From contig CAWIIB010000001.1 in the NCBI GenBank assembly GCA_963836075.1, forward strand, positions 1,088,001-1,152,000: a stretch of 64,000 nucleotides of DNA, given 5' to 3'. A program made the translations under genes and the position numbers. The notes beneath the pieces are model-generated. The model was not told the origin of the DNA. It did not search any database and saw only the letters and a list, made by a program, of their open reading frames with translations. Within the stretch, counting starts at the first letter, position 1. Every line of letters starts with the position of its first letter. Below are positions 1 through 64,000 of the stretch, in pieces. The stretch is from an uncultured Acidobacteriota bacterium (GTDB taxonomy: Bacteria > Acidobacteriota > JAQAZP01).

Positions 1-1164
1 CGGGAGCTGGAGAAGGAATACCGGGTGACCATGGTGGACCTGACCTCGGGCGGTGACGTGCCGCCGGAGGTGGACACCCTGGTGGTGGCCGGGCCGAAGA
101 CGATCCTCAAGGAGCGGGAGAAGTTCGAAATCGACCAGTTCCTGATGCGGGGCGGCCGGGGAATCTTCCTCCTCGACCCGGTGAAGATGAACCCCGGGCT
201 GCAGGCCACACCCCAGCCGACGAACCTCGACGACCTGCTGGCCCACTACGGCGTGCGGGTCTCCCGGGACCTGGTGATCGACAGCCTGAACAGCATGGCT
301 TCCTTCAGCCGGGGCAACATGCGCTACAGCCTGCCCTACCCCTACTGGCCCCGGGTGCACAAGTCGAACTTCAACCGGGACAACCCGGTGGTCAACAAGC
401 TGGACGGGCTGACCCTGCCCTGGTGCAGCCCGCTGCGGCTGCTCACCGCCGAGGTGGAGGAGGTGGCGCTGCCTGACGGCGAGGAGGCGGGAGCCGACCC
501 CGCTGCTGAGGACGGCGACCCGGACGGGGAAACCGAAAGCCGGGAATCATTCATGTGGCCCAGGGCGGGGAGGTGGAGAACGTCCGGGGCATCGTCCTGG
601 CCACCAGCACCCAGTTCGGCTCGGTGCTGAAGAGCCCGTTCAATCTCGACCCGCAGCAGAAGTTCAACCCCGGGGAGACCGGCCGCTACCCACTGGCCGT
701 GGCCCTCGTCGGGCAGTTCACCAGCTTTTTCCGCGACCGGCCGATCCCCAAGCCGCTCACCGGTGAGGAAGACGATCAGCAGATGGACCTCTCGGCGATG
801 CTCTCTCCGGGCGGTGAGGAAGAGGAAGAACGGGAGCCGATACTGGAGGAGAGCCCGGTGACGCAGATCATCGTGGTGGGCAACGCCCTCTTTGCCAACT
901 CCAGCTACGCGTCCCAGTTCCCGGGCAACGGCATCTTCCTGCTCAACGCCATCGACTGGGCCACCCGGGGTGGCGACCTGATCGACATCCGCTCCCGGGC
1001 GGTGATCGACCGGCCGCTCAAGGAAGTGTCCGCCCGCGGGAAAACCATGGTCCGCTTCCTGAACAACTTCGGCATTTCACTGCTGGTGGTGCTCTTCGGG
1101 CTCTACCGCTTTTACACCCGCCGGAAGAACAGAACCGACGCCGGCGCCCCAGCCAGGAGATTGA
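1..1164 (+). CDS. GldG-like ABC-type uncharacterized transport system auxiliary component (5' truncated, frameshifted near 555-570)
   Basis: ORFs 25..630 and 555.. give LVVAGPK..EIDQFLMRGG, NGIFLLNAIDW, DLIDIRSR..DRPL and a C-terminal TM helix typical of GldG/ABC_transp_aux; the 3' end is approximate. Confidence 0.75.
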
Positions 1165-1169
1165 GGACG

Positions 1170-2154
1170 ATGAATCAGAAGAAAACCTGGGTGCTGCTGC
1201 TGATCCTTGCCGCCGTGGTCGCGGTGCTCTACCTGATGGTCAACCCGCCGGAGCGGGAGCCGAGCGAAGAGACCGCCGAACCGGGTCTCTTTGCCGGTCT
1301 CGACCTGGACCGCATCTCCAGCGTGGTGGTCAACACCCCGCGGAACAGCTCGACGCTGCGCCGCGACGGCGACCGCTGGGTGGTGGAGGAATTCGACGAC
1401 TTCCCCGCCGACCTGCTGGCCCTGGAAGAAGCGGTCACCGCACTGAAGGAGCTGGAACTGGGCGACGTGGTTTCGGAAAACAGTGAGAAGCAGGCCATCT
1501 TCCAGGTGGACCAGAGCGGTGTCGAGGTTCTGCTCTACGGCGACAACGGCGACGATGACCTGCTGGCCCACTTCTTCCTCGGCAAGCCGGGCCACGATTA
1601 CCGCAGTATCTACTTCCGCCTGGCCGATTCGGACCAGGTGCACCTGGTGGACCAGCAGCTGCGCGGCCGATTCGACCGCGGCGACCGAACCTGGCGTAAC
1701 CGCCGCCCCTTCAACTTCCCGCCGGAAGAAGTGAGCGCGCTGCGGCTCCCGGCCGGTGAGAGCGGCGAACAGCTCTCGCTGAAGCTGGACGACCAGGGAA
1801 ACTGGGTGGTGGAAGGCACAGAACCGGTGCCGGCGGACAAGCGCAAAAGTGGAACTGGTGGTCCGGTCCTTCACCCAGTTGGCCGCCGATGATTTCCCCG
1901 AAAGTCCGGACCCCGATCTGGCCGTTTACGGCCTGGACACCCCGCTGTGGACCTACAGTGTCGACCTGCTGGACGGTTCAACCAGAACCCTGCTGGTGGG
2001 CAGTGTGGAAGCGGACGAGAACCGTTACTACGCCAAGCGTGACGACAGCCCGATCATTTACATCCTGGGGAAATTCCGCATCCGCAACCTCTCCAAGACA
2101 CTGGATGAGATCCGTCTGGAGCCGGCCGGGACGCCCACCGGCGGGGAGGATTGA
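1170..2154 (+). CDS. DUF4340 domain protein (frameshifted near 1845)
   Basis: ATG at 1170 after an AGGAG/GAGG SD-like stretch; N-terminal TM anchor; continues in ORF 1849..2154 (DLAVYGLDTP); usual partner of GldG-like genes. Confidence 0.7.
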
Positions 2155-2176
2155 CCGGCCAGGAGGAGCGGCCACA

Positions 2177-3181
2177 ATGCCCGCAAACCTGACGCCCGAC
2201 TACATGGCCGCCGAGCAGCGGCTGCAGAGCGCCACAGACCCCCGGGAGCGTCTGGAGATCCTCGAGGAGATGCTCCGCCTGATCCCCAAACACAAGGGGA
2301 CGGACAAACTCCAGGCCGACCTCAAGCGCAAAATCTCCAGGGCCAGGGCCGATCTGAAGAAGAAAGGCCCGGCCGGCCGGAAACGGGTATCCCACCACGT
2401 GGACCGCGAGGGCGCCGGCCAGATCGCCATCGCCGGACCGCCAAACGCCGGCAAGTCGAGCCTGGTCCGGGCGATCACCTCCGCCGAGCCGGAAGTGGCC
2501 CCGTACTCCTTCACCACCCGTGCGCCGATCCCGGCGATGATGAACTTCGAGGACGTCCAGGTGCAGCTGGTGGATCTGCCGCCGGTATCCGACACCTACA
2601 TGGAGTTCTGGGTACCCTCGATCATCCGCTCGGCCGACGCCGTACTGCTGGTGGTGGACCTCTCCGACGACGGCGCACCGCTGGTGGGTACCGAGGAGAC
2701 GCTCACCATCCTGCAGAAAGCGAAGATCCGGCTGGTGGCCGACCCGGACAGCCCGGCCCCCGGGGCCGCGGATGAAAAGGGTGTCGCGCTGAAGAAGGCC
2801 CTGATGGTCTGCACCAAGAACGACCGGCCCGAAGCCGCAGACAACCTGGAGATCCTGCTCGAGTTCTTCGGCCACCTGCTTCCGCGGGTGGAGGTGAACA
2901 CCGAAGACGGCTCGGGCCTGGACCAGTTGCGGGAGGCACTGTTCCGCATGCTGGGCAAGATCCGGGTCTATTCCAAGGCCCCGGGGAAGGAGCCGTCCAT
3001 GGCCACGCCGTTCACCCTCAAGCAGGGATCGCGGGTCATCGATTTCGCCCGCCAGGTGCACAAGGATTTCGCCGAAGGGCTGCAGCATGCCCGGGTCTGG
3101 GGATCAGGGAAATTTGAAGGGCAGAAAGTTCCCCGGGACCACGTCCTCTCCGACCGGGACGTGGTGGAGCTGAATATCTGA
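2177..3181 (+). CDS. DRG/OBG-family GTPase with C-terminal TGS domain
   Basis: SD AGGAGG before ATG 2177; MPANLTP, PKHKGT, G1 GPPNAGKSS, YSFTT, QLVDLPP, TGS-like VHKDF..ARVWGS..GQKV. Confidence 0.9.
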   Translation: MPANLTPDYMAAEQRLQSATDPRERLEILEEMLRLIPKHKGTDKLQADLKRKISRARADLKKKGPAGRKRVSHHVDREGAGQIAIAGPPNAGKSSLVRAITSAEPEVAPYSFTTRAPIPAMMNFEDVQVQLVDLPPVSDTYMEFWVPSIIRSADAVLLVVDLSDDGAPLVGTEETLTILQKAKIRLVADPDSPAPGAADEKGVALKKALMVCTKNDRPEAADNLEILLEFFGHLLPRVEVNTEDGSGLDQLREALFRMLGKIRVYSKAPGKEPSMATPFTLKQGSRVIDFARQVHKDFAEGLQHARVWGSGKFEGQKVPRDHVLSDRDVVELNI

Positions 3182-3358
3182 ATCAGATTCCGGTTGTTGG
3201 TCTTCTCTCGCCGTGTTTCACGGCGCAGGGGGCATTCCCGGGCACCAGCTTTATCAGCTTTTTGCAGCAGCTGCTCCTCCCGCTCTTCACCGTCAACCCC
3301 TGGCAACGCTATAATGGGATATACCGATTGCGATGGCGGAGCAAGGAGGTTCAGATTG

Positions 3359-4093
3359 ATGCGTTCCACACCCACCTGCCTGGTCTGGCGGCACCTGGCC
3401 CACGAGGGCCCGGGCCTGTTCGGTGACCTGCTCACCGCCCGGGGGTGGGACGTCCGGGTGGTGGATATCACCTCGCCTGGCGACGTGAGCCCGGAAGCGG
3501 ATTCCGCCGATCTCCTGCTGGTCATGGGCGGGCCCATGGGAGTCCACCAGGTGCAGGACCACCCGTTCCTGCAGGCCGAGATCGACCTCTGCGCCCGCCG
3601 GCTGTCCGCCGACCTGCCGACCCTCGGGGTCTGTCTGGGGGCGCAGATCATGGCCGCGGCCCTGGGCGCCCGGGTCTACCCGGCCGCGGTCCGGGAGGTC
3701 GGCTGGTTCGCCCTGAAACCGGAAGCCTGGACCGCCGGGGACAGCGAGACCTGGGGCCTCACCGCCCGCGGCACCACCGTGCTGCACTGGCATGGCGACA
3801 CCTTTGACCTGCCCGACGGGGCGCTGCGCCTGGCCGGCTCGGCAGCCACCCCGAACCAGGGTTTCCGGGCCGGGCGCAACGGGTATGCACTGCAGTTCCA
3901 CCTCGAGGTACCAGCGGCCGAGATCCGCGTCTGGACCGCCGGCCACCAGAAAGGTGCGGAAGAGGGCAGCAACGTGCAGACCGCCCGGGAGATCGAGGAC
4001 GGGGCGCTGCGCCACGGAACGGACGCGGCCGAGAACGCCGCGATCTTCCTCCATGCCTATCTGTCCCGCCTGGAAGCGGAATGCACGCCATGA
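3359..4093 (+). CDS. Class I glutamine amidotransferase (GMP synthase-like)
   Basis: MGGPMG, GVCLGAQ nucleophile elbow, HWHGD, LQFHLE; SD AAGGAGGT at 3343-3350; TATAAT at 3310-3315. Confidence 0.9.
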   Translation: MRSTPTCLVWRHLAHEGPGLFGDLLTARGWDVRVVDITSPGDVSPEADSADLLLVMGGPMGVHQVQDHPFLQAEIDLCARRLSADLPTLGVCLGAQIMAAALGARVYPAAVREVGWFALKPEAWTAGDSETWGLTARGTTVLHWHGDTFDLPDGALRLAGSAATPNQGFRAGRNGYALQFHLEVPAAEIRVWTAGHQKGAEEGSNVQTAREIEDGALRHGTDAAENAAIFLHAYLSRLEAECTP

Positions 4094-6294
4094 AGCAGTT
4101 CCGGCTCCCGGCCCTTCTTCTGTTGACCCTGCTCCTTATCCCGGCGTGCCGGGAAACCGGTCAGGAGGCCAAGCCCGAGAAAACCGCCCGGGAGGTGGCC
4201 CGGGCCGTTCGCATTCAGCAGTCGGGCGGCGCCGCACCCCACCGCAACATTCACCACGTCTCCCGTCCGCTGCTGCTTGAGGGCTCCGGCCGGTTCAGCT
4301 CAGCTCTGTTCACCGTTCCCCCCGGGGCGGAAATGGAAACCGCTTATGGCATTTCCGGAGGACGGTTTGCCCGACCGGCCGGCCAGACGTCTGCAACCGT
4401 CGATGAAGCAGAGCGGCCGGTGACCTTCACCCTCTCCTTCGAACCCCGGTCCGGTGGAGCGCCCCGGACACTGCACCAGGAGACCCTGGATGCCGCGCCG
4501 GACCGCAGCCGGCAGTGGTGGCGCGAACGCCGTATCGATCTCTCCCCGCTGGCCGGGGCCACCGGGAGCTTTATCTTCGAAACCGGCCCGGTCCCGGCTG
4601 CGGAGGAAGCACTGAAACCGCGAAACCGCCCGGTCCCGGTCTGGGCGGAAAGCGTTCTTCGCCCACGGGCTGCCGGAGGCCGGGGCCGGCTGATCATCCT
4701 TGTTTCCGCCGACACATGCCGGGCCGACGCCCTGGGCTGTTACGGCCAGCAGCGCTGGACCACCCCTCACCTGGACGCCTTTTCCCGTCAATGCCTGCTC
4801 TTTGAAAACGCCTACGGCCCGTCGCCCTGGACACTGCCGTCCCACGCCTCGCTGCTCACCGCCACCTACCCCAACGTGCACCTGCTGGAGACATACCGCC
4901 CCACGGCCCTCTCCCCGCAGATCAGGACGCTCACCGAAGAACTGGCGGCCGCCGGATTCCTCACCGCCGCCTTCGTCGATATGGGCTTCATCACCCCGTT
5001 CAAGGGCCTGCATCGCGGCTTTGACCTCTTTGACTACCGCGGCACGGGCATCCGGCAGATCAGTGAGCGGCTGTTGCCCTGGATCCTCCAGCGACCCGCA
5101 GACGACCTCTTCCTCTTCTTCCACTTTTACGACATCCACTTTCCCTACGACGAGCAGATCCCGGGCCGCACCTTCGGTGCCGGAACCCAGCCGGACGGGG
5201 TGGACCACCGGGTGCTGACCAACAACCGGGCGAGTGACCCGGCGGTGGCCGCACACCTCCACGACCTGTATCACAACGGGGTGGCCTACACCGACGAGGC
5301 CTTCGGACGCGTTCTCGCCGCCCTGCGCGGCAGCGGGCGCTACCGGGATGCGCTGATCGTCTTCCTCTCCGACCATGGCGAAGAGTTCGCTGAACACGGC
5401 CGGCTGGGGCACCAGCTGGCCCTGTTCCAGGAATCGCTGGCCGTTCCACTGCTGATCAAGCTGCCGGGCAACCGGCTGGCCGGTTCACGCTCACCGCTTC
5501 CGGCCAGCCTGGTAGACCTGATGCCCACCATCCTCGGTCAGGCCGGTCTGTCGTCCCCGCCGGGGAGCGGGGGGATCGATCTTCTCGGCCCCGCCCCACC
5601 CGACCCCGACGCCCGGTTCGTCTTTGGCGAGACCGTTCTGGAAGGCAGCGCCAGCGCGTTGATCGGCCGGCGGTACAAGCTGATCCACCAGGCCGGATCG
5701 GACACCATCCTCACCGACCTGAAAACGGATCCGGGAGAACTGCAGGCGGGACATGACCGCGCCCAACAGGACCGTTTTGAGCTGATGACCCAGGCCCTGG
5801 TCACCGACCATCTCTGGCGCAGGCCCGGTCTGCACATCTGGTTTGCCGGCCTGGAGCCGGGAACGGCGCTGGAGATCACCGTGGGAGGCCGCAGCCTGCA
5901 ATTCCAATCGATCCTTCCGTTCCGGGCAGATCTTCAGCCTGCGGACACTCAACCGGATACGGACGTCTGGAGGGCCCGGTTCACACCCCGGGATACGGCC
6001 TGCGGTCTGGTTCTCGGGTTCAAGGGGGACCCACCGGAGGAACTGACCGTGAGGGTGACCGATGTTCCCCTCCGGCTGCCCGGGGGCGGTCCAGCCGCCG
6101 GACCAGCCGAATGGTGCCGCTGTCCGCTGAACTCACCGCAGCCCGGGGCGACGGAGCTCGACCTGCTCGATAAAACACGCACTCCCCTCGGTCTGGTCCA
6201 CTACCGGCACCGGGCCCCCTCGATACTGCCGGAACCCGGGGAGGAGGACCGGGAGGTCACCGACCGTCTGCGACAGCTGGGGTATCTCGAATGA
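4090..6294 (+). CDS. Sulfatase-like hydrolase, probable lipoprotein
   Basis: Signal peptide ending IPAC; DTCRAD, PWTLPSHASLLT, SDHGEEFxEHG, C-terminal LRQLGYLE. Confidence 0.85.
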   Translation: MKQFRLPALLLLTLLLIPACRETGQEAKPEKTAREVARAVRIQQSGGAAPHRNIHHVSRPLLLEGSGRFSSALFTVPPGAEMETAYGISGGRFARPAGQTSATVDEAERPVTFTLSFEPRSGGAPRTLHQETLDAAPDRSRQWWRERRIDLSPLAGATGSFIFETGPVPAAEEALKPRNRPVPVWAESVLRPRAAGGRGRLIILVSADTCRADALGCYGQQRWTTPHLDAFSRQCLLFENAYGPSPWTLPSHASLLTATYPNVHLLETYRPTALSPQIRTLTEELAAAGFLTAAFVDMGFITPFKGLHRGFDLFDYRGTGIRQISERLLPWILQRPADDLFLFFHFYDIHFPYDEQIPGRTFGAGTQPDGVDHRVLTNNRASDPAVAAHLHDLYHNGVAYTDEAFGRVLAALRGSGRYRDALIVFLSDHGEEFAEHGRLGHQLALFQESLAVPLLIKLPGNRLAGSRSPLPASLVDLMPTILGQAGLSSPPGSGGIDLLGPAPPDPDARFVFGETVLEGSASALIGRRYKLIHQAGSDTILTDLKTDPGELQAGHDRAQQDRFELMTQALVTDHLWRRPGLHIWFAGLEPGTALEITVGGRSLQFQSILPFRADLQPADTQPDTDVWRARFTPRDTACGLVLGFKGDPPEELTVRVTDVPLRLPGGGPAAGPAEWCRCPLNSPQPGATELDLLDKTRTPLGLVHYRHRAPSILPEPGEEDREVTDRLRQLGYLE

Positions 6295-6390
6295 TTCTCC
6301 CTCCCGGACGGTTCCACTTTCCTTCCCTCCTCGCACTGCGATATGATTGGTTGTTCACCGGTGTCCCCGTGTCCCGTCGGCAGGCGAGTG

Positions 6391-7176
6391 ATGACGATGA
6401 TGGAAGCAAAAATACTGGCGGTGGGTGATGAAATCCTCAGTGGCACCACCGCGGACAGCAATTCCGGGTGGCTCGCCGGAAGGCTCACCAGGCTGGGCAT
6501 CCGGGTGGTGGAAATCCGTGTCATTCCGGACGTGGAAGAGATCATTGCGAAATATCTCCAACAGAACCAGAGCTGGCCGGGCCTGATCTTCACCATGGGC
6601 GGCATCGGTCCGACCCACGATGACCTGACCCGGGCTGCGGTGGCCCGCGGTCTGGGGCTGGAACTGGTTTCGGACATCGCCTCCCAAAAGGTGCTCAAGG
6701 CTCATTACGGCAGCCGCTGCAACGAGCAAAGACTGAAAATGGCAATGCTGCCCGAGGGGGCGGACCTGTACCCCGGTGCCGATTCAGCGGCACCCGGCTT
6801 CCGGGTGGGCAACGTCTTTGTTCTGGCCGGCGTCCCGGAGATCATGAAGCGGATGTTCGAGGCCGTGGCCCCGGAACTGCCCACCTCGCCCTACCACCGG
6901 CGGGTGGTCTACACCCCGAACAGCGAGGGCGAGATCGCCGGCATCCTGGGTGAGGTGCAGAAGGCGTTCACCGAGGTGAGCCTTGGCTGCTACCCGTCCC
7001 TCTCACGGTTCAGGGCCGGCGGCTACCCCACCAAGCTGGTCTTCAGCTCGTCGAGCACGGAAATCATCGAGAAGGCGCTGCGGATGCTGGCTCGCGAAGT
7101 GGAACTCTTCGTGGATGACGGAATGGACGAGACGAAGCGTGAGCCGCTGCCCCCCACCGGAGGCACCGGTCAATGA
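6391..7176 (+). CDS. CinA N-terminal-like molybdopterin-binding protein (competence/damage-inducible protein A family)
   Basis: VGDEILSG..DSN, GGIGPTHDDLT, APGF, LAGVP. Confidence 0.85.
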   Translation: MTMMEAKILAVGDEILSGTTADSNSGWLAGRLTRLGIRVVEIRVIPDVEEIIAKYLQQNQSWPGLIFTMGGIGPTHDDLTRAAVARGLGLELVSDIASQKVLKAHYGSRCNEQRLKMAMLPEGADLYPGADSAAPGFRVGNVFVLAGVPEIMKRMFEAVAPELPTSPYHRRVVYTPNSEGEIAGILGEVQKAFTEVSLGCYPSLSRFRAGGYPTKLVFSSSSTEIIEKALRMLAREVELFVDDGMDETKREPLPPTGGTGQ

Positions 7177-7595
7177 TCCAGGTCAACGTCGACTGCCCGG
7201 CCTGCGGCGCCTCACTGATGGACGAAGAGCAGACCGTGGGGGGCTCGCCTGCCATCCTCACCCGGGTGGAACTGGACGGCGGGAAAGTAGACCTGCGGCT
7301 TTCCTCCGTGCTGGGCGATCACACCATCCACTGCGAAGCCGAGATCGAGGCGGGCCGGGAGGTGGTGTTCCTCTGTCCCCGCTGCCAGCAGTCGCTCACC
7401 GGCACCCGGACCTGCGATCTCTGCTCGGCGGCCATGGCCCATTTCCGGATGCGGGATGGCGGCGGGATCCAGGTCTGCTGCCGGCGCGGTTGCCCCAAAC
7501 ACGTCCTCGAGTTCGAGAATCCCGAGACCGAGGTGTCCGAATTCTACCGCCGGAACCCGATCTTCTGGGACGCCTACCATTCGCCCGAAGAGTAA
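7173..7595 (+). CDS. Small Cys-rich putative metal-binding protein
   Basis: CPAC, CPRC, CDLC, CCRRGCPKH; ATGA overlap with the upstream gene. Confidence 0.65.
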   Translation: MIQVNVDCPACGASLMDEEQTVGGSPAILTRVELDGGKVDLRLSSVLGDHTIHCEAEIEAGREVVFLCPRCQQSLTGTRTCDLCSAAMAHFRMRDGGGIQVCCRRGCPKHVLEFENPETEVSEFYRRNPIFWDAYHSPEE

Positions 7596-7662
7596 TAATG
7601 GAGACAGTTACCTGGTACGCTCGCAACTGCGAGTGTACCAGGTAACTGTCTCCATTATTACT
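7591..7662. repeat. Long palindrome, 34-bp arms (one G-T mismatch), 4-nt loop, between convergent genes
   Basis: AGTAATAATGGAGACAGTTACCTGGTACGCTCGC-AACT-GCGAGTGTACCAGGTAACTGTCTCCATTATTACT. Confidence 0.95.
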
Positions 7663-7668
7663 ACTCTG

Positions 7669-8361
7669 TCACAGCACCTTGAAGATATACTTCAGACAGA
7701 ACCAGACACCCACCAGCAGGAAGAGGACTCCAGTGCCCCTCCTGGCCCACTTCTCGAAGCTGGTCAGCATGTTGAACGCCCGGCTCAGCCGGTGGGCGCT
7801 GAAGGCCAGCAAGAGCGAGAAGAAGACCACCGGCAGTGCGGTGCCCAGGCCGTAAAGGCAGGGCATCATCACCGGTGATCCGTGGTTGACGGCCAGCGGC
7901 ACCAGGCTGCCGAAGAAGAGGGCCGCGGAGACCGGGCAGAAGGAGAGCGCGAAGACCACGCCCAGCAGGCCCGCCCCCCAGATGCCGCCGCGGTCCGCCC
8001 GGGCCTTCATCCTCTCGGAGAGGCCGCTGCCGGCAAAGACCACGGGGACCATTTCCAGCAACACCATGCCGGCCAGGATGAGCAGTGGCCCCAGCAGGAT
8101 GTTCATGTAGCGCTGGAGAAAAGTGGAGAGCGCCGGGACCGAAGCCAGGCTGGAGAGGATCAGCAGGGCCAATGCAATGTACGCAGCCATCCGGCCCAGG
8201 GTGTAGAGCAGACCGGCGGCGAGGACCAGGCGCGGGCGATCGACCCGCTTGCCGATGTAGGAGATGGCGGTGATATTGGTGGCCAGCGGACAGGGGCTGA
8301 TGGAGGTGAGGATGCCGAGCCAGCCGGCGGTGACCAGCCCCAGCCAGTATCCCTCCATCAT
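7669..8361 (-). CDS. arsG: ArsG-family aromatic arsenical efflux permease / CcdA-DsbD-like membrane protein
   Basis: GILTSISPCPLATNI and FALSFCPVSAALFF motifs, about 6 TM helices, last gene of the ars operon. Confidence 0.75.
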   Translation of the reverse strand: MMEGYWLGLVTAGWLGILTSISPCPLATNITAISYIGKRVDRPRLVLAAGLLYTLGRMAAYIALALLILSSLASVPALSTFLQRYMNILLGPLLILAGMVLLEMVPVVFAGSGLSERMKARADRGGIWGAGLLGVVFALSFCPVSAALFFGSLVPLAVNHGSPVMMPCLYGLGTALPVVFFSLLLAFSAHRLSRAFNMLTSFEKWARRGTGVLFLLVGVWFCLKYIFKVL

Positions 8362-8876
8362 GCGTCCCCGAGAAAGGTCGAAATTTCCGATTCCACGTAG
8401 CTGTTGAATTTCATCGGGCTGTGCACCAGTTCCCAGACCCGGGTGCAGTTCTTGTATTTTACCGTCTCGCCGTCCTTCCGCTGGGCCAGGACAAGCGACG
8501 TGGTGTGCAGTTCGAAATCTTCCATGAAGTGCTTGTTTGCCGGCTGGTCCACGTTCAGCGCCAACCACTGCAATCGACCGTCCTCCATCGCCTCGGGAAA
8601 ACCGTCCTCCATGGCCATCTTTGACAGCTCCTCGATCTTGAGACAGGTGGCGCAGCGGCTCTCCGGGTGCAGGTAGTAGGCAATCACACCGTTGTCGATG
8701 GCTTGCACCGGCGGGGCCGCGGCCACGACGGGCGCGGGAGGATCTTCCCCCTGCTCCGCCGGCAGGGCGCCGGTCTTCTCCACCTCCGGCGTGTCCGCCG
8801 GATTGAGCAGGGCCCAGGCCACAGCGACAATCACAAATGCCAGCAAAACCACCGCCAGAACGTGTTTCATCTGCAT
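8358..8876 (-). CDS. arsF: ArsF-family thioredoxin-like protein
   Basis: N-terminal TM; YYLH..RCATC..IE motif; operon context. Confidence 0.7.
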   Translation of the reverse strand: MQMKHVLAVVLLAFVIVAVAWALLNPADTPEVEKTGALPAEQGEDPPAPVVAAAPPVQAIDNGVIAYYLHPESRCATCLKIEELSKMAMEDGFPEAMEDGRLQWLALNVDQPANKHFMEDFELHTTSLVLAQRKDGETVKYKNCTRVWELVHSPMKFNSYVESEISTFLGDA

Positions 8877-8889
8877 TTTCCGTCCTCCC

Positions 8890-9129
8890 TCAGCTGATCA
8901 TTCCCTTGATCTCGTCCAGCGACGGCAGTTTGCCGGTAACTTTCACCTCGCCGTCCACCACCAGGCCGGGGGTCATGATCACTCCCCGTTCGGTGATCGC
9001 CATGATGTCGGTGACCTTGACCAGTTCATAATCCAAACCCAGTTCCCGGGCCGCCTGATCGGTGAGCTCAGCAAGTTTGTCGCACTTGGCACAACCGGTA
9101 CCGAGTATTTCCAGCTTCTTCATGTTCAT
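8890..9129 (-). CDS. Small redox-active disulfide protein 2 (MTH895/ArsE-type thioredoxin)
   Basis: ILGTGCAKC, GVIMTPGLVVDGEVK. Confidence 0.9.
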   Translation of the reverse strand: MNMKKLEILGTGCAKCDKLAELTDQAARELGLDYELVKVTDIMAITERGVIMTPGLVVDGEVKVTGKLPSLDEIKGMIS

Positions 9130-9156
9130 CCCTTCGTTCTGTGGAGCGCTTCACGC

Positions 9157-10323
9157 TCAGGAGAGCACGGCTCCACCAATGATACCCGATACGGTGGCCA
9201 TTGCCACCACCAGCAGCACGTAAACCACCGTCTTTTTCGTCCCCAGCACGCCGCGGATCACCAGCATGTTGGGCAGCGAGAGGGCCGGGCCGGCCAGCAG
9301 CAGGGCCAGGGCCGGCCCCTTGCCCATGCCGGCGCCGATCAGCCCCTCGAGGATCGGCACCTCGGTGAGGGTGGCGAAATACATGAACGCCCCCACCACC
9401 GAAGCGAAGAGGTTGGCAGCCCAGGAATTGCCGCCCACCAGCATCGAGACCCACTCCGACGGAATCAGCCCCTCGCTGCCCGGGCGGCCCAGAAGAAATC
9501 CGGCCAGCAGCACTCCGCCGAGCAGCAGGGGCAGGATCATCGCCGCATACTCCCAGGATGAGGCCATCCAGCTTTTCATTTCGTCCTTCCTGAACCAGCG
9601 CCAGAGCACCAGGGCCAGCAGCAGGGCCAGCAGTCCGGTGATCGCCCACTTGGCCTGGTAAAGAAAGACCCAGACCTGGCCCGCCCCTTCACGGGGCGCG
9701 CCCCAGTTGGCAATGACCAGCAAGGCGATCATCAGCGCGAAATAGACGGCCTCCTGCCACAGCGGCCTGGCCGTCTCCATCTCGGCGGTGGCGATTCCCC
9801 CTTCACCGGCGGCCGTCTCCTTGCGAAAGATGAACTGCATGGCCATACCGATGACCACCGAGAAGACCACCGCACCCACGGCACGGGCAATGCCGAGCTC
9901 CGGCCCCAGCACCCGGGCGGTGAGGATGATGGCCAGCACGTTTACCGCCGGTCCGGCATAGAGGAAGGCTGTGGCCGGGCCGAGGCCGGCCCCGCGGCGG
10001 TAGATGCCGGCAAAGAGCGGCAGGACGGTGCAGGAACAGACGGCCAGCACCGACCCGGATACCGAGGCCACGCCATAGGCCAGAAAACGGTTGGCCCGGG
10101 CGCCGAGATACTTGATCACCGAAGCCTGGGAGATAAAAGTTGCAATGGCGCCGGCGATGAAAAACGCGGGCACCAGGCAGAGCAGCACGTGTTCACGGGC
10201 ATACCAGCTGGTGAGGGCCAGCGACTCGTTGACCGCCCGTCCGAAGCGTGCCCCGTCAACGGGCAGGAACCAGAAGAGCAGGAAAACGCCAAGGAACAGC
10301 AGAAACTTCTTGCGGTCGTTCAC
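9157..10323 (-). CDS. arsP: ArsP-family permease
   Basis: HVLLCLVPAFFIAGAI, AVCSCTVLPLF, MYFATLTEVP, GPALSLP; GTG start overlaps the arsR stop. Confidence 0.85.
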   Translation of the reverse strand: MNDRKKFLLFLGVFLLFWFLPVDGARFGRAVNESLALTSWYAREHVLLCLVPAFFIAGAIATFISQASVIKYLGARANRFLAYGVASVSGSVLAVCSCTVLPLFAGIYRRGAGLGPATAFLYAGPAVNVLAIILTARVLGPELGIARAVGAVVFSVVIGMAMQFIFRKETAAGEGGIATAEMETARPLWQEAVYFALMIALLVIANWGAPREGAGQVWVFLYQAKWAITGLLALLLALVLWRWFRKDEMKSWMASSWEYAAMILPLLLGGVLLAGFLLGRPGSEGLIPSEWVSMLVGGNSWAANLFASVVGAFMYFATLTEVPILEGLIGAGMGKGPALALLLAGPALSLPNMLVIRGVLGTKKTVVYVLLVVAMATVSGIIGGAVLS

Positions 10324-10625
10324 TCGCACCCTCCCCCGCCCTTGTTTCCGTTCAGCACCCTGGTTGTGCACGAAAACATCTCGAGAACACAAGGTGTGAG
10401 CAGTCGGTAGAAGATGACATTGCCTTCTTTTCGGTTCTCCACGATCCCGGCGGTCAGCAGCACGGCCAGGTGCTTGGATACCGTGGACTGGTCCAGTCCA
10501 ACAGCCCGCGTCAGGTCTCCCGCCGATCGTTCACACCGGCGAAGCTGCTGAATGATCATCAGTCGCGCCTCGTTCCCCAACGCCCGGTGGAGCCTGGCCT
10601 GCGCCTTGAAATCTTCTCTCTGCAT
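10320..10625 (-). CDS. arsR: ArsR/SmtB transcriptional regulator
   Basis: ALGNEARLMI..DQSTVSKHLAVL..GIV helix-turn-helix; SD GGGGAGG before ATG 10625. Confidence 0.9.
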   Translation of the reverse strand: MQREDFKAQARLHRALGNEARLMIIQQLRRCERSAGDLTRAVGLDQSTVSKHLAVLLTAGIVENRKEGNVIFYRLLTPCVLEMFSCTTRVLNGNKGGGGCE

Positions 10626-10673
10626 CACCGAACCTCCCCCTGTCCGCCACTGGATGTCTGTGGCAAGATGGAG

Positions 10674-10702
10674 ATCATATGGCAATATGGCAATATTGTC
10701 AA
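10674..10702 (-). promoter_or_regulatory. Sigma70 promoter of the ars operon with a probable ArsR operator in the spacer
   Basis: Minus strand TTGACA-17-TATGAT; the spacer contains ATATTGCC twice. Confidence 0.8.
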
Positions 10703-10758
10703 ATTGCTTGAGCCCATCGTGCTTTACAGTGTCTTTGAATTTCGAATAAGCCGGAGAT

Positions 10759-11208
10759 TCAGGTAGTTCGGCCCTCACGCATGGCCAGGGCCTGTTCGAT
10801 CACGCGCGGCAAGCTCGAAGTGGTCTGGTAGTCGGCCAGTTCTTCGGGGAGGACGAACCGGGCATCCGCGGCGTCTGAGGCGGCGGTTGGCACACTGTCT
10901 CCGGCCGCTTCGCAGAGATAATCAACCAGGACGTAGTGATATTGCACGGTGCCGTCCTCGTCTCGGAGAATCCGGTCAAAGGTGGTGATCAGGGGCCCCA
11001 CCTCCACCTCGACCCCGGTCTCCTCCAGCACCTCCCGGCGGACACCGTCGGCCATGGATTCCCCGAGGTCGAGCATTCCGCCCGGTATGGACCAGCGGCC
11101 CTTGAGCGGTTCGCTCCCGCGGCGGATCAGCAGCACCCGGCCGTCGGGGTGGAAAACCACCCCACCCACGCCGACCCTCGGATGCTCCGGATAGCGCCTG
11201 TTCCCCAT
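10759..11208 (-). CDS. NUDIX hydrolase (ADP-ribose pyrophosphatase-like)
   Basis: Nudix box GGMLDLGESMADGVRREVLEETG. Confidence 0.92.
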   Translation of the reverse strand: MGNRRYPEHPRVGVGGVVFHPDGRVLLIRRGSEPLKGRWSIPGGMLDLGESMADGVRREVLEETGVEVEVGPLITTFDRILRDEDGTVQYHYVLVDYLCEAAGDSVPTAASDAADARFVLPEELADYQTTSSLPRVIEQALAMREGRTT

Positions 11209-14180
11209 CAGTATCCCAACTCTTCGAGGAAGGAAAGGACCACGCTCTCCACCCGGGCGGTTGTCGCCTGGTACTCGAAGATCATCCTTTCGGAACCGGC
11301 CGTGCCATCCGTGTCGTCACCGTATCCGAGAATGCGGGCCATCTGCCCGGTTTCGTCGGTCAGCAGTTCATCTTCGGCCGCCACGGTGAGCCGGTACAGA
11401 TCCCGGCGGTGCTTGAGGTAGGTGAAGGCCTGGAACAGCTGATCCAGGTCGCCGGCCCGCTGGGGCATCAGTTCCAGCAGTGGCTGGTGGAGTTCCAGCG
11501 ATACCGGCTGCCAGAGGTTGTGCTTCGCTTCGAGGCAGAGCAGCAGCAGTTCGATGTCCCGCAGACCGCCCTTGGTCTCCTTGACGTTCATGCTGGAGAT
11601 CAGCCCCTGGTCCACGGCTTCGTGCCGCGAGCGGATCTCGCGCGCCAGGCGGCGGATGTAATCGTCCTTGCGAGCCAGGATGAACGGTTCGATGATCTGT
11701 TGCCGGAGATCGCTCTCGAACTGTTTGCTGCCTACGATGCGCCGACCGCTCATCAACTGGGACATGTCGATGAAGGTTGTATCGTCCGGCTCCTCAAACA
11801 GCGTGCGGATCTGTCCGAAGGTGGTGACGTAGTCCCCGAAGCGCTCGGCAAAGCGGTAATGGGGCATGGTGCCGCGGCGGATGATCTGGCGGTTCATCCT
11901 GGCGATGATCCGGCAGCAGTAGGCCAGCACCTCCGGTTCGTCGTTCTTGAGGATGGCCACCAGGTCGAAATCGTCGTCAAAGGCCAGTTTGCGGCCGTGC
12001 CCCCCGGCGGAGTAGATCCCCAGCAGGTCGCGGGTGGGGACCCGGCCCCCCGACTCCTGGTCCACCTCCTGCTTGCAGACGTCGAAAAGAATGCGGAAAT
12101 AGTTGTCGGAGAATTCGGTGAACTCGGCGTCAGTGTACTCGGTGGGCTTTCCGTTCATCGCCTCCAGGCCCACGCGGAGGAACTCCAGGTCGTAGTAACT
12201 TCCCAGGTCGTGCTTTTTCCGCGAAAAGGTCTTCAGGCTGTCCAGGCGGGCGAAGATCCCCTTGGCGATCACTTTCAGCCGCTGCGGCTTGTCGAAGTGC
12301 TCCACATATTCGGCGTAGCGCACCACGATGCGCTGGAAAAATCGCTTGAAATAGTGGCTGGTGGTGAGGTGCAGCCGGCAGAAATAGATCAGCTGTTTGC
12401 GCAGCACCTCCACCTCCCGGGACCAGGCCTGGTCGCCCTCCAGCATCTGCAGGAAGCGCTCGGTCTCCTCGGTGGGCATGCCCAGCAGAAAGCTGTTCAC
12501 CAGCCGGGGGTAGTGATGGAAGACAGTGGTCACCCGGGAAACCTTGTCGCCGCAGCGCATCAACCGGCCGATGAAGGCTGAGCCCAGGTCCTGGAAGAGG
12601 GAGAGGGAGTCGACCTTGCGGATGTTGCGGTAGAGGATGTCCAGCAGGCGGAAGAGGGGCAGCGCGGTGACTTCACCCCATTTGGCGTAGCGCTGGATCC
12701 AGATCTGCTTTTTCGACGGGTCCAGCCGGTTGAAATCATCGACAAAGCGTTTGAGCAGGGTCAGGTCCACCCCTTCCAGCTGGTCGAGGACATCGTCCCA
12801 GAACCGGGTGCCGCGGAAAAAGCGCAGCGCGGTGACGAACTCCACTGCGAGGTTGCCGTCCCGGGAGGAGCCCACCTTGACCAGGCCCCGGGTGCGGACC
12901 ATGCCGGAAAAAACACTGACCCGTTCAAGGTGGATCCGCAGGTCCTCCACCAGCACCTGGGCCATGGCCCTGGCGGTGGTCACGTGCTCGTGGTAGTGGA
13001 TCAGCAGGTGGTCATACGCCTTGACCACCCCCATGTCCTCGTAGCCCATCAACTCGGCCACCGCCTTCAGCTGGGCGTGGGAACCCTCCTCTTCCAGCGG
13101 GATCTCCTCCTCCTGGACTTCGAGCATCTGGTAGAGGAAACGGAAGGCTTCGATGAAGGAGAGCGACCGCTCCAGTTCCTCGTACACGTCGAGGTAGCGG
13201 GAGTCCAGCTCCATCAACTGCCGCAACACCTCCCAGGCGTTGACATCCTCGAGGCCGAACACCGTCTTGCGCGCCGAAACGATGCCCTTGATGATGCGCA
13301 GCGCGTCGCTCTTGGGATCGATGCTCCCCTTGCGGATCTCCCACATCATCAGCGCCCGCACCTCGCCGAGCATGCCCCGGAGGTAGCCCTCGTGAAACCG
13401 GTTGTCGCCGCCGGGACGGTAGAAGTAGCGGTCGGTGACCTCCTTGGTGAACACGTTGAACAGGTCGGTACTGCCGAGGATCGGTTGAGCGCCGAGCATT
13501 TCGGAAATGATGATGAAGTCCTGGATCTCGTGGTCCAGAAGTTCCCGGTACTCGGCGATGGACGCGGAGTAACTCTGCTCGCCCACGTGCTCGGAGAGAT
13601 AAAAATGGAGCGGGACCGCCCGGCGCAGCATCTCCCGCTGCAGACGGCCCACCGCCCGGTTGAACGGCGCCCGCAGGTCCGATCCGTCATCGACGATACC
13701 CAGGTCGAGGTCGTCCTGGTCGGCGCGGGTGCCCACGCCGCAGATGACGAACTCGGGCCGCTGGCTTTCAGGAAGAAAGATGTTGAGCAACTGCTCCATG
13801 TAGCAGGAAATCATCCGGCGCAGATCGTTGCCCATCTGCAGCATGAAATCGCGGTAAACCCGGAACCGGTCGGCCCGTGCCGTGAGGCCCAGGCGCAGGA
13901 TATCCACCGCCCTGGTGTTCATGTGCAGATACTGGAGGGCGAAATAGGTACCCAGGAGTTCGAGTTTCTCCTCCTCGGTTTCCCCCAGCTCACTGACCAG
14001 GGCCATCTGGGCGCAGATGTCCTGGGCGCCGCGCCAGAGCTGGACCGCGTCGATCTTCCCCTGGGTTTCCAGCAGGTCGATCAGTTTCTGACCATGGGAT
14101 GAGATAAAGCGGATGTACTTGAGGTGGTGATTCCCCAGCGATTCGGCCCGTTCCTTAAGCTTGGCAAAATTGTCAAGCAT
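11208..14180 (-). CDS. Divergent GlnE/GlnD-like protein with two nucleotidyltransferase domains
   Basis: GVGTRADQDDLDL and AGGHGRKLAFDDDFDL NTase-like motifs; VKETKGGLRDIE helical-domain signature; 990 aa. Confidence 0.65.
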   Translation of the reverse strand: MLDNFAKLKERAESLGNHHLKYIRFISSHGQKLIDLLETQGKIDAVQLWRGAQDICAQMALVSELGETEEEKLELLGTYFALQYLHMNTRAVDILRLGLTARADRFRVYRDFMLQMGNDLRRMISCYMEQLLNIFLPESQRPEFVICGVGTRADQDDLDLGIVDDGSDLRAPFNRAVGRLQREMLRRAVPLHFYLSEHVGEQSYSASIAEYRELLDHEIQDFIIISEMLGAQPILGSTDLFNVFTKEVTDRYFYRPGGDNRFHEGYLRGMLGEVRALMMWEIRKGSIDPKSDALRIIKGIVSARKTVFGLEDVNAWEVLRQLMELDSRYLDVYEELERSLSFIEAFRFLYQMLEVQEEEIPLEEEGSHAQLKAVAELMGYEDMGVVKAYDHLLIHYHEHVTTARAMAQVLVEDLRIHLERVSVFSGMVRTRGLVKVGSSRDGNLAVEFVTALRFFRGTRFWDDVLDQLEGVDLTLLKRFVDDFNRLDPSKKQIWIQRYAKWGEVTALPLFRLLDILYRNIRKVDSLSLFQDLGSAFIGRLMRCGDKVSRVTTVFHHYPRLVNSFLLGMPTEETERFLQMLEGDQAWSREVEVLRKQLIYFCRLHLTTSHYFKRFFQRIVVRYAEYVEHFDKPQRLKVIAKGIFARLDSLKTFSRKKHDLGSYYDLEFLRVGLEAMNGKPTEYTDAEFTEFSDNYFRILFDVCKQEVDQESGGRVPTRDLLGIYSAGGHGRKLAFDDDFDLVAILKNDEPEVLAYCCRIIARMNRQIIRRGTMPHYRFAERFGDYVTTFGQIRTLFEEPDDTTFIDMSQLMSGRRIVGSKQFESDLRQQIIEPFILARKDDYIRRLAREIRSRHEAVDQGLISSMNVKETKGGLRDIELLLLCLEAKHNLWQPVSLELHQPLLELMPQRAGDLDQLFQAFTYLKHRRDLYRLTVAAEDELLTDETGQMARILGYGDDTDGTAGSERMIFEYQATTARVESVVLSFLEELGY

Positions 14181-14268
14181 GGCGACCTTTCCGCCGGGGA
14201 TCCGTCTGGCGAGGCTGAAAACACGGGAACCGGACCACTCCCCGGCGGTCCGGCTCCCGAAGAGCAGG

Positions 14269-14817
14269 CTACAGATCGAGTGCTTTGGCCACTTCCACCC
14301 CGGCCTTGAAGGCCCGGAGGTTCAGCTCCTCGGTGCCCTTGGGCACCCGGGCCAGAATGGCCGACTCCACGGCCTGTCCGGAAACCACGCCGGCCAGCTC
14401 GGTGATCACACCGAGAGCCACGATGTTGGCCACCAGCACGCGGCCCACCGTGTCACGGGCGGTGGAGATGATCGGAACCTTGAACATTTTGAAGGTACCC
14501 TCGGGCATCGTGCTCACCGCGTCCTCATCCACCAGCAGCATGCCGTCGCCCTTAAGATCCTTGCAGTAGCGGTTCACCGACTCCTGGGTCAGGGCCAGCA
14601 GGAGGTCGATGTTCACCGCCTTGGGATAATCAATGTCGTCGTCGGAGATGATGACATCGGAGCGGCTGGCGCCTCCCCGCGCTTCCGGTCCGTATGACTG
14701 GCTCTGGGTGGCATTCTTGTCGTCGTAGATGGCGGCGGCTTCGGCCAGAACCTTCCCGGCCAGAACCAGGCCCTGCCCCCCCTCGCCGCTCAACCGGACC
14801 TCGTAACGAAAACTCAT
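14269..14817 (-). CDS. korC: 2-oxoacid:ferredoxin oxidoreductase gamma subunit
   Basis: GEGGQG, QSYGPEARGG. Confidence 0.92.
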   Translation of the reverse strand: MSFRYEVRLSGEGGQGLVLAGKVLAEAAAIYDDKNATQSQSYGPEARGGASRSDVIISDDDIDYPKAVNIDLLLALTQESVNRYCKDLKGDGMLLVDEDAVSTMPEGTFKMFKVPIISTARDTVGRVLVANIVALGVITELAGVVSGQAVESAILARVPKGTEELNLRAFKAGVEVAKALDL

Positions 14818-14829
14818 TTTCGATATCTC

Positions 14830-15642
14830 CTATGCTCGCGCCAGGGAAGCGATCAACTGATCATAGCGTTCGGTGTATTCCGGCTTGTCCTTGTCGACGA
14901 AGATACCGGTGACGATCTTGCCCTCCAGTTCCTCCTCGGTCATCTTCTCGGCTTTCTTCAGCGGAACAGAAAGCTCCTTCAGTTCCTGGAGCATCACCAC
15001 ACCGTTGCGCAGCTTGTTGCGGCGCCCGTAGACCGTGGGACAGGGGCTCATCGCCTCCACCACCGAAAAGCCGTTCTTCAGCATGGCCTTCTCGATGAAG
15101 CGGCTCAACTGCACCGTCTGGTAGGCGGTGCTCCGGGCGACAAAGGACGCCCCGGCCGCCTCGGCCAGGCCGCTGATGTTGAACGAGGGTTCGAGGTTGC
15201 CGAAGGGAGCGGTGCTGGCCATCTTGCCCACCGGGGTGGTGGGTGATACCTGGCCGCCGGTCATCCCGTAGATGTAGTTGTTCATCAGGATCACGGTGAG
15301 GTTGATGTTGCGGCGGGCGGCGTGGATGTAATGGTTGCCGCCGATGGCCGTGGCATCGCCGTCACCGGTGACCACCACCACGTGCAGTTTGGGATTGGCC
15401 ATCTTGACGCCGGTGGCGAAGGGGATCGCCCGGCCGTGGGTGGTGTGCAGGGTGTTGAAGTCGACATACCCGGGCATGCGGCTGGAACAGCCGATGCCGG
15501 AAACCAGCACCATCTCGTCGTTGGTCCAGCCGATCTTGTCGATGGCCCGGAGGATCGCTTTCATCACGATGCCGTGGCCGCATCCGGCACACCAGATCAG
15601 GGGAAATTTCTGCTCGCGGAGATATGGGCTGTACTGGCTCAT
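14830..15642 (-). CDS. korB: 2-oxoacid:ferredoxin oxidoreductase beta subunit
   Basis: WCAGCG, SGIGCS, GDGD TPP motif, YGMTGGQ. Confidence 0.93.
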   Translation of the reverse strand: MSQYSPYLREQKFPLIWCAGCGHGIVMKAILRAIDKIGWTNDEMVLVSGIGCSSRMPGYVDFNTLHTTHGRAIPFATGVKMANPKLHVVVVTGDGDATAIGGNHYIHAARRNINLTVILMNNYIYGMTGGQVSPTTPVGKMASTAPFGNLEPSFNISGLAEAAGASFVARSTAYQTVQLSRFIEKAMLKNGFSVVEAMSPCPTVYGRRNKLRNGVVMLQELKELSVPLKKAEKMTEEELEGKIVTGIFVDKDKPEYTERYDQLIASLARA

Positions 15643-16793
15643 CTGCTTGCCACCTCTTCAATCTTCTCCATGACCATCATCGGGCTGATCGGATCGCCGC
15701 TGATCAGGTTGACACGCTCGACCCTGGCGTCTCCAGCCACGGCCCACTCGACCTCGTGCGCCATCTGCCCCAGGTTCATCTCCGGGACGATGATCGTGTG
15801 TACCTGCTTCCCCATCTCGCGGACTTCCTTGTCCGGGAAGGGCCAGAGCACCTTGGGCCGCAGCAGCCCCACCTTGATCCCCTTCTCCCGGGCCGTGTTC
15901 ATGGCCCGGCGGGCCGACCGGGCACAGGAGCCGTAGGCGAAGACGCCGATCTCCGCATCATCGAGCTCGAACTGCTCCACGTCAACGATATCGTCGCGGT
16001 AGCGCTCCATCTTGCGATTGATCCGCAGGAGCATCTTGTTGATCTCGTCCGTGTTGTTGGTCGGGAACCCGGTCTCGTCATGGCACAGCCCGGTGACATG
16101 GAAGCGGTAGCCGGTGCCGAAACTGGCCATCTCCGGGATGTCGTTCTCGGTGTGGCGATACGGCAGGTGCTCTTCCGGGGTGTCAGTGGGCCCCGCACGG
16201 TCGATCAGCGTCAGTTCGCTGGCCGGGGGAATGACGATCTTCTCGCTGGTGTGCCCCACGATCTCGTCGAGGAGGATGATCACCGGGATACGGTATTTTT
16301 CGGTGAGGTTGAAGGCCTCCACGGTGAGGTGGAAGGTCTCGGTGACGCTCTGGGGGCAGACGGCGATGATCGGGTGGTCGCCGTGGGTGCCCCAGCGCGC
16401 CTGCATCACATCCGACTGGGAAGGCAGGGTGGGCAGACCGGTGCTCGGTCCGCCGCGCATCACGTTGACGATGACGCAGGGGACTTCGGTGATGCAGGCA
16501 TAACCGATGTTTTCCTGCTTGAGGGAGAAACCGGGACCGCTGGTGGCGGTCATCGACTTGGCCCCGGTGAGCGAGGCGCCGATGATCGCACCCATGGCGG
16601 CGATCTCATCCTCCATCTGGATGAACTTGCCGCCGACCCGGGGCAGGTGGGCTGACAGATCCTCGGCGATCTCCGACGAGGGTGTGATCGGGTACCCGGC
16701 GAAGAACCGTACTCCGGCGGCGAGCGCACCTGCCGCGCAGGCATCGTTCCCCGTCATCAGTCGAACGTTGCTGTTCGATTTGGCCGCTGACAT
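15639..16793 (-). CDS. korA: 2-oxoacid:ferredoxin oxidoreductase alpha subunit
   Basis: YPITPSSE, QMEDE, ATSGPG, RGGPSTG. Confidence 0.93.
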   Translation of the reverse strand: MSAAKSNSNVRLMTGNDACAAGALAAGVRFFAGYPITPSSEIAEDLSAHLPRVGGKFIQMEDEIAAMGAIIGASLTGAKSMTATSGPGFSLKQENIGYACITEVPCVIVNVMRGGPSTGLPTLPSQSDVMQARWGTHGDHPIIAVCPQSVTETFHLTVEAFNLTEKYRIPVIILLDEIVGHTSEKIVIPPASELTLIDRAGPTDTPEEHLPYRHTENDIPEMASFGTGYRFHVTGLCHDETGFPTNNTDEINKMLLRINRKMERYRDDIVDVEQFELDDAEIGVFAYGSCARSARRAMNTAREKGIKVGLLRPKVLWPFPDKEVREMGKQVHTIIVPEMNLGQMAHEVEWAVAGDARVERVNLISGDPISPMMVMEKIEEVASR

Positions 16794-16827
16794 TGGCGAG
16801 ATCCTTTCTGCTGCTGGGATACTGAAG

Positions 16828-17043
16828 TCAGGTCACGGTGATGGCGAAATCGGGACACCGATAGTCGCACAGCTGGCAATTGGTGCAGGCCTCGAGGTTG
16901 ACCACCACGGCCACACCGTTCTCCATCGCCAGCACATCGGTGGGACAGAACTCCACACAGATGCCACAGCCCTTACACAGCCTGTCCACAATTTCAATGA
17001 CTGGAGGGGCCTTTTCCTTCTTGACCGCCGCTTCCTCGCTCAT
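16828..17043 (-). CDS. korD: 2[4Fe-4S] ferredoxin delta subunit
   Basis: CKGCGICVEFCP and CTNCQLCDYRCP. Confidence 0.9.
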   Translation of the reverse strand: MSEEAAVKKEKAPPVIEIVDRLCKGCGICVEFCPTDVLAMENGVAVVVNLEACTNCQLCDYRCPDFAITVT

Positions 17044-17182
17044 CCAACTCTCCCCTGGATCACGGTTGCCGGCGGGTGACAGGAGTATTTCTCTCGCCAT
17101 TCCGGCCGGACGCATGGAGTTTTTGCCCGGCCCTCGCATCTGCAACCTGAGGGAAGCCCGGGTACGTGCGTTTCAAGCCCGG

Positions 17183-17211
17183 AATATACTCCTCGACCCG
17201 GAGAGAGTCAA
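17183..17211 (-). promoter_or_regulatory. Sigma70 promoter of korDABC
   Basis: Minus strand TTGACT-17-TATATT. Confidence 0.65.
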
Positions 17212-17271
17212 GATCGAAACAACTTTTCAATCGTTGGGAAATCAACAGTTTCCAAGCAGTGGGGCAGAGGA

Positions 17272-19470
17272 TCAATTGAGGTAGCCGAGGGCACGGAGCT
17301 GCCGGCGCATTTCCGGGGACATTTCGCCACCGGTCAGAGAGCCGGTGGCCGCCGCGGCTTCGGCCAGCTCGCGGCTCTCCCGGTCCAGTTCGAAGATCCT
17401 GTGGCGCAAATCCGACACGATCCCGTCCGCGTCGGCCTGGGCCGCCGGGTCCACTTCCCCCCCCTTCAGCGGATCGGTGCTGAAGAGCCGGGCCCGTCCA
17501 GAGGAACGGTCGAGGATCAGCTTGAAGTCTCCCATTTCCAAAGACTTCCAGTTCACTGCGTCCTGGGTGCCCTCGGAGAGGACCGCCAGTGGGTCACCGG
17601 TGTACGGGCCGGAGTTCACCGAGTCCGGCAATCCGCCGAACAGGCCGGCCATGTCGCGGCCCTGGACCCCCGGATGTGACTCCACGTTCCCGGCCAGCGC
17701 CAGCAGGGTGGGGTAGAGATCGATGAGCTGCAGGCCGGTCTCCCAGGGCGCCCGGGCCGGAATCCCGCCCGGCAGCCGCACCAGCAGCGGCACCCGGAGC
17801 AGTTCGTCGTAGAGGGTGTGGCCGTGTCCCAGGCCGCCATGCTCCAGAAACTCCTCCCCGTGGTCGGCAGTGACCACCACCACCGACCGCTGGAGAATTC
17901 CGCGCTGCTCCAGCAGCGAGAGCAGGCGCCCCAGCTGGCGGTCAAAGGCGAGGATCTCCTCGTCATAAAGCAGTTGCAGGCGGTCCAGGTCGGCGGATTC
18001 CAGGAGCCCGCCGCGCATGATGGTCTGCACCAGGCCGGAGCTCCGCAGGTAACGGCCGCGGTATGGGCCCGGGGACGGAGCCGGTTTCGGGCTGTACGGC
18101 TCGTGGGGGTCCATGTAGTGCAGCCAGAGGAAGAAGGGCTGGCCGGGTACCGGCACCCCTTCCAGCCACTGGAGGGCCCGGGCGGTGACCTGGTCGGCAC
18201 GGATCCGGTCCTTCGACTCCCCACCCTCCGGACCGTGGCAGAGCAGCCGGTGCCAGAACATCCGTTTCAGCTGGTAGCTCGACACCCCGCCCTCCTCGAG
18301 GTGAGTATAGGCACTGAACCCCCGGTGAAAACCGAACTCCCGCTTGAGCCAGGGGTTGGTGGCGATGGCACGGGTCAGATACCCCTCAGCGGCCAGGGCG
18401 CCGGCCAGGGTGGGCACCGCGGCCGGCAGGCGGGCCGGACCGCCGCCCATACCGAGGGCCGAAGGGAGCCGGCCGGTGAACAGGGACGACATGGACGGCA
18501 GGGTCCAGGGCGAGTTGCTGGTCATCCGCTGAACCAGCACCGCCTCCCTCGAGAATCGGTCAAGGGCCGGAGAGGACCTCCGCTCGCTGCCGTAGCAGGA
18601 GAGACGGTCCGAACGGAGCGTGTCCACCGTAATCAGCAGGATGTTGGGTCTCCGGTCGGCACCGTCTGTCGCTGCGGGAAACGCCTCGACACGTCTCACC
18701 TCCGGCAGGAGGGAAGCCGTCAGCAGACCGGCGGCCAGGTGGACGGCCAGCAGCACGATACACACCACCCACGACCAGGGACGGCCGGTACCCCCGCGCA
18801 GCGGCGGCAGGAGGGTGAGCAGGAGAAAGAGCAGGGCCGAGGCAGCCGCCACGGCCAGGGTCACCCCTGCCCCACCGCCAAGAACGGGTTGGAGGGCCAG
18901 GCCCAGGGCCAGCAGAGTGCCGGCGGACCAGACAGCCGCCAGAACGATCCCCACCCGACCCAGGAACCCCCTGCGCATGAAAGAAAGGGCAGCCGCTGCT
19001 GCGGCCCCGCCGGCGGCGAGGGAAACGGCAAGGGCGGTGAGGAGATTGAAGACCACCGGTGGTGAACGCAGCATCTCACCCGGACGTTGACCGGACGGCA
19101 GCAGGGATGACCACCAGGGGGCGAGGATGGCTCCCGCCACAATGAGCAGGACGAGGCAGGCAATCCCCGCGTCCTGCCGCTTTCGGCCGGCCAGGGTCGC
19201 CGGCAGCCAGAGAACCAGGCCGGCGGCCACACCGAGGCCCAGACAGGCCAGCGACGGCACGTAGAGCAGCTGGAAGATGTCACGGGCATGGAAACGGAGA
19301 ATGCCGATGCCGGTGGCCGGTTGGTTGACCAGCGCCTGCACCCCGAGGTAGAGGCCGAGAAACAGCCCGGATAGTCCCCCGGCTGCCACGGCCTGCAGCA
19401 GAATCCCGTATGCACGGCGGTTTCCACCGCCCTGCTCATTCTCCGTTTTCATCGATACGCCAGGATTCAC
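17272..19470 (-). CDS. Membrane-anchored sulfatase-like hydrolase
   Basis: Multi-TM N-terminus; PNILLITVDTLRSD, PWTLPS, HYMDPH, ADHGEEF, LRALGYL. Confidence 0.85.
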   Translation of the reverse strand: MNPGVSMKTENEQGGGNRRAYGILLQAVAAGGLSGLFLGLYLGVQALVNQPATGIGILRFHARDIFQLLYVPSLACLGLGVAAGLVLWLPATLAGRKRQDAGIACLVLLIVAGAILAPWWSSLLPSGQRPGEMLRSPPVVFNLLTALAVSLAAGGAAAAAALSFMRRGFLGRVGIVLAAVWSAGTLLALGLALQPVLGGGAGVTLAVAAASALLFLLLTLLPPLRGGTGRPWSWVVCIVLLAVHLAAGLLTASLLPEVRRVEAFPAATDGADRRPNILLITVDTLRSDRLSCYGSERRSSPALDRFSREAVLVQRMTSNSPWTLPSMSSLFTGRLPSALGMGGGPARLPAAVPTLAGALAAEGYLTRAIATNPWLKREFGFHRGFSAYTHLEEGGVSSYQLKRMFWHRLLCHGPEGGESKDRIRADQVTARALQWLEGVPVPGQPFFLWLHYMDPHEPYSPKPAPSPGPYRGRYLRSSGLVQTIMRGGLLESADLDRLQLLYDEEILAFDRQLGRLLSLLEQRGILQRSVVVVTADHGEEFLEHGGLGHGHTLYDELLRVPLLVRLPGGIPARAPWETGLQLIDLYPTLLALAGNVESHPGVQGRDMAGLFGGLPDSVNSGPYTGDPLAVLSEGTQDAVNWKSLEMGDFKLILDRSSGRARLFSTDPLKGGEVDPAAQADADGIVSDLRHRIFELDRESRELAEAAAATGSLTGGEMSPEMRRQLRALGYLN

Positions 19471-19485
19471 TGGTCCGCTATTCCC

Positions 19486-21192
19486 CTACCGGCCTGCCGC
19501 CCGGGGCGTCCCCGACCCGCCGATCGCTGCCCGGGCCATGATCAGTGAGCTCTCGCCGGTGATGGTGTCCCGGATCCCGGTGGCTACGGCATAGTCCGCG
19601 GCGGGAAAGACCAGCCGCGCCCCGTAGCTGAAAGTTGCTTGCGGGTCCATCTCTTCCGCCGCGATGAAGATCGGGAGCTTGATGGTGTGCGAAGGGATAT
19701 AGCTCAGATCGGGGGACCGCGCGGCGATGAAGATGGTCAATTCCCCGGAATACCCTCCGGCGCTTCGCTCCACCAGACCCAGTTTGCTCTGGGGCAGCGA
19801 CACGGCAAGGGTCAACCGGGTCACGACCCCGGCGTCCTGCACGACCCGCTCCGCGGCCACCACCTCGGCCACCGCTTCCAGCGGGTTCCGCTCCAGCCGG
19901 TGATCGAAGTGGAGCAGAAGGGTCTCCTGGGCCATCCGGGTATCCGGCCCGGAAACCGACAGTGCCCTCTGGTAGCTGACGTTGAGCCGCTTCTTCTCCG
20001 GCAGGTCGAGGGTGATCCGATAGTTGGCGTCGGGCTGCCAGCCGTCGGTGCGGATGCCGATGCTGTAATAGTTGTTCAGACTGGCCCGGATCTCCTTTAG
20101 AGCCGCCGTGTAACTGCTGCTGCCCACGTAGGCCTTGCCGCCGGTTTCCCGGGCCAGGTAGGTCACCCCGCCGGACGCAACCGAAGTGAGTCGGGTGTCG
20201 GCACCCAGCCCCCGGGCATCCAAAGTAAAGACCGGGATCTCGGCCGCGTTGAGTTGCCGTACCGTCGAGAACAGCGCCTCCTTCTCATTGAAAGCGCCGG
20301 CCGACTGCTGGTTGGCCCCGCCCCGGTCATCCCCGAAGCGCAGACCCGGTCCCATCTCCACCGGCAGTTCCTCGGAGAGGAAGATGATCACTTTGCGGCC
20401 CGGCACCCCGGCAAGAAAGGTGCTCAGGGTGCCCAGGGCTTCACAGGTCAGCTTGGCGTAGTAGCTCTTCTCCCCCAGGGTCCGGTCGGCCATGTTGACA
20501 TCATTGTCGGGGTAGATGCTGGTGGGCCCCTCGCCGGCCAGCCCGCCGGGGAAAGCCGCCTGCATCGAGGCCCGCTTGAGGTTGTCCTTGAGCACATTGG
20601 GATTGGTGGTAAAACGGGTGTTCAGCTGGAACCCCTGCTCGAAATTGACCACCAGCCCCTTGTCCCCCCCACCGAACATTTCGTCCACGAAGCTGTTGAG
20701 CCTGGTGACCACCCGCGGCCGGTTTCTCGGGTCCATATGCAGGTTGTCGAAGAAGAAGACATAGTGGATCGGCTCACCTTCGATTGGATCAACTATTTCC
20801 GACGGAATGTCCGCCTGCCCCTCTTCCCCGGGTTCCGGCGGGGCATCTTCCTCTTCTTCCACCGGGGGAAAGATGGTCTGGCCGTCGCGCACTTCGTGGA
20901 ACAGGCGAACCGGAATCTCGCGGCCGTTCAATTTCAGTTGAAAATCTTCCGGATGCAGCCCCTGGACGAATTCACCAGACTTGTCCTGGACCGTCACCCG
21001 CAGATTGAGAACCCGCACCTCCAGGTCCACCTTGAGCGGATCAGGCTCCTCCCCCTCGGCACCCGGTTTCGGTATCGGCTCCATTGGCGGCGCATCCTGG
21101 GCCTCGAGAAAGGGCGACCCGCCCCATACCCCCAGGATCAGCAGGGCAAAAACCACGGTAAGCAGAAGCTTCGCGGAAGATCTCATGGGCAC
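19486..21192 (-). CDS. VWA-domain protein (VWFA-related acidobacterial type)
   Basis: Signal peptide; VTVQDKSG..VQGL..EDF; GRKVIIFLSE; LARETGG; YYSIG. Confidence 0.8.
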   Translation of the reverse strand: MPMRSSAKLLLTVVFALLILGVWGGSPFLEAQDAPPMEPIPKPGAEGEEPDPLKVDLEVRVLNLRVTVQDKSGEFVQGLHPEDFQLKLNGREIPVRLFHEVRDGQTIFPPVEEEEDAPPEPGEEGQADIPSEIVDPIEGEPIHYVFFFDNLHMDPRNRPRVVTRLNSFVDEMFGGGDKGLVVNFEQGFQLNTRFTTNPNVLKDNLKRASMQAAFPGGLAGEGPTSIYPDNDVNMADRTLGEKSYYAKLTCEALGTLSTFLAGVPGRKVIIFLSEELPVEMGPGLRFGDDRGGANQQSAGAFNEKEALFSTVRQLNAAEIPVFTLDARGLGADTRLTSVASGGVTYLARETGGKAYVGSSSYTAALKEIRASLNNYYSIGIRTDGWQPDANYRITLDLPEKKRLNVSYQRALSVSGPDTRMAQETLLLHFDHRLERNPLEAVAEVVAAERVVQDAGVVTRLTLAVSLPQSKLGLVERSAGGYSGELTIFIAARSPDLSYIPSHTIKLPIFIAAEEMDPQATFSYGARLVFPAADYAVATGIRDTITGESSLIMARAAIGGSGTPRAAGR

Positions 21193-21355
21193 TCCTCCGA
21201 ACGGGTGAAACGCCGCCTGCCCTTGAGGGCCGGGCCGGCGCCGGTTATCCTAGGATGACGCTGAACAATGCTCGGGCCTCGCCGGCCCGAATTGACCACA
21301 TCATACACCAATTGCAGGAGATCGGACAGATTCCGCCGCCGAGGAGGGCCGAGGG

Positions 21356-21772
21356 ATGAAATCGTATCGCAAGGAACTCTGGTTCGAAGTGCCCACCCGC
21401 CGGGCGCTGATCAACATCACCCCCGAGGTGGATGAATGCCTGCGGGAGAGCGGCATCCGCGAAGGGCTGGTGCTGGTAAACGCCATGCACATCACAGCGA
21501 GTGTCTTCATCAACGACGACGAGCCGGGCCTGCACCAGGACTACGACGACTGGCTGGAGAAACTGGCGCCCCACGAACCGGTGAGCGGCTATCGCCACAA
21601 CGTGGGCGAGGACAACGCCGACGCCCACATGAAGCGCCAGATCATGGGCCGCGAGGTGGTGGTGGCCATCACCGGCGGCCAACTGGACTTCGGCACCTGG
21701 GAGCGGATCTTCTACGGCGAGTTCGACGGCCGGCGGCGGAAGCGGGTGCTGGTGAAGATTATCGGGGAATAA
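21356..21772 (+). CDS. yjbQ: YjbQ/UPF0047 secondary thiamine-phosphate synthase family protein (intact anchor of the array)
   Basis: [38 protein letters not shown]. Confidence 0.93.
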
Positions 21773-21833
21773 TGATGCGTAGCATCATCAAGTGACATCG
21801 TTGCTCTGAACAGCCAGATATTCCTCTTCTTAG

Positions 21834-22058
21834 CTACACCCATCACTCGCGTCTACCATATGGGGGAGCTTACGGAATCTAACACATGAATGGCAAGTTA
21901 GTTTGGCTGTTTACGAGTCAAGCGCTGTGACGTGGGATAGATTTACTGTAGCAATCCCAGGTAATGCTGTTCTTGAAGAAGATATCGAAAGCACATTTAA
22001 GGATTTCATTGATGACTTAATTATTGATTACTTGGCGGCCAATAGGAGTAAAAACTAA
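21834..22058 (+). pseudogene. Headless 3' remnant of a hypothetical gene
   Basis: 74-codon stop-free frame with no ATG, ending VTWDRF..IESTFKDFIDDLIIDYLAANRSKN*. Confidence 0.45.
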
Positions 22059-22066
22059 GTTTATTA

Positions 22067-22270
22067 ATGGAAGATCACATAATAAAAGTCAATGCACATG
22101 GCAATAAGGTATGGTCGAAGATTATTGAAGGTATCGATTATGGTTACGCTGTAAAGGAGACATCCGATGGTGGTTTTATTATCACAGGATTCACCGACAC
22201 AAACAGTCAAGATATGTATCTTCTCAAGCTTGACAGCTTGGGGAATGCGCCCACCATCGCTACTAAGTGA
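22067..22270 (+). pseudogene. 3' remnant of a beta-propeller-repeat secreted protein
   Basis: GNKVWSKII..DYGYAVKETSDGGFIITG..DMYLLKLDSLGN is about one unit of a normally multi-repeat protein; no signal peptide. Confidence 0.7.
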
Positions 22271-22362
22271 TAACAGTTGTATCTCAAAATAACGAATGAA
22301 TAATAATGAGGTTTTGCAGCAGCATTTTTCCAAAATAAATCCCGCAGAATTGGCATGGTTCT

Positions 22363-23856
22363 CTAGTTTTGTGAATCGATGGGGTCTATATAAGTGAACA
22401 GCCAGAAAGGGCCAGGCCATGATTTCGTTTTATTAGAAAAATGTAAGACAACCGATGATGGTTTTGAAGCCGATAGATCAACTACTCCATCATTCAGCCT
22501 ATGCTGGATAGCACAAATATTGTTTTCACCGCGCTTGATATTCCATTGCCGAGAATGACCTCTCTGCGGTGAACACGTGAAGACCCATTGTTCATAGTTA
22601 TCTGGTTCATCTGGATCTGGCCGCGGAGTGTGGGCCCTGAGTAAACGACCAGTAGATTTTTGCTGTATTGTATAATAATCGCCTTCCACTCTGGACACAA
22701 TCCACTTCTGTGAATCATCATCCTTAAGCTCAGACGTGAAAGCTCTAGAGTTTTCAGGATCTACTGCCCGAACATCCTCAATCTCATAAGCATCAAGAAA
22801 TTGTTGATTAAAAACATTTTGGATCCTGTATATCCCAGATTTCAAAGAAGTTCCAGCAACTGCTGGAGGAAAAGGGAATTTCTTGCAATACTCAGCAAAT
22901 GCATTTTCCAGTGTTTTTCTTCTCTCCCCGTTTTCGGTTAATTCCCAAATCGGACGCAGACTATCCTCATTAAAATCAACAAGAACAGGCATTCCTTCAA
23001 TTCCATCGGCCCAGCCTTTGTACGCTTCGTAAGTTTCTAAATCTCTCAACAGTTCCGGGTTGCCACCGACCGCATATAGACTTGTAGTTGTATTCTCATT
23101 TTCAATTATACTTTCAGTTTCACCAGATACTTTTACCCCTACGGATATACATTTGTACTTCGCTTTAACGGCTGTCTTAAACTTGTTTTTTTCTTCGGTT
23201 TGAGTATATGTCGTCGAAGCTCTGTATTCTGCTCTTCCACCCAGAATTGCTGAAAAAATGAAATGCGTTCCATACATTTCGAACAGTTTAAAAGGAACCA
23301 TTTCTTCTAAGTCTTGTTTAAAATTTTCTTCCAACAGTGACTTATAAGCATCTCTTCTTTCATCAAATTGTATAAGCCATTTTTGCGTTACATCACCATA
23401 GGTGTAATAATATTTCTTCCCGGTTTTTTCTTTACCCAGCTCAAAATTTTGTTCTACTGATGCTTTAAAGAAAAAGGCATTCGCCCTTAATCCCACTTTT
23501 ACTGCAAGTTCTTGTGAATATTCCTCACGACTCGATCCTTCGGCCGTAAAGATGTCTTTCTGAGAAAGATTCTTCAGTGCAACATAGTCTGGAACCAAAT
23601 ATCGCTTTGTCCCAATTGGCGTTATGGATGAACCGGTATACTTAAAGAGACAATATGGCTTAAGGCCACCCTGTGTTGCATAATCGCCAAATACATCGTA
23701 TCCATAACCGAGAACATCCAATCCAGGCGCTGGCTCAGCCTCTGGATCAACACCAAAACCGGTTTGCTCAAACACAGTTACCAATGCAGTCTGAGCCGTA
23801 GCAGGCGTAATGAATAAAAGAGACAGAATAAGATAGAATGTGATATGCTGATACAT
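22363..23856 (-). CDS. MACPF/perforin domain protein with C-terminal ricin-B-like lectin domain
   Basis: Signal peptide; LGYGYDVFG; YGTHF..AILGG MACPF signature; PIWEL; QKW/QW beta-trefoil repeats; AT-rich. Confidence 0.88.
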   Translation of the reverse strand: MYQHITFYLILSLLFITPATAQTALVTVFEQTGFGVDPEAEPAPGLDVLGYGYDVFGDYATQGGLKPYCLFKYTGSSITPIGTKRYLVPDYVALKNLSQKDIFTAEGSSREEYSQELAVKVGLRANAFFFKASVEQNFELGKEKTGKKYYYTYGDVTQKWLIQFDERRDAYKSLLEENFKQDLEEMVPFKLFEMYGTHFIFSAILGGRAEYRASTTYTQTEEKNKFKTAVKAKYKCISVGVKVSGETESIIENENTTTSLYAVGGNPELLRDLETYEAYKGWADGIEGMPVLVDFNEDSLRPIWELTENGERRKTLENAFAEYCKKFPFPPAVAGTSLKSGIYRIQNVFNQQFLDAYEIEDVRAVDPENSRAFTSELKDDDSQKWIVSRVEGDYYTIQQKSTGRLLRAHTPRPDPDEPDNYEQWVFTCSPQRGHSRQWNIKRGENNICAIQHRLNDGVVDLSASKPSSVVLHFSNKTKSWPGPFWLFTYIDPIDSQN

Positions 23857-23925
23857 AGTTTTGTCCTTTCACTGTACATATAAACAAGTGAATATAGCCC
23901 AGATAAAGAACATACATAATCTGAC

Positions 23926-23954
23926 ATTATGAGTTAATTATGAAATATTGTCAA
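23926..23954 (-). promoter_or_regulatory. Sigma70 promoter of the MACPF gene
   Basis: Minus strand TTGACA-17-CATAAT. Confidence 0.7.
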
Positions 23955-24260
23955 GAGATATATTGCTGCAGTGATTTAATTAAATGAAGTTATTATTTAA
24001 ATATCAGACGTGAAATGTTGAAATGAAACTCAATAATATTACACTTGTAAGTGGCCTTATGAAAAATATAGATTTATTTAGCATTTGTTGTTGGAACACC
24101 TCAAATTGATGGCAGGCATAGTCATAAGAGGAAACTGGAAGAAAAAGGATCGATTAATAAATTATTTTAAATAGGGCCTTCGCCTCCCGAAAGCGCAGTT
24201 AGAAAAGGTAACAATGATTTACGTGACGGATGATATAGCTTGCGTATGAGCTTCACGCTC

Positions 24261-24506
24261 GGCCTGCACCAGGACTACGACGACTGGCTGGAGAAGCTGG
24301 CCCCCCACGAACCGGTGAGCGGCTACCGCCACAACGTGGGCGAGGACAACGCCGACGCGCACATGAAGCGCCAGATCATGGGCCGTGAGGTGGTGGTGGC
24401 GATCACTGACGGCCAGCTCGACTTCGGCACCTGGGAACGGATCTTCTACGGCGAGTTCGACGGACGGCGGCGGAAGCGGGTGCTGGTGAAGATCATTGGA
24501 GAGTGA
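24261..24506 (+). repeat. yjbQ: yjbQ 3'-end copy 1 (246 bp)
   Basis: Matches 21527-21772 with 17 differences by hand count, one amino-acid changing. Confidence 0.97.
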
Positions 24507-24510
24507 GAGG

Positions 24511-24642
24511 TCAGAACCGTCCACCCTTCAAGGCGGTACCGCGGGTGAGCCCCGGAAACGCCTCAAGCGACAGCCACTTGAATACCTGTGAACCCTCGAG
24601 TTTGTAAACCAGGACCTCGGTGCCGGCGCTCGGACTGGGTCC
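24511..24642 (-). pseudogene. 3' tail of an FG-GAP-module gene
   Basis: GPSPSAGTEVLVYKLEGSQVFKWLSLEAFPGLTRGTALKGGRF* aligns without gaps to the C-terminus of the 30206 gene. Confidence 0.85.
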
Positions 24643-24697
24643 GCGGTCCCGCGGTCAGACCCGGGGCGGCCGCTACCCCGGGTCTGATGCAGAAGGC

Positions 24698-27600
24698 CTA
24701 CCTCTTGTAGGTTACTCCTCCCGGCTTAAGCACCGGACGTTCGCCGGAGGCAAAAGCGGCAATATCGAGCTGGTCGATCTTGCCGTCCCCGGTGAGGTCG
24801 GCCACGATCAGCTCGGCCAATCCCCTGCGCACAAGTTCCGCATTGGTGATCGCGGTGACCGGGGGATGAACCGGCTCCGGCAGGCCGCAGCACGCCGCGT
24901 CATTGCCCTGCAGGAAGTTGATCTGGATGTAGCTGAACTCGTCCGTGTCCACCAGGCCATCGCCGGTCACGTCGGCATGGAAGGGCGCGGTGCCGCAGTC
25001 GGTATCGGCCGAACCGTAATCCACCAGCCAGTTCATCGAGAAGACACCGAAGTCGAGGATGTCGATCCAGTTGTCGTTGTTGAAGTTGCCCAGCACGAGA
25101 TCGCTGGTGGCCGTGATGAAGTCGGCCACATACTGCGTGCCGAAGATCTCGAACGTCGGGCTCACCATGGTCCGGCGCAGGGAGTGCAGTTCGTCCTGGA
25201 CCGCGACGCAGGAGTAGGCGCCGCAGGGCACCAGGACCGTGGCCGAGGCGGAACCGGCGGTGAATTCGACGACTTCTTCAACGGTGACGCTGCTCGGCCC
25301 GCCGCACTCCCAGAGGGTGATGGTGAGGCAGCGGTCGAACGGACCGGCCTCCACGTCGCCGTCGAAGTCGAGGCTGAGCACCAGCTCGTTCACCGCGTCG
25401 ACGGTGATCGTCTGGACCTGAGCCGGCGAGACATTGCCGCAGGCGTCGGTGGCGGTCCAGGTGATGGTGATCGGCGAGTCGGTCGAATCGTAGGGATCGG
25501 TGAGACTGGCACCGCCATCACTGCGCACCCAGCCGATGACCGGCGCCCCGTCGCAGTTGTCCACCGCTGTGGCCGCCCCCGGATCGACAGCCGCCGAGCA
25601 GAGGCCGGCGTCGGCGTTCACGGTGATGTCGCCGGGAATGGTTAGCACAGGAGCGATGCTATCATCAACCGTGATCGTCTGCACGCACTGGCTGACGTTG
25701 CCGCTGGCATCGGTGGCGGTCCAGGTACGGGTGATCGCCTCCTCCTGCGGGCAGGCGCCGGCGGCAGTCGAATCGGAGTAGTCGACCACCGGCGCCGGAT
25801 CAGTGTCATCCGTCGCCGTGGCCTGTCCGGTGAAGGCCGGGTCGCTGGAAGTGCCGCACTCGATGGTCAGGTCCCCAGGACAGACGATCACCGGGGCAGT
25901 GCTGTCCTCCCACTCCGTGTCACCGAGGCGATAGAAAGCGCCGGCGTCATGCTGGTTGTTGTATTCCGTCCAGATCCATCCCGCACTCCTCGCGACATCC
26001 GAGATCCGCACCTCGTCCATTAGGCCATCAAGACAATTCCTGTCATCAATATCACCAGTGTTCTTCCAGCGGGTCGCCAGACCCATGTTGGACGCGTAAG
26101 TCCCCACGGAACAGTTGCCATTCGCCGTCGTGCAGGTTCTGGTCACGTCCGGGTCGCCATCGACGTAGAACGTCATGTCATCATCGGCAATCGAAACCAC
26201 GATATAGTGCCAGGTGTCGTCACTGATGTAGACCGTGCCAGTCTCCCGTTCGGCGGACCCGGTGTAGTCATGAGTTCGCCCGACCTCGTTGTAGCCATCG
26301 GTGATCCCGAAAGAGAACGGGACACGAGTATCAGTACCGCTTTCTCGACGCAATTCGAGCAGGAGAACGCTCGGATACCACACGTCGGCGGCGAGTTCGC
26401 CATTCTCTTGTGACGTCTTGACCCAGGTCGAGATGGTGTAGTCGTTATTGTTGCCGAGGCCCTGGAACTCTGGATCCACGGTCCCGCTGTCGAAGACGCT
26501 GACGTAGTCGTCAATCCCGTCGAAATCGTCGGCACCGTCGATCGGCCCGACGGCATTCTGGGTCACGCCACCAACCGGCGTTCCATCGTTGGCGTATTGC
26601 GTGGAATCGAGGTGCACTCCGCTCGTCTCGTCCAGGTGATGGACCATGAGGAAGTTGAAGTCCCAGGTTTCGGCGACGTTCTCCTGGTTCTCGGCAACGG
26701 GATTGCCGAAGTAGAGGTATAGCGTCGTGTCGACCGTCGACGGCAGGAAGGGCACCTCCACCCAGGCCACCAGATGTCCGGTCGAGCTGTCATATGTTTC
26801 TATCTCGTGGTCCAGCTTCGTTCCGTCGTAGGTGGTAAAGACCAGGTCGTCTCCATCGCTTTGCGCCGTCGTCCGCAGATCGTCGTCGACGATGTCGACC
26901 AGGATTGGAAAGCTGGTGAGGTCGTCGCCGACCAGGGTGTGATCAATGGTGATCGGTTTGCGGAACGGCCAGGCACCGTCCCACCAGGGGCCTTGGACAG
27001 TGAAGCTGAAGACCTCGGTGGTTTCATGGACACCGTCAGTAGCATAGACCTGCCACTGGTATGTCCCGTAGGTCAGCCCGGAAACGCCGACCTGGTAAGT
27101 TCCGTCGTAGACGCCGCTCGCCGAGTCGGAGCCGATGTCGGGGATCGTCGTGACGCTGTAGTCCATCGGCAAGCCCTCCCAGTCGGTCAGCGTGAAGCTG
27201 AGTTGGGAGAGCAGCGGCGGCACGTCGTTGGCGCCGTCTGCGGGGTCGGGGGCGGAGACGAGTGGAGCGAGTGATTCCTCGCCGCCGATCAGGGTGTATG
27301 GCTCAGGCTCGACATACTGGCGCACTCGGACGTCGTCGAAGTGTACGTCCGTTGCCGAGGAGTAGGCGCGCAGCACAGCCGGCCTCGAACCGGTCAAGGT
27401 CGCGTCCGTGCCGCTGAGCCAGCGATTCGTGCCCCGGTCGTCCACCTCGCCGCTCAGTGACGACCCGGCAGCCCCCAGCCCCAGCGGATACCAGGTATTG
27501 GGCACCCAGTGCGCATTGTTGCCGGCGTCCCAGATATCGACGGTCTGGAAGGTGCCGCCGGCCCTCTCCAGCAGCTCGGCCGCGTCATTCAATCCAACGG

Positions 27601-29214
27601 TATCGCGGATGAGCGTTCCGTACCAGTTGTCCTGGTCCTGGTAACGCAGGCCCACGCCGTGGCGGCTGCCGTTCTCCACGGTGAACTTCAACCTGGCGTC
27701 GATTCTCGCATCGGCCGGCATGTTGGCGTCGGTGACAATGACACTCTCCCAGGGCTCCTCCGTTAGCATATTGCTGCGCAGTTCGCCGTTGACCCCACCG
27801 GTCAGCCCCAGGGCCGCACCGATGTCGGTCTCGATGACAAGCCCGATCTGGCGGGTCTTGGGCCCGATATCGGAACCGCCGTAGTAGACCCACAGTTCAT
27901 CATTCGGGAATGTGTCTTTCTCGATGGTGTGCGTCAGGACCCATGGGGCGTCGGTATCGTCACCATCCCATTCGTCAGGGCCCCCCACCCCGAACGCCTT
28001 GCCGATACGCTCGCGCTGACCGGGGTAAAACGTGGGGCTGCTGTCCCGGTAGAGCTCCTGTTCCGAGAAATCGCTATCCGACCTGTAATGGCCGACGAGA
28101 ATGTAATATTCCCCGTTGTAGGTGAACGGGGCTGTGGTATGTCGCCCATTCACAAAAAGCGGATTGTTCGGATCTTGCGTCCAGTTGACCAAATCGGTGG
28201 AGGTCGCCAGTCCGGTCCGCCTGTCTAAGCCCGATGCAACGTTGTTGTGGAAGGCGTAGTACGTCGAGCCGACCTTCATCACGCCGATGATCTCGAGGTT
28301 CTCGCCAGCTTCCGTCAGAACCGGATTGCTCGGGTCCCTGGTCCAGTTGACCCCGTCGGGCGACGTCGCCAGCCCGGCGGCCCTGTAAGTGCCGCTCCCC
28401 ACGTAGAGCATGTACCAGGTGCCGCCCTCGATCCAGACCGTGGGGCCGATCACTTCAGTGTCATCCCACGCGCCGGGTGAACCCACGTCGAGCACCGCTC
28501 CCACCGGATCATCGACCCAGTTGGTCATGCCGTCCGACGAACGCTTGCGGTGAATGCGAGCCCTGCCGCCGCTGTCATGGCGGTAGGTACAGATAATACG
28601 TGCCGCCATCCAGGACCACGGCCACAGCGTAGCCGTCGGCAGGGAACATCGGGTTGTTCTCGTACTTGTGCCAATCGAGATCGTGATAGATCGACCAGTC
28701 GCCGGAGACCTCGCTCCATTGAATCAGGTCACCGCTGAAGTCGTCGAAGAACGAGAAGGTATCCTGCCCGCTGGCCGCGGCGGCCGCGGCCCCGTTCCCA
28801 TAGGTACATGTAAATGGTCTTGGTTGACGATGCAGGGATACTCGGGTTCTCAACCCAGATCCGGGTGTCCGAGGTGTTGACCCCCGACTCGATCCAGAAG
28901 TCCAGCTCCGTCGCGTTGTCGCTGTCGATGAAGCGGATATCGTCGCCCTGTTCATCCATCTCGCCGTTGGCGATCGGGCTGGCCGTGTCCACCGTGACAA
29001 GGACCACGTAGTTCGTCAGGGCTCCTCCCCCGGCGGTGTTGTCAACCGTAATCACCGCTCGGTGAATCCATGCGTTATCCCACCAAATGGATGGGTCGCC
29101 CGACGCTTCCTGGGGGGGGACGAGCAGCGCGAGGCAAACCACGAGCAAGGGCAGAAAACCAGCACGGCTGACGCGAAGACCATCATGATTGTTCATCGTT
29201 CCATCCTTTCCCAA
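24698..29214 (-). CDS. Large secreted multidomain protein: DUF2341, glycosidase-like beta-propeller, DUF2341, LamG, HYR-like repeats, dockerin-like end (frameshifts near 28800 and 28620)
   Basis: ORFs 28729..29214, 28575..29000 and 24698..28609 join; DDIRF..LDFWIE..IWV; GLATSPDGVNWTR; GLMDEVRIS; DLTGDGKIDQLD. Confidence 0.75.
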
Positions 29215-29343
29215 ACAGACACCAACCGCGAAACTGGCTCCTCCGGACAGCGGGTAGCAGACGAAATCTCTAAGACCTGACGGCTGAAATTCCGTTCGAG
29301 CAGGGGACCCAGACGAGAAAGAGCTTAATGAACGCAGAACTTA

Positions 29344-29377
29344 AAGCAATTTACATTGAAAATAAGCAATTTACATT
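29344..29377. promoter_or_regulatory. 14-bp direct repeat, 20-bp period, possible transcription-factor site
   Basis: AAGCAATTTACATT at 29344 and 29364, upstream of the 29214 gene. Confidence 0.5.
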
Positions 29378-29512
29378 CCATATTTTTCAGCAGAGACCAT
29401 TCAGACCAGTAATTTCCTGAAATGGTTGATTCTAATTCGTTTAGGGCAAAACATAGTCCCGAAAGGATTGCTTGAAGAACCCGAGTAAATGTCATCATTG
29501 GCACCGGATTAC

Positions 29513-29695
29513 TCATTTGGTGGAAGTATTTTCATAAGCTCGCATCTTCGGCCCCCGTCCTTTGACATCCCTGCAGGAAAGATGAAAATGGCAGACGTCG
29601 TTCTCATCGCTCTGGCCGCCCAGACAGTTGTCGCCACCGCAATCCCTGACCTCGTAATGGCTGCCGACACACTCGACTCAGAATGCACGGATTCC
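29513..29695 (-). pseudogene. Decayed small Cys-rich gene, phage/MGE-like
   Basis: [36 protein letters not shown] with an in-frame TGA where a Cys would complete CxxC. Confidence 0.5.
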
Positions 29696-29763
29696 TCTTT
29701 GTTTCTCAGGAAGTTGGCCGTTCAGGACGAACAGCAAAGGGCAAGTAAAACTAGATTTTCTCT

Positions 29764-30059
29764 TAAACGCCATGCACATCACCGCCAGCGTTTTCATCAA
29801 CGACGACGAGCACGGCCTGCACCAGGATTACGACGACTGGCTGGAGAAGCTGGCCCCCCACGAACCGGTGAGCCAGTATCGCCACAACGTGGGCGAGGAC
29901 AACGCCGACGCCCACATGAAGCGCCAGATCATGGGCCGCGAGGTGGTGGTGGCGATCACCGATGGCCAGCTGGACTTCGGTACATGGGAGCGGATCTTCT
30001 ACGGCGAGTTCGACGGCAGGCGGCGAAAGCGGGTGCTGGTGAAGATCATTGGGGAGTGA
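29764..30059 (+). repeat. yjbQ: yjbQ 3'-end copy 2 (296 bp)
   Basis: Matches 21477-21772 with 24 differences, 3 amino-acid changes. Confidence 0.97.
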
Positions 30060-30107
30060 GGTGGGTCATCCTGAAGGGACACCGCTTCTGGGTAGCCGAA
30101 CCGCTGC

Positions 30108-30194
30108 TCACGGCGCGATCCCCGTCACCGTGCACCTGTCCATGTCAGTGTTTCCGGCCGGCGGAAACGGCGGCTGGTTGCAGGGAAACGGCGT
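30108..30194 (-). pseudogene. 3' tail of a YNQPP C-terminal-domain gene
   Basis: TPFPCNQPPFPPAGNTDMDRCTVTGIAP* compared with TPAPYNQPPFAPSGDTDSDACTVTATAP* of the C25 protein. Confidence 0.85.
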
Positions 30195-30205
30195 CCTGCA
30201 ACCGC

Positions 30206-32410
30206 TCAGAACCTTCCTGCCGCCACGTTGGCCCCATGCGTCATGCCCTGGAACGCCTCAAGCGAGAACCAGGGGGTCACTCCGGAGCCATCGTATTGGA
30301 ACACCTTCACTTCAGTGTTGGCGTCAGGATCAGGGCCACAGCCCACCACTATTTCGTTCCAGCCCTCGCCATCAAGGTCGGACCCGGCAAAGACTTTGGC
30401 GCCATACCGGACCCCAGACGGCGGCCAGGCTAAGAAACTCAGTCCGGGCAAAGGCGTGCCGTTCATATCGAATCCCCGGATGTGGGCGCCGAAAACCGGA
30501 GAGGGACCCGGTGCGGTGATGATCTCGTCGATGCCGTCTCCGTCCACGTCGCCGCAGCTGATGTTCACGCCGTATTTGTGGGTGCCGTAAGCGATAAAGC
30601 TGCAGCCGGGTATGGACGCCGCCGTTCCCCCGTCCACGTTCCAACCCCGCACGTGAGGCCCGTAGACGGCCCCGGGACCCGCGCCAGTGACGATCTCGTC
30701 ATAGCCATCCCCGTCGATGTCACCTGCTGAGACGTTCACCCCCCACTTGGGTGTTCCATAGGCGAAGTAGCTCACGGTGGATATCGGCGTCACGTCAGGG
30801 CCACCGTCGTAGTCCCAGCCGCGGACATGAGGGCCAAACACCGCACCGGGGCCTGCTCCGGTGATGATCTCGTCAAATCCGTCTCCGTCGATGTCACCCG
30901 CGGCCACGTTCACGCCCCACTTGCTGGTGCCATACGCGAGGTAGCTGAGGCCCTCGAGGGGCGCGCCGTCCACCTGAAATCCCCGCACATGGGGACCGAA
31001 GATCGGTCCCGGACCTGGGCCGGTGATGATCTGATCGACGCCGTCAGCAAACACGTCACCACAACTGACGTTGACGCCGGCGGCGCCACCGTATGCGTTA
31101 AATTCAAAAGCAGCCTCGGCATTCTGCTCGGGTGGGAACACCCTCACAGTCGGAGGATTTTGCGTATGGGGGCCAGGTCCAACAACTATGCCCGTTGCCG
31201 GGTAGTGGTATCCCATATCTTTACTGCCCCATGCTGCCAGGCATCTGGTTGTGCCGCAGAGCTCCAGCGATGGAAGTCCGGCACCCACACATGGGCTGTT
31301 TTCCGGATCGCCGCAAATGACATTGCTGAGGTAGTAAACACCATGGGGGCCGCTGACGAAGAGCGGATCGGCATCTATGTTGCTCCCACCCGGCCATCCG
31401 CCCTGGACGTCGGAGAAGTAGATCAATGGGTCGCCCGAATACACTTCGATACTATTCGGAGAGTTGTCCCAGATGATGCAGTTAGAGATAATTGGTGAGG
31501 AACTCATGCAGTAGACCCCACCACCAAGATCATCACCACGGTTCCGGCTGAAGGTGCAGTTGGTGATCCTTGCCGGGGCCCAGAAGCAGTAGATCCCACC
31601 ACCACGATCAGAATCGTTCCCGTTGAAGATGCAGTTAAAGATCTTTGGAGAGGAATTCGTGCAGTAGATCCCGCCACCAGCACAATGAAGAGATCCGTTT
31701 CCGTTGAAGATGCAATCGGTGATTGTCGGGGAACCCTGCTCACAGGCTATCCCCCCGCCAGCAGCAACAGTCCGGTTCTCGCTAAAGGTGCAGTTCGTGA
31801 TCTTTGGCGAGGACCCGACGCAGTAAATCCCACCACCAAGATCAGGACCACGGTTCTCGCTGAAGGTGCAGTTGGTAATCGTTGGCGAAGACCCGACGCA
31901 GTAAATCCCACCACCCCAATCAGCCACATTTGCGCTGAACGTGCAGTTGGTGAATGTCGGGGACCCGTCCTCGCAGTACATCCCGCCACCATCACTTGCT
32001 CTGTTCGCGCTGAAGGTGCAGTTGGTGATCGTTGGTGAGGTGTACGCGTCGCAGTTAATCCCACCACCGCGTAACGCATGATACCCATTTTGAATGGTGA
32101 ATCCGTCCAGCACGGAATTCTCACCTTCACTGAAGAAAAAATTAAACCCGCGACCCTGCTCCTCACAGTCGATAATGCAGTTCTCCGCCCCATTCTCCGA
32201 CCTGACCGTGATTGCCTTACCGAGGAAGTCGATGTCACGGTTGCCCTGACCGGTGTAAGTGCCATCGGCCACCAACACCTTGTCTCCGTCTACTGCGGCA
32301 TCGATGCCCGCCTGGATAGTGGGCTGGACACCGGGGACGTGGATGACATCAGCCGAGAGCACCAAAGGGCAGCAGAGCAGTAAGAGAACAAGAATCACTG
32401 TGCATCTCAT
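30206..32410 (-). CDS. Secreted right-handed beta-helix (pectin-lyase fold/Pmp-like repeats) protein with C-terminal FG-GAP repeat module
   Basis: Signal peptide; TIQAGIDAA; repeated GGGIYC..SPTITNCTFSxN; GDIDGDGxDEIITGxGPG..GPHVRG repeats. Confidence 0.85.
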   Translation of the reverse strand: MRCTVILVLLLLCCPLVLSADVIHVPGVQPTIQAGIDAAVDGDKVLVADGTYTGQGNRDIDFLGKAITVRSENGAENCIIDCEEQGRGFNFFFSEGENSVLDGFTIQNGYHALRGGGINCDAYTSPTITNCTFSANRASDGGGMYCEDGSPTFTNCTFSANVADWGGGIYCVGSSPTITNCTFSENRGPDLGGGIYCVGSSPKITNCTFSENRTVAAGGGIACEQGSPTITDCIFNGNGSLHCAGGGIYCTNSSPKIFNCIFNGNDSDRGGGIYCFWAPARITNCTFSRNRGDDLGGGVYCMSSSPIISNCIIWDNSPNSIEVYSGDPLIYFSDVQGGWPGGSNIDADPLFVSGPHGVYYLSNVICGDPENSPCVGAGLPSLELCGTTRCLAAWGSKDMGYHYPATGIVVGPGPHTQNPPTVRVFPPEQNAEAAFEFNAYGGAAGVNVSCGDVFADGVDQIITGPGPGPIFGPHVRGFQVDGAPLEGLSYLAYGTSKWGVNVAAGDIDGDGFDEIITGAGPGAVFGPHVRGWDYDGGPDVTPISTVSYFAYGTPKWGVNVSAGDIDGDGYDEIVTGAGPGAVYGPHVRGWNVDGGTAASIPGCSFIAYGTHKYGVNISCGDVDGDGIDEIITAPGPSPVFGAHIRGFDMNGTPLPGLSFLAWPPSGVRYGAKVFAGSDLDGEGWNEIVVGCGPDPDANTEVKVFQYDGSGVTPWFSLEAFQGMTHGANVAAGRF

Positions 32411-32717
32411 GAGACAACTCCCATATTGATATATCGTGAGGGATGAAGGGTACAAATGTGCTGCAGGCCGGTGGTAACTGATGAGTGGACGGTTCACGAA
32501 GGTGTGAATTGACCGCTTTGGCTGGCTGGATCCGGCCCGTTCCAAGAATTGTGTGACACCCGCCCGGAGTGGAGAAAATCAGCTGTTACGTCTGTAAAAA
32601 ATAGATAGGTTACACCCTGATCGTCCATGTATTTTAACAATATCTACCAATGACAGGTTATCACAATTGGAAGGAAAGTGTCGTTTGGTTCTAGCACAGG
32701 CACGCCCCTGCGCTCCA

Positions 32718-32831
32718 GTCGTTGCCATCACCGACGGCCAGCTGGACTTCGGTACCTGGGAGCGGATCTTCTACGGCGAGTTTGATGGCCGCAGCCTTCA
32801 GCGGGCGCTGGTGAAGATCATCGGGGAGTGA
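32718..32831 (+). repeat. yjbQ: yjbQ 3'-end copy 3 (114 bp, most diverged)
   Basis: [37 protein letters not shown]; 17 differences in 114 bp, 5 amino-acid changes. Confidence 0.93.
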
Positions 32832-33015
32832 TACCCACCCCAATGGTCCGCGGCTCCGAATAATCTACACTTTTTGTGTCACACCTGCTATGGTTATTTC
32901 TTAGTATGTGGGGAGGAGACGAGGATACGCCCGACTTCAGGCCGATTTCAGGGCCAGACGTTCGGCTGCTCGACCCTGACTGCAAAAACGAAAATCGATC
33001 ACGAAAAGGAAACCA

Positions 33016-33717
33016 ATGATGAATCACCGAAAGTTTTTGAATGCGGCTTTATGTGTATTGATCGCCCTCACCTTGTCCGGAATTGGAACAGCAGTCGTCC
33101 TGGCTGAGGAAACGGATGAGCCGGAGAAGTTGATCGGCGACATGAAGGGCGCCTACGTCCGGCTGGTCTACAACTCGGAGGGCTGGGTCGTGCTGGGGTA
33201 CAAGGCGGCGAACAACTCGCTGGACCAGGAGTGGCTGCTGCTGGAAGTGGGCATGACGCTGATCAAGGGCCAGGCGAACCAGGAATGCGTTCGGGAAGAC
33301 CTCTCGGTGCTCACACCTGATGGGGAGATCATCCCCATGGCCACCCAGGTGGAATTCGGTAAGGCCGGACACCTCAAGGCGCTGAACAAGAGAGCCGACA
33401 TGCAGCGGGACAACATCAACTACTTCCCCACCGGAACCACCATTCCCTGCCGCATCGGCTTCTTCTCGGACCCCACGGACAGCTCATTGAAACCCTATGA
33501 CAAGTTCGAGCTGGCCTACGGGCGCGGCTGCCTCGGCCGCATTTTCTTCAAGATCCCCGGCGGCATCAAGATGGGCCGCTACTTTCTGCTGGTGCAGTTC
33601 GACAACAGCGTGATCAAGGTACCGTTCAAGATCATGACCTCCAAGGAAGCCAGCGAAAATTACAAGACCTGGCAAAAGATGCAGAAAGAGGCGAAGAAAG
33701 CCAACAAAGCGAGCTGA
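33016..33717 (+). CDS. Hypothetical secreted protein
   Basis: Signal peptide, host-like codon usage, SD AAGGA, followed by a terminator. Confidence 0.75.
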   Translation: MMNHRKFLNAALCVLIALTLSGIGTAVVLAEETDEPEKLIGDMKGAYVRLVYNSEGWVVLGYKAANNSLDQEWLLLEVGMTLIKGQANQECVREDLSVLTPDGEIIPMATQVEFGKAGHLKALNKRADMQRDNINYFPTGTTIPCRIGFFSDPTDSSLKPYDKFELAYGRGCLGRIFFKIPGGIKMGRYFLLVQFDNSVIKVPFKIMTSKEASENYKTWQKMQKEAKKANKAS

Positions 33718-33753
33718 CCACCGCCCGGACGCATCAAGCACGCTTATGAATCG

Positions 33754-33786
33754 AAAGGGGTTGGCCGATTCGGCCAACCCCTTTTT
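33754..33786 (+). terminator. Rho-independent terminator
   Basis: AAAGGGGTTGGCCG-ATT-CGGCCAACCCCTTTTT. Confidence 0.85.
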
Positions 33787-33974
33787 CTCTGTCCGGCACC
33801 ATCCCCGCTTTCCAATCCCCTCCACCCACTTGTCAAAAGTAAAGAAATACATAAAGAGTCGCAATGGTTTTCTCGATATGAATACCATCGGAGTGGGTCG
33901 GTGATGAATCAGTTTGCTCATGTTGGGTGTTGACCAGGAAGTCCCTGTTCAGCGATGTCTCCGAGGGGTAGCAG

Positions 33975-35976
33975 ATGGGCGACGAGCGATTCGGCAACAG
34001 GCTTGTGGAGGAGGGGCTGGTCAACCAGCGCCAGCTCGACGAAGCAATCCAGATCCAGCAGCAGGGCAATACCAATAAACCGATCGGGCAGATCCTCCAG
34101 GAGCTTGGCGTTCTGACCAAGAGACAGCTCGATTTCGTGCTGGACAAGTATAAAAAGAGAAACTACCTGGGCGAGATCCTGGTCAATCGGAAGGAGATCA
34201 ACCGGGAGCAGCTGAAGTTCGCTCTGGAGGAGCAGAAGGTATCCGGGCTCCCCCTGGGTGAGACACTGGTCAGGTTGAACTTCATCACCGAAGAGATCAT
34301 GCGGGAATCGCTCTGCGTGCAGTTGAACATCGCCTTCATCGACCTGGAGAAGTACCATCTCCCGGACGACCTGAAAAAGCTGATCAACAGGAACTACGCC
34401 CGCAAGCACTCAATCATCCCGGTGAGCCGGATCGGCAGTAACATCACGCTGGCGATGAACGATCCCACGGACCGGGCAGTGATCGAAGAGCTCCAGTCGT
34501 TCACCGGGCTGACCATCAACCCGGTCACCTCGACCCAGACCAGCATCAAGAGGGCATTCAACCGGCTCTACGGTGACGAGAAAATTGAGGAGCCGGGGGA
34601 TCGGCAACGCTACGACGTGATTCTGGAGGAGTCGAAAAAAAGCCCTGATGAACCGGAGCAGCCGGATGAGGATCAGGCGCTGCGAAAAGCCGACCAGATC
34701 GTCAGGGACATCATCAGGGCGGCCACCGAGCACGGCGCCAGCGACATTCACCTGGAAACCCTGGAACGTCAGATGACCGTTCGGTTCAGGATTGACGGCG
34801 TGCTCAAGGATCTGGCCATCCCCAATCTGGAAGAAGCCCTGGCGGCCAACCAGCGGTCCATCACGTCGCGGCTCAAGATTCTGGCCTGCCTCGACATCGC
34901 TGAGAAGCGGCGACCGCAGGACGGGAGCTTCCGGGTCCTGACACATCGGGGTGGTGAAATGATCCACCTCGACTTCCGGCTCTCGGTTATTCCCGGCTAC
35001 CACGGTGAGAACGTTGTGCTGCGGATTCTGGACCAGCGCGCGGCGCCGCGGTCGATCAAGCAGCTCGGTTTTTATGATCAGATCGACAAAGAGCTGCGCA
35101 AGGCCCTCAGTTCCACGGAAGGGATCTTCCTGGTCACCGGGCCTACGGGTTCCGGAAAGAGCACCACTCTGTTCGGCATCCTGATGCACCTGCACAAGCC
35201 AACGGTCAAGATTCTCACCGCCGAGGATCCCATCGAGTATGTCTACGAATCATTTATCCAGTGCGAGGTCAACGAGAGGATCGGCAACACCTTTGCCGGC
35301 TACCTTCGCTCGTTCCTGCGCCATGACCCGGAAGTGATCATGGTGGGTGAGATCCGCGACCAGGAGACGGCGGAGATGGCCTTCCGCGCCGCGCAGACCG
35401 GCCACATGCTGCTGAGCACACTGCACACCAACGATGCCGTCAGTGCCGTGACGCGGCTGATGGATATGGGCGTGGACAAGAACCTGATCGCCTCCTCGCT
35501 CCGGGGTGTCCTGGCCCAGCGCCTGGTGCGTCAAATCTGCACTGAGTGCAAAGAGGAGTACAGCCCCCCCGGCGGATCTGATCAAGGAGTTTTTCAGCTC
35601 TCCCGTCACAGACATCACCTGGTACAAGGGGGCGGGATGTCCGCACTGCAACTATACCGGGTACAAGGGACGGATGGCGCTGGGAGAATTGTGGATCCCC
35701 AGCGAGAGCGACATTCTGATGATCAACAAGGGAGCGCCCATCGAGGAGATCAAACAGAGCGCCTCGGAGAGCACCGTCTTTATGATGGACGATGCGATGG
35801 GCAAACTGAGGGAGGGCAAAACAAACCTCGAAGAGCTGATCCGCATGCTCCCCTATTCCAGCGTGTATCACAACCGTCAGAAGATGGCCGCAAAGGTGAA
35901 GCCAGCCAGAAAACCGGCCCGTAAAAAAGTCGTCGCCAAAACAAAGAAAGCGGCCGCTTCAGGAAAAGCGACCTAG
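33975..35976 (+). CDS. GspE/PulE/PilB secretion ATPase with MshEN-like N-terminal motifs (frameshift at C7 tract 35564-35570)
   Basis: ASDIHLE, PQDG, GPTGSGKST, TAEDPIE, LRHDPEVIMVGEIRD, CxxC...GCPHC..GYKGR. Confidence 0.9.
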
Positions 35977-36040
35977 CCCCGGAAAGAGCACGCCACCAGC
36001 AAACTCGGGCCCGCTGGGCCAGTCACCCCACGGACACACC

Positions 36041-38129
36041 TCAGTTGCGTTCTGGAAACTCCACTGGGCCGTGAGGCTGGTCGAGAGTCTCGCGCACCTT
36101 CTTCAGGAGATCGAAGGGTTCGAACGGCTTGAGGATCAGCTGGAAACCGTTGGCGGTCAGGTAGTCGGGCGGGATGATCTCGGCGCTGTACCCACTGCAG
36201 AAGAGAACGCCCACGTTCGGCTTGACCCTCTTCAGCCGGCTGCAGACTTCCATACCGTTGAGCTTGGGCATCACTACGTCGAGCAACGCGAGTTTGATCT
36301 CACTGGCGTATTCCTCGAAGAGGCATACCGCCTCTTCGCCATCGGCGGCGGCCAGGACATTGTACCCCGCATCGGCCATGATCTGCTTGCTCCACTCCCT
36401 GACGAACTCGTTGTCCTCGGCCACCAGGATCGTTTCACTGCCGGCCACCACCGACTCCTGGTCGAGATCTTTCGGCGCGGCCTGGTCCACCGGATGACTC
36501 ACTTCAGGCAGATACACATTGAAGGTGGTCCCCTCTCCGGGCTCGCTGTCCACATCGATGAACCCGCAGTGCTGCCTGACGATTCCGTAAACCGTGGCCA
36601 GTCCCAAGCCGGTCCCCTTCCCTTCATCCTTGGTGGTGAAGAACGGCTCGAATATCTGGTTGAGCGTATTGCCGTCCATCCCGATGCCCGTATCGGTTAC
36701 GCTGATCAACACGTAGTGTCCGGGCTGGGCCCAGGGGTGCTGGGCGCAATAGGACTGACCGATATCCACGTTGCGGGTTTCGATGGTGATGCTGCCGCCT
36801 TCGGACATGGCGTCGCGGGCATTGATACAGAGGTTCATCAGCACCTGCTCCACCTGGTTGGGATCCGCGTGAACCGTTTTCAAATCGTCGTCCAGAATCG
36901 TTACCAGCTTCACATTCTCACCCAACAGTCTGTTCAGCATGTTCAGCAGCTCATCGATCACCTTGTTCAGAGCCAGGTAACGGGGCTGCAATGTCTGTCG
37001 CCGGCCAAAGGCCAGCAGCTGGCTGGTGAGCTTCGCAGCCTGCTGGGACGCCTTGCCTGCCTGATCGAGGTAGCTCTTGTCCCTTGTCGTTCTCAGGAAA
37101 CCTAAGCCGGGCCAGGTCGCAATACCCGGTTATGGCCTGCAGCAGGTTGTTGAAGTCGTGCGCCACACCGCCGGCCAGTTGTCCCAGGGCGGTGAGCTTT
37201 TCAGCCTGTATTACCTGCTGCTGGGTATCGCCGATCACTTTTTTCTGCTCCATGACCGTCTGTTTGAGCTTGATCGCCATCTCCCGCTCCTGCTTGAGCA
37301 GCCTGGCATTTTCGATGGCGTAGCCGATCTGGCCCAGAAGTGCGGTGAGAAATTGCTGGTTTTCGCTGTTGAAAGGCCCACCGGTGCTTCGTTCCGAAAG
37401 ACACAGCGTGCCGATGGTTCCGGTCTTGGTATTCAGCGGCATGATCAGGAATGATGGTGAGGAGTAGACGCTGTCTCTGTTCTCAGATCGCAGTTCCTCA
37501 GCCTCGTCGATATTTTCCACCAGCAGCGGTCTGCCGGATGTAATCACTCTGCCGGCGAGAGTGCTCTCCACCGGTACCAGCTGGTTCGGCCGTTCCGATA
37601 TCCAGCCCTCCACCGCCACCACCTCCATGGTCACCCCGTCCTCCTGCAGCAACATGATCGTGCCACGCCGGGCCTGGGTGGCGGAAGCCGCCTTGGCCAG
37701 AACCAGCTTCAGCAGTTCGTGGATATCGGGCACCTTGGCTGTAATTTCTGATATTTCCGCCAGGGTGGCGGACTGGTGGATGAACTTGTCCAGCTTCGCG
37801 GCGTTGTGCCGGAAATCTTCGGTCAGTTTGTTGAGATCATTGATGATCTCAACCATTTCCCGCAGCTGGGTCGAGGATTTGTCAGGCTTGATTCCCCCGG
37901 CGGACCCGGCGGTGACCGCTTTCAGCCCGGTACGAAACGACCCGATGGCCCGGGCCATGGACCAGAGCAGATAGAACCCGCACGCTGAAAGAATGAAGAG
38001 GAAGATGAGGGCCAGCACCTTCCCCTCGAGATGGTCGCGAAAGAGGTAGAACACGGTGAGCGATGGGAGAACCAGCAGCAGGAGCACTGCTCGCAGCAGA
38101 ATACGATTTATTCCGGGTTCATTCGCCAT
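36041..38129 (-). CDS. Hybrid sensor histidine kinase (TM, GAF, HisKA, HATPase, receiver; frameshift near 37075)
   Basis: [44 protein letters not shown]. Confidence 0.9.
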
Positions 38130-38416
38130 GGAAACTCCTCCGTCAGCCTGCGCGAAATCCTGCTGCCGAACACAGCCCAGCCTTTGCCCTGCCGATATTC
38201 TATTAATCGGCATATTGGCTCTCAGGATAAGATTTTTTCACGGTTTCCCGGCTATCAGGAGCTACCGCCCGGGCTGGACCTGGACGCGACCGGGGGTGGG
38301 GAGTGATCTCAGGGGGGAACTGGCTGACCAGGTCGGTCTCGGCAGCGATGTGCCCGAATGAAGCCCGGGTCACACCGGCTGCCAGTTTCCCCACGGCCTC
38401 CTGGTCCGGGAGACGT

Positions 38417-39400
38417 TCATGAGCCCGACGTGACAACCACGGTACTGCAGGCGGCCATGCAGGCCACCATTGCCGCCTGCTGGGCCTCGATTATCGCTTG
38501 CACGGCACGGAGGTTTGCCGCCGCTTCCGCGCCCTTGAGCCCTGTGGCCCGTTCCGCTTCCTCGGCCAGAACGATGCCGGCGGCAATGGAAAAGGCGATG
38601 TCCGCCTGGGGCCGCGGTTTCACCGCCCGCAACTGATCACGGTAGCGGATCACCCGTGTGGAAACCTCATCCACCGCGGTTCCGCTGAGCACCAGCAGGG
38701 CCACCTCGTCATACTGGCTCTGCCAGACCCGCTGCCCCTTCTCCTTCAAGGCCGCGGCCATCTGCGCGAACCGCTCGGCGGCCATGTGAGGGCCATGGCT
38801 GGAGAACATCATCAGGTGCGAGACCAGTTGAAGCTGGTTGCCCATGCTGAACTTGGCCTTGCGCAGCGCCTTGTATATTTCCTCCACCTCCAGGCCCAGT
38901 TGCTCGGGGTCGGCTCCGCGGGAGGCATGCATCGCTGCCATGGGGTAGTCGTCCACGCCGGTGAGAAAACGGTGGTCCACGGCCCAGCGATCGAGAATCT
39001 GTTTCATCCGGGCGATCTTGTCGAACCGCACGCTGCCGCCGCCGGCGTCGAGCACCAGCAGCAGGGCCGCCAGCAGCGGGTGGGTGCCGCCCTTTCTCAG
39101 TTTGTGCTGTTTGAACGCGTCGAGAGTTTCCTTTACCCGCTGTACCGTGGTCGCCGGATCGAGGTCACGGCGGATCAAAATCGCCGCCACCGCGTGCCGG
39201 ATGGACGAGGTTAGCGGCGAAAAGCCCCCGGCCTGCTTTGACAGCACCCTTGCCGTCTCCTCGAATCGGGCGCCCAGGTCGGTCAGCTCGGTGGCGGCCA
39301 GGGTCAGTGCGGCGAAGCGAAGGACGTTGCTGTCGGTGCTCCAGCGCTTGCTGCTTCTCAGTCCTTCGTAAACCTCAAGGTAGCGTTCAACAGTGCTCAT
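38417..39400 (-). CDS. DUF4003 family protein
   Basis: HRFLTGVDDYPMAA, FSMGNQLQLVSH, C-terminal AQQAAMVA tail. Confidence 0.7.
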   Translation of the reverse strand: MSTVERYLEVYEGLRSSKRWSTDSNVLRFAALTLAATELTDLGARFEETARVLSKQAGGFSPLTSSIRHAVAAILIRRDLDPATTVQRVKETLDAFKQHKLRKGGTHPLLAALLLVLDAGGGSVRFDKIARMKQILDRWAVDHRFLTGVDDYPMAAMHASRGADPEQLGLEVEEIYKALRKAKFSMGNQLQLVSHLMMFSSHGPHMAAERFAQMAAALKEKGQRVWQSQYDEVALLVLSGTAVDEVSTRVIRYRDQLRAVKPRPQADIAFSIAAGIVLAEEAERATGLKGAEAAANLRAVQAIIEAQQAAMVACMAACSTVVVTSGS

Positions 39401-39555
39401 TGGCCTCTCCGTTGGTCACGGGCCGCCGGCTCACCGGCCCGGCGAAGGTGGTTAATGTTCTCTCCCCGCGTCATCAGCCCAAGTATAATGACAGTTACGC
39501 AGTAGAAGCGAAGAATATTCCCTGCGGGTCGCGGGGCGAGGGAAGGAGAGAACCG

Positions 39556-40587
39556 ATGACCATGAGATACAAGCTGCTGGGAAAAAGCGGGCTGCGGGTT
39601 TCCGAACTCTGCCTCGGCACAATGACCTTTGGCACCGAGTGGGGCTGGGGGGCCACGAAGACGGAAAGCCGGAAGATCTTCAACGCCTACGCCAATGCGG
39701 GCGGCAACTTCATCGACACCGCCAACCGCTACACTGAAGGGACCAGCGAGAAGATCGTCGGCGAGCTGGTGGCCGCTGACCGGGAGCACTTCGTACTGGC
39801 CACCAAGTACACCCTGCACATGCGGCGGGACGATCCCAACTTCTGCGGCAACCACCGCAAAAACATGGTGCAGTCCCTGGAGGCCAGCCTCCGGCGTCTG
39901 GGAACCGACTACCTCGATCTCTTCTGGGTCCATGCCTGGGACTTCATGACCCCGGTGGAGGAGGTGATGCGCGGCCTCGATGACCTGGTGCGGGCGGGCA
40001 AGGTGCTCTATGTGGGGATCTCCGACACCCCGGCCTGGATCGTCTCCCAGGCCAACACCATGGCCGCGCTGCGCGGCTGGACGCCCTTTGTGGCCCTGCA
40101 GATCAAGTACAGCCTGCTGGAGCGGACCGTGGAACGGGACCTGATGCCCATGGCCCGAGCCTTTGACCTCGCTGTCACGCCCTGGGGTATCCTCGGCGGC
40201 GGTGTGCTCACCGGCAAATACAACCAGGGCAAAGGCAAGGGCGGCCGAGTGGAGATGATGGACGGGCTGATCAAGGAACAGCTGGCCATGGCGGCAAAGA
40301 TACTGAAGATGGCCGAAAAAGTCGGCTGCACACCCAGCCAGGTGGCGCTGAACTGGGTGCGGCAGCAGCCTGGCCTGATCCTGCCGATCATCGGCGCACG
40401 CACGGTCAAACAGGTCAAGGACAACATCGGAGCGCTGGAATACAGTCTCACCCGGGGTCAGTTGGCCATTCTGGACAAAGCAAGCCGGATCGAACCCGGG
40501 TTCCCCCACGAATTCCTGGCCAAGGAGAATATCCGCGACATCGTCTTCGGCGGAACACAGGATATGGTGGACAATCACAGGAGTTGA
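39556..40587 (+). CDS. Aldo/keto reductase
   Basis: GLRVSELCLGTMTFG, FIDTANRY, LATKY, GKVLYVGISD. Confidence 0.93.
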   Translation: MTMRYKLLGKSGLRVSELCLGTMTFGTEWGWGATKTESRKIFNAYANAGGNFIDTANRYTEGTSEKIVGELVAADREHFVLATKYTLHMRRDDPNFCGNHRKNMVQSLEASLRRLGTDYLDLFWVHAWDFMTPVEEVMRGLDDLVRAGKVLYVGISDTPAWIVSQANTMAALRGWTPFVALQIKYSLLERTVERDLMPMARAFDLAVTPWGILGGGVLTGKYNQGKGKGGRVEMMDGLIKEQLAMAAKILKMAEKVGCTPSQVALNWVRQQPGLILPIIGARTVKQVKDNIGALEYSLTRGQLAILDKASRIEPGFPHEFLAKENIRDIVFGGTQDMVDNHRS

Positions 40588-40781
40588 TCCTGAAAAGAAT
40601 GTAACTTTTAAGCAGCTGGTTGCTTCTTAACTGCATGAGGCGTCGCCCACACCGCGGAAGGGCGGGGGACTGACGCTATACTGCACATTCCATAAGCCTT
40701 GCGACGCACATCAACACCGCACGTATTCCAATGTCAGTCTTATTCCCACGTATATACAAGTAGATTATGGGCATTTAGTCC

Positions 40782-40810
40782 TTTACAAATCGAGGAATAG
40801 AAATTATATT
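40782..40810 (+). promoter_or_regulatory. Probable sigma70 promoter of the S8 protease gene
   Basis: TTTACA-17-TATATT in AT-rich intergenic DNA. Confidence 0.55.
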
Positions 40811-41051
40811 TAGAGGGTCAAGATCGCGCGGATAGAACCGGGAAGTTGTCTACTGAAGTCTAGCAGGTCAAGAAGAGCTACGCATCAGCCAGCCATCCCC
40901 TCCACTACCCCTCTTCCAGCGCTCAATCAGTATTCCGTACGCCGGCCCCGGGACGAATTGTCGCCACGGCGGCCGGCACAATACCTGGGATCGATACGAT
41001 ATCAATGCTTTCGTGTCTCGGAATCATGATCGTCACTTCACGGAGGAACAG

Positions 41052-43721
41052 ATGATTCAGTTCAACAGAATCCGGAAGTCGGCCACATTCGCTCTGGCCT
41101 TCATCCTCGCCCTCTCCCTGCCCTGTCTCGCGGACGGGCCGGAATCATTCTCAACGATCCACCTGAAATACCAACTGTTCAGCCCGGCTGACGGCGAGCC
41201 GGACATGCCGGCGACACTGAAAGCCGACAGCGGAAACCCGGTCCGCCTGGTCCAGGTGACCGGCCCGCTGACCTCGGAGGAAATCCTCTCCCTCGAAGCC
41301 GCCGGTGCCACACTCCTCGGATACATGCAGGAAAACACCTATATCGCCCAGGTACCTGGAAGTGCGCTCAAGACCCTCGAGACCTTGCCCGTTGTGGTCT
41401 GGACCGGTCACTACCACCCGGCCTACAAGATCCAGTCCGGCCTGCTCCAGCGCGGCGAGGAGCGGATCGAGGTAAACATGGTGATCTTCCGCCAGCTGGA
41501 CGACGAGGCCCGGCGTGATGAGATCCACACCGCGGTGAGCAGCCTCGGTGGGGAAATCACGGCCGAGGATCAGTGGTCGATGACGATGCGCGCCCTGGTG
41601 CCCCCGGCCGCGGTTGCCGACCTGGCTGCCCTGCCCCAGATCAGCTGGATCGACCGCTACGATCCGCCGGTGACCAACATGAACAACATCCGCATCAGCA
41701 CCGGCGCAACCACCGCCTGGAGCGGCGGGTACAACGGCACCGGCATCGTCGGCGAAGTCAAGGACAACGGCATCGAGCAGGGCCACCCCGACTTCGGCAA
41801 CCTGATCGGAACCTATGGGGGCCCGACGGTGGACTCCCACGGCACGTGCACCTTCGGCATCGTCTTCGGTGACGGCAGCGGCAGCGGCAACGCCAGCGGC
41901 ATGATGCCCGACGGCGGCGGCGTGTTCTGCGACTGGTATGCCAGCCGCGGCGCCTCGCTGAACAACCTGGTCAACACCTGGGGCGGTGTATTCCAGTCGA
42001 ACAGCTGGAGCCAGGGCTGGACCGACAGTGACTACAACAGCTACTCCCAGGAGGACGACCAGGCCATCGTCGACTACGACGCGATGATGTTCTACTCGGC
42101 CAGCAACAGCAACTACGGCGTGGGCTCCGAGACCTGCTCGGTGGATGCCGCGGCCAAGAACACCGTGGCCGTGGGCGCCGTGTTCCACCAGAATACCTCC
42201 ACGCTCACTGACGACCAGTGGGAAAACCACGGTTCCGGCAACACGCCGGGCCAGGGCCCGGCGGCCGACGGCCGAATCAAGCCCGACCTCTGCGGGTTCT
42301 TCGACTGGATCTACTGCACCGACCGCACCGGCTCATCCGGTTACTCCTACACCAACTACTACGATGACTTCGGCGGCACCAGCGGGGCCTGCCCCATCGT
42401 GGCCGGCGGAGCCGGCCTGGCCTACGAGATGTACGAGGCCAATCACTTCGGGAACAACCCGGGGGGCGGCACCCCGCACTCGGCCACGATCAAGGCGATG
42501 CTTATCGCCAATGCCTATCAGTACAGCCTCTCCGACGCCACCCGCTACCAGCAGGGCTGGGGCCTGGTGGACGTGGACCGGATTTACGATGCCGGCCCCA
42601 ACATGTTCATCCAGGACGGCGGCAACCCGCTGAGCACCGGCCAGAGCTGGTCCACCGCGGTGGAGCGCCAGAGCGCCGGCGAACCGATGAAGATCAGCCT
42701 GGTCTGGAATGACGAGCCCGGCGAGTCCTCCAGCTCCAAGGCACTGATCAACGACCTCGACCTCACCGTCACCTCACCCGGCGGCACTGTCTACCGCGGC
42801 AACGTGGGTCTGGTGAACAACCTGTGGTCATCCTCCGGCGGCTCCTCGGACCGGCTGAACAACGTGGAGAACGTCTTCATCCAGAATCCCGAATCCGGGA
42901 CCTGGACCATCCAGGTCAGCGCCTACAACGTGGCCCAGGACAACGACCCGGCCGGTGGAGTCAACCAGGACTTCTCGGTGGTGGCCTCGATGGTCTACGG
43001 CAGCTGCCTCGACGACATCTACGAGCCGAACAACAGCTTCGCCACGGCGGCCGCACCCTTCGGCGGCACGATCAGCGAGCTGCGGATCTGCGATGGGGAC
43101 GAGGATTATTTCAGCTTCTACGCCGAGGCGGGAAACAACATCCAGGTGGACATCGACTTCATCCACGCTGACGGTGACCTCAGCCTCTACCTTTACGGCC
43201 CGAGCCAGTCGCTGCTGGACAGTTCCACAACCTCCACCGATGGAGAGACCGTCTCGGCCACCGCGGTGAGCGCCACCGGAGACTACTTCGCGCGGGTCAT
43301 CGGGGTCGGCAGCGCGGAGAACACCTACGACCTGACCACCACGGTGGCCGGCCTGGCCCAGACGATCCATACCGACCTCGGCTGTATTCCCGACACGGGC
43401 AACCTGCCCTACGTCGTGCAGCTCTGGTCCTCGTTGTGCAACGACAACAACATCACCCGCCGTATCGCCGGCCACCTCGATGTCCAGATCGCCAGCGGCA
43501 CCAACTACTTCAACTGGCGGGCGGGATACACCAATGTCGCTCCCGGCAGCTGCTACCTCGGCATCATCGGTGTCAACCTGCCGTCCCTGGGGTCGCTGGT
43601 GGGTGTCAATACCTTCACCCTGGTGGGTGAGGATGTCACCGCCGCCCCGTACAACCAGCCGCCATATTCGCCGTCGGGCGACACCGACATCAGCATCTGC
43701 ACCTCCACCGCTTCCAACTAG
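41052..43721 (+). CDS. Secreted subtilisin-like S8 peptidase with PPC-like domain and YNQPP C-terminal domain
   Basis: Catalytic motifs VKDNG, HGT, GTSGACP; DGRIKPD; NDLDL..NNVE. Confidence 0.9.
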   Translation: MIQFNRIRKSATFALAFILALSLPCLADGPESFSTIHLKYQLFSPADGEPDMPATLKADSGNPVRLVQVTGPLTSEEILSLEAAGATLLGYMQENTYIAQVPGSALKTLETLPVVVWTGHYHPAYKIQSGLLQRGEERIEVNMVIFRQLDDEARRDEIHTAVSSLGGEITAEDQWSMTMRALVPPAAVADLAALPQISWIDRYDPPVTNMNNIRISTGATTAWSGGYNGTGIVGEVKDNGIEQGHPDFGNLIGTYGGPTVDSHGTCTFGIVFGDGSGSGNASGMMPDGGGVFCDWYASRGASLNNLVNTWGGVFQSNSWSQGWTDSDYNSYSQEDDQAIVDYDAMMFYSASNSNYGVGSETCSVDAAAKNTVAVGAVFHQNTSTLTDDQWENHGSGNTPGQGPAADGRIKPDLCGFFDWIYCTDRTGSSGYSYTNYYDDFGGTSGACPIVAGGAGLAYEMYEANHFGNNPGGGTPHSATIKAMLIANAYQYSLSDATRYQQGWGLVDVDRIYDAGPNMFIQDGGNPLSTGQSWSTAVERQSAGEPMKISLVWNDEPGESSSSKALINDLDLTVTSPGGTVYRGNVGLVNNLWSSSGGSSDRLNNVENVFIQNPESGTWTIQVSAYNVAQDNDPAGGVNQDFSVVASMVYGSCLDDIYEPNNSFATAAAPFGGTISELRICDGDEDYFSFYAEAGNNIQVDIDFIHADGDLSLYLYGPSQSLLDSSTTSTDGETVSATAVSATGDYFARVIGVGSAENTYDLTTTVAGLAQTIHTDLGCIPDTGNLPYVVQLWSSLCNDNNITRRIAGHLDVQIASGTNYFNWRAGYTNVAPGSCYLGIIGVNLPSLGSLVGVNTFTLVGEDVTAAPYNQPPYSPSGDTDISICTSTASN

Positions 43722-43751
43722 CGGCAAAACGCAGCGCTGACCGGCAACACC

Positions 43752-43784
43752 AGCCCCATCCCCTGACCGGGGGTGGGGCTTTTT
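43752..43784 (+). terminator. Rho-independent terminator
   Basis: AGCCCCATCCCC..GGGGTGGGGCTTTTT. Confidence 0.8.
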
Positions 43785-43812
43785 GATGTACTGAACGAGA
43801 GGAGATCCGGTG

Positions 43813-45099
43813 TCAGACTGTGGCACCGAAGTAGAAGGAGAAGATTGCCAGGTCTTCACCATCGATGACGCCGTTGCGGTCGAAGTCGGCGGATCCGAGG
43901 TAGCGGAGATCGCCCTCTCCCGCACCGAAGGCGGCACCGATCATTGAGAGGTCGATGCCGTCCACCCGGCCCGAGCCGTCCAGGTCGCAGACCGCGGCGT
44001 AGCTGGCGTAGTGGTAGCCCATGTCCGGCGCACCCACGTCGGGCCCGCCGTCGGTACGGGTGGTGCCTCCCGGGGAGGATGTGCCCGGGTCGCCGGTGTC
44101 GAGACAGGGGCTGTCCGCCGCCTGCCCGGCCGCCACCTGGCTCAGGTAGTAGTTGCCCTCAGGCCCAGCGGCAAAGAGCGGGTCGGCGTCGATGCAGCCG
44201 GCGCCGGGAGGATCTTCATGGGCGAGGTCGCAGTATCTGATCACGGGGCTGCCGTACTCGTCGTAGACCGATGGGCCGGGATTCCAGATGATGCAGTTGA
44301 TCAACCGCGGGGAGCAGTCCGAACCGACATAGACATGGCCGTAAAACTCATAACTGTGACGGTTTCCCGCAATCGTATTATTGATCATCAGTGGGGAAGA
44401 GCCATCCCACATGGAGATTGTGGAACCGTAGAGACACTCGTTGTCATAGAGCAGATTGTTGATGATGGTGGGTGATGACCCGCGCCGCATCCGAAAACCC
44501 ACATCGCCGTCCCTGGACACTCCCATGCCGGTGATCACGTTGTCGATGATCAGCGGTGACGAGCCGAGGTTGGAGAAAATCGCGCTGATATTTGGTCCGC
44601 CGCAATTCCGGATCAAATTGCACTCGATCACCGGGGATGCTTCGTCGCCGCAGTAGATTACGGCGGAAGCGTAGGTCGAACTCTCCTCCATGATGCAGTG
44701 CCGGATCGTGGGTGAGGTGGAGATGCAGGTTATGGCTGTCCCGATGGTCCACTCATTCGATTCTCCGTCATGGATGGTTACGCCCTCCAGCACCGAAAGC
44801 TGCCCCTCGCCGCTCTGGAAGATGAACCCGAACCCCTCCCTTTGGCAGTCGATGATGCAATGCTCGGCCCCGTTCTCCGATCTCACCGTAATCGCCTTGC
44901 CCTTGAAGTCGAGGTCGCGGTTGTCCGGCCCGATATAGGTGCCGGATGCGATGACCACCGTGTCACCCGGCTGGGCCGCATCGATGCCGTCCTGGATCGT
45001 GGGCTGGTGGGCAGGAACGTGAATCTCGGCAGCAGGAGATATGGTGAGGGAGATGAGGATGAGAACGAATATAAATGCGGAAACAGATCTTATGGCCAT
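43813..45099 (-). CDS. Secreted beta-helix protein with dockerin-like/EF-hand C-terminus (paralog 1)
   Basis: TIQDGIDAA, DFKGKAITVRSE; DLDGSGRVDGIDL..DFDRNGVIDGEDL. Confidence 0.85.
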   Translation of the reverse strand: MAIRSVSAFIFVLILISLTISPAAEIHVPAHQPTIQDGIDAAQPGDTVVIASGTYIGPDNRDLDFKGKAITVRSENGAEHCIIDCQREGFGFIFQSGEGQLSVLEGVTIHDGESNEWTIGTAITCISTSPTIRHCIMEESSTYASAVIYCGDEASPVIECNLIRNCGGPNISAIFSNLGSSPLIIDNVITGMGVSRDGDVGFRMRRGSSPTIINNLLYDNECLYGSTISMWDGSSPLMINNTIAGNRHSYEFYGHVYVGSDCSPRLINCIIWNPGPSVYDEYGSPVIRYCDLAHEDPPGAGCIDADPLFAAGPEGNYYLSQVAAGQAADSPCLDTGDPGTSSPGGTTRTDGGPDVGAPDMGYHYASYAAVCDLDGSGRVDGIDLSMIGAAFGAGEGDLRYLGSADFDRNGVIDGEDLAIFSFYFGATV

Positions 45100-45144
45100 G
45101 GTTTCGATCTCGATGTTGTAAGTCTGGGCGTCGTTTCAATGCCC

Positions 45145-46425
45145 TCAAATGGTGGCGCCGAAGTAGAAGGAAAAGATCACCAGGTCATCACCGTCAATCA
45201 CGCCGCTGCGGTCGAAATCGGCTGAAGCGTTGTACCGGGGCTCGCCCTCGGACGCGCCGAAAGCCGAACCGATGATGGAAAGGTCGATGCCGTCCACCCG
45301 GCCCGACCCGTCCAGGTCGCAGACCGAGGCGTAGCTCGAGTAGTGGTAGCCCATGTCGGGGTGGCCGACGTCAGGGCCATCATCCGTGCGTGTCGTGCCA
45401 CCCGGCGATGACGTCCCCGGGTCGCCGGCGTCGATACAGGGGCTGTCCGCGTCCTGCCCGGCGGCCGTCTGCCTGAGGTAGTAATCGCCCAGCGGGCCGG
45501 AAACGAAGAGCGGGTCGGCCTTGATGCAGCCGGGGCCTGGTGGGTCGACCCACTCAATATCGCAGTAGCGAATGACCGGGCTGCCGCCATACTGATAACC
45601 AATCGCATTGCTGTTCCAGATGATGCAGTTGACGAGCTCGGGAGAGCAACCGTCGTAGATCTCGACAGCGTAGGACGGACCGTAGCATTCATTGTCCACG
45701 ATGGTATTGTTGATGAGGAGTGGAGACGAGTCGTAGACCATGCCGATGACTGAGCCTTCGACGAATGTATTCCCGAAGAACAGGTTGTTGATTACCGTGG
45801 GCGACGACCCCTTCCAGGCCCAGAGTCCTACAGCACCATCCCGGCAGTAAATACCGGTGACCTGGTTTTCCGTAACCAGCGGTGAGGATCCATTCTCACA
45901 GTAGAAGGCGCTGGTCTGAAGCCCCATGCAGTCCCTGACGATGTTATGCTTGATGATTGGAGATGCACCATTACCGCAATAAATCACGCCCTTGTTATAG
46001 CTGCTGCAGTTCTGGAGGACATTGTCGCGAATACTCGGAGACGACCCGAGGCAGATGATGCCGTCCCCGGAACCCCAGGACCGGTCGTGCCCATCATTAA
46101 TGGTGACGCCCTCGAGAACCGAACCCTGCCCCTCGCCCTCCTGGAAGATGAAACCAAACCCCTCCCCCTGGCAATCGATGATGCAGGTTTCAGCACCGCT
46201 CTCCGATCTCACCGTGATCGCCTTGCCCTTGAAGTCGATGTCGCGGTTGTCCGGTCCGATGTAGGTCCCTGGGGACAGGATCACCGTATCTCCGGGTTGC
46301 GCAGCATCGATTCCTTCCTGAATGGTGGGCTGGTCGGCGGGTACCCGTATTTCAGCTGCCGGTGCGGGCGTGGGTGAACAAAGGAGGAGGGCAAGCAGCA
46401 GCAGGATGGTGATCCTCACGGCCAT
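45145..46425 (-). CDS. Secreted beta-helix protein with dockerin-like/EF-hand C-terminus (paralog 2)
   Basis: Tandem paralog of 43813..45099 with the same architecture. Confidence 0.85.
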   Translation of the reverse strand: MAVRITILLLLALLLCSPTPAPAAEIRVPADQPTIQEGIDAAQPGDTVILSPGTYIGPDNRDIDFKGKAITVRSESGAETCIIDCQGEGFGFIFQEGEGQGSVLEGVTINDGHDRSWGSGDGIICLGSSPSIRDNVLQNCSSYNKGVIYCGNGASPIIKHNIVRDCMGLQTSAFYCENGSSPLVTENQVTGIYCRDGAVGLWAWKGSSPTVINNLFFGNTFVEGSVIGMVYDSSPLLINNTIVDNECYGPSYAVEIYDGCSPELVNCIIWNSNAIGYQYGGSPVIRYCDIEWVDPPGPGCIKADPLFVSGPLGDYYLRQTAAGQDADSPCIDAGDPGTSSPGGTTRTDDGPDVGHPDMGYHYSSYASVCDLDGSGRVDGIDLSIIGSAFGASEGEPRYNASADFDRSGVIDGDDLVIFSFYFGATI

Positions 46426-46550
46426 GGCTTCATACTCCATTTTATCAGTCAAGGGAATCAGGCCCCATGGACCCTGATGTTCATATCGTAAATATATATT
46501 GCCTGCACAGTATGGGCAAGTGAGAGGGAGAGGAAATATCCAATCGAGAA

Positions 46551-48374
46551 CTACCGCGCGGCCAGCTGCCGCAGCAGGGCCCGGAACTCGTCCCGGGAAC
46601 GGAAGAGCAGGGTGTGCGCCTCGCGGTCGCCGTGGCTCAGGGGCAGGGGCGGGATTTTCTGCTGCAACTTGGCGTTGAACATGGCGATCAGTTCCATCAC
46701 CTGGCGCTGGGTCATACCCGAGTCCACCCGGTAGCGGTTGCCGTCGAGCATGTCCAGGTCACCGGGCCACTTGGTGGAGTCGTGTTTGCGGCCCGGCAGG
46801 TCACCCTCCGGGTCACCGATGGTCACCCCGTATTCCTCGGGGGTGGTACCCACCTTGGAGCAGGAGTCGAGAGCGAACGGTTCAAGGGCGTAGAGGCAGT
46901 TCAACTCGATGATCTTCTCCTTGATCTCAAGGATAAAGGCCAGGGTCTCGAGCGCTTCATCGGCGGTTTCGGTGGGGAAACCCACCATGCAGAAGAGGTC
47001 CACCGCGATGCCGGCGTCGAGGCAGTTATGGGTCACCTGCCTGGTCACGTCCACCGTGGTTCCCTTGTCCATCCGTTCCAGCACCCGCTGGGAGGCCGAT
47101 TCCAGCCCGAACCAGATGGAGCGGCAACCCGACTCGACCAACTGGCTGCAGAATTCCGGGGTGAACGATTTGGTGTAGCGGGTGTAGCAGGTCCAGTTGA
47201 TCTCCAGGTTCCGGTCGATCAGCCCGCGGGAGATCTCACGCAGCGAACGCACCGGGATGGAGTTGTCCACCAGCACGATGTGCGAGGTGCCGTATTTCTC
47301 CTTGAGCGCCCGGATATCCTCCAGCACCACGTCCGGCTTACGGTAGCGGAACGACTCACCCAGCTTGAAATGGCTGCAAAAAGCGCAGCGGGCCCAGGGG
47401 CAGCCGCGGGAGGTCTCCAGCGGCAGCACCGGCAGCGGACTGAGATAACGGTCCAGGGGCATGCCGTCAAAATCGGGCAGGGGCAGGGCATTCAGGTCTT
47501 CGGCACCGGCCTTCGGATTTTCGACAATCATACCGGGGTCCGGCAGTTCGGATTGTGGCTGCTGCCAGTCACGGCGCCAGAAGAGGTTGGGCACATGCTC
47601 GAGGTTGCGGTCGCCGGCCATGGCCTGGGCCAGCCGCAGCAGCGCGGTCTCCCCCTCCCCCACCACGTAGCCGTCCACCCAGCGGTAGAGCAGGGCGTTC
47701 TCCAGCAGCTGACCGGTGAAGCGGTTGAAGGTGTTGCCACCCACCACCACCAGCGTCCTGGGCAGTTCCTCCTTGATCAGCCGGGCCAGGGTGAAGGCGC
47801 CGATGGACTGGTTCACCGAGGAGACCGAGAGGCCCACCACCGCGGGGTTCGCCGACTTCAGCCGGGGGACGCTCACCGCCCGGTAGTAGTCGAGGAACGG
47901 GTTCTCCTCCTCGTCCAGCGCCGCGGCGGCCATGGCTTTGGATGAACCGGATGGGTAGCGCATGCTGAAGGAGTAGAGCCCCATCTTGGTCCGGCCGTAC
48001 GCCGCAGAGGCCACCCGGACCGTCCGGTCTAGCACCGCGCGGGCGCCGTGAAAGCGCTGCAGGTGGAAAAACTGTTCGGGGTCCCGGATCACCCGGCAGG
48101 CTTCATCCACCCGCCCGGACAGTCCGGGCAACTCTTCCAGGGCCTGGATCGCCCGCTCCTCGCCCCGGGCCGCCCGTTGCTCGAGACGGGGACGGATCAC
48201 TCCCTCGAGATGCGGCCGGCTGAGCAGGAGATGGTAGTAATCGATGTTGTCGTCGCAGAGCAGGGTGGCAATGCCCTCGCTGCGCAGTTGAGCGGCCAGC
48301 GCCGGTAGTGCGAGATAGGGCTGCTTGGGGTCCCAGACCGGGGGGAAAACCAGAGCGACGTGCCAATCCTGCAT
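46551..48374 (-). CDS. B12-binding domain radical SAM protein
   Basis: SRGCPWARCAFC, VGEGE, GLES, MVGFPTET. Confidence 0.9.
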   Translation of the reverse strand: MQDWHVALVFPPVWDPKQPYLALPALAAQLRSEGIATLLCDDNIDYYHLLLSRPHLEGVIRPRLEQRAARGEERAIQALEELPGLSGRVDEACRVIRDPEQFFHLQRFHGARAVLDRTVRVASAAYGRTKMGLYSFSMRYPSGSSKAMAAAALDEEENPFLDYYRAVSVPRLKSANPAVVGLSVSSVNQSIGAFTLARLIKEELPRTLVVVGGNTFNRFTGQLLENALLYRWVDGYVVGEGETALLRLAQAMAGDRNLEHVPNLFWRRDWQQPQSELPDPGMIVENPKAGAEDLNALPLPDFDGMPLDRYLSPLPVLPLETSRGCPWARCAFCSHFKLGESFRYRKPDVVLEDIRALKEKYGTSHIVLVDNSIPVRSLREISRGLIDRNLEINWTCYTRYTKSFTPEFCSQLVESGCRSIWFGLESASQRVLERMDKGTTVDVTRQVTHNCLDAGIAVDLFCMVGFPTETADEALETLAFILEIKEKIIELNCLYALEPFALDSCSKVGTTPEEYGVTIGDPEGDLPGRKHDSTKWPGDLDMLDGNRYRVDSGMTQRQVMELIAMFNAKLQQKIPPLPLSHGDREAHTLLFRSRDEFRALLRQLAAR

Positions 48375-48557
48375 GAACTTGCCCTTTCTCCAGTGAATCG
48401 GGCCGGCTCGTCCACGGCCGGCGACCCTTTCATTCTAACAGACCACCCGGCGGCTGGTCACCTCGCTCCACCGCGACCCGATTGCGTTTTGACATTTCGG
48501 GGCCATGGAACTACTGTTGTTGTTCAACGTAAACCACACAATCTGACAGGTGCCCTG

Positions 48558-51500
48558 ATGCGGAAAAGCGGTTTCTTTCTTTCGATACTCACAGTTCTTG
48601 CTCTCCTCCTTGCCGCTCCCGCGGCATCGGCAAGCGAGGCGATGATCCACCACCAGGTGACGGCCCGTCTGGACCCGGAAAACCACGGCATTGCGGCCTC
48701 TGACCTGGTCACCATCCCGGCCGGCCTGTTGGGCGTGGACCTGCACTTCCTGCTGGCCAGCGACCTTTCGGCATCTTCGGCCACTCCCGGTGTGAGCATC
48801 CTCCTCGAGGAGAGCGGTGTCAGTGCCGGCGACGTGGGCATGGACCGTGAGGAGTTCGACGATTCCTCGGTCATCGCCAGGAAACGGTACAGTGTGATTT
48901 TCGACACGCCGCCGGCCGGTGACACACAGTTCCAGGTCGACCTCGAGGGGACGATCAACTACCCCATCACGTCACCGGAGGAGGAATACTCCCGCGGGTT
49001 CAGCCAGACCCCGGGAATCATCGAAGCGCGCGGCGCCTTCCTCGGCGGGTCCACCTGGTGGGTGCCGGCATTCGAAGACCAGCTGTTCACCTTTGAACTG
49101 ACCACCGACCTGCCCGAAGGATGGGACTCGGTGAGCCAGGGCACGCGCACACGGCACGAGGCCGTGGATGGGCGGCGACTCACCACCTGGGACTGCCCCG
49201 ACCCCATGGAGGAGATCTACCTGGTGGCCGCCCCCTTCACCGAGTATGGCCTCGACGCCGGCAAGGTCAGGGTGATGGCCTTTTTGCGCACCCCGGACGA
49301 GAACCTGGCCAACAAGTATCTGGAAACCACGGCCCAGTATCTGGAGATGTATCGCCAGTTGATCGGGCCCTTCCCCTTCACCAAATTCGCCCTGGTGGAA
49401 AACTTCTGGCCCACCGGCTACGGCATGCCCTCCTTCACCCTGCTGGGCGAACAGATCATCCGCTTCCCCTTCATCCTCCACTCGTCCTATCCCCACGAGC
49501 TGCTGCACAACTGGTGGGGCAACAGTGTCTATGTCGACTTCACCAGCGGCAACTGGTGCGAAGGGCTCACCGCCTACCTCGCCGACCATTTGATCAAGGA
49601 GCAGCGCGGCCAGGGGGATGACTATCGGCGCTCCACCCTCCAGGGCTACACCGACTACGTGAACAGCGGCAACGACTTCCCGCTGAGCGAGTTCCTCTCC
49701 CGCCACGACGCCTCCTCCCAGGCGGTGGGTTACGGCAAATGCCTGATGCTCTGCGAGATGCTGCGCGAGAAGGTCGGCGATGAGGCTTTTGTTCAGGGGC
49801 TGCAAATCTTCTACCGCGACAACCGCTGGGAGCAGGCCTCCTTTGACGACCTGCGTCTGGCCTTTGAATCGGCATCCGGCCAGGAGCTGGGCGACTTCTT
49901 CAAGCAATGGGTTGAACGGCCCGGAGCTCCGTCGTTGCAATTGACCGGAGCCGCTGTGGCCAGGGAAGGTGACTCGTACCGGCTCTCCTTCACCATCGAA
50001 CAGACCCAGAACGATGCGCCCTTCCGGCTACAGGTGCCGGTGGCCGTATCCTTCGGCCACGGGATCGAGAAGCGGGTGGTGGACCTGGATGCCCCATCGG
50101 AGAGCGTCGATTTCCTCTTCGAAGATGAGCCGCTGCTGGTGCAGGTGGATCAGGCCTTTAACGTCTTCCGCACCCTGCACCACAACGAGATCCCTCCCTC
50201 GTTCTCCAAGATATTCGGCGCGGAGAAGACCCTGATCCTGCTACCTTCGGCCGCGGACGCCGAACAGCTGGCGCGGTATCGCCAGCTGGCCGAGGCCTGG
50301 TGCGGCGACGGGGAAGACAGTCCGGTGCTGCGGTTGGACAGCGAGGTGGGTGGTCTTCCCGCGGACCAGGCCGTCTGGATATTCGGCGAGGAGAACATCC
50401 ACAAACCTGTGGTCCTGGACGGCATAACGGCATATGACACCGACGTTGGAGACAAGGAAGTACCGCTTCGCCAAAACGGTGCTGTCCCGGGAGGACGTCA
50501 GCGTTGTCATCGCGGCGCGCCACCCGGAGAACCCCAACCTGGCCGTGGCCTGGCTGACCATCGGCAATGACCAGGCCGGCCCCGGTCTGTCCCGCAAGCT
50601 GCCGCACTACGGCAAGTACAGCTACCTGGCTTTCGAGGGAGCGGAACCGACCAACGTGGCCAAGGGCCAGTGGCCGGCGGTGAACTCGCCGCTCAGCGCC
50701 GTCCTGGTGCCCGAAGGCTCGGCCCTGCCGGAGGAAATGCCGACGAAGCTGCCGGCCCGTGAAGCGCTGGCCACGCTGGCCACGCTCTTTTCCGCCGAAC
50801 GGATGACCGCGGTCATCGAACAGCTGGCTGCGGATGAGATGGAGGGCCGCGGCCTGGGTTCGGAGGGGATCCGCAAGGCCGCCGGCATCATTGCCGCCGG
50901 CTTCGAAGAGGCCGGGCTGCAGCCTCTCGGCGATGACGGCTCATGGTTCCAGAGCTGGAACGACACCGTGAACAGGGACGGCGCTACGGGCCCCGTGAAA
51001 AACGTGCTCGGTGTGATCCCGGGATCGAACCCCGATTTCGAGGGCCAGTCGGTGGTGCTCTGCGCGCACTACGACCACCTGGGGCTGGGCTGGCCCGATG
51101 TCCACACCGGGGACGAAGGCAAACTGCACCCCGGCGCCGACGACAACGCCAGCGGCGTGGCGGTGATGCTGGAACTGGCCAAAATGCTGGGCCGGAGCCT
51201 CAAGCCGTCCCGCGCAGTGATCTTCGCCGCCTTCACCGGTGAGGAGAGCGGCCTGAAAGGCTCACAGCACTTCGTGAAGACCGTGAAGCGCTACCCCGCG
51301 TCAAAGATCATCGGCGCAATCAACCTCGACACCGTGGGGCGCCTGGGGGACAGGAAACTGCTGGTGCTGAACAGCAACAGTGCCTCGGAGTGGAAGCACA
51401 TCTTCATGGGCTGCGGCTATGTCACCGGCGTTGAAGCGGAGATGGTGACCCAGGATCTCGACGCCAGCGACCAGAAGAGTTTTATCGACGCCGGCATCCC

Positions 51501-51966
51501 GGCGGTACAGATCTTCTCCGGTCCACACGATGACTACCACCGCCCCACCGACACCGCGGACAAGATCGACGGCGACGGTCTGGTCAAGGTGGCCTCATTC
51601 GTCAAGGAAGCCCTGCTCTACCTGGCCGAGCGGGAAGAGCCCATGTCCTTTGCCGGCAAAAAGCAGGAAGCCACCGCCGGTCTGGCACAACCCACGGGAA
51701 GCCGGCGGGCCAGCACCGGCAGCATGCCCGACTTCGCCTTCTCCGGCGAGGGGGTGCGTATCGGCGCGGTCTCCCCCGGTTCACCGGCGGAAGACGCAGG
51801 CCTGCTGACAGGAGACATCATCGTCCGCCTGGGCGATCAGGCGATCGCCAACCTGAAGGAATATTCCGACGCACTGAAGACCCACCAGCCCGGCGACACG
51901 GTGGACCTGGTCTACCTACGCGACGGGGCGGAACAGACGGTGTCTATCACGCTTGCTGAGCGCTAG
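48558..51966 (+). CDS. Secreted M1 aminopeptidase-M28 peptidase-PDZ fusion (frameshift near 50460)
   Basis: HELLH..NWCEG; AHYDHLG, GADDNASG, GEESG, DYHRPTD; C-terminal PDZ SPAEDAGL..GDII. Confidence 0.85.
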
Positions 51967-51983
51967 TCTGCCGGGGACTCTGC

Positions 51984-52047
51984 CGGGGACGTACATGAAT
52001 TTATGAATTTTTGCAGCCAAAAATTCATAAATTCATGTACGTCCCCG
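51984..52047. repeat. Perfect palindrome, 30-bp arms, 4-nt loop, between convergent genes
   Basis: CGGGGACGTACATGAATTTATGAATTTTTG-CAGC-CAAAAATTCATAAATTCATGTACGTCCCCG; tandem TCTGCCGGGGAC x2 at 51967-51990. Confidence 0.95.
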
Positions 52048-52082
52048 ATCTACCCTAAAAAAAGGCGTCGATCAGCCCTGGC

Positions 52083-54702
52083 TCAGGGAGCCGAAGCGGT
52101 GACCGTGGTTACGTCGCTGTCCGTGTCGCCCGAGGGCAGGAACGGCGGCTGGTTATACGGCGCCGGGGTCACATCCTCACCCACCAGCGTAAAAACGTTG
52201 TCGCCCACCACGGTTCCCAGCATCGGGAAATTCTGGTTCCAGGATTTGGTGAACACTTCGGCCGGGCTGAGGTTGGTCCAGCCGGCACGCCAGTTCACAT
52301 ACGACGTCCCGTTGGCCAGCACCACGTTGATCCGGCCGGCCGCCCGGCGGTTCTCGTCGGTCAGGTTGCTCAACTGGGCGGTGAACTGTGTGACAAAGGG
52401 CAGTGTGCCGGCCGCGGGGCTGGCGTCGAGAGCCACGCCCACCGTGTCGGTGACGGTACCACTGCACTCGAACGCGCTCAGCGTCACGTCGTCGATATTC
52501 CAGCCGCAGAACTGCCACGAGGAATCGGTGCTGCCCATGGTCCAGCGCAGGTAGACCGTGGGCTGGTTGTCGGCAATGGCCGAGATGTCGTAGACCTCCT
52601 CGACCCAGGAACTGTCGCTCACTTCACCGCCGTTCTGCCAGATGGTGGTCCAGGAGGTCCCGTTGGTGCTCACCCTCAGGTAGGCGTGGTCGTAGGTCGA
52701 GGTCTCCACACCGAGCCAGCGCCAGAAGGAGAGGGTCACCCCGGTCTTCCCGGTGCAGTCGATGGCCGTGGAGGTGAGGTGCGTTTCACCGAGGCCGTTC
52801 TCGTAGTCGCCGTTCAGGTTGTAGCCGTAAACGTTCACCCCGGTGTGGCCGCTGGTGGGATCGGGGTTGCCGTATGCGCCGCCGCCGCCGGTGGGCTGGC
52901 CCCAGGCCCAGAGGCCCGCGGTGGTCCAGCCGGGATTGCTGTCCATGGTCTCGCTGTAGAAGACCGCGGTTTCACCCACCACGGCGGAGTAGTAGCCGGT
53001 GGGGGCGTTGTAGGGATCGGTGACCACGCCGCTCTGGTCCCCCTCGGCGCTGAAGTAGAACTCGGGGGTGTCGTCGCAGCCGGCCGCGGGCAGGGTGGCC
53101 TGGTAGAGGTCACCGCCCAGGGGCAGCAACGACTGGGTCTGGAACAGACCGCCGCTGTAACGGTAGTGCATGGTGGCGGAGCCGGGGACATAGTTCTCGA
53201 TGCCGGGGCTGACCCGCACGGTGACCGTCGTGGGCACGCCCGGGGTCAGCGATGCGGGTGCGCCGCCGGGGACCGAGACGGCAAGGGTGCGGGTGATGTG
53301 GGCGTAGTAGACGTCCTGCTCGCCGTTGTAGGTGCCGGAAAAGGCGAGGTGGGCCCCGGTGTTGTCCGAAACCATGTGGAAGTAGTCGCCCATCTTGTTC
53401 TGCTGGGGCCAGCCCACATGGGGGTCGAAGGACGTGGTGAGCGCCTCGTTGGGCGACCAGGTCGCGCCGGCGTCCTCGGAGTAGGAATAGTAGAGGGCCG
53501 AGTCATAGCCGCCGGGGTCGTCGCGGGTGTCGAGCCAAACCGCGTCGATCCGGCCGTTGGGGGCCACCGACATGGTGCCGAACCACTGGTAGGCGCTGGT
53601 GCCCGCATCGTCGTTGACCCGCACCGGAGCGCTCCAGCTGCTGCCGCCGTTGGTGCTGCGGGCGAACATCACGTCGCAGGGGTCGGGGGTGGAGGAGCGG
53701 TCCACCGAGCAGAGCAGGTAGACGTTGCCGTCGGTGGGGCCGCCGGAGCGGTCCACGGCGATCCAGGCCTGGCCGCAGCAGGCCGCCCGGGTTGGGACCG
53801 CCGGAGTAGAGGATGCTGCCGTCGAGGCTCACCGAGGTGGAGACGTCCCAGGTGATGGTGGAACCGGGGTTCTTGGCGTTGCTCGACCGGGCGACCACGA
53901 AACCGTCGCCGCAGACGTAGAGCTCGCCGTTCGGGCCCACGGCCAGGGTGCCCCAGTTGGACATTCCGCTCACGTTGATGCAGCTCTCGTAGCTGCTGCC
54001 GCCGTTGGTGGAGCGGGTGAAGAACCCGGGGTAGCAGGTGCTGTACCACTGGGTCCAGTAGGCGTAAATGTTGCCGTCGCCCACCCCGCCGGTCTGGTCG
54101 ATGGCCATCCACTGCTTGTCCCCGCCGTAGGCGTAGGTGCCGGCATCCCAGGTCGCGCCGCCGTCGGTCGACTTGAACACGTGGCACCAGAAATCGGACT
54201 GGAACTCGTCGGTGGTCAGGCTGTTGTAATAGAAGGTGCCCGCGGAATCGGAGTCCAGGACCGGATCGGAGCGGAACACCCCGGCCTCGATCTTGCCCGG
54301 GAAGGTCCAGGTGACGCCGCCGTCGGTGGTGTAGCCGTAGCCGGCCTGGCGGAAATCGCTGCTCACGGTGTCGAACTGCCGCCAGCCGATGCACATCTTG
54401 TTCGGGTCGGTGGGATCGACGGCGATGGAGGGCTCGTTGCCCGCGTCACCGAGGATATTCTGGCCGCTGCCGTTGACGTTGACCTGGGACATGAAGAACC
54501 CGCGGGAAGCGCTGTGGTAGGCCGGGCTGGTCTGCTGTACACCCTCCGGCTGGACCGGCTGCCGGTCGCCCATCGTCTCCAACGGGCCTACGGCAGCGGC
54601 CGTATCTACCTTCTTCTGCTGAATCACATCATCGGACCAGACGGCCGGGGTGACAACCAGGGCGGTCAGTAACACCGACAGGATCAACCAACGCTTGGAC
54701 AT
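52083..54702 (-). CDS. Secreted BNR/Asp-box (sialidase-like) protein with jelly-roll domain and YNQPP C-terminal domain (frameshift near 53775)
   Basis: Signal peptide; STDGGATW, STNGGSSW, SEDAGATW Asp-boxes; GWNIDDV. Confidence 0.8.
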
Positions 54703-54746
54703 CCTTCAACCTCCAGTACTACAGGGTTGCTACAGGGGAACCACTC

Positions 54747-55295
54747 TCACTCGGACTGCGTTTCCGGCGGGCAATCCACCGGCACGCCATGATCAAAACA
54801 ACTTCTGGCCCGCACGGCGCCCTTCTTCCAGACCGTCCAGGTCCCGTGGGGTTTGCCTTGGGCATACTGCTCTTCCTTGACCAGCTCACCCGCCTCGTTC
54901 CAGGTCCGGCAGGCGCCTTCCTTCAATCCCAAAACATAGAACTCCTCGATCCAGATCTCGCCGTTCATGTGCCAGCGGACCGCCCGGCCGTTCTTGCGGC
55001 CGTGATCGAAAACGGTCTCGTACTCCGGCAGGCCGTTCTCGTGCCAGCGGGCATAGACGCCGTGCTCCACGGGTGAGCCGTCGGCATCCCTGATCACCTG
55101 GTGGCGTATCCGGATGCCGCCGTCGGGCCAGAACTCTTCGAGAGTCTCGGTAACCTCGGCCGATGGGGGCTCAACCGATCCGGCCTCCGGCGCTTCGGAT
55201 GCGCTGGCTGGAGCCGTGTCCCGCACAGCGCCGCACCCTGCGGTCAGCAGGAGCACGATGAGGATAATCGGGAGATGACGATGGACAACCGGCAT
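54747..55295 (-). CDS. MORN-variant repeat lipoprotein (YwqK-like)
   Basis: Lipobox TAGC; HGVYARWHENG, NGRAVRWHMNG, EGACRTWNEAG repeats. Confidence 0.8.
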   Translation of the reverse strand: MPVVHRHLPIILIVLLLTAGCGAVRDTAPASASEAPEAGSVEPPSAEVTETLEEFWPDGGIRIRHQVIRDADGSPVEHGVYARWHENGLPEYETVFDHGRKNGRAVRWHMNGEIWIEEFYVLGLKEGACRTWNEAGELVKEEQYAQGKPHGTWTVWKKGAVRARSCFDHGVPVDCPPETQSE

Positions 55296-55408
55296 GAAAA
55301 GCGCCCCGCGGGGATTCAGGGATTCAAAACAGCATGAATTCAGGCCGTGGTCTGATCGCTTGGGAATGGCGGTCAGGCAGGTGAACTCTACCGCTATGCT
55401 ACTGTTAT

Positions 55409-55437
55409 AGTATAGGTTTATTGCCTCTTTCAGTCAA
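55409..55437 (-). promoter_or_regulatory. Sigma70 promoter
   Basis: Minus strand TTGACT-17-TATACT. Confidence 0.65.
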
Positions 55438-55486
55438 CTCCTTGTTGATTCCATGAGCACATCGAGCCGCTGACCATCGCCCCTTC

Positions 55487-55510
55487 CCCGCCGCCGGAAC
55501 CGGCGGCGGG
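55487..55510 (-). terminator. GC-rich hairpin after the cytochrome gene
   Basis: CCCGCCGCCG-GAAC-CGGCGGCGGG; no clear U tract. Confidence 0.55.
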
Positions 55511-55524
55511 AGAACCGGTTCAGC

Positions 55525-58266
55525 TCATGGCGCGGTAGCGGTCACCGTACACTGGTCGGAGGCCACATCCCCGGCCGGCGAATAGGGCGGCTGGTTGTAG
55601 GGCACGGGAGTTACGTCCACGGCCACCAGGGTGAACTGGTTCTGTCCCACCAGTGAGCCCAGTCCGGGGAAATTCTGCTGCCAGCCGTTGGTGTATGACT
55701 CACCGGGGCTGAGATTGGTCCAGCCGGCCCGCCAGCTGGTGAACTGGCCGCCGCCGGCAATCACCACGTCGATTCGGGCTGCGGCGCGGCGGAAGGACGG
55801 GGCCAGGTTGTCGAGGTTGGCGCCCATGTAGAACGAGAAGGGCAGCGTCCCCGACTGGGGCAGGCACACCAGGTCCGCCCCCACGGTCTGCCCCATGGTC
55901 TCCAGGGCCACCGTGTCGGTCCAGACCACCTCCGGCGGACACTTTCCGTTGTCGTTCCACAGGTCATACATCTCCTGGCCGGTGGTGTCGGTGCTGTTCT
56001 CGTCACGGAGAAATTCCACGAACTCCCTGGTGGTACTCTGGTAATAGAGAGTGACCTCGACCGAGGCGGCCCCCTGGGGAATCATGTAGCTGCTATCGTC
56101 CCAGTAATGCCCGTCCGCATAGGTGTAGGCCACCGGCGCACCGCCGAACCCCTGGAAAGCGCTGTTGGTGAAACCCCGCGGCGGGATACGGTTGTCCTTG
56201 AACACCTTGTTGTTCAGGGCGAAGTGGTGCGACGGCCCGGGGCTGGCCCCAATCAGCGGTGCGGTGGTGGCGTCGAGGCCCAGCTCCGCCTGGTAGATCT
56301 TGACCTCGGCGTCATGGGTCAACGCACCGGTCAGCGGGTCGTAGGCGCCGCTCTCGGACAGCAGTGCCATTCCCTGGTCGTAGAACTTGACGTTGATCCA
56401 GAGACGACGCCCCTCGGGGTAGCCGGTGGGCAGTTTGTGCCCGGTTTCATTGGTCACCCTCACGTCCAGCAGAATGCCGTTCTGCACAGCGGTTACCGTG
56501 GCCGCGTTCTGCAGCATGTAGCGAGCCCGCAGGATGCCGGCCTGCATCGCCGCATCGTCCACGTCGTCTGGATAGAGACTTTCCAGCAGCCCGGGCAACC
56601 AGGTGCTGCCGCCGGTGAAATCATGCAGCGGCAGGTCGGTGCGGGTAAGCGGTGGTGAGCCGCGGACCGTACCGCCGATACCGGTGACGTCGCGCATGTG
56701 GCAGTCCTGGCAGATGGAGACGTAGTCGAGGTTTCCGCCGAACTGCGGGGCGTAAACACCGCCCGGCGTGTTGTAGTCGCTGTTCAGCCACTCGGAGTAG
56801 GTCCGCTCCAGGGCCATCAGGTTGCCCTTGCCAAAATCGGTGGCCGGGCTGTTGAAACTGTTGGGCAGAAAGTTGCCGCTGCCGTCGTTCTCGAACACCG
56901 GGTTGCTCACATCGTGGCAGGTGCCGCAGAGCGCCGCCTCCCGGTGGAAGGACGACTCGTAGATCGGGTGGGCCCGGTCGCCGTCGGAGTAGGGGCCACG
57001 ACGCTTCTCGCCGTCCGGGTCGAGGACATACATCGCGTTGCCGAACTCACTCGGTGATTCGTCCAGGTCGTTAAGAATGTCCCAGTCCACCGGGGGGTTG
57101 CCCGCGGAATAGACCGGGTCCACCATGCGGTGGCACTGGCCGCAGAACATGCCGGTGAGGTCGTCGTTCTCCAGCCGGCTGCCGTCGGTGGGTACCGAGC
57201 GGCCGGCCATCCAGCCCCGTGAGGTGTGGCACCGCAGGCAGAGGTCGCCGGAGTCAGGGACGAACTGGTTGCTCACCGACATGGCTGCCCGGAACAGCGG
57301 GTCCCTGGAGGCATGGGCCTTCATGCTGCCCTGCCAGTTGCGGTGCGGCTCGACGGCGTCGTCGTAGTCGCCGTGGCAGCCTGAACAGTCATCGGGGTGG
57401 AAGAGCATTCCGGTGTCAAAGGGCTGGCTTCCCGGCTGGTCGAAATCACGCAGTGTGGAGGCCACCACACCGCCCCCCGGGGAGACGATGGTGAAGGTAC
57501 CGTTGCTGTTGTCCTGGCCCACGTTCCAGGCCGTGTCGGTGGCCACGATCCGAATGCGGGCCTGGGTGGTGGGCCGGTTGGGCGGATACCAGGTGTAGCT
57601 GCCGGTGTCGGGAATGCTCTTGACCAGGGGCTGGTAGTTCGATCCGTTGTCCAGGGAAAGGTAGACGTCCACGCTGTGGATCGCACTGGCATCGCTGATC
57701 GACCACTGGACCGTGGCCCCAGCGTTGCCGGTGACCGTCTCCCCGCCGTTGGGCGCTATCACGGTGACGGAAGGTGGCGTCGAGTCGCCGCCGGTGGTGG
57801 GCACCAGGTGGCCGTTGATCTGGCTCAGGGTCACCAGAGTGGTCTGACCCACGTTGTTCGGAGTAAGCCCGGGGAAGGTGGGTGTGTTGGAATAGGTTGA
57901 GGTATCGGTGACTTCGGTGAGGGTGCTGAAACCATCGAGGTCGGGGTCCTGGTCGGCGATGGACAGGATCGCCGACTGGCGGCCCAGGGGGGTGTCGGTA
58001 AAGAAGTTGAGCGCCTCGTGGACCTTCACCCCGTAAGGGTTGCGCATGTAAATGCCGGTGAACTCGTAGTGACAGACGCCGCAGTGGTTCGGTTGGCTCC
58101 CCACCGTTTCGATGGTGGTGCCCACCGCACCGGGATAGACCACGTAGAAAGCGTCGCGATACTCTGGCCGGGCCTCTGCTTCCCTGGACGACAATCCGGC
58201 GGCAATCACCAGGACGGCCAGGAGCAGGATACAGAGATGGCGTGGGCAGATGGTGCGGAATGACAT
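55525..58266 (-). CDS. Secreted multiheme cytochrome c (6 CxxCH) with Ig-like insert and YNQPP C-terminal domain
   Basis: CGVCH, CSGCH, CLRCH, CGQCH, CGTCH, CQDCH; GHKLPTGYPEGRR; DNRIPPRGF. Confidence 0.88.
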   Translation of the reverse strand: MSFRTICPRHLCILLLAVLVIAAGLSSREAEARPEYRDAFYVVYPGAVGTTIETVGSQPNHCGVCHYEFTGIYMRNPYGVKVHEALNFFTDTPLGRQSAILSIADQDPDLDGFSTLTEVTDTSTYSNTPTFPGLTPNNVGQTTLVTLSQINGHLVPTTGGDSTPPSVTVIAPNGGETVTGNAGATVQWSISDASAIHSVDVYLSLDNGSNYQPLVKSIPDTGSYTWYPPNRPTTQARIRIVATDTAWNVGQDNSNGTFTIVSPGGGVVASTLRDFDQPGSQPFDTGMLFHPDDCSGCHGDYDDAVEPHRNWQGSMKAHASRDPLFRAAMSVSNQFVPDSGDLCLRCHTSRGWMAGRSVPTDGSRLENDDLTGMFCGQCHRMVDPVYSAGNPPVDWDILNDLDESPSEFGNAMYVLDPDGEKRRGPYSDGDRAHPIYESSFHREAALCGTCHDVSNPVFENDGSGNFLPNSFNSPATDFGKGNLMALERTYSEWLNSDYNTPGGVYAPQFGGNLDYVSICQDCHMRDVTGIGGTVRGSPPLTRTDLPLHDFTGGSTWLPGLLESLYPDDVDDAAMQAGILRARYMLQNAATVTAVQNGILLDVRVTNETGHKLPTGYPEGRRLWINVKFYDQGMALLSESGAYDPLTGALTHDAEVKIYQAELGLDATTAPLIGASPGPSHHFALNNKVFKDNRIPPRGFTNSAFQGFGGAPVAYTYADGHYWDDSSYMIPQGAASVEVTLYYQSTTREFVEFLRDENSTDTTGQEMYDLWNDNGKCPPEVVWTDTVALETMGQTVGADLVCLPQSGTLPFSFYMGANLDNLAPSFRRAAARIDVVIAGGGQFTSWRAGWTNLSPGESYTNGWQQNFPGLGSLVGQNQFTLVAVDVTPVPYNQPPYSPAGDVASDQCTVTATAP

Positions 58267-58393
58267 TCTCGACTTCCTTTCCCCGGGGGATTCACCGGAG
58301 GTCTGCTCCGGCACTGCTCAATCGGCGAGGAATATAAAACAATAATGGCAAGGACGGGTGGCCTGCCGAAACTGCCATTCCGCCCTGTTAGCT

Positions 58394-59948
58394 TCAATTT
58401 AGGTGGTGAGCACCCGGTACGTCAAGCAACGGCGGGCAATCCGTGCATTTTTTAAGGATGGTGATCGGCTTGTAGCCCCAGCCTTCAAACTGCTGCACCG
58501 ACCGGTACTGCAGGTCCCGGGTGACAATGAGGTGCGGCCGGTGTTGATGGAACAAAAAGTAATCCGGCTGGTGGAGCAGCAGGATATCTTTCTGATCCAG
58601 CTTCCTGCCGTCCAGCACCGACCGGGTGGTCAACCCCATGCGGTCCACCAGTCGAAGGTGGGAGTAGTATTTGAGGATTCCCACTTCCGACGAGGCCAGA
58701 GACTCACCGGCGGGGATGTTGCTGTTGAGCCACCGGGACAGGTTGAACAGGGCCTGGTAGCGCCGGCCAAGGTAGTGGATGTTGCGGTCCGCCCGCAGTG
58801 CGGCCATGGTCAGCCGGGCATCATGGGGAATGACCAGAAGGAGGTAGACCGCGGCCAGAACTGCCGCGGCCCAGGGTACTGCTCTCCTCAACCGTGATCC
58901 GGGACCGGAAAGACTCCTTCCCAGCAGGAACAGCAATGCTGTAAGCCCCACCAGAATGGCGAACCAGTGGAAAAATCGGGCGGAGAAGGTCTCCCAGGTG
59001 TGATATTTGGGGGCCCCGATCACGCTGTAGGCCAGCACCAGCATCCAGGGGTAGACCAGCAGGGCATACAGAAAGGGCAGATCTTCCCTCGTCCTGAACC
59101 GCAGCAGGCACGACGCGCTGAGCACGAACCCCACGGCAATGACCAGCAGGCGGAAGGGAATCAGTTCCAGCAGCCTCCGGTATTCAAAGACCTGAAAGAA
59201 GGTGAAGGTGAAATACTCGGCAAAGGGGCAGAACCTGGTCTTGGCGTAAAAGGTATTGGGCAGGATATCTCCGAAATAGAACCAGGAGAAGACGAGCCAG
59301 ACAACACCGGGAATGATGAACCAGAGCAGGCTGCGCCACTGGCGGCAGCCCCTGCTGAGCAGCATTACCGGCAGGACGAGGACCAGGGCATCGGGTCGAA
59401 AGAGACAGGCCAGGGCGGCCAGACCACAGGCGGTGCGAAACCGGCGGCAGCGCAGGGCTTCGAGAAAGGCCAACTGGGAAAAGATCAAACCGTGGGTCTC
59501 CAGGCAGATCATGTACCTGGCTGCCGATGGGTCCGGACAGGTGGTGCAGCGCCAGCAGCACGCCGGCCAGGGGGTGAAACCAGGCGCCAACCAGGCGGAA
59601 GATCAGGAACGCACTGAGGGTGATGAACAGGACACCGCAGAACTGGCCGGCCAGACTGGTCTCCGCGCCGGCCAGGGTGCACCCGGCCAGCAGGAAGGTT
59701 TGAGCGGGCGAGGTGAAACCCCAGACCCGTTCCCCCTCGTTAAAGACCAGCCCGCGGCCCTCGGCCAGATTCCGTGCATAGACAAAGGCGATGTAGGCGT
59801 CATCCATCCATGGCTCGACCCCGTTGCGCTGCATGAACTCGAACAGCGCCGCGCCACAACAGAGGAGCAGGATGATGACCGCCAGCAGGAGAGCGCCACG
59901 GCTCTTCTTTGACCCGGTGAAAAGCCAATTCAGATTCATATTGACCAT
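58394..59948 (-). CDS. GT-C type membrane glycosyltransferase-like protein (frameshift near 59540)
   Basis: DDAYI..YARNL..GLVFNEGERVWGFTSP; RPDA; YFGDILPNTFYAK. Confidence 0.7.
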
Positions 59949-59976
59949 TTTCCGAAGCCGCCGGCCGGATCAGGAA

Positions 59977-60378
59977 TCAACCGTGATCGGCTCCCTGCAG
60001 CAGGACACTCCTGGTTCGGGGGCCGTCGAACTCGCAGAAGAAGATACCCTGCCAGGTTCCCAGCTGCAGCTGGCCACCTTCGACGATGACCTGCACCGAA
60101 GAGCCCATCAGGCTGGCCTTGACATGGGCTGCCGTGTTGCCCTCGCCGTGCCGGTAGCCGCCGGTCCAGGGCACCATCCGGTCGAGCACCAGTTCCATGT
60201 CGGCCATCACTGCCGGGTCCGCATGCTCGTTGATCGTCACCCCCGCCGTGGTGTGGGGCACGAAAACGGTGATGACCCCTGCTTCGATGTCCAGCCGGTC
60301 CACGGCCTGGCGTACTTCACCGGTGATCTCCACGAAATCGGTCCGCTTCCTCGTTTTTACCGTCAGTTTTGTCTTCAT
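59977..60378 (-). CDS. yjbQ: Second, divergent YjbQ/UPF0047 paralog
   Basis: PHTTAGVTINE, EGNTAAHVKASL, LGTWQGIFFCEFDGPR. Confidence 0.92.
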   Translation of the reverse strand: MKTKLTVKTRKRTDFVEITGEVRQAVDRLDIEAGVITVFVPHTTAGVTINEHADPAVMADMELVLDRMVPWTGGYRHGEGNTAAHVKASLMGSSVQVIVEGGQLQLGTWQGIFFCEFDGPRTRSVLLQGADHG

Positions 60379-60452
60379 CCGCTCATGCTACCTGGCGGAC
60401 GCAGGTCTGACAACCCTCGATGGATACCCGCGGCCAGACTGCTGTACACAAC

Positions 60453-60480
60453 GGGGCCCGGGAGATCACTCCCGGGCCCC
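60453..60480 (-). terminator. Hairpin after the C25 gene
   Basis: GGGGCCCGGGAG-ATCA-CTCCCGGGCCCC. Confidence 0.65.
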
Positions 60481-60513
60481 GGTTGGAGTTTTAGTTGTCA
60501 GGCCGCACCCAGT

Positions 60514-63424
60514 TCAGGGCGCCGTAGCGGTCACCGTGCAGGCATCGCTGTCGGTGTCGCCGGAAGGCGCGAAGGGCGGCTGGTTGTACGGAGCCGGAGT
60601 CACGTCAACACCGGTCAGGGTGAAGACGTTGCTGCCCACCATGGACGCCAGACCCGGCAGGTTCTGGGTCCACATGTTGCTGAAGACTTCGCCGCTGCTG
60701 AGATTGGTCCAGCCGGCACGCCAGTTGGTGTACGAGCTGCCGTTGCCGATCACCATGTCGATCCGGCCGGCGGCCCGGCGGTTCTCGGTGGTCAGGTTGG
60801 CCAGCGACACCGCCATCTGGGTGGCGAAGGGCAGCACGCCGCTGTCCGGGGTGCAGCCGATGGTCACCTGCACCGTGTCGGTGGGCGGGGTGACATCGTC
60901 GCCCACACCCCAGATCTCCACGTCGTCGATGTTCCAGCCGGAATACTGCCAGCTGCTGTCGGTGGTCCCCTGGGTCCAGCGCAGATAGACCGTGGACTGC
61001 CCGTCGGCCACGGACGAGATGTCGTATTCCTGGAGGCCCCAGCTGGAGTCGGTTACCTCGGCAGTGTTCTGCCAGATGGTTGTCCAGGTGGACCCGTTGT
61101 TGCTCACCCGCACGTAGGCGTGATCGTAGGTCGGGGTTTCGACGTTGAGATAGCGCTGGAACTTGAGGATCGTGTCGTAGAGCTCGCTGCAGTCGATGGC
61201 GGTGGAAGTGAGGTGCGTCTCGGCCATGCTGTTTTCGTAGTCACCGGCAAGGTTGTAGCCGTAGACGTTGGGCCCGGTGGCGCCGCTGGTGGGATCGGGG
61301 TTGCCATACTGGCCGCCGCCGCCGGTGGGTGTGCCGTAGGCCCAGGAACCGGCGGTGGTCCAGCCGGGGTTGGTGCTCATGTCAAAGGTGTACTGCACCA
61401 CCGGCACACCGACGGTCAGCTGGCAGGTACGGGTGCAGTCGCCGTCGTGGTTGGTGGTGTTGACGAAGTCGATGTCGCCGAAGTAGGCGCCGTTGGCCAT
61501 GGTGTCGGCGGCGCTGGTGATCGAGACAGTGACCTCGACGGTGCCGCTGGAGGGGATGGTGCCCGACGTGCTGTCCAGGTCGAGCCAGGCCACACTCTCG
61601 CTGGCGGTGAAGTTGATCGGGCTCATCTCGTAGTTGGTCAGGGTGAAGGTCAGGCTGTCCGGCGTGAACGGTCCGCCGTTGGCCCCCTCGGAGATCAGGC
61701 CGCTGCCCGGCGTGACCTTCATCCCGGTGGGCGGGGCGGTGGTGCCCACCACCCGCAGCGACGGGTCGCCGAAGACGTGCCAGGTGTCATACATGCTCAC
61801 TCCGCCGGAACCGTATTCGTCGATCATCGAGCAGGAACCGGCAAAGCAGAGGGCGCCGTAGGTGTTGTAGGTCCCGGCCAGATACGCGGCGTTGAAGTGG
61901 TCCTGGCCTTCCATGGGCGGGTCCCAGGACTGGTTGATCGAGCTCATATACGCCCCCACCGCGCCGGTGGGCTCGCTGCCGTTGGTCGCCCGCAGCCAGG
62001 CCTCGGCAAAGCAGGTGTAGCCGTCGAACTGGCCGTTGACACAGGCCACCGAAACGATGAAGGGCAGCAGGTTGTCGTTGGTCAGGGCGTTGACATTGGT
62101 GTTGGAGAAGCCGGTGCTGCTCCAGGAGGTGGTTGAGCCGTGGCCGGTGTAGTTGATGATTCCGCGGCCGGCATTGAGGCCGCTGGTCACCTGGGCCGCC
62201 GTGCCGCTGGGGTCGTAGATCTGGTCCACCAGCGTGTAGTCGCCGGCCAGCATGTCGGCGCGGATGTTGTTCAGGTGCTCGTTGTCATACTCGCCGTCGT
62301 CGCCCGGGCCCTGGTTCGAAGCCACGCCCATACCCCGCCAGAACCATGTTTCCATGGTGGCCTGGTTGTCCTCGTATTCAACCGTGCGCTCCACCTGGGT
62401 GTCCACGTCGGCCGCCGTCTCGGCGGAGAACCGGCCGACAAAGATGTCGGGGTAGTCGTCACCGCCGGCCACCTTGGCGTAACTGGGATCGGAGGACCCA
62501 CCCGAGGCCGACGGCGTGTCCACCTGGGCCCCGTCACCCACCAGCAGCACAAAGGCCAGGTCGCTGGTGTTGTAGACCGTCTGGATGTGGCTGGCGATGG
62601 AGGCAGCGTTGTTGCCGATGACGGAAACCGGCACCACCGAAGCGGGGATGCCGATGGAGGTCTTGTGGTCGGCCAGCACCTGGGCGTTGGCCGTCCAGGC
62701 ATCGTGGCAGATGATCAGCATGTCGCCGGCCTCGTCCAGCGGAGCGTAACGGCCGTCAAGGTTGTAGTTGATGAAATGGCCGCCATAGATGTCGTGGAAC
62801 GAACCGTTGAGCTTTCTCTGGTGGGACCGCTCCAGCACGTTCACCTGGCCCGGGCCGTCGGCGACCACTTCCACGGTCATCGAGGTGTAGACGCGGAGCA
62901 CGCGCTGCACCGGGTTGTACTGGAAGGGGTTCACCGTCACCACCACGCCGCGGTGGTCGCGCATGATATAGGGCTCGCGCAGCTGCGCCAGGTCGGCGGG
63001 CCAGAAGGCGTTCTCTTGGTAGGCCTTGCCAAAGGTGAAGGGCACGCTGTCCTTGTCCACGGTGCGCAGAACAAACCCCTTGGAGGGGGCCACGTCCATA
63101 CCGTCTGATCTCGTAGTAGCGGCTGTCCAGCACGCGCAAGGCCATCCTGGCGTTGTCAGGGATGATCACGCTGCGTGACACGTCGGGCAGCGCCGGCAGG
63201 CCGGCCTCGTGCTTCAGGCTCTCCTTGCCGAGGCTGAGCGTCGCGTACGGGGTGCCGTCGATCAGCACCTTCTGCTGGCCAAAACCGTCAAAGCTGTAGT
63301 CGATGACCACACGGTCGGCGCCGTTCTCCAGGACGGTGACGCCCACCGGCTCAACGGCCCAGGCCCCGGCGGCCAGGCCGGAGACCAGCAAAAGAATAAT
63401 GAACAGGGGAAATCTGCTGCGCAT
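60514..63424 (-). CDS. Gingipain-like peptidase C25 with propeptide, Ig-like, jelly-roll and YNQPP C-terminal domains (frameshift near 63100)
   Basis: Signal peptide; FVLLVGD, PDIFVGRFS, NYTGHGS, SVACVNG, FGDPSL. Confidence 0.9.
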
Positions 63425-64000
63425 TGGAAAGACCTCCAGAAACGAATTATGATCTAGCCATGAAATCGGGACCGCCTTGTTTGATGGCTGGCGGTCGGAT
63501 CGATCGCTGAGGAAACCGGGTGTCCTAGCCTCCCTTCCTACACCGCCAGGATTCGGGATTACAATGGTTTTGATTCTGCATTGCTATTTCATGTCCGCCC
63601 GCGCGTGGCTGGCGAAACAAAGTACACCGCAAAGGGAAGGACCGGGAGGTCAGGCAGGAAGGAGAGGTCGGTAGTTCGATAGATCTCGGATTCATCAGGC
63701 CTGTCTGCAATGGATCACGCCATGGTGAACTGCACCACGGATGGCTATTCATCCTGCGGCTCGTTAGTGAAGCACCAGGAGCACGGTTCGCGCGCAACTT
63801 CGTCCAACTGCCTATTAAAATATAAATAATTTCCCCAAAAGTCAATACCTTTTCAAACAGTTAGCGGTCGAGGATAAACTGATTGTTGATAAAACACCTG
63901 CGGGAGTGGACAATCCGAGGAAACTTGGGAGGTAAGGAACGGAAAGAACATTGGGATCCCGGTTATTGCCATCCCGGACATGTATCGACATTATTTATGC

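Follow-up and report, generated by a model that had tools for sequence, protein, structure and literature searches.

Arrangement of yjbQ and its partial copies

The window analyzed here is a 64,000 nt stretch of a contig from an uncultured Acidobacteriota bacterium (CAWIIB010000001.1, positions 1,088,001 to 1,152,000). It contains an intact UPF0047/YjbQ gene followed by three direct partial copies of the same gene, on which a repeat search, an in-register comparison and a whole-genome DNA search agree (Table 1). Each partial copy (in the following called tail, t1 to t3) is in register with the intact yjbQ and runs through its stop codon. One minus-strand gene for a secreted protein precedes each tail, giving cassettes of 2.7–5.6 kb within an inserted block of ~11 kb.

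These analyses confirmed most of the layout given in an earlier note made from the sequence alone. The intact gene with three direct tails was recovered, domain searches supported one main secreted or surface protein gene on the minus strand per cassette, and no common junction motif was seen at the three distinct tail starts. The statement that the tails end exactly at the stop codon held only in part: all of them reach it, but the homology of t3 to a second locus in the same genome continues for ~112 nt beyond.

Table 1 Features of the yjbQ region, with positions within the window.
Feature	Position	Strand	Basis or remark
Left flank, 568-aa VWA-domain protein	19486–21192	-	NCBIfam TIGR03436, 1.3e-37
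Intact yjbQ, 138 aa	21356–21772	+	Pfam PF01894, 1.1e-37; NCBIfam TIGR00149 YjbQ
Cargo 1, MACPF and ricin-B lectin, signal-peptide-like N-terminus	22363–23856	-	Domain search
Tail t1, yjbQ nt 172–417	24261–24506	+	229/246 nt identical to intact gene, E 1.1e-102
Cargo 2, DUF2341/LamG/HYR/dockerin giant	24698–29214	-	Main ORF 24698–28609
Tail t2, yjbQ nt 122–417	29764–30059	+	272/296 nt identical to intact gene, E 3.7e-120
Remnant (31 codons), 3′ end of another secreted-protein gene	30108–30203	-	Between t2 stop and cargo 3 stop
Cargo 3, Chlam_PMP repeats and FG-GAP C-terminal region	30206–32545	-	Domain search
Tail t3, yjbQ nt 304–417	32718–32831	+	97/114 nt identical to intact gene, E 4.8e-31
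Non-coding stretch behind t3	32832–32960	+	Recurs on contig C9 of the same genome
Right flank, 233-aa secreted protein	33016–33717	+	Domain scan, synteny
Right flank, T2SSE/MshEN ATPase	33975–35924	+	Domain scan, synteny

For comparison we used the source genome (G000, 94.7% complete), two congeners (G001 and G002) and metagenome loci (L143, L144 and L145). Cargo 1 has a GC content of 0.37–0.42 versus 0.60–0.67 in the flanks, and a promoter-like site matching at 11 of 12 positions lies upstream of it (23954–23926, minus strand). A 118-aa ORF at 22064–22420 looks spurious. The upstream piece of cargo 2 (28729–29214, minus strand) is frameshifted and encodes the DUF2341 N-terminal part with a signal peptide in another frame; near-identical environmental contigs differ from this cargo by 1-nt indels at 28586 and 28803. 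Neither cargo 1 nor cargo 2 has a DNA match in G001 or G002, and no close relatives of either were found among the genome contigs searched. Cargo 3, which probably starts near 32410 instead of 32545, is a member of a family represented by dozens of matching stretches per congener. Its last 319 aa are 65% identical to an FG-GAP gene on contig C9 of the source genome, which itself has a yjbQ tail on its 5′ side. The 31-codon remnant matches the 3′ end of a G001 gene in its DNA and the C-terminus of the same gene in translation. Rfam searches over 20–35 kb gave no match at E ≤ 1.

An assembly chimera of strains that differ downstream of yjbQ would produce a comparable picture, and the metagenome-style assembly, its 4.6% contamination and the fact that no contig shown from four runs, all short and of low depth, bridges a tail junction are compatible with it. 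We nevertheless regard a chimera as very improbable. The tails are 7–15% apart and have unique truncated 5′ junctions, features that no assembler could make up. The array also lies inside a large contig, with the window starting at 1,088,001 and matches on that contig reaching 2.27 Mb, and near-identical short contigs from runs X1, X2 and X3 of two studies cover pieces of all three cargos and both flanks.

Insertion of the block relative to related genomes

The ~11-kb block is an insertion within yjbQ. The VWA gene adjoins yjbQ in G001, G002 and three metagenome loci, and in one congener and four further relatives the flanking synteny is kept and the slot carries no tail. In G001, the VWA gene is followed by yjbQ, a 294-aa radical-SAM gene and the T2SSE gene. 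In L143, yjbQ is followed by a homolog of the 233-aa gene and the T2SSE gene, and in L144 and L145 an FG-GAP gene is convergent with yjbQ, again without a tail. Homologs of the 233-aa gene (58–59% identical) occur in G002 and in L143, where the gene lies directly behind yjbQ, and the T2SSE ATPase was found in G001, G002 and L143. In the window, this native 233-aa gene and then the T2SSE gene lie behind t3. The comparison of yjbQ-downstream regions that the earlier note had proposed thus revealed synteny retained without tails and the native right flank behind the last tail.

Further tails with cargo were found at other loci, namely on contigs C13 of G002, C84 of G001 and C9 of G000. Tails traveling with cargo to other loci fit a role as part of element ends. 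On C9, the non-coding stretch behind t3 recurs at 83% identity beside a tail remnant of 52–68 nt (positions 1817428–1817598). The six tails of the genus have six start points (nt 122, 172, 249, 304, 334 and ~346), a scatter more in keeping with random breakpoints, or with trimming at a later time, than with a single fixed core.

These other loci also bear on a patchwork of unrelated illegitimate events without dedicated entry point. Segmental duplication and deletions are candidates, as are rolling-circle capture of the IS91 type and one-ended homology-facilitated illegitimate recombination with its anchor in the right flank. Several observations agree with such a history: a 31-codon piece of a different gene lies between t2 and cargo 3, t3 plus flank is duplicated on C9 next to a paralogous FG-GAP gene, two fragments of an IS91-like transposase gene bracket the G002 orphan tail block, and cargo 3 is one of a large native family. 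We consider it improbable, since all four yjbQ copies are direct, in register and extend through the stop codon, the native 5′ flank at the intact gene together with the native 3′ flank at t3 is the specific product of an insertion within the gene, and no IS91 sequence occurs in the window.

Allelic origin of the intact gene and its tails

Compared with the intact yjbQ, t1 differs at 17 of 246 nt and t2 at 24 of 296 nt, with 99% and 97% identity at the protein level. These differences are almost all synonymous, identifying t1 and t2 as ends of foreign functional alleles. The shortest tail, t3, is also the most decayed (86% protein identity). It probably represents the original native yjbQ 3′ end; read by eye, its end has a short stretch and the last 15 nt in common with the native gene of G001. 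Identical runs between the tails and the intact gene reach ~32 nt in a by-eye count.

The intact yjbQ is 93% identical to its G001 orthologue in DNA and 97% in protein. Its alleles are G001-like until ~nt 330, and the last ~60 nt diverge more (8 of 60 versus 10 of 186 positions, by eye). From this pattern, read on four copies with few informative sites, the intact gene probably combines a native 5′ part with a 3′ end of foreign origin. Beyond the stop codon, no convincing homology was found between t1 or t2 and the region downstream of the intact gene; the downstream regions of the intact gene and t2 show a weak similarity over ~35 nt.

Together, the tail-less relatives, the native flank behind t3 and the foreign alleles of t1 and t2 support accretion through yjbQ. 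The earlier note had suggested that new DNA enters through yjbQ and displaces older gene ends, and this part of its model is strengthened by the same observations and by the un-ameliorated GC content of cargo 1.

Recombinases at yjbQ

Six-frame whole-genome searches gave no match in the window to PF00589, PF04986, PF14319, PF07508 or PF00239, and none of the 42 window ORFs scanned belonged to a recombinase or transposase family. Likewise, no integrase, excisionase, backbone gene or remnant of these was detected in or near the array. Profile and inverted-repeat searches of the window therefore agree with the earlier note in that integrase, transposase and attC-like site are lacking. The whole genome has 4 matches to PF00589, 11 to PF04986 and 5 to PF14319, all outside the window. 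PF07508 had no match in G000, G001 or G002 and PF00239 nothing significant in G000; a large serine recombinase was found in none of the three genomes. Tyrosine recombinases in the genus are either of an Xer-like type or situated next to IS91 elements, well away from the window.

Elsewhere, yjbQ is the target of dedicated integrases. On a viral contig (L157), a tyrosine integrase (PF00589, 9.6e-40) lies ~410 nt from a 69-nt yjbQ tail. This integrase is Xer-like and 38–42% identical to the two Xer-type genes of the genus, an unspecific likeness. In another genome (L158), an ORF with Resolvase and Zn-ribbon recombinase domains continues into a piece of yjbQ beginning at codon 43; the 5′ half of yjbQ was not found there by a degenerate pattern search. 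A small phage-like contig (L156) carries yjbQ with serine recombinases on both sides. In Vibrio cholerae, yjbQ is named as an insertion hotspot of mobile genetic elements in the available text of a preprint (10.1101/2024.07.25.605194).

In a junction alignment, the homology of t2 begins within ~5 nt of the L158 junction, which places the 5′ edge of this tail at codon 42/43, the site of a serine recombinase, a coincidence drawn from this one junction; t1 (nt 172) and t3 (nt 304) start elsewhere. In G002, the contigs C58 and C172 have an identical 55-mer in common, whose first base is exactly nt 127 (codon 43); this overlap marks a break in the assembly graph.

A second tail was present in 0 of 80 cross-phylum yjbQ loci and 0 of 3 metagenome loci, so high yjbQ conservation alone does not produce arrays. 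The search for tails across bacteria, which the earlier note had advised, yielded linked recombinases (L157, L158 and L156) but no arrays in the 80 cross-phylum loci. One additional candidate, a tail in G030 (aa 88–138, 53% identical, one stop), was set aside as a decayed remnant among housekeeping genes without nearby integrase.

Comparison with known systems

Integrons combine the tyrosine recombinase IntI with an attI site and promoterless attC cassettes read from Pc, and their arrays are polar, with new units added at one end. The yjbQ array would share this polarity and its entry at one end. Unlike an integron, it has no IntI, as the four genomic PF00589 matches all lie outside the window, and no attC-like inverted repeats, with just one unrelated inverted pair within 19–36 kb. 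Its cargo is antisense to yjbQ with own upstream regions, including the promoter-like site before cargo 1. The array is not an integron member, and the integron analogy of the earlier note fails on this anatomy.

In ISCR1 complex class 1 integrons, a truncated second copy of the 3′-CS is attributed to a circular intermediate that was rescued by homologous recombination. As in our array, cargo lies between a full and a 5′-truncated direct copy of a conserved segment, but the window has no IS91/ISCR gene, and IS91-like fragments flank just the orphan tail block of G002.

The state of the array, with att-like tails bounding lone cargo, corresponds to the one described for cis-mobilizable elements (CIMEs) and degenerate tandem islands. 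In tandem accretion, a newcomer uses the site that holds the gene end and comes to lie next to the earlier unit, and in CIMEs the integration and transfer genes are lost; the window has no such genes. Differences are that no cognate integrase was found in G000, G001 or G002, that each unit holds one gene, and that the repeats measure 114–296 nt with differing starts.

In the tycheposon islands of Prochlorococcus, partial copies of the target gene alone separate neighboring elements, newcomers displace older elements inward, and degenerate remnants and extra partial targets are scattered, according to the accessible part of the report (10.1101/2020.12.28.424599). Partial target copies between units are common to both systems. 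In the portion of that work available, tycheposons use a tRNA target and ~40-nt att sites and have integrases or fragments of them, whereas the array has a protein-gene target and no integrase fragment was found in it.

For orphan immunity arrays of Vibrio T6SS and C-terminal displacement in Rhs/CDI systems, homology-facilitated illegitimate recombination has been proposed (PMC5361080, as far as its text was at hand). Here too, older 3′ pieces are serially displaced downstream of a conserved anchor without known integrase. There, the displaced pieces described in the same text are the variable toxin tips of the anchor and immunity genes, in contrast to conserved gene ends and unrelated antisense cargo in our array.

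Closest in position are serine-recombinase elements cutting yjbQ at codon 42/43, known from the L158 junction, which share the gene and the position with the t2 5′ edge and the G002 break. Such elements carry an integrase and split the gene; the array has an intact yjbQ, lacks an integrase and includes two tails (t1 and t3) with other start points.

An accretion scar as the favored explanation

We give about an even chance to the reading that the region is a CIME-like tandem accretion, now decayed, at an integration hotspot in yjbQ. The array looks more like the worn-down trace of yjbQ-targeting mobile elements than like a new recombinase-free cassette system. Foreign segments, each with the 3′ part of yjbQ from another strain, would have recombined into the resident yjbQ in at least three events, or as one pre-assembled composite. 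Every event would have rebuilt an intact gene from the native 5′ and the incoming 3′ part and left the previous end dead behind the incoming cargo. Cargo 1 would then have arrived last, and the gene would originally have ended in t3 and its flank. The low GC content of cargo 1, the shortness and decay of t3 and its G001-like end hint at this polarity. The agents were most likely yjbQ-specific integrases, of the serine type at codon 42/43, which fits t2, and of tyrosine types nearer the 3′ end. We infer that integrases and element backbones were later lost or acted in trans, which would leave single cargo genes with their own upstream regions, bounded by att-like tails.

The small cassettes with one gene each speak against an involvement of integrases, as do the lack of an integrase, backbone gene or remnant near the array and of a large serine recombinase in the three genomes. 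A serine-type insertion moreover splits the gene and does not restore it, so the intact yjbQ needs an extra step.

The main alternative is accretion by RecA only, in which circles of a yjbQ 3′ fragment plus cargo enter yjbQ by one Campbell-type crossover. The same repeats would let cargo-plus-tail circles loop out and re-enter, with yjbQ as a portable homology tag. This agrees with a window without recombinase and with long tails (114–296 nt) that are 85–93% identical and have identical runs up to ~32 nt. The donors would be at congener distance, with the tails and the orthologues of G001 and G002 equally similar to the intact gene (90–93%). YjbQ proteins are 80–90% identical across phyla and thereby offer homology widely, and the six tails with six start points fit as well. 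In addition, a single crossover predicts what is seen in the 5′ parts, namely non-native alleles in the tails and G001-like ones in the intact gene.

Against accretion by RecA only, the t2 edge and the G002 break coincide with a dedicated integrase site, and elements that carry both an integrase and a yjbQ tail do occur. Among the contigs, all of low depth, neither a circular nor a deletion junction was seen; apparent skips in X7 (21387>29766 and 21498>29892), considered as excision, were yjbQ genes of other organisms that match the intact gene over one part and t2 over another. The first tail would still require an illegitimate event, and a second tail is absent from all 80 cross-phylum and all three metagenome loci. 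Overall, this alternative appears possible but doubtful. Its extension, in which the yjbQ 3′ half is a portable tag and single-gene modules dependent on RecA only circulate among congeners, stack, loop out and occasionally land elsewhere, we regard as unlikely.

The integrase-less, integron-like platform put forward in the earlier note is thus not specifically supported, because dedicated integrases target yjbQ (L157 and L158) and the t2 edge lies at codon 43. An integrase lost or acting in trans, listed there as an alternative, is now the better option.

Taken as an accretion scar, the locus illustrates how a genomic islet can grow additively from a small gene of extreme conservation and diversify surface and secreted proteins, in this case a MACPF lectin of the pore-forming type, a DUF2341 giant and a PMP/FG-GAP protein. 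Alongside the integrase-bearing examples, it identifies yjbQ as an integration hotspot for multiple families in several phyla. Should the cassettes move without integrase, gene capture would have a simple route that escapes annotation pipelines, since these search for recombinases. If yjbQ indeed serves as a portable tag, this would be an integron-like capture of surface and secreted proteins that needs no dedicated recombinase.

Arrangement and divergence of the yjbQ tails

In the source genome (G000; 6.23 Mb, 10 contigs; the window is 1088001-1152000 of contig C1), intact yjbQ is followed by three partial copies of its own 3′ end (tails t1, t2 and t3), each preceded by a gene for a secreted or surface protein (cargo 1, 2 and 3). 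The tails are all direct, in register and reach through the stop codon. This arrangement, described in the earlier note, was confirmed by repeat comparison and by whole-genome BLAST, which matched the tails to yjbQ with E-values from 4.8e-31 to 3.7e-120. A fifth genomic match, at 59977-60378 on the minus strand, is a separate paralogue (40% identical).

Components of the yjbQ array in order of position within the window; nt numbers run along yjbQ
Feature	Position	Strand or orientation	Evidence
Intact yjbQ, 138 codons	21356-21772	+	Pfam UPF0047, 1.1e-37; NCBIfam TIGR00149
Cargo 1, MACPF and ricin-B lectin protein with signal peptide	22363-23856	-	Domain matches
t1, yjbQ nt 172-417	24261-24506	direct	229/246 nt identical to intact yjbQ
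Cargo 2, DUF2341/LamG/HYR/dockerin giant	24698-28609	-	Domain matches
t2, yjbQ nt 122-417	29764-30059	direct	272/296 nt identical to intact yjbQ
Cargo 3, Chlam_PMP and FG-GAP protein	30206-32545	-	Domain matches
t3, yjbQ nt 304-417	32718-32831	direct	97/114 nt identical to intact yjbQ

Compared with intact yjbQ, t1 differs at 17 of 246 bases and t2 at 24 of 296, with protein identities of 99% and 97%, respectively. Because so many base differences go together with 97–99% protein identity, these changes accrued in working genes of other lineages. Those donors lie at about the distance of the two congeners compared here (G001 and G002), since the yjbQ orthologues of both are 90–93% identical to intact yjbQ. 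In t3, 17 of 114 bases differ and protein identity is just 86%; it has decayed in situ.

When the alignments were compared by eye, intact yjbQ and its G001 counterpart shared alleles as far as about nt 330 and diverged beyond: the final 60 nt contain 8 differences, the 186 nt before them 10. The 5′ parts of t1 and t2 had non-native alleles in common, and the end of t3 shared a short stretch and the last 15 nt with G001. This reading by eye, based on few informative sites, fits an intact yjbQ composed of the native 5′ part and the most recently acquired foreign 3′ end, with t3 as the original end. The intact gene encodes Pro57 where the 7 other aligned copies covering the position have His or Ser, and Gly107 where 9 others have Asp, Glu or Asn.

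Insertion within yjbQ

We compared the locus with the two congeners and with three metagenome loci (L143, L144 and L145). The flanks are syntenic in relatives, with a sulfatase and a VWA-domain gene on the left and a T2SSE ATPase, a sensor kinase, DUF4003 and an S8 peptidase on the right, and the slot downstream of yjbQ differs among them. It holds a 294-aa radical-SAM gene before T2SSE in G001 and a homologue (59% identical) of the 233-aa gene of our locus before T2SSE in L143; in L144 and L145, a convergent 1078-aa FG-GAP gene lies opposite yjbQ. The locus in G002 begins at a contig start with the 3′ part of yjbQ, followed by the 233-aa gene and T2SSE. No second yjbQ tail was found in any of the four break-free loci (G001, L143, L144 and L145).

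Behind t3, the native order is retained, with the gene end followed after roughly 185 nt by the 233-aa gene and then T2SSE, and intact yjbQ keeps the native 5′ flank. Because the two native sides are divided in this way, all DNA beginning with the 3′ part of intact yjbQ and extending as far as the 5′ edge of t3 is inserted. The tail-free relatives and the native flank behind t3 thus bear out the earlier proposal that DNA entered through yjbQ and displaced older 3′ ends. Among the short, low-depth read contigs examined, none spanned a tail junction of the array; we regard an assembly chimera as very unlikely.

Tails and relics elsewhere in the genus

On G002 contig C13, an orphan yjbQ tail (nt 249-417) lies beside a fasciclin gene, on the side of that gene's 5′ end. 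Two IS91-like transposase gene fragments enclose this block, which takes the place of other DNA at a locus otherwise syntenic with contig C9 of the source genome. The fragments (8260-8383 and 10910-11034 of L040, on C13) stand in swapped order and flank a transglutaminase gene, the fasciclin gene and the tail; intact copies of the transposase gene lie at G000:C9:2233207, 2469077 and 2477736. G001 contains a 68-nt yjbQ remnant (nt 334-402) adjoining the 5′ end of a gene for a secreted protein of 830 aa, and an additional 34-nt match on a different contig.

In the source genome, C9:1817428-1817598 comprises a tail remnant of 52-68 nt and about 112 nt of downstream sequence, 83% identical to t3 and its flank. 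It adjoins an FG-GAP gene; over the final 319 aa of this gene's product, identity to cargo 3 is 65%. Within the array, between the stop codons of t2 and cargo 3, another secreted-protein gene has left a remnant of its 3′ end, 31 codons long. These orphan tails and relics in all three genomes show that the position behind the yjbQ stop codon was overwritten repeatedly and that tails travel together with cargo. A non-polar patchwork of illegitimate events is an improbable alternative origin of the array. Also on C9, a citrate-synthase-domain gene (L136, 7564-9429) has a 248-aa N-terminal extension that begins within sequence copied from behind t3.

Cargo genes

Cargo 1 has a GC content of 0.37-0.42 versus 0.60-0.67 in its surroundings and is preceded by a near-consensus promoter-like site (23954-23926). 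The signal-peptide N-terminus of cargo 2 lies in a different frame (28729-29214). In this broken part of cargo 2 (28575-29214), nearly identical contigs from environmental samples have 1-nt deletions relative to the window at 28586 and 28803. The frameshifts may therefore reflect errors of assembly and not a pseudogene. Neither cargo 1 nor cargo 2 has a DNA match in G001 or G002, and the search of genome contigs for cassette donors found no close relative of either.

The C-terminal FG-GAP region of cargo 3 (30206-31220, ~300 aa) is 70-75% identical at the nucleotide level to stretches on many contigs of all three genomes, with dozens of paralogous matches per congener. Such regions are joined to differing N-terminal parts, a pattern that suggests an extensive family of modular surface proteins. 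Many secreted proteins of the genus, including a C25 peptidase homologue, end in a second conserved C-terminal domain, which is about 115 aa long and has no match in Pfam. This domain has more than 40 matching stretches in the source genome and occurs in the window at 52083-52382, 55525-55824 and 60514-60813, and in locus L037 at 8564-8923.

Occurrence of yjbQ tails in other bacteria

Among 301 genomes sampled from the phylum, 265 had a yjbQ match (these tallies include the unpublished genomes G025, G048 and G151, on which none of the individual conclusions depends). Partial yjbQ copies of high identity occurred solely in the source genome and G002 among the 150 best matches; short tails elsewhere in the sample are possible, since 321 weaker matches lie beyond these. 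Each of the 15 loci examined in other families of the phylum gave a single full-length match only, and a second copy of a conserved 3′ motif was found in none of 80 yjbQ loci of other phyla, searched over as much as 10 kb to either side.

Recombinases and possible mechanism

No recombinase or transposase family was detected in the 42 window ORFs scanned. Six-frame whole-genome searches for tyrosine recombinases, IS91 transposases and serine recombinases found none inside the window. The array therefore indeed lacks an integrase or transposase of these kinds, as first noted. A large serine recombinase was also not found in any of the three genomes.

Scanning viral contigs with YjbQ revealed integrases next to yjbQ sequences. 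On L156, a phage-like contig of 6.7 kb, serine recombinase genes flank a yjbQ on both sides. The contig bears a capsid gene, and its yjbQ (within 3881-6597) sits between a 221-aa ORF for a serine-recombinase N-terminus and a 566-aa serine recombinase. On L157, a 69-nt yjbQ tail (nt ~349-417) terminates in a hairpin, and a tyrosine integrase (PF00589, 9.6e-40) lies some 410 nt away. This integrase shares just 38-42% identity with the two Xer-type genes of the genus. A scan with the L156 recombinase led to L158, where an ORF with Resolvase and Zn-ribbon recombinase domains reads into a yjbQ piece starting at codon 43. In the alignment, the similarity of t2 to yjbQ starts at most about 5 nt from this junction. 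Two G002 contigs, each with one half of yjbQ, share an identical 55-mer as their overlap. It begins exactly at nt 127, where codon 43 starts, and indicates that a second sequence joins yjbQ there in the G002 sample. Against a role for such integrases stand the lack of a large serine recombinase in the three genomes and the distance of the L157 integrase from the genus's Xer-type genes.

The anatomy of the array is what results specifically when a resident gene recombines with an incoming circular DNA bearing the 3′ part of that gene. In such an event, the incoming 3′ part would complete yjbQ and the old one would end up behind the cargo; the array would stem from repeated events or from import of one composite. 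Dedicated yjbQ-targeting integrases have about an even chance of being responsible, with integrase and backbone later lost or the integrase acting in trans, a state like that of CIMEs or degenerate islands. The coincidence of the t2 and G002 edges at codon 43 and the integrase-linked tails elsewhere favor such site-specific entry over plain, RecA-type homologous recombination. The latter is a less likely but serious rival: the six differing points at which tails of the genus start, the missing integrase remnant and the one-gene cassettes speak for it or for heavy trimming.

Relation to known systems

The earlier comparison with an integron does not hold: the array has neither IntI nor attC, and its cargo genes run antisense to yjbQ with their own upstream regions, including the promoter-like site of cargo 1. 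CIMEs and tycheposon islands likewise behave as tandem accretion at a gene end, and T6SS/Rhs displacement arrays, for which an integrase-free origin was proposed (PMC5361080), resemble the array. On yjbQ as an integration site, our limited literature collection yielded only a preprint on Vibrio cholerae, which lists yjbQ among insertion hotspots of mobile genetic elements (10.1101/2024.07.25.605194), and no description of such arrays. New are the absence of every searched recombinase family from the window and of the large serine type from all three genomes, yjbQ as the target, the long unequal tails and the single surface-protein cargos.

Follow-up and report, generated by a model that had tools for sequence, protein, structure and literature searches.

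The window, that is, the whole stretch of 64,000 nucleotides analysed here, encodes four otherwise unrelated proteins that end in one and the same domain (the tag). The tag copies, their carriers and two neighbouring dockerin-bearing genes are located as follows.

41013-43721, + strand: exported S8 subtilase (Peptidase_S8 at residues 249-517, PPC at 696-762, terminal tag)
43341-43721, + strand: tag copy 1, at the end of the S8 ORF 41013-43721; both Cys present; ends in ...SN
43813-45099 and 45145-46452, - strand: two adjacent beta-helix proteins (Beta_helix/NosD and Dockerin_1, the latter at residues ~372-426), no tag
52083-53756, - strand: C-terminal two thirds of a BNR-like/MAM-like protein (InhA-like_MAM at 329-427, BNR_2 below the cut-off, terminal tag)
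52083-52463, - strand: tag copy 2, at the end of the BNR-like ORF 52083-53756; neither Cys present
53503-54702, - strand: N-terminal part of the same BNR-like gene in a different frame, with signal peptide; frameshift near 53775
55525-58314, - strand: exported multihaem cytochrome (six CxxCH, signal peptide, terminal tag)
55525-55905, - strand: tag copy 3, at the end of the cytochrome ORF 55525-58314; both Cys present; ends in AP
60514-63099, - strand: C25 peptidase of the gingipain family (partial propeptide, C25, BACON-like, MAM/choice-of-anchor-J-like, tag)
60514-60894, - strand: tag copy 4, at the end of the C25 ORF 60514-63099; both Cys present; ends in AP
62756-63424, - strand: N-terminal part of the same C25 gene in a different frame, with signal peptide; frameshift near 63104

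The first-pass annotation had placed four C-terminal copies here, on an S8 protease, a BNR protein, a cytochrome with six CxxCH motifs and a C25 protease. The copies and carrier types are as it described, with a PPC domain now assigned in the S8 protein, a MAM-like domain in the BNR-like protein and a propeptide in the C25 protein. It had also ascribed signal peptides to all carriers. The carriers are indeed exported proteins, but the signal peptides of the BNR-like and C25 proteins lie in other frames through frameshifts. In the case of the S8 subtilase, the likely start is a Met located 13 codons inside the ORF, and the signal peptide follows it. The cytochrome shows weak MtrC/MtrF-like and ExtKL-like matches, all of them under the cut-offs.

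The BNR-like gene and the C25 gene are each broken by one frameshift in this assembly. The contigs of related strains are one base shorter exactly at the breaks, at 53775 in run X3 and at 63104 in runs X1 and X3. At position 59516, one base fewer is found in all four of the four runs compared, and the contigs otherwise show 0-1 differences over the compared stretch. Because the related contigs are without these single bases at 53775, 63104 and 59516, indel errors in this assembly are likely.

According to the four-row alignment, the tag copies of the window are about 48% identical, and copies 2-4 share 48, 47 and 49% identity with copy 1, respectively. The alignment has 41 invariant columns, including GxLP, RRxA, WRAG, FTL, DVT, PYNQPP and GD, and the consensus motifs proposed in the first-pass annotation are present among them. 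The two Cys residues are found in three copies and are absent from the BNR-like copy, as had been noticed. Conserved aromatic residues of the tag are W, Y, Y and F. An HMM was built from the four copies, and 220 genomic ORFs were matched at a domain E<1e-5, mostly at 1e-30 to 1e-67. Chance resemblance of the four copies is therefore excluded. The HMM search gave 189 near-full copies in the 6.2 Mb genome, and the family is far larger than the four copies originally seen. The tag has a length of ~122 residues and is carried by ~190 proteins per genome; the tag genes are 181 of the 4081 called genes, roughly 4%. The short matches are N-terminally truncated fragments and not standalone proteins consisting of a signal peptide and the tag.

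The placement at the extreme C-terminus, which had been claimed from four copies, holds in the genome-wide count: in 186 of the 189 near-full copies, the stop codon lies at most 10 residues beyond the tag, and in 129 of them it follows the tag directly. Of these 186 terminal copies, 162 have Pro as their final residue and 111 finish with AP. Copy 1 belongs to the minority without a terminal Pro. The tag is also terminal in all 45 full copies at the loci of congeners and in 146 of 150 public representatives. Internal copies also exist. Two full copies are found in 8 of the 150 public representatives, back to back in 7 of them; these tandem copies were counted for a docking module, as tandems are typical of binding modules. 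Both Cys residues are present in 127 of the 186 terminal copies, neither in 27 and a single one in 32. The two Cys co-vary, with an odds ratio of 17.9 (p=6e-12). A single-linkage paralogue group of 309 members contains 104 tagged ones, and by paralogous expansion many copies are terminal by descent rather than by independent placement. Across congener orthologues, the median identity is 78.6% for the tag versus 83.0% for the passenger, and the tag is better conserved in 9 of 30 pairs.

The domain had been called unrecognised, and this is borne out. In an hmmscan of the four copies alone, no family of Pfam or NCBIfam was matched at E<=10, and the sequence profile of the tag gave 0 PDB matches at E<=10. 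Among the titles and abstracts found in the literature, none concerned such a C-terminal domain. One class-level lineage, labelled Acidobacteriota, has the tag in 3/3 genomes, and none of the 398 other genomes searched in the phylum contains it. This distribution (3/401 overall) agrees with the lineage specificity proposed earlier. In public data, 512 cluster representatives of the tag were found among 1.84 billion proteins, and the orthologues bear database names that say little ('hypothetical protein', 'serine protease AprX', 'gingipain R'). The DNA of this stretch occurs in sediment and salt-marsh metagenomes; thus, the organism is taken to be a sediment dweller. Among the data sets listed as containing this stretch, none was of RNA. 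These results confirm that the tag family is uncatalogued and lineage-restricted.

The AlphaFold2 model, for which the C25 copy (copy 4) was the query, shows an eight-strand Ig-like beta-sandwich with no helix and a pLDDT of 96.1. The beta-sandwich with a disulfide, which had been expected from the alignment, agrees with this model and with the co-variation of the Cys pair. The best structural neighbour is RbmA (PDB 4be5), with a Z-score of 12.4 and an rmsd of 2.4 Å over 105 residues at 8% identity. Other neighbours are a transglutaminase barrel (Z 11.4) and the CARDB structure 3idu (Z 10.1, rmsd 3.0 Å, 103 residues, 13%). By Foldseek, the CARDB structure 2kl6 gave an E-value of 2.2e-4 and TM-scores of 0.55/0.63, and the CARDB entries lie at E-values of about 2e-4 to 5e-4. 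The N-terminal sandwich domains of dextranases and CITase and the CBM entry 2c4x (Z 8.8) are also among the neighbours. Judged from the predicted model, the structural neighbours are generic Ig-like, and many unrelated Ig-like domains lie within 2 Z units of RbmA. In the ESM Atlas, the nearest clusters are CARDB/DUF11 at 0.85-0.87, which is under the level that counts and serves as a lead only. A T9SS CTD chain is absent among the fold matches listed (Foldseek/PDB and VIA-wide). FlgD_ig gave one sub-threshold match per genome. No confident match was thus obtained to FlgD-Ig, the T9SS CTD or CARDB, any of which had been named as contradicting a new domain, and CARDB is a neighbour at the fold level only. 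The tag terminates in a beta strand followed by ...AP, without a hydrophobic or TM tail. The first-pass annotation had set the tag apart from PEP-CTERM and LPXTG signals for want of a TM helix; this agrees with the exosortase search, in which PF09721 was found in 0/3 tag genomes and in one positive control.

A Pfam family was found in 44 of 81 tag-bearing representatives, and none of the families matched on the cargo of the 81 overlaps the tag. The cargo families are Beta_helix (12), S8 (4), FG-GAP types (4), C25 (2) and M28 (2), and single cases include M14, C1, GH5, CBM96 and FGE-sulfatase. A signal-peptide-like N-terminus was detected in 83 of 90 long tag representatives versus 891 of 3900 other genes, using a home-made crude heuristic of high background that was applied identically to both groups. 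Lipobox-like motifs occur in merely 2 of 99 tag representatives. These results confirm that the carriers are extracytoplasmic protein types and otherwise unrelated.

It had been assumed that C25 relatives bear a T9SS CTD at the position of the tag. This was contradicted by the homologues: the closest ones, 62-73% identical to the C25 protein, carry a dockerin-like module instead, directly behind the same MAM-like domain. Among the best 120 C25 homologues, 9 have the tag, 8 of these directly after the GWNxDD MAM-like motif; a double Ca-loop module terminates at least 51 others, in 44 cases directly after that motif. Dockerin_1 was matched on 30 of 50 tested C25 homologue tails (E<=0.01; 11 above the gathering score), always within the last ~70 residues. 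The best 120 S8 homologues include 8 tag-bearing versus 11 Dockerin_1-ending proteins. The two dockerin-bearing beta-helix proteins of the window share 35-41% identity (residues ~1-333) with tag-ending paralogues in the same genome. That dockerin stands in the exact position of the tag on close C25 and S8 homologues and on beta-helix paralogues of the same genome is a new observation. Dockerin_1 itself was unmatched on all four carriers and on the tag alone. The genus keeps a small ordinary set of dockerins (8-12 matches) and cohesins (2-4 matches). The positional equivalence tells what can stand there, without proving the same function. The position of the tag thus favours docking or anchoring no less than it favours export.

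A partner was sought around the tag genes and among the large proteins. In the neighbourhoods of the 181 tag genes, clear enrichment was obtained solely for cargo paralogues and fragments; small neighbour families gave p-values of about 0.002-0.01, which are uncorrected. Neither a scaffoldin nor an SprA-like barrel was found among the largest non-tag proteins. A T2SS/type-IV-filament-like operon is present, and no evidence ties it to the tag. The GT-C glycosyltransferases of the genome (PMT/TMTC/TMEM260-like) form an unusual set. One secretin, which has a cohesin at its C-terminus, was considered as the tag receptor and set aside as not specific to the lineage, since 93 of 201 genomes in the phylum have this fusion, a tally that includes the unpublished genome G151.

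The reading we prefer, with a probability of about 0.5, is that the tag serves for docking or anchoring, as a C-terminal domain that folds independently and is specific to the lineage. The diverse extracytoplasmic cargo, the terminality, the swap with dockerin, the Ig-like or adhesin-like fold, the Cys pair and the lack of T9SS and exosortase matches were counted for it. Counted against it were that no partner gene was found, that the neighbourhoods have no clearly enriched family, that the cohesin-bearing secretin is widespread in the phylum and that the tag is not better conserved than its passenger between congener orthologues. The paralogous expansion and the high background of the signal-peptide heuristic also weigh against it. 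According to this docking model, the carriers would first be exported by Sec, and the tag would then fold in the periplasm, where the disulfide (Cys14-Cys119) may staple the first strand to the last strand in most copies. A conserved recognition surface would combine the NWRAG strand with the loop DVTPAPYNQPPYPP[SA]GD, which is ordered and rich in Pro and Tyr, and with the ...AP at the very end, which hardly varies. This surface would bind one common envelope partner, be it a scaffold protein or a glycan on the surface, and the binding would retain or organise the cargo on the cell surface. The tag would play the part that dockerin has in the nearest homologues of these carriers. Crossing of the outer membrane would need a route that accepts folded proteins. 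The first-pass annotation had proposed an export or surface-attachment tag recognised by a dedicated machine or S-layer. The uncatalogued, terminal, exported and lineage-restricted nature of the tag is retained from that proposal; the dedicated machine or S-layer partner is hypothetical.

The strict terminality and the conserved final residue suit an export signal equally well. As the first alternative, the tag may be a dedicated outer-membrane export signal similar to the T9SS CTD, recognised by a putative translocon, after which it might be cleaved or serve covalent attachment. The T9SS CTDs have an Ig-like sandwich fold, as is predicted for the tag, and the C25 family includes the T9SS sortase PorU. 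The number of ~190 copies per genome resembles a large T9SS cargo set, the cargo itself (proteases, cytochromes and adhesin-like proteins with a beta-helix) is similar to that of T9SS, and C25 peptidases are numerous in the genus (21 matches in genome G000). Against this reading, the search found no such machinery. SprA (TIGR04189) was found in 0/3 tag genomes, with 0 first-look candidates, and GldM (TIGR03517) also in 0/3; in both cases the controls were silent and included no T9SS-positive genome. PorV (NF033710) was found in 0/3 tag genomes, and here alone among these models a control, B. thetaiotaomicron, was positive. For the CTD itself, TIGR04183 gave 0 matches in G000 and PF18962 (Por_Secre_tail) was found in 0/3 tag genomes, with silent controls in both scans; the direct hmmscan of the tag copies is independent of those silent controls. 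The best PorU (NF033707) scores are 201.7-218 bits, and 74.9 in genome G002, against a cut-off of 420, with a control set that had no T9SS-positive genome. The best PorU-like C25 protein (914 aa, 201.7 bits) was not accepted as the sortase, since it carries no tag, lies in a RiPP-like operon and has no G002 counterpart that exceeds 75 bits. Tandem and internal copies, and a docking module rather than a secretion signal at the equivalent position of close homologues, also stand against an export signal. We thus regard this reading as doubtful.

A wider reading takes the tag as the cargo signal of a sorting system not yet described, in which a class-level lineage without T9SS and exosortase would have evolved a folded C-terminal address domain of its own, and a putative outer-membrane export or attachment machine would serve ~4% of the proteome. 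We consider it unlikely. Its bolder variant supposes that the Thr/Ser-rich tag would be a substrate of the GT-C glycosyltransferases and that the added glycan would anchor the cargo.

The tag could also be a CBM-like carbohydrate- or polymer-binding module that targets enzymes to an environmental substrate or the biofilm matrix, and not to the cell. In its size and beta-sandwich fold it is like a CBM, it has conserved aromatics and occurs in tandem, its fold neighbours include the RbmA matrix scaffold, the N-terminal sandwiches of dextranases and CITase and 2c4x, and the organism appears to live in sediment. However, cytochromes, FG-GAP proteins, FGE-sulfatase types and many proteases carry the tag, for which targeting to a single glycan is unexpected. 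Such strict terminality is unusual among CBMs, as is a lineage-restricted module on about 4% of genes, and the tag matches no Pfam CBM family. This explanation is quite improbable.

Very improbable is a purely structural role without any address, in which the tag would act as spacer, stabiliser or PPC/P-domain-like folding helper and would have spread by paralogous expansion: many carriers belong to the one paralogue group described above, the tag evolves at about the rate of its passenger and the fold is generic, but at least 12 unrelated passenger types, catalytic and non-catalytic, bear it, which would require repeated shuffling always to the C-terminus, its surface motifs and terminal Pro are strongly conserved although the copies are ~48% identical, and it is swapped with dockerin at the same junction.

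From the T9SS CTD, dockerin, PEP-CTERM and LPXTG tags, a machine of secretion, sorting or assembly was discovered in each case. Here, about 4% of the genes of a deep uncultured sediment lineage carry an uncatalogued tag, and the known machines were not found in it. It offers a handle on the surface display of proteases, adhesin-like proteins and extracellular cytochromes, and a marker by which the exoproteome of these bacteria can be predicted with no more than sequence. Its HMM would better annotate several hundred 'hypothetical' proteins, and the natural swap of dockerin and tag at one junction can be tested by experiment.

In comparison with known systems, the PEP-CTERM and LPXTG signals consist of a short motif, a hydrophobic helix and a basic tail, whereas the tag has no such tail and no exosortase was found. 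The FnIII domains of RbmA, a biofilm matrix scaffold of Vibrio cholerae (4be5), resemble the tag at the fold level only. CARDB (PF07705; 3idu, 2kl6) likewise shares the Ig-like sandwich at the fold level only; the identity is 12-14%, and the CARDB HMM gave 0 matches in G000 though it was positive in 7 of 14 control genomes. In most proteins, CARDB stands internally and in repeats, unlike the single terminal tag. The type A CTD of the T9SS (PF18962/TIGR04183) resembles the tag in being an all-beta fold with which many unrelated Sec-exported proteins of one genome end, with similar cargo, including C25 and S8 proteases, and a comparable number of carriers. The tag differs from it in having no sequence match, ~122 residues versus 72-75 model positions, usually a Cys pair, a terminal Pro and tandem copies. 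None of the core proteins of T9SS was found in the tag genomes, and the tag is confined to one lineage labelled Acidobacteriota, a phylum from which T9SS is not known. The type I dockerin (PF00404) has ~60 residues with two Ca-binding loop-helix repeats, unlike the ~122-residue beta-sandwich of the tag, which has no Ca-loop repeats. The two are alike in their terminal position behind the MAM-like domain and in being appended to many different exported proteins. Like dockerin, the tag is an interchangeable C-terminal appendage on homologous exported proteins, as seen for C25, S8 and beta-helix proteins.

The four copies of the tag reported by the first-pass annotation were all found at their places in the window, one on the + strand and three on the − strand.

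Tag-carrying genes in the window (window coordinates)
41013–43721, + strand: S8 subtilase with PPC domain, tag copy at the end of the ORF
52083–53756, − strand: BNR-like / MAM-like carrier, tag copy at the end of the ORF, which is the post-frameshift part of the gene
53503–54702, − strand: N-terminal part of the BNR-like gene, starting with a clear signal peptide
55525–58314, − strand: cytochrome with six CxxCH motifs, tag copy at the end of the ORF
60514–63099, − strand: C25 peptidase with propeptide, tag copy at the end of the ORF
62756–63424, − strand: N-terminal part of the C25 gene, starting with a clear signal peptide

The window copies are 47–49% identical to the first copy (alignment over about 126 residues), and the alignment of the four contains 41 invariant columns, by which the consensus proposed earlier was recovered. 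In a whole-protein scan, the last ~125 residues of all four carriers were covered by no Pfam or NCBIfam model. The four domain sequences scanned alone at E ≤ 10 gave zero families in both collections, and the domain is thus unrecognised, as claimed. The BNR-like and C25 genes are each broken by one frameshift in this assembly. Public metagenome contigs lack one base at the frameshift sites, 53775 and 63104; therefore, the breaks are probably indel errors of the assembly. One base at 59516 is also absent in all four runs compared, and over the part compared those contigs differ at one other position at most. Once the breaks are read in this way, all four carriers have signal peptides, as had been described. 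DNA matching the window stretch comes from sediment, salt-marsh and soil metagenomes, and no RNA data set was listed among the matches.

An HMM built from the four window copies was searched against all stop-to-stop frames of the source genome (6.23 Mb, 10 contigs, 64% G+C). At E < 1e-5, 221 domain matches were obtained in 220 frames, and 189 copies are near-full-length. The 32 other matches are partial and mostly resemble frameshift fragments; assembly indel errors probably produce many of these as well. According to this genome-wide count, the position at the extreme C-terminus is a general feature: in 186 of the 189 near-full copies the tag end is at most 10 residues from the stop codon, and in 129 the two coincide exactly. 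The three non-terminal copies are each explained. The first has a frameshift within the last strand. The second lies in a 1029-residue frame (G000:C9:2819390-2822476, − strand of the source genome), where the tag stands between two near-identical passenger units; its sequence looks as if two tandem paralogues had been joined via a lost stop codon after the tag. The third, a divergent copy, is internal: a MAM-like domain and then a second, terminal copy come after it.

The copies have a median identity of about 48% (range 14–99%). The final residue is Pro in 162 of the 186 terminal copies, and the final two residues are AP in 111. Of the 186 copies, 127 have both cysteines (profile columns 14 and 119), 27 have neither and 32 have one only. 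Their co-occurrence (odds ratio 17.9, p=6e-12) is consistent with the pairing predicted earlier, and the pattern fits a disulfide joining the first and last strands. Among the 4081 genes (90 aa or more) predicted by a home-made gene caller, 181 encode the tag, about 4.4% of the total. These genes are clustered: another tag gene lies within three genes in 91 of the 181 cases, compared with roughly 24% expected.

The AlphaFold2 model calculated from a 23-row alignment of diverse tag copies (mean pLDDT 96.1, pTM 0.86) consists of eight β-strands and zero helices. The model is an Ig-like sandwich, in agreement with the β-sandwich proposed for the domain. The Pro/Tyr-rich conserved stretch DVTPAPYNQPPYPP[SA]GD forms an ordered loop joining the last two strands. 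Fold searches with Foldseek against the PDB and with an independent aligner against 48,161 representative chains both gave a broad set of Ig-like sandwiches, all at 5–15% identity. Neighbours include RbmA (Z 12.4, r.m.s. difference 2.4 Å over 105 residues), a transglutaminase barrel (Z 11.4), the AlkC Ig-like domain (Z 11.4), CARDB (3idu, Z 10.1), macroglobulin MG domains and PKD. A PDB sequence profile search with the tag gave zero matches at E ≤ 10. In the language-model Atlas, CARDB/DUF11 clusters are nearest, at 0.85–0.87, a level graded by the Atlas itself as no more than a lead. The Pfam CARDB model has zero matches in the whole source genome, and the same model matches in 7 of 14 control genomes. 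According to the Atlas, CARDB HMM and fold results, the tag is a new sequence family with a widespread fold and may be a distant offshoot of the CARDB-like group. Speculatively, the Ig-like tag might also be a glycosylation substrate.

A Pfam family was found on 44 of 81 representative carriers: Beta_helix/NosD (12), S8 (4), FG-GAP types (4), C25 (2) and M28 (2), with single cases of M14, papain C1, GH5, CBM96, FGE-sulfatase, LamG, LTD, F5/8 type C, a BamB-like propeller and others. Every one is of an extracytoplasmic kind, and in the 81 representatives the Pfam matches stay clear of the tag. Signal peptides were scored by a strict home-made test, requiring a basic residue and then a 10-residue uncharged hydrophobic window. 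Among representatives of 450 aa or more, 83 of 90 were positive; a lipobox-like motif is seen in just 2 of 99 positives. In the source genome, 90 of 169 tag genes were positive versus 891 of 3900 non-tag genes, and with alternative starts allowed the values were 122/169 versus 1271/3900; most of the negatives are fragments truncated at the N-terminus. Between orthologues of the source genome and its two congeners, the median identity is 78.6% for the tag and 83.0% for the passenger; in 9 of 30 pairs the tag is better conserved than the passenger. As the tag is about as conserved as its passenger, the tags travel with their genes, being neither homogenised nor unusually constrained overall. Some motif positions are nearly invariant among paralogues.

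The tag was supposed to be lineage-specific, and the survey bears this out. Among 31 sampled relatives, only the source genome and its two congeners have the tag (at least 112–140 matches each); these three are the whole of their class in the genome collection. Across the phylum, 3 of 401 genomes, or 1 of 227 genera, carry the tag. All 45 full copies at congener loci are terminal. A pattern scan of one genome per species (about 186,000 species), which rests on two motifs and would miss divergent forms, detected 43 loci, all in three MAG records titled 'Acidobacteriota bacterium', 'uncultured bacterium' and 'Candidatus Sulfomarinibacteraceae'. In the last, the tag is on a single 4.2 kb contig with two tag genes and 58% G+C (64% in the source genome). 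Apart from the three genomes of the genus, the scan met the tag only on this contig, which represents a second lineage or else has been mis-binned. When all 1.84 billion cluster representatives were searched with HMMER, 512 proteins matched at E ≤ 1e-3, 385 of them at E ≤ 1e-30. Because each genome has about 190 divergent copies, these correspond to only a few genomes' worth. The tag is C-terminal in 146 of the best 150 representatives; eight of the 150 have two full copies, seven of these back to back.

Many of the 120 best homologues of the window C25 protein (62–100% identity in the catalytic part) come from records with Planctomycetota or Phycisphaerae in the title. Nine of the 120 have the tag, which in eight directly follows the GWNxDD motif of a MAM / choice-of-anchor-J-like domain. 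At least 51 of the 120 end in a module with two Ca-loop-like repeats, and in 44 this module directly follows the same GWNxDD motif. Dockerin_1 (Pfam) was detected at E ≤ 0.01 in 30 of 50 tested C25 tails; 11 of these matches exceed the gathering score, and every match is within the last roughly 70 residues. Among the 120 best S8 homologues, 8 have the tag and 11 end in Dockerin_1 (43–47% identity, one titled Zixibacteria). The window itself contains two adjoining beta-helix genes with a dockerin end.

Dockerin-ending genes in the window (window coordinates)
43813–45099, − strand: beta-helix/NosD-like protein ending in Dockerin_1
45145–46452, − strand: beta-helix/NosD-like protein ending in Dockerin_1

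Their paralogues elsewhere in the genome end in the tag (35–41% identity, residues 1–333). Since C25 homologues, S8 homologues and beta-helix paralogues carry either module, the sequences indicate that tag and dockerin replace each other at one and the same junction of homologous passengers. The dockerin set of the genus is small, with 8–12 matches per genome, and cohesins have 2–4. A second recurrent C-terminal module, an FG-GAP-type propeller tail, is found on 118 tag-less proteins of the source genome, 81 with a signal-peptide-like start (for example, proteins P0360, P0168 and P0174). It also occurs on S8 and C25 proteases paralogous to the tag-bearing ones. Thus, the genome uses at least three alternative C-terminal modules: tag, FG-GAP propeller and dockerin.

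We consider a docking or anchoring role to be the best-supported mechanism, with a probability of roughly one half, because of the dockerin exchange at the same junction, the tandem copies and the adhesin-like fold, because cytochrome-type cargo is useless once lost from the cell, and because a dedicated exporter was undetected. That the tag is instead a T9SS-like export signal, for a putative new machine, is unlikely. The first-pass annotation had proposed a dedicated machine or S-layer; the shared tag position and cargo pattern would fit an export machine, and none was detected in the three genomes. SprA (no first-look candidate), GldM and Por_Secre_tail were found in 0 of 3, with silent controls, so these blanks are weak; PorV and exosortase were found in 0 of 3. 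Neighbourhood statistics on the 181 tag genes of the source genome revealed no accessory gene family beside them. A substrate-targeting module of the CBM kind is less probable still.

The PorU model matches many C25 peptidases, with best scores of 201.7 bits in the source genome and 218 in one congener (G001), below the cut-off of 420, and nothing above 74.9 bits in the other (G002). The best PorU-like protein is a C25 peptidase with 914 residues and no tag. It belongs to a four-gene RiPP-like operon (G000:C1:1026742-1032534; − strand, 8742–14534 of locus L069) with a radical-SAM/SPASM protein with PqqD domain, an HprK-related-kinase-A-like protein and an S24/S26-like peptidase; the operon is present in G001 and was not seen in G002. 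This peptidase as tag sortase is not credible, given the missing tag, the sub-cut-off score, the RiPP-like setting and the lack of a G002 counterpart above 74.9 bits.

Outside the window, a T2SS/type-IV-filament-like operon (G000:C1:2168955-2180427) encodes an 834-residue secretin with TPR, FecR_C, Secretin_N, Secretin and C-terminal Cohesin (residues 705–804) domains. All three genomes of the genus have the fusion; across the phylum it is seen in 93 of 201 genomes (including one unpublished genome, G151). It is therefore not specific to the tag lineage, and was set aside as a tag-specific partner. The secretin cohesin could be a docking site for dockerin-tagged proteins at the secretion pore. 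In each of two proteins of about 2180 residues (G000:C9:2267534-2274079 and G000:C9:1011957-1018487), a single chain unites a TamB/AsmA-like region with POTRA repeats and an Omp85 barrel, in effect a TamB–TamA fusion. In the window, a 1303-residue protein (24698–28609, − strand) contains DUF2341 and a LamG-like domain; members of its small family lie elsewhere in the genome close to genes with a cohesin and to genes with the tag. A B12-binding radical SAM protein (46551–48374, − strand) has a paralogous family of 36 members in the genome, and for 9 of the 36 a tag gene is no more than two genes away (p about 0.05, uncorrected).

What defines the domain as a shared C-terminal tag is its strict terminality, together with the conserved last residue, the signal peptides of the carriers, the diverse cargo and the restriction to one lineage. 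No family or name was found for it in Pfam, NCBIfam, the PDB profile search or orthologue names, and the full-text literature search gave no title or abstract on such a domain, as judged from titles and abstracts. Beyond the four-copy observation, the analysis adds a genome-wide census, statistics on the terminal Pro and the cysteines, and a phylum-wide negative survey; the main new result is the dockerin swap at the tag junction. A folded C-terminal tag on exported proteins is a kind of thing already known. The present tag, apparently without a known cognate machine, is new in its sequence family and in its host lineage.
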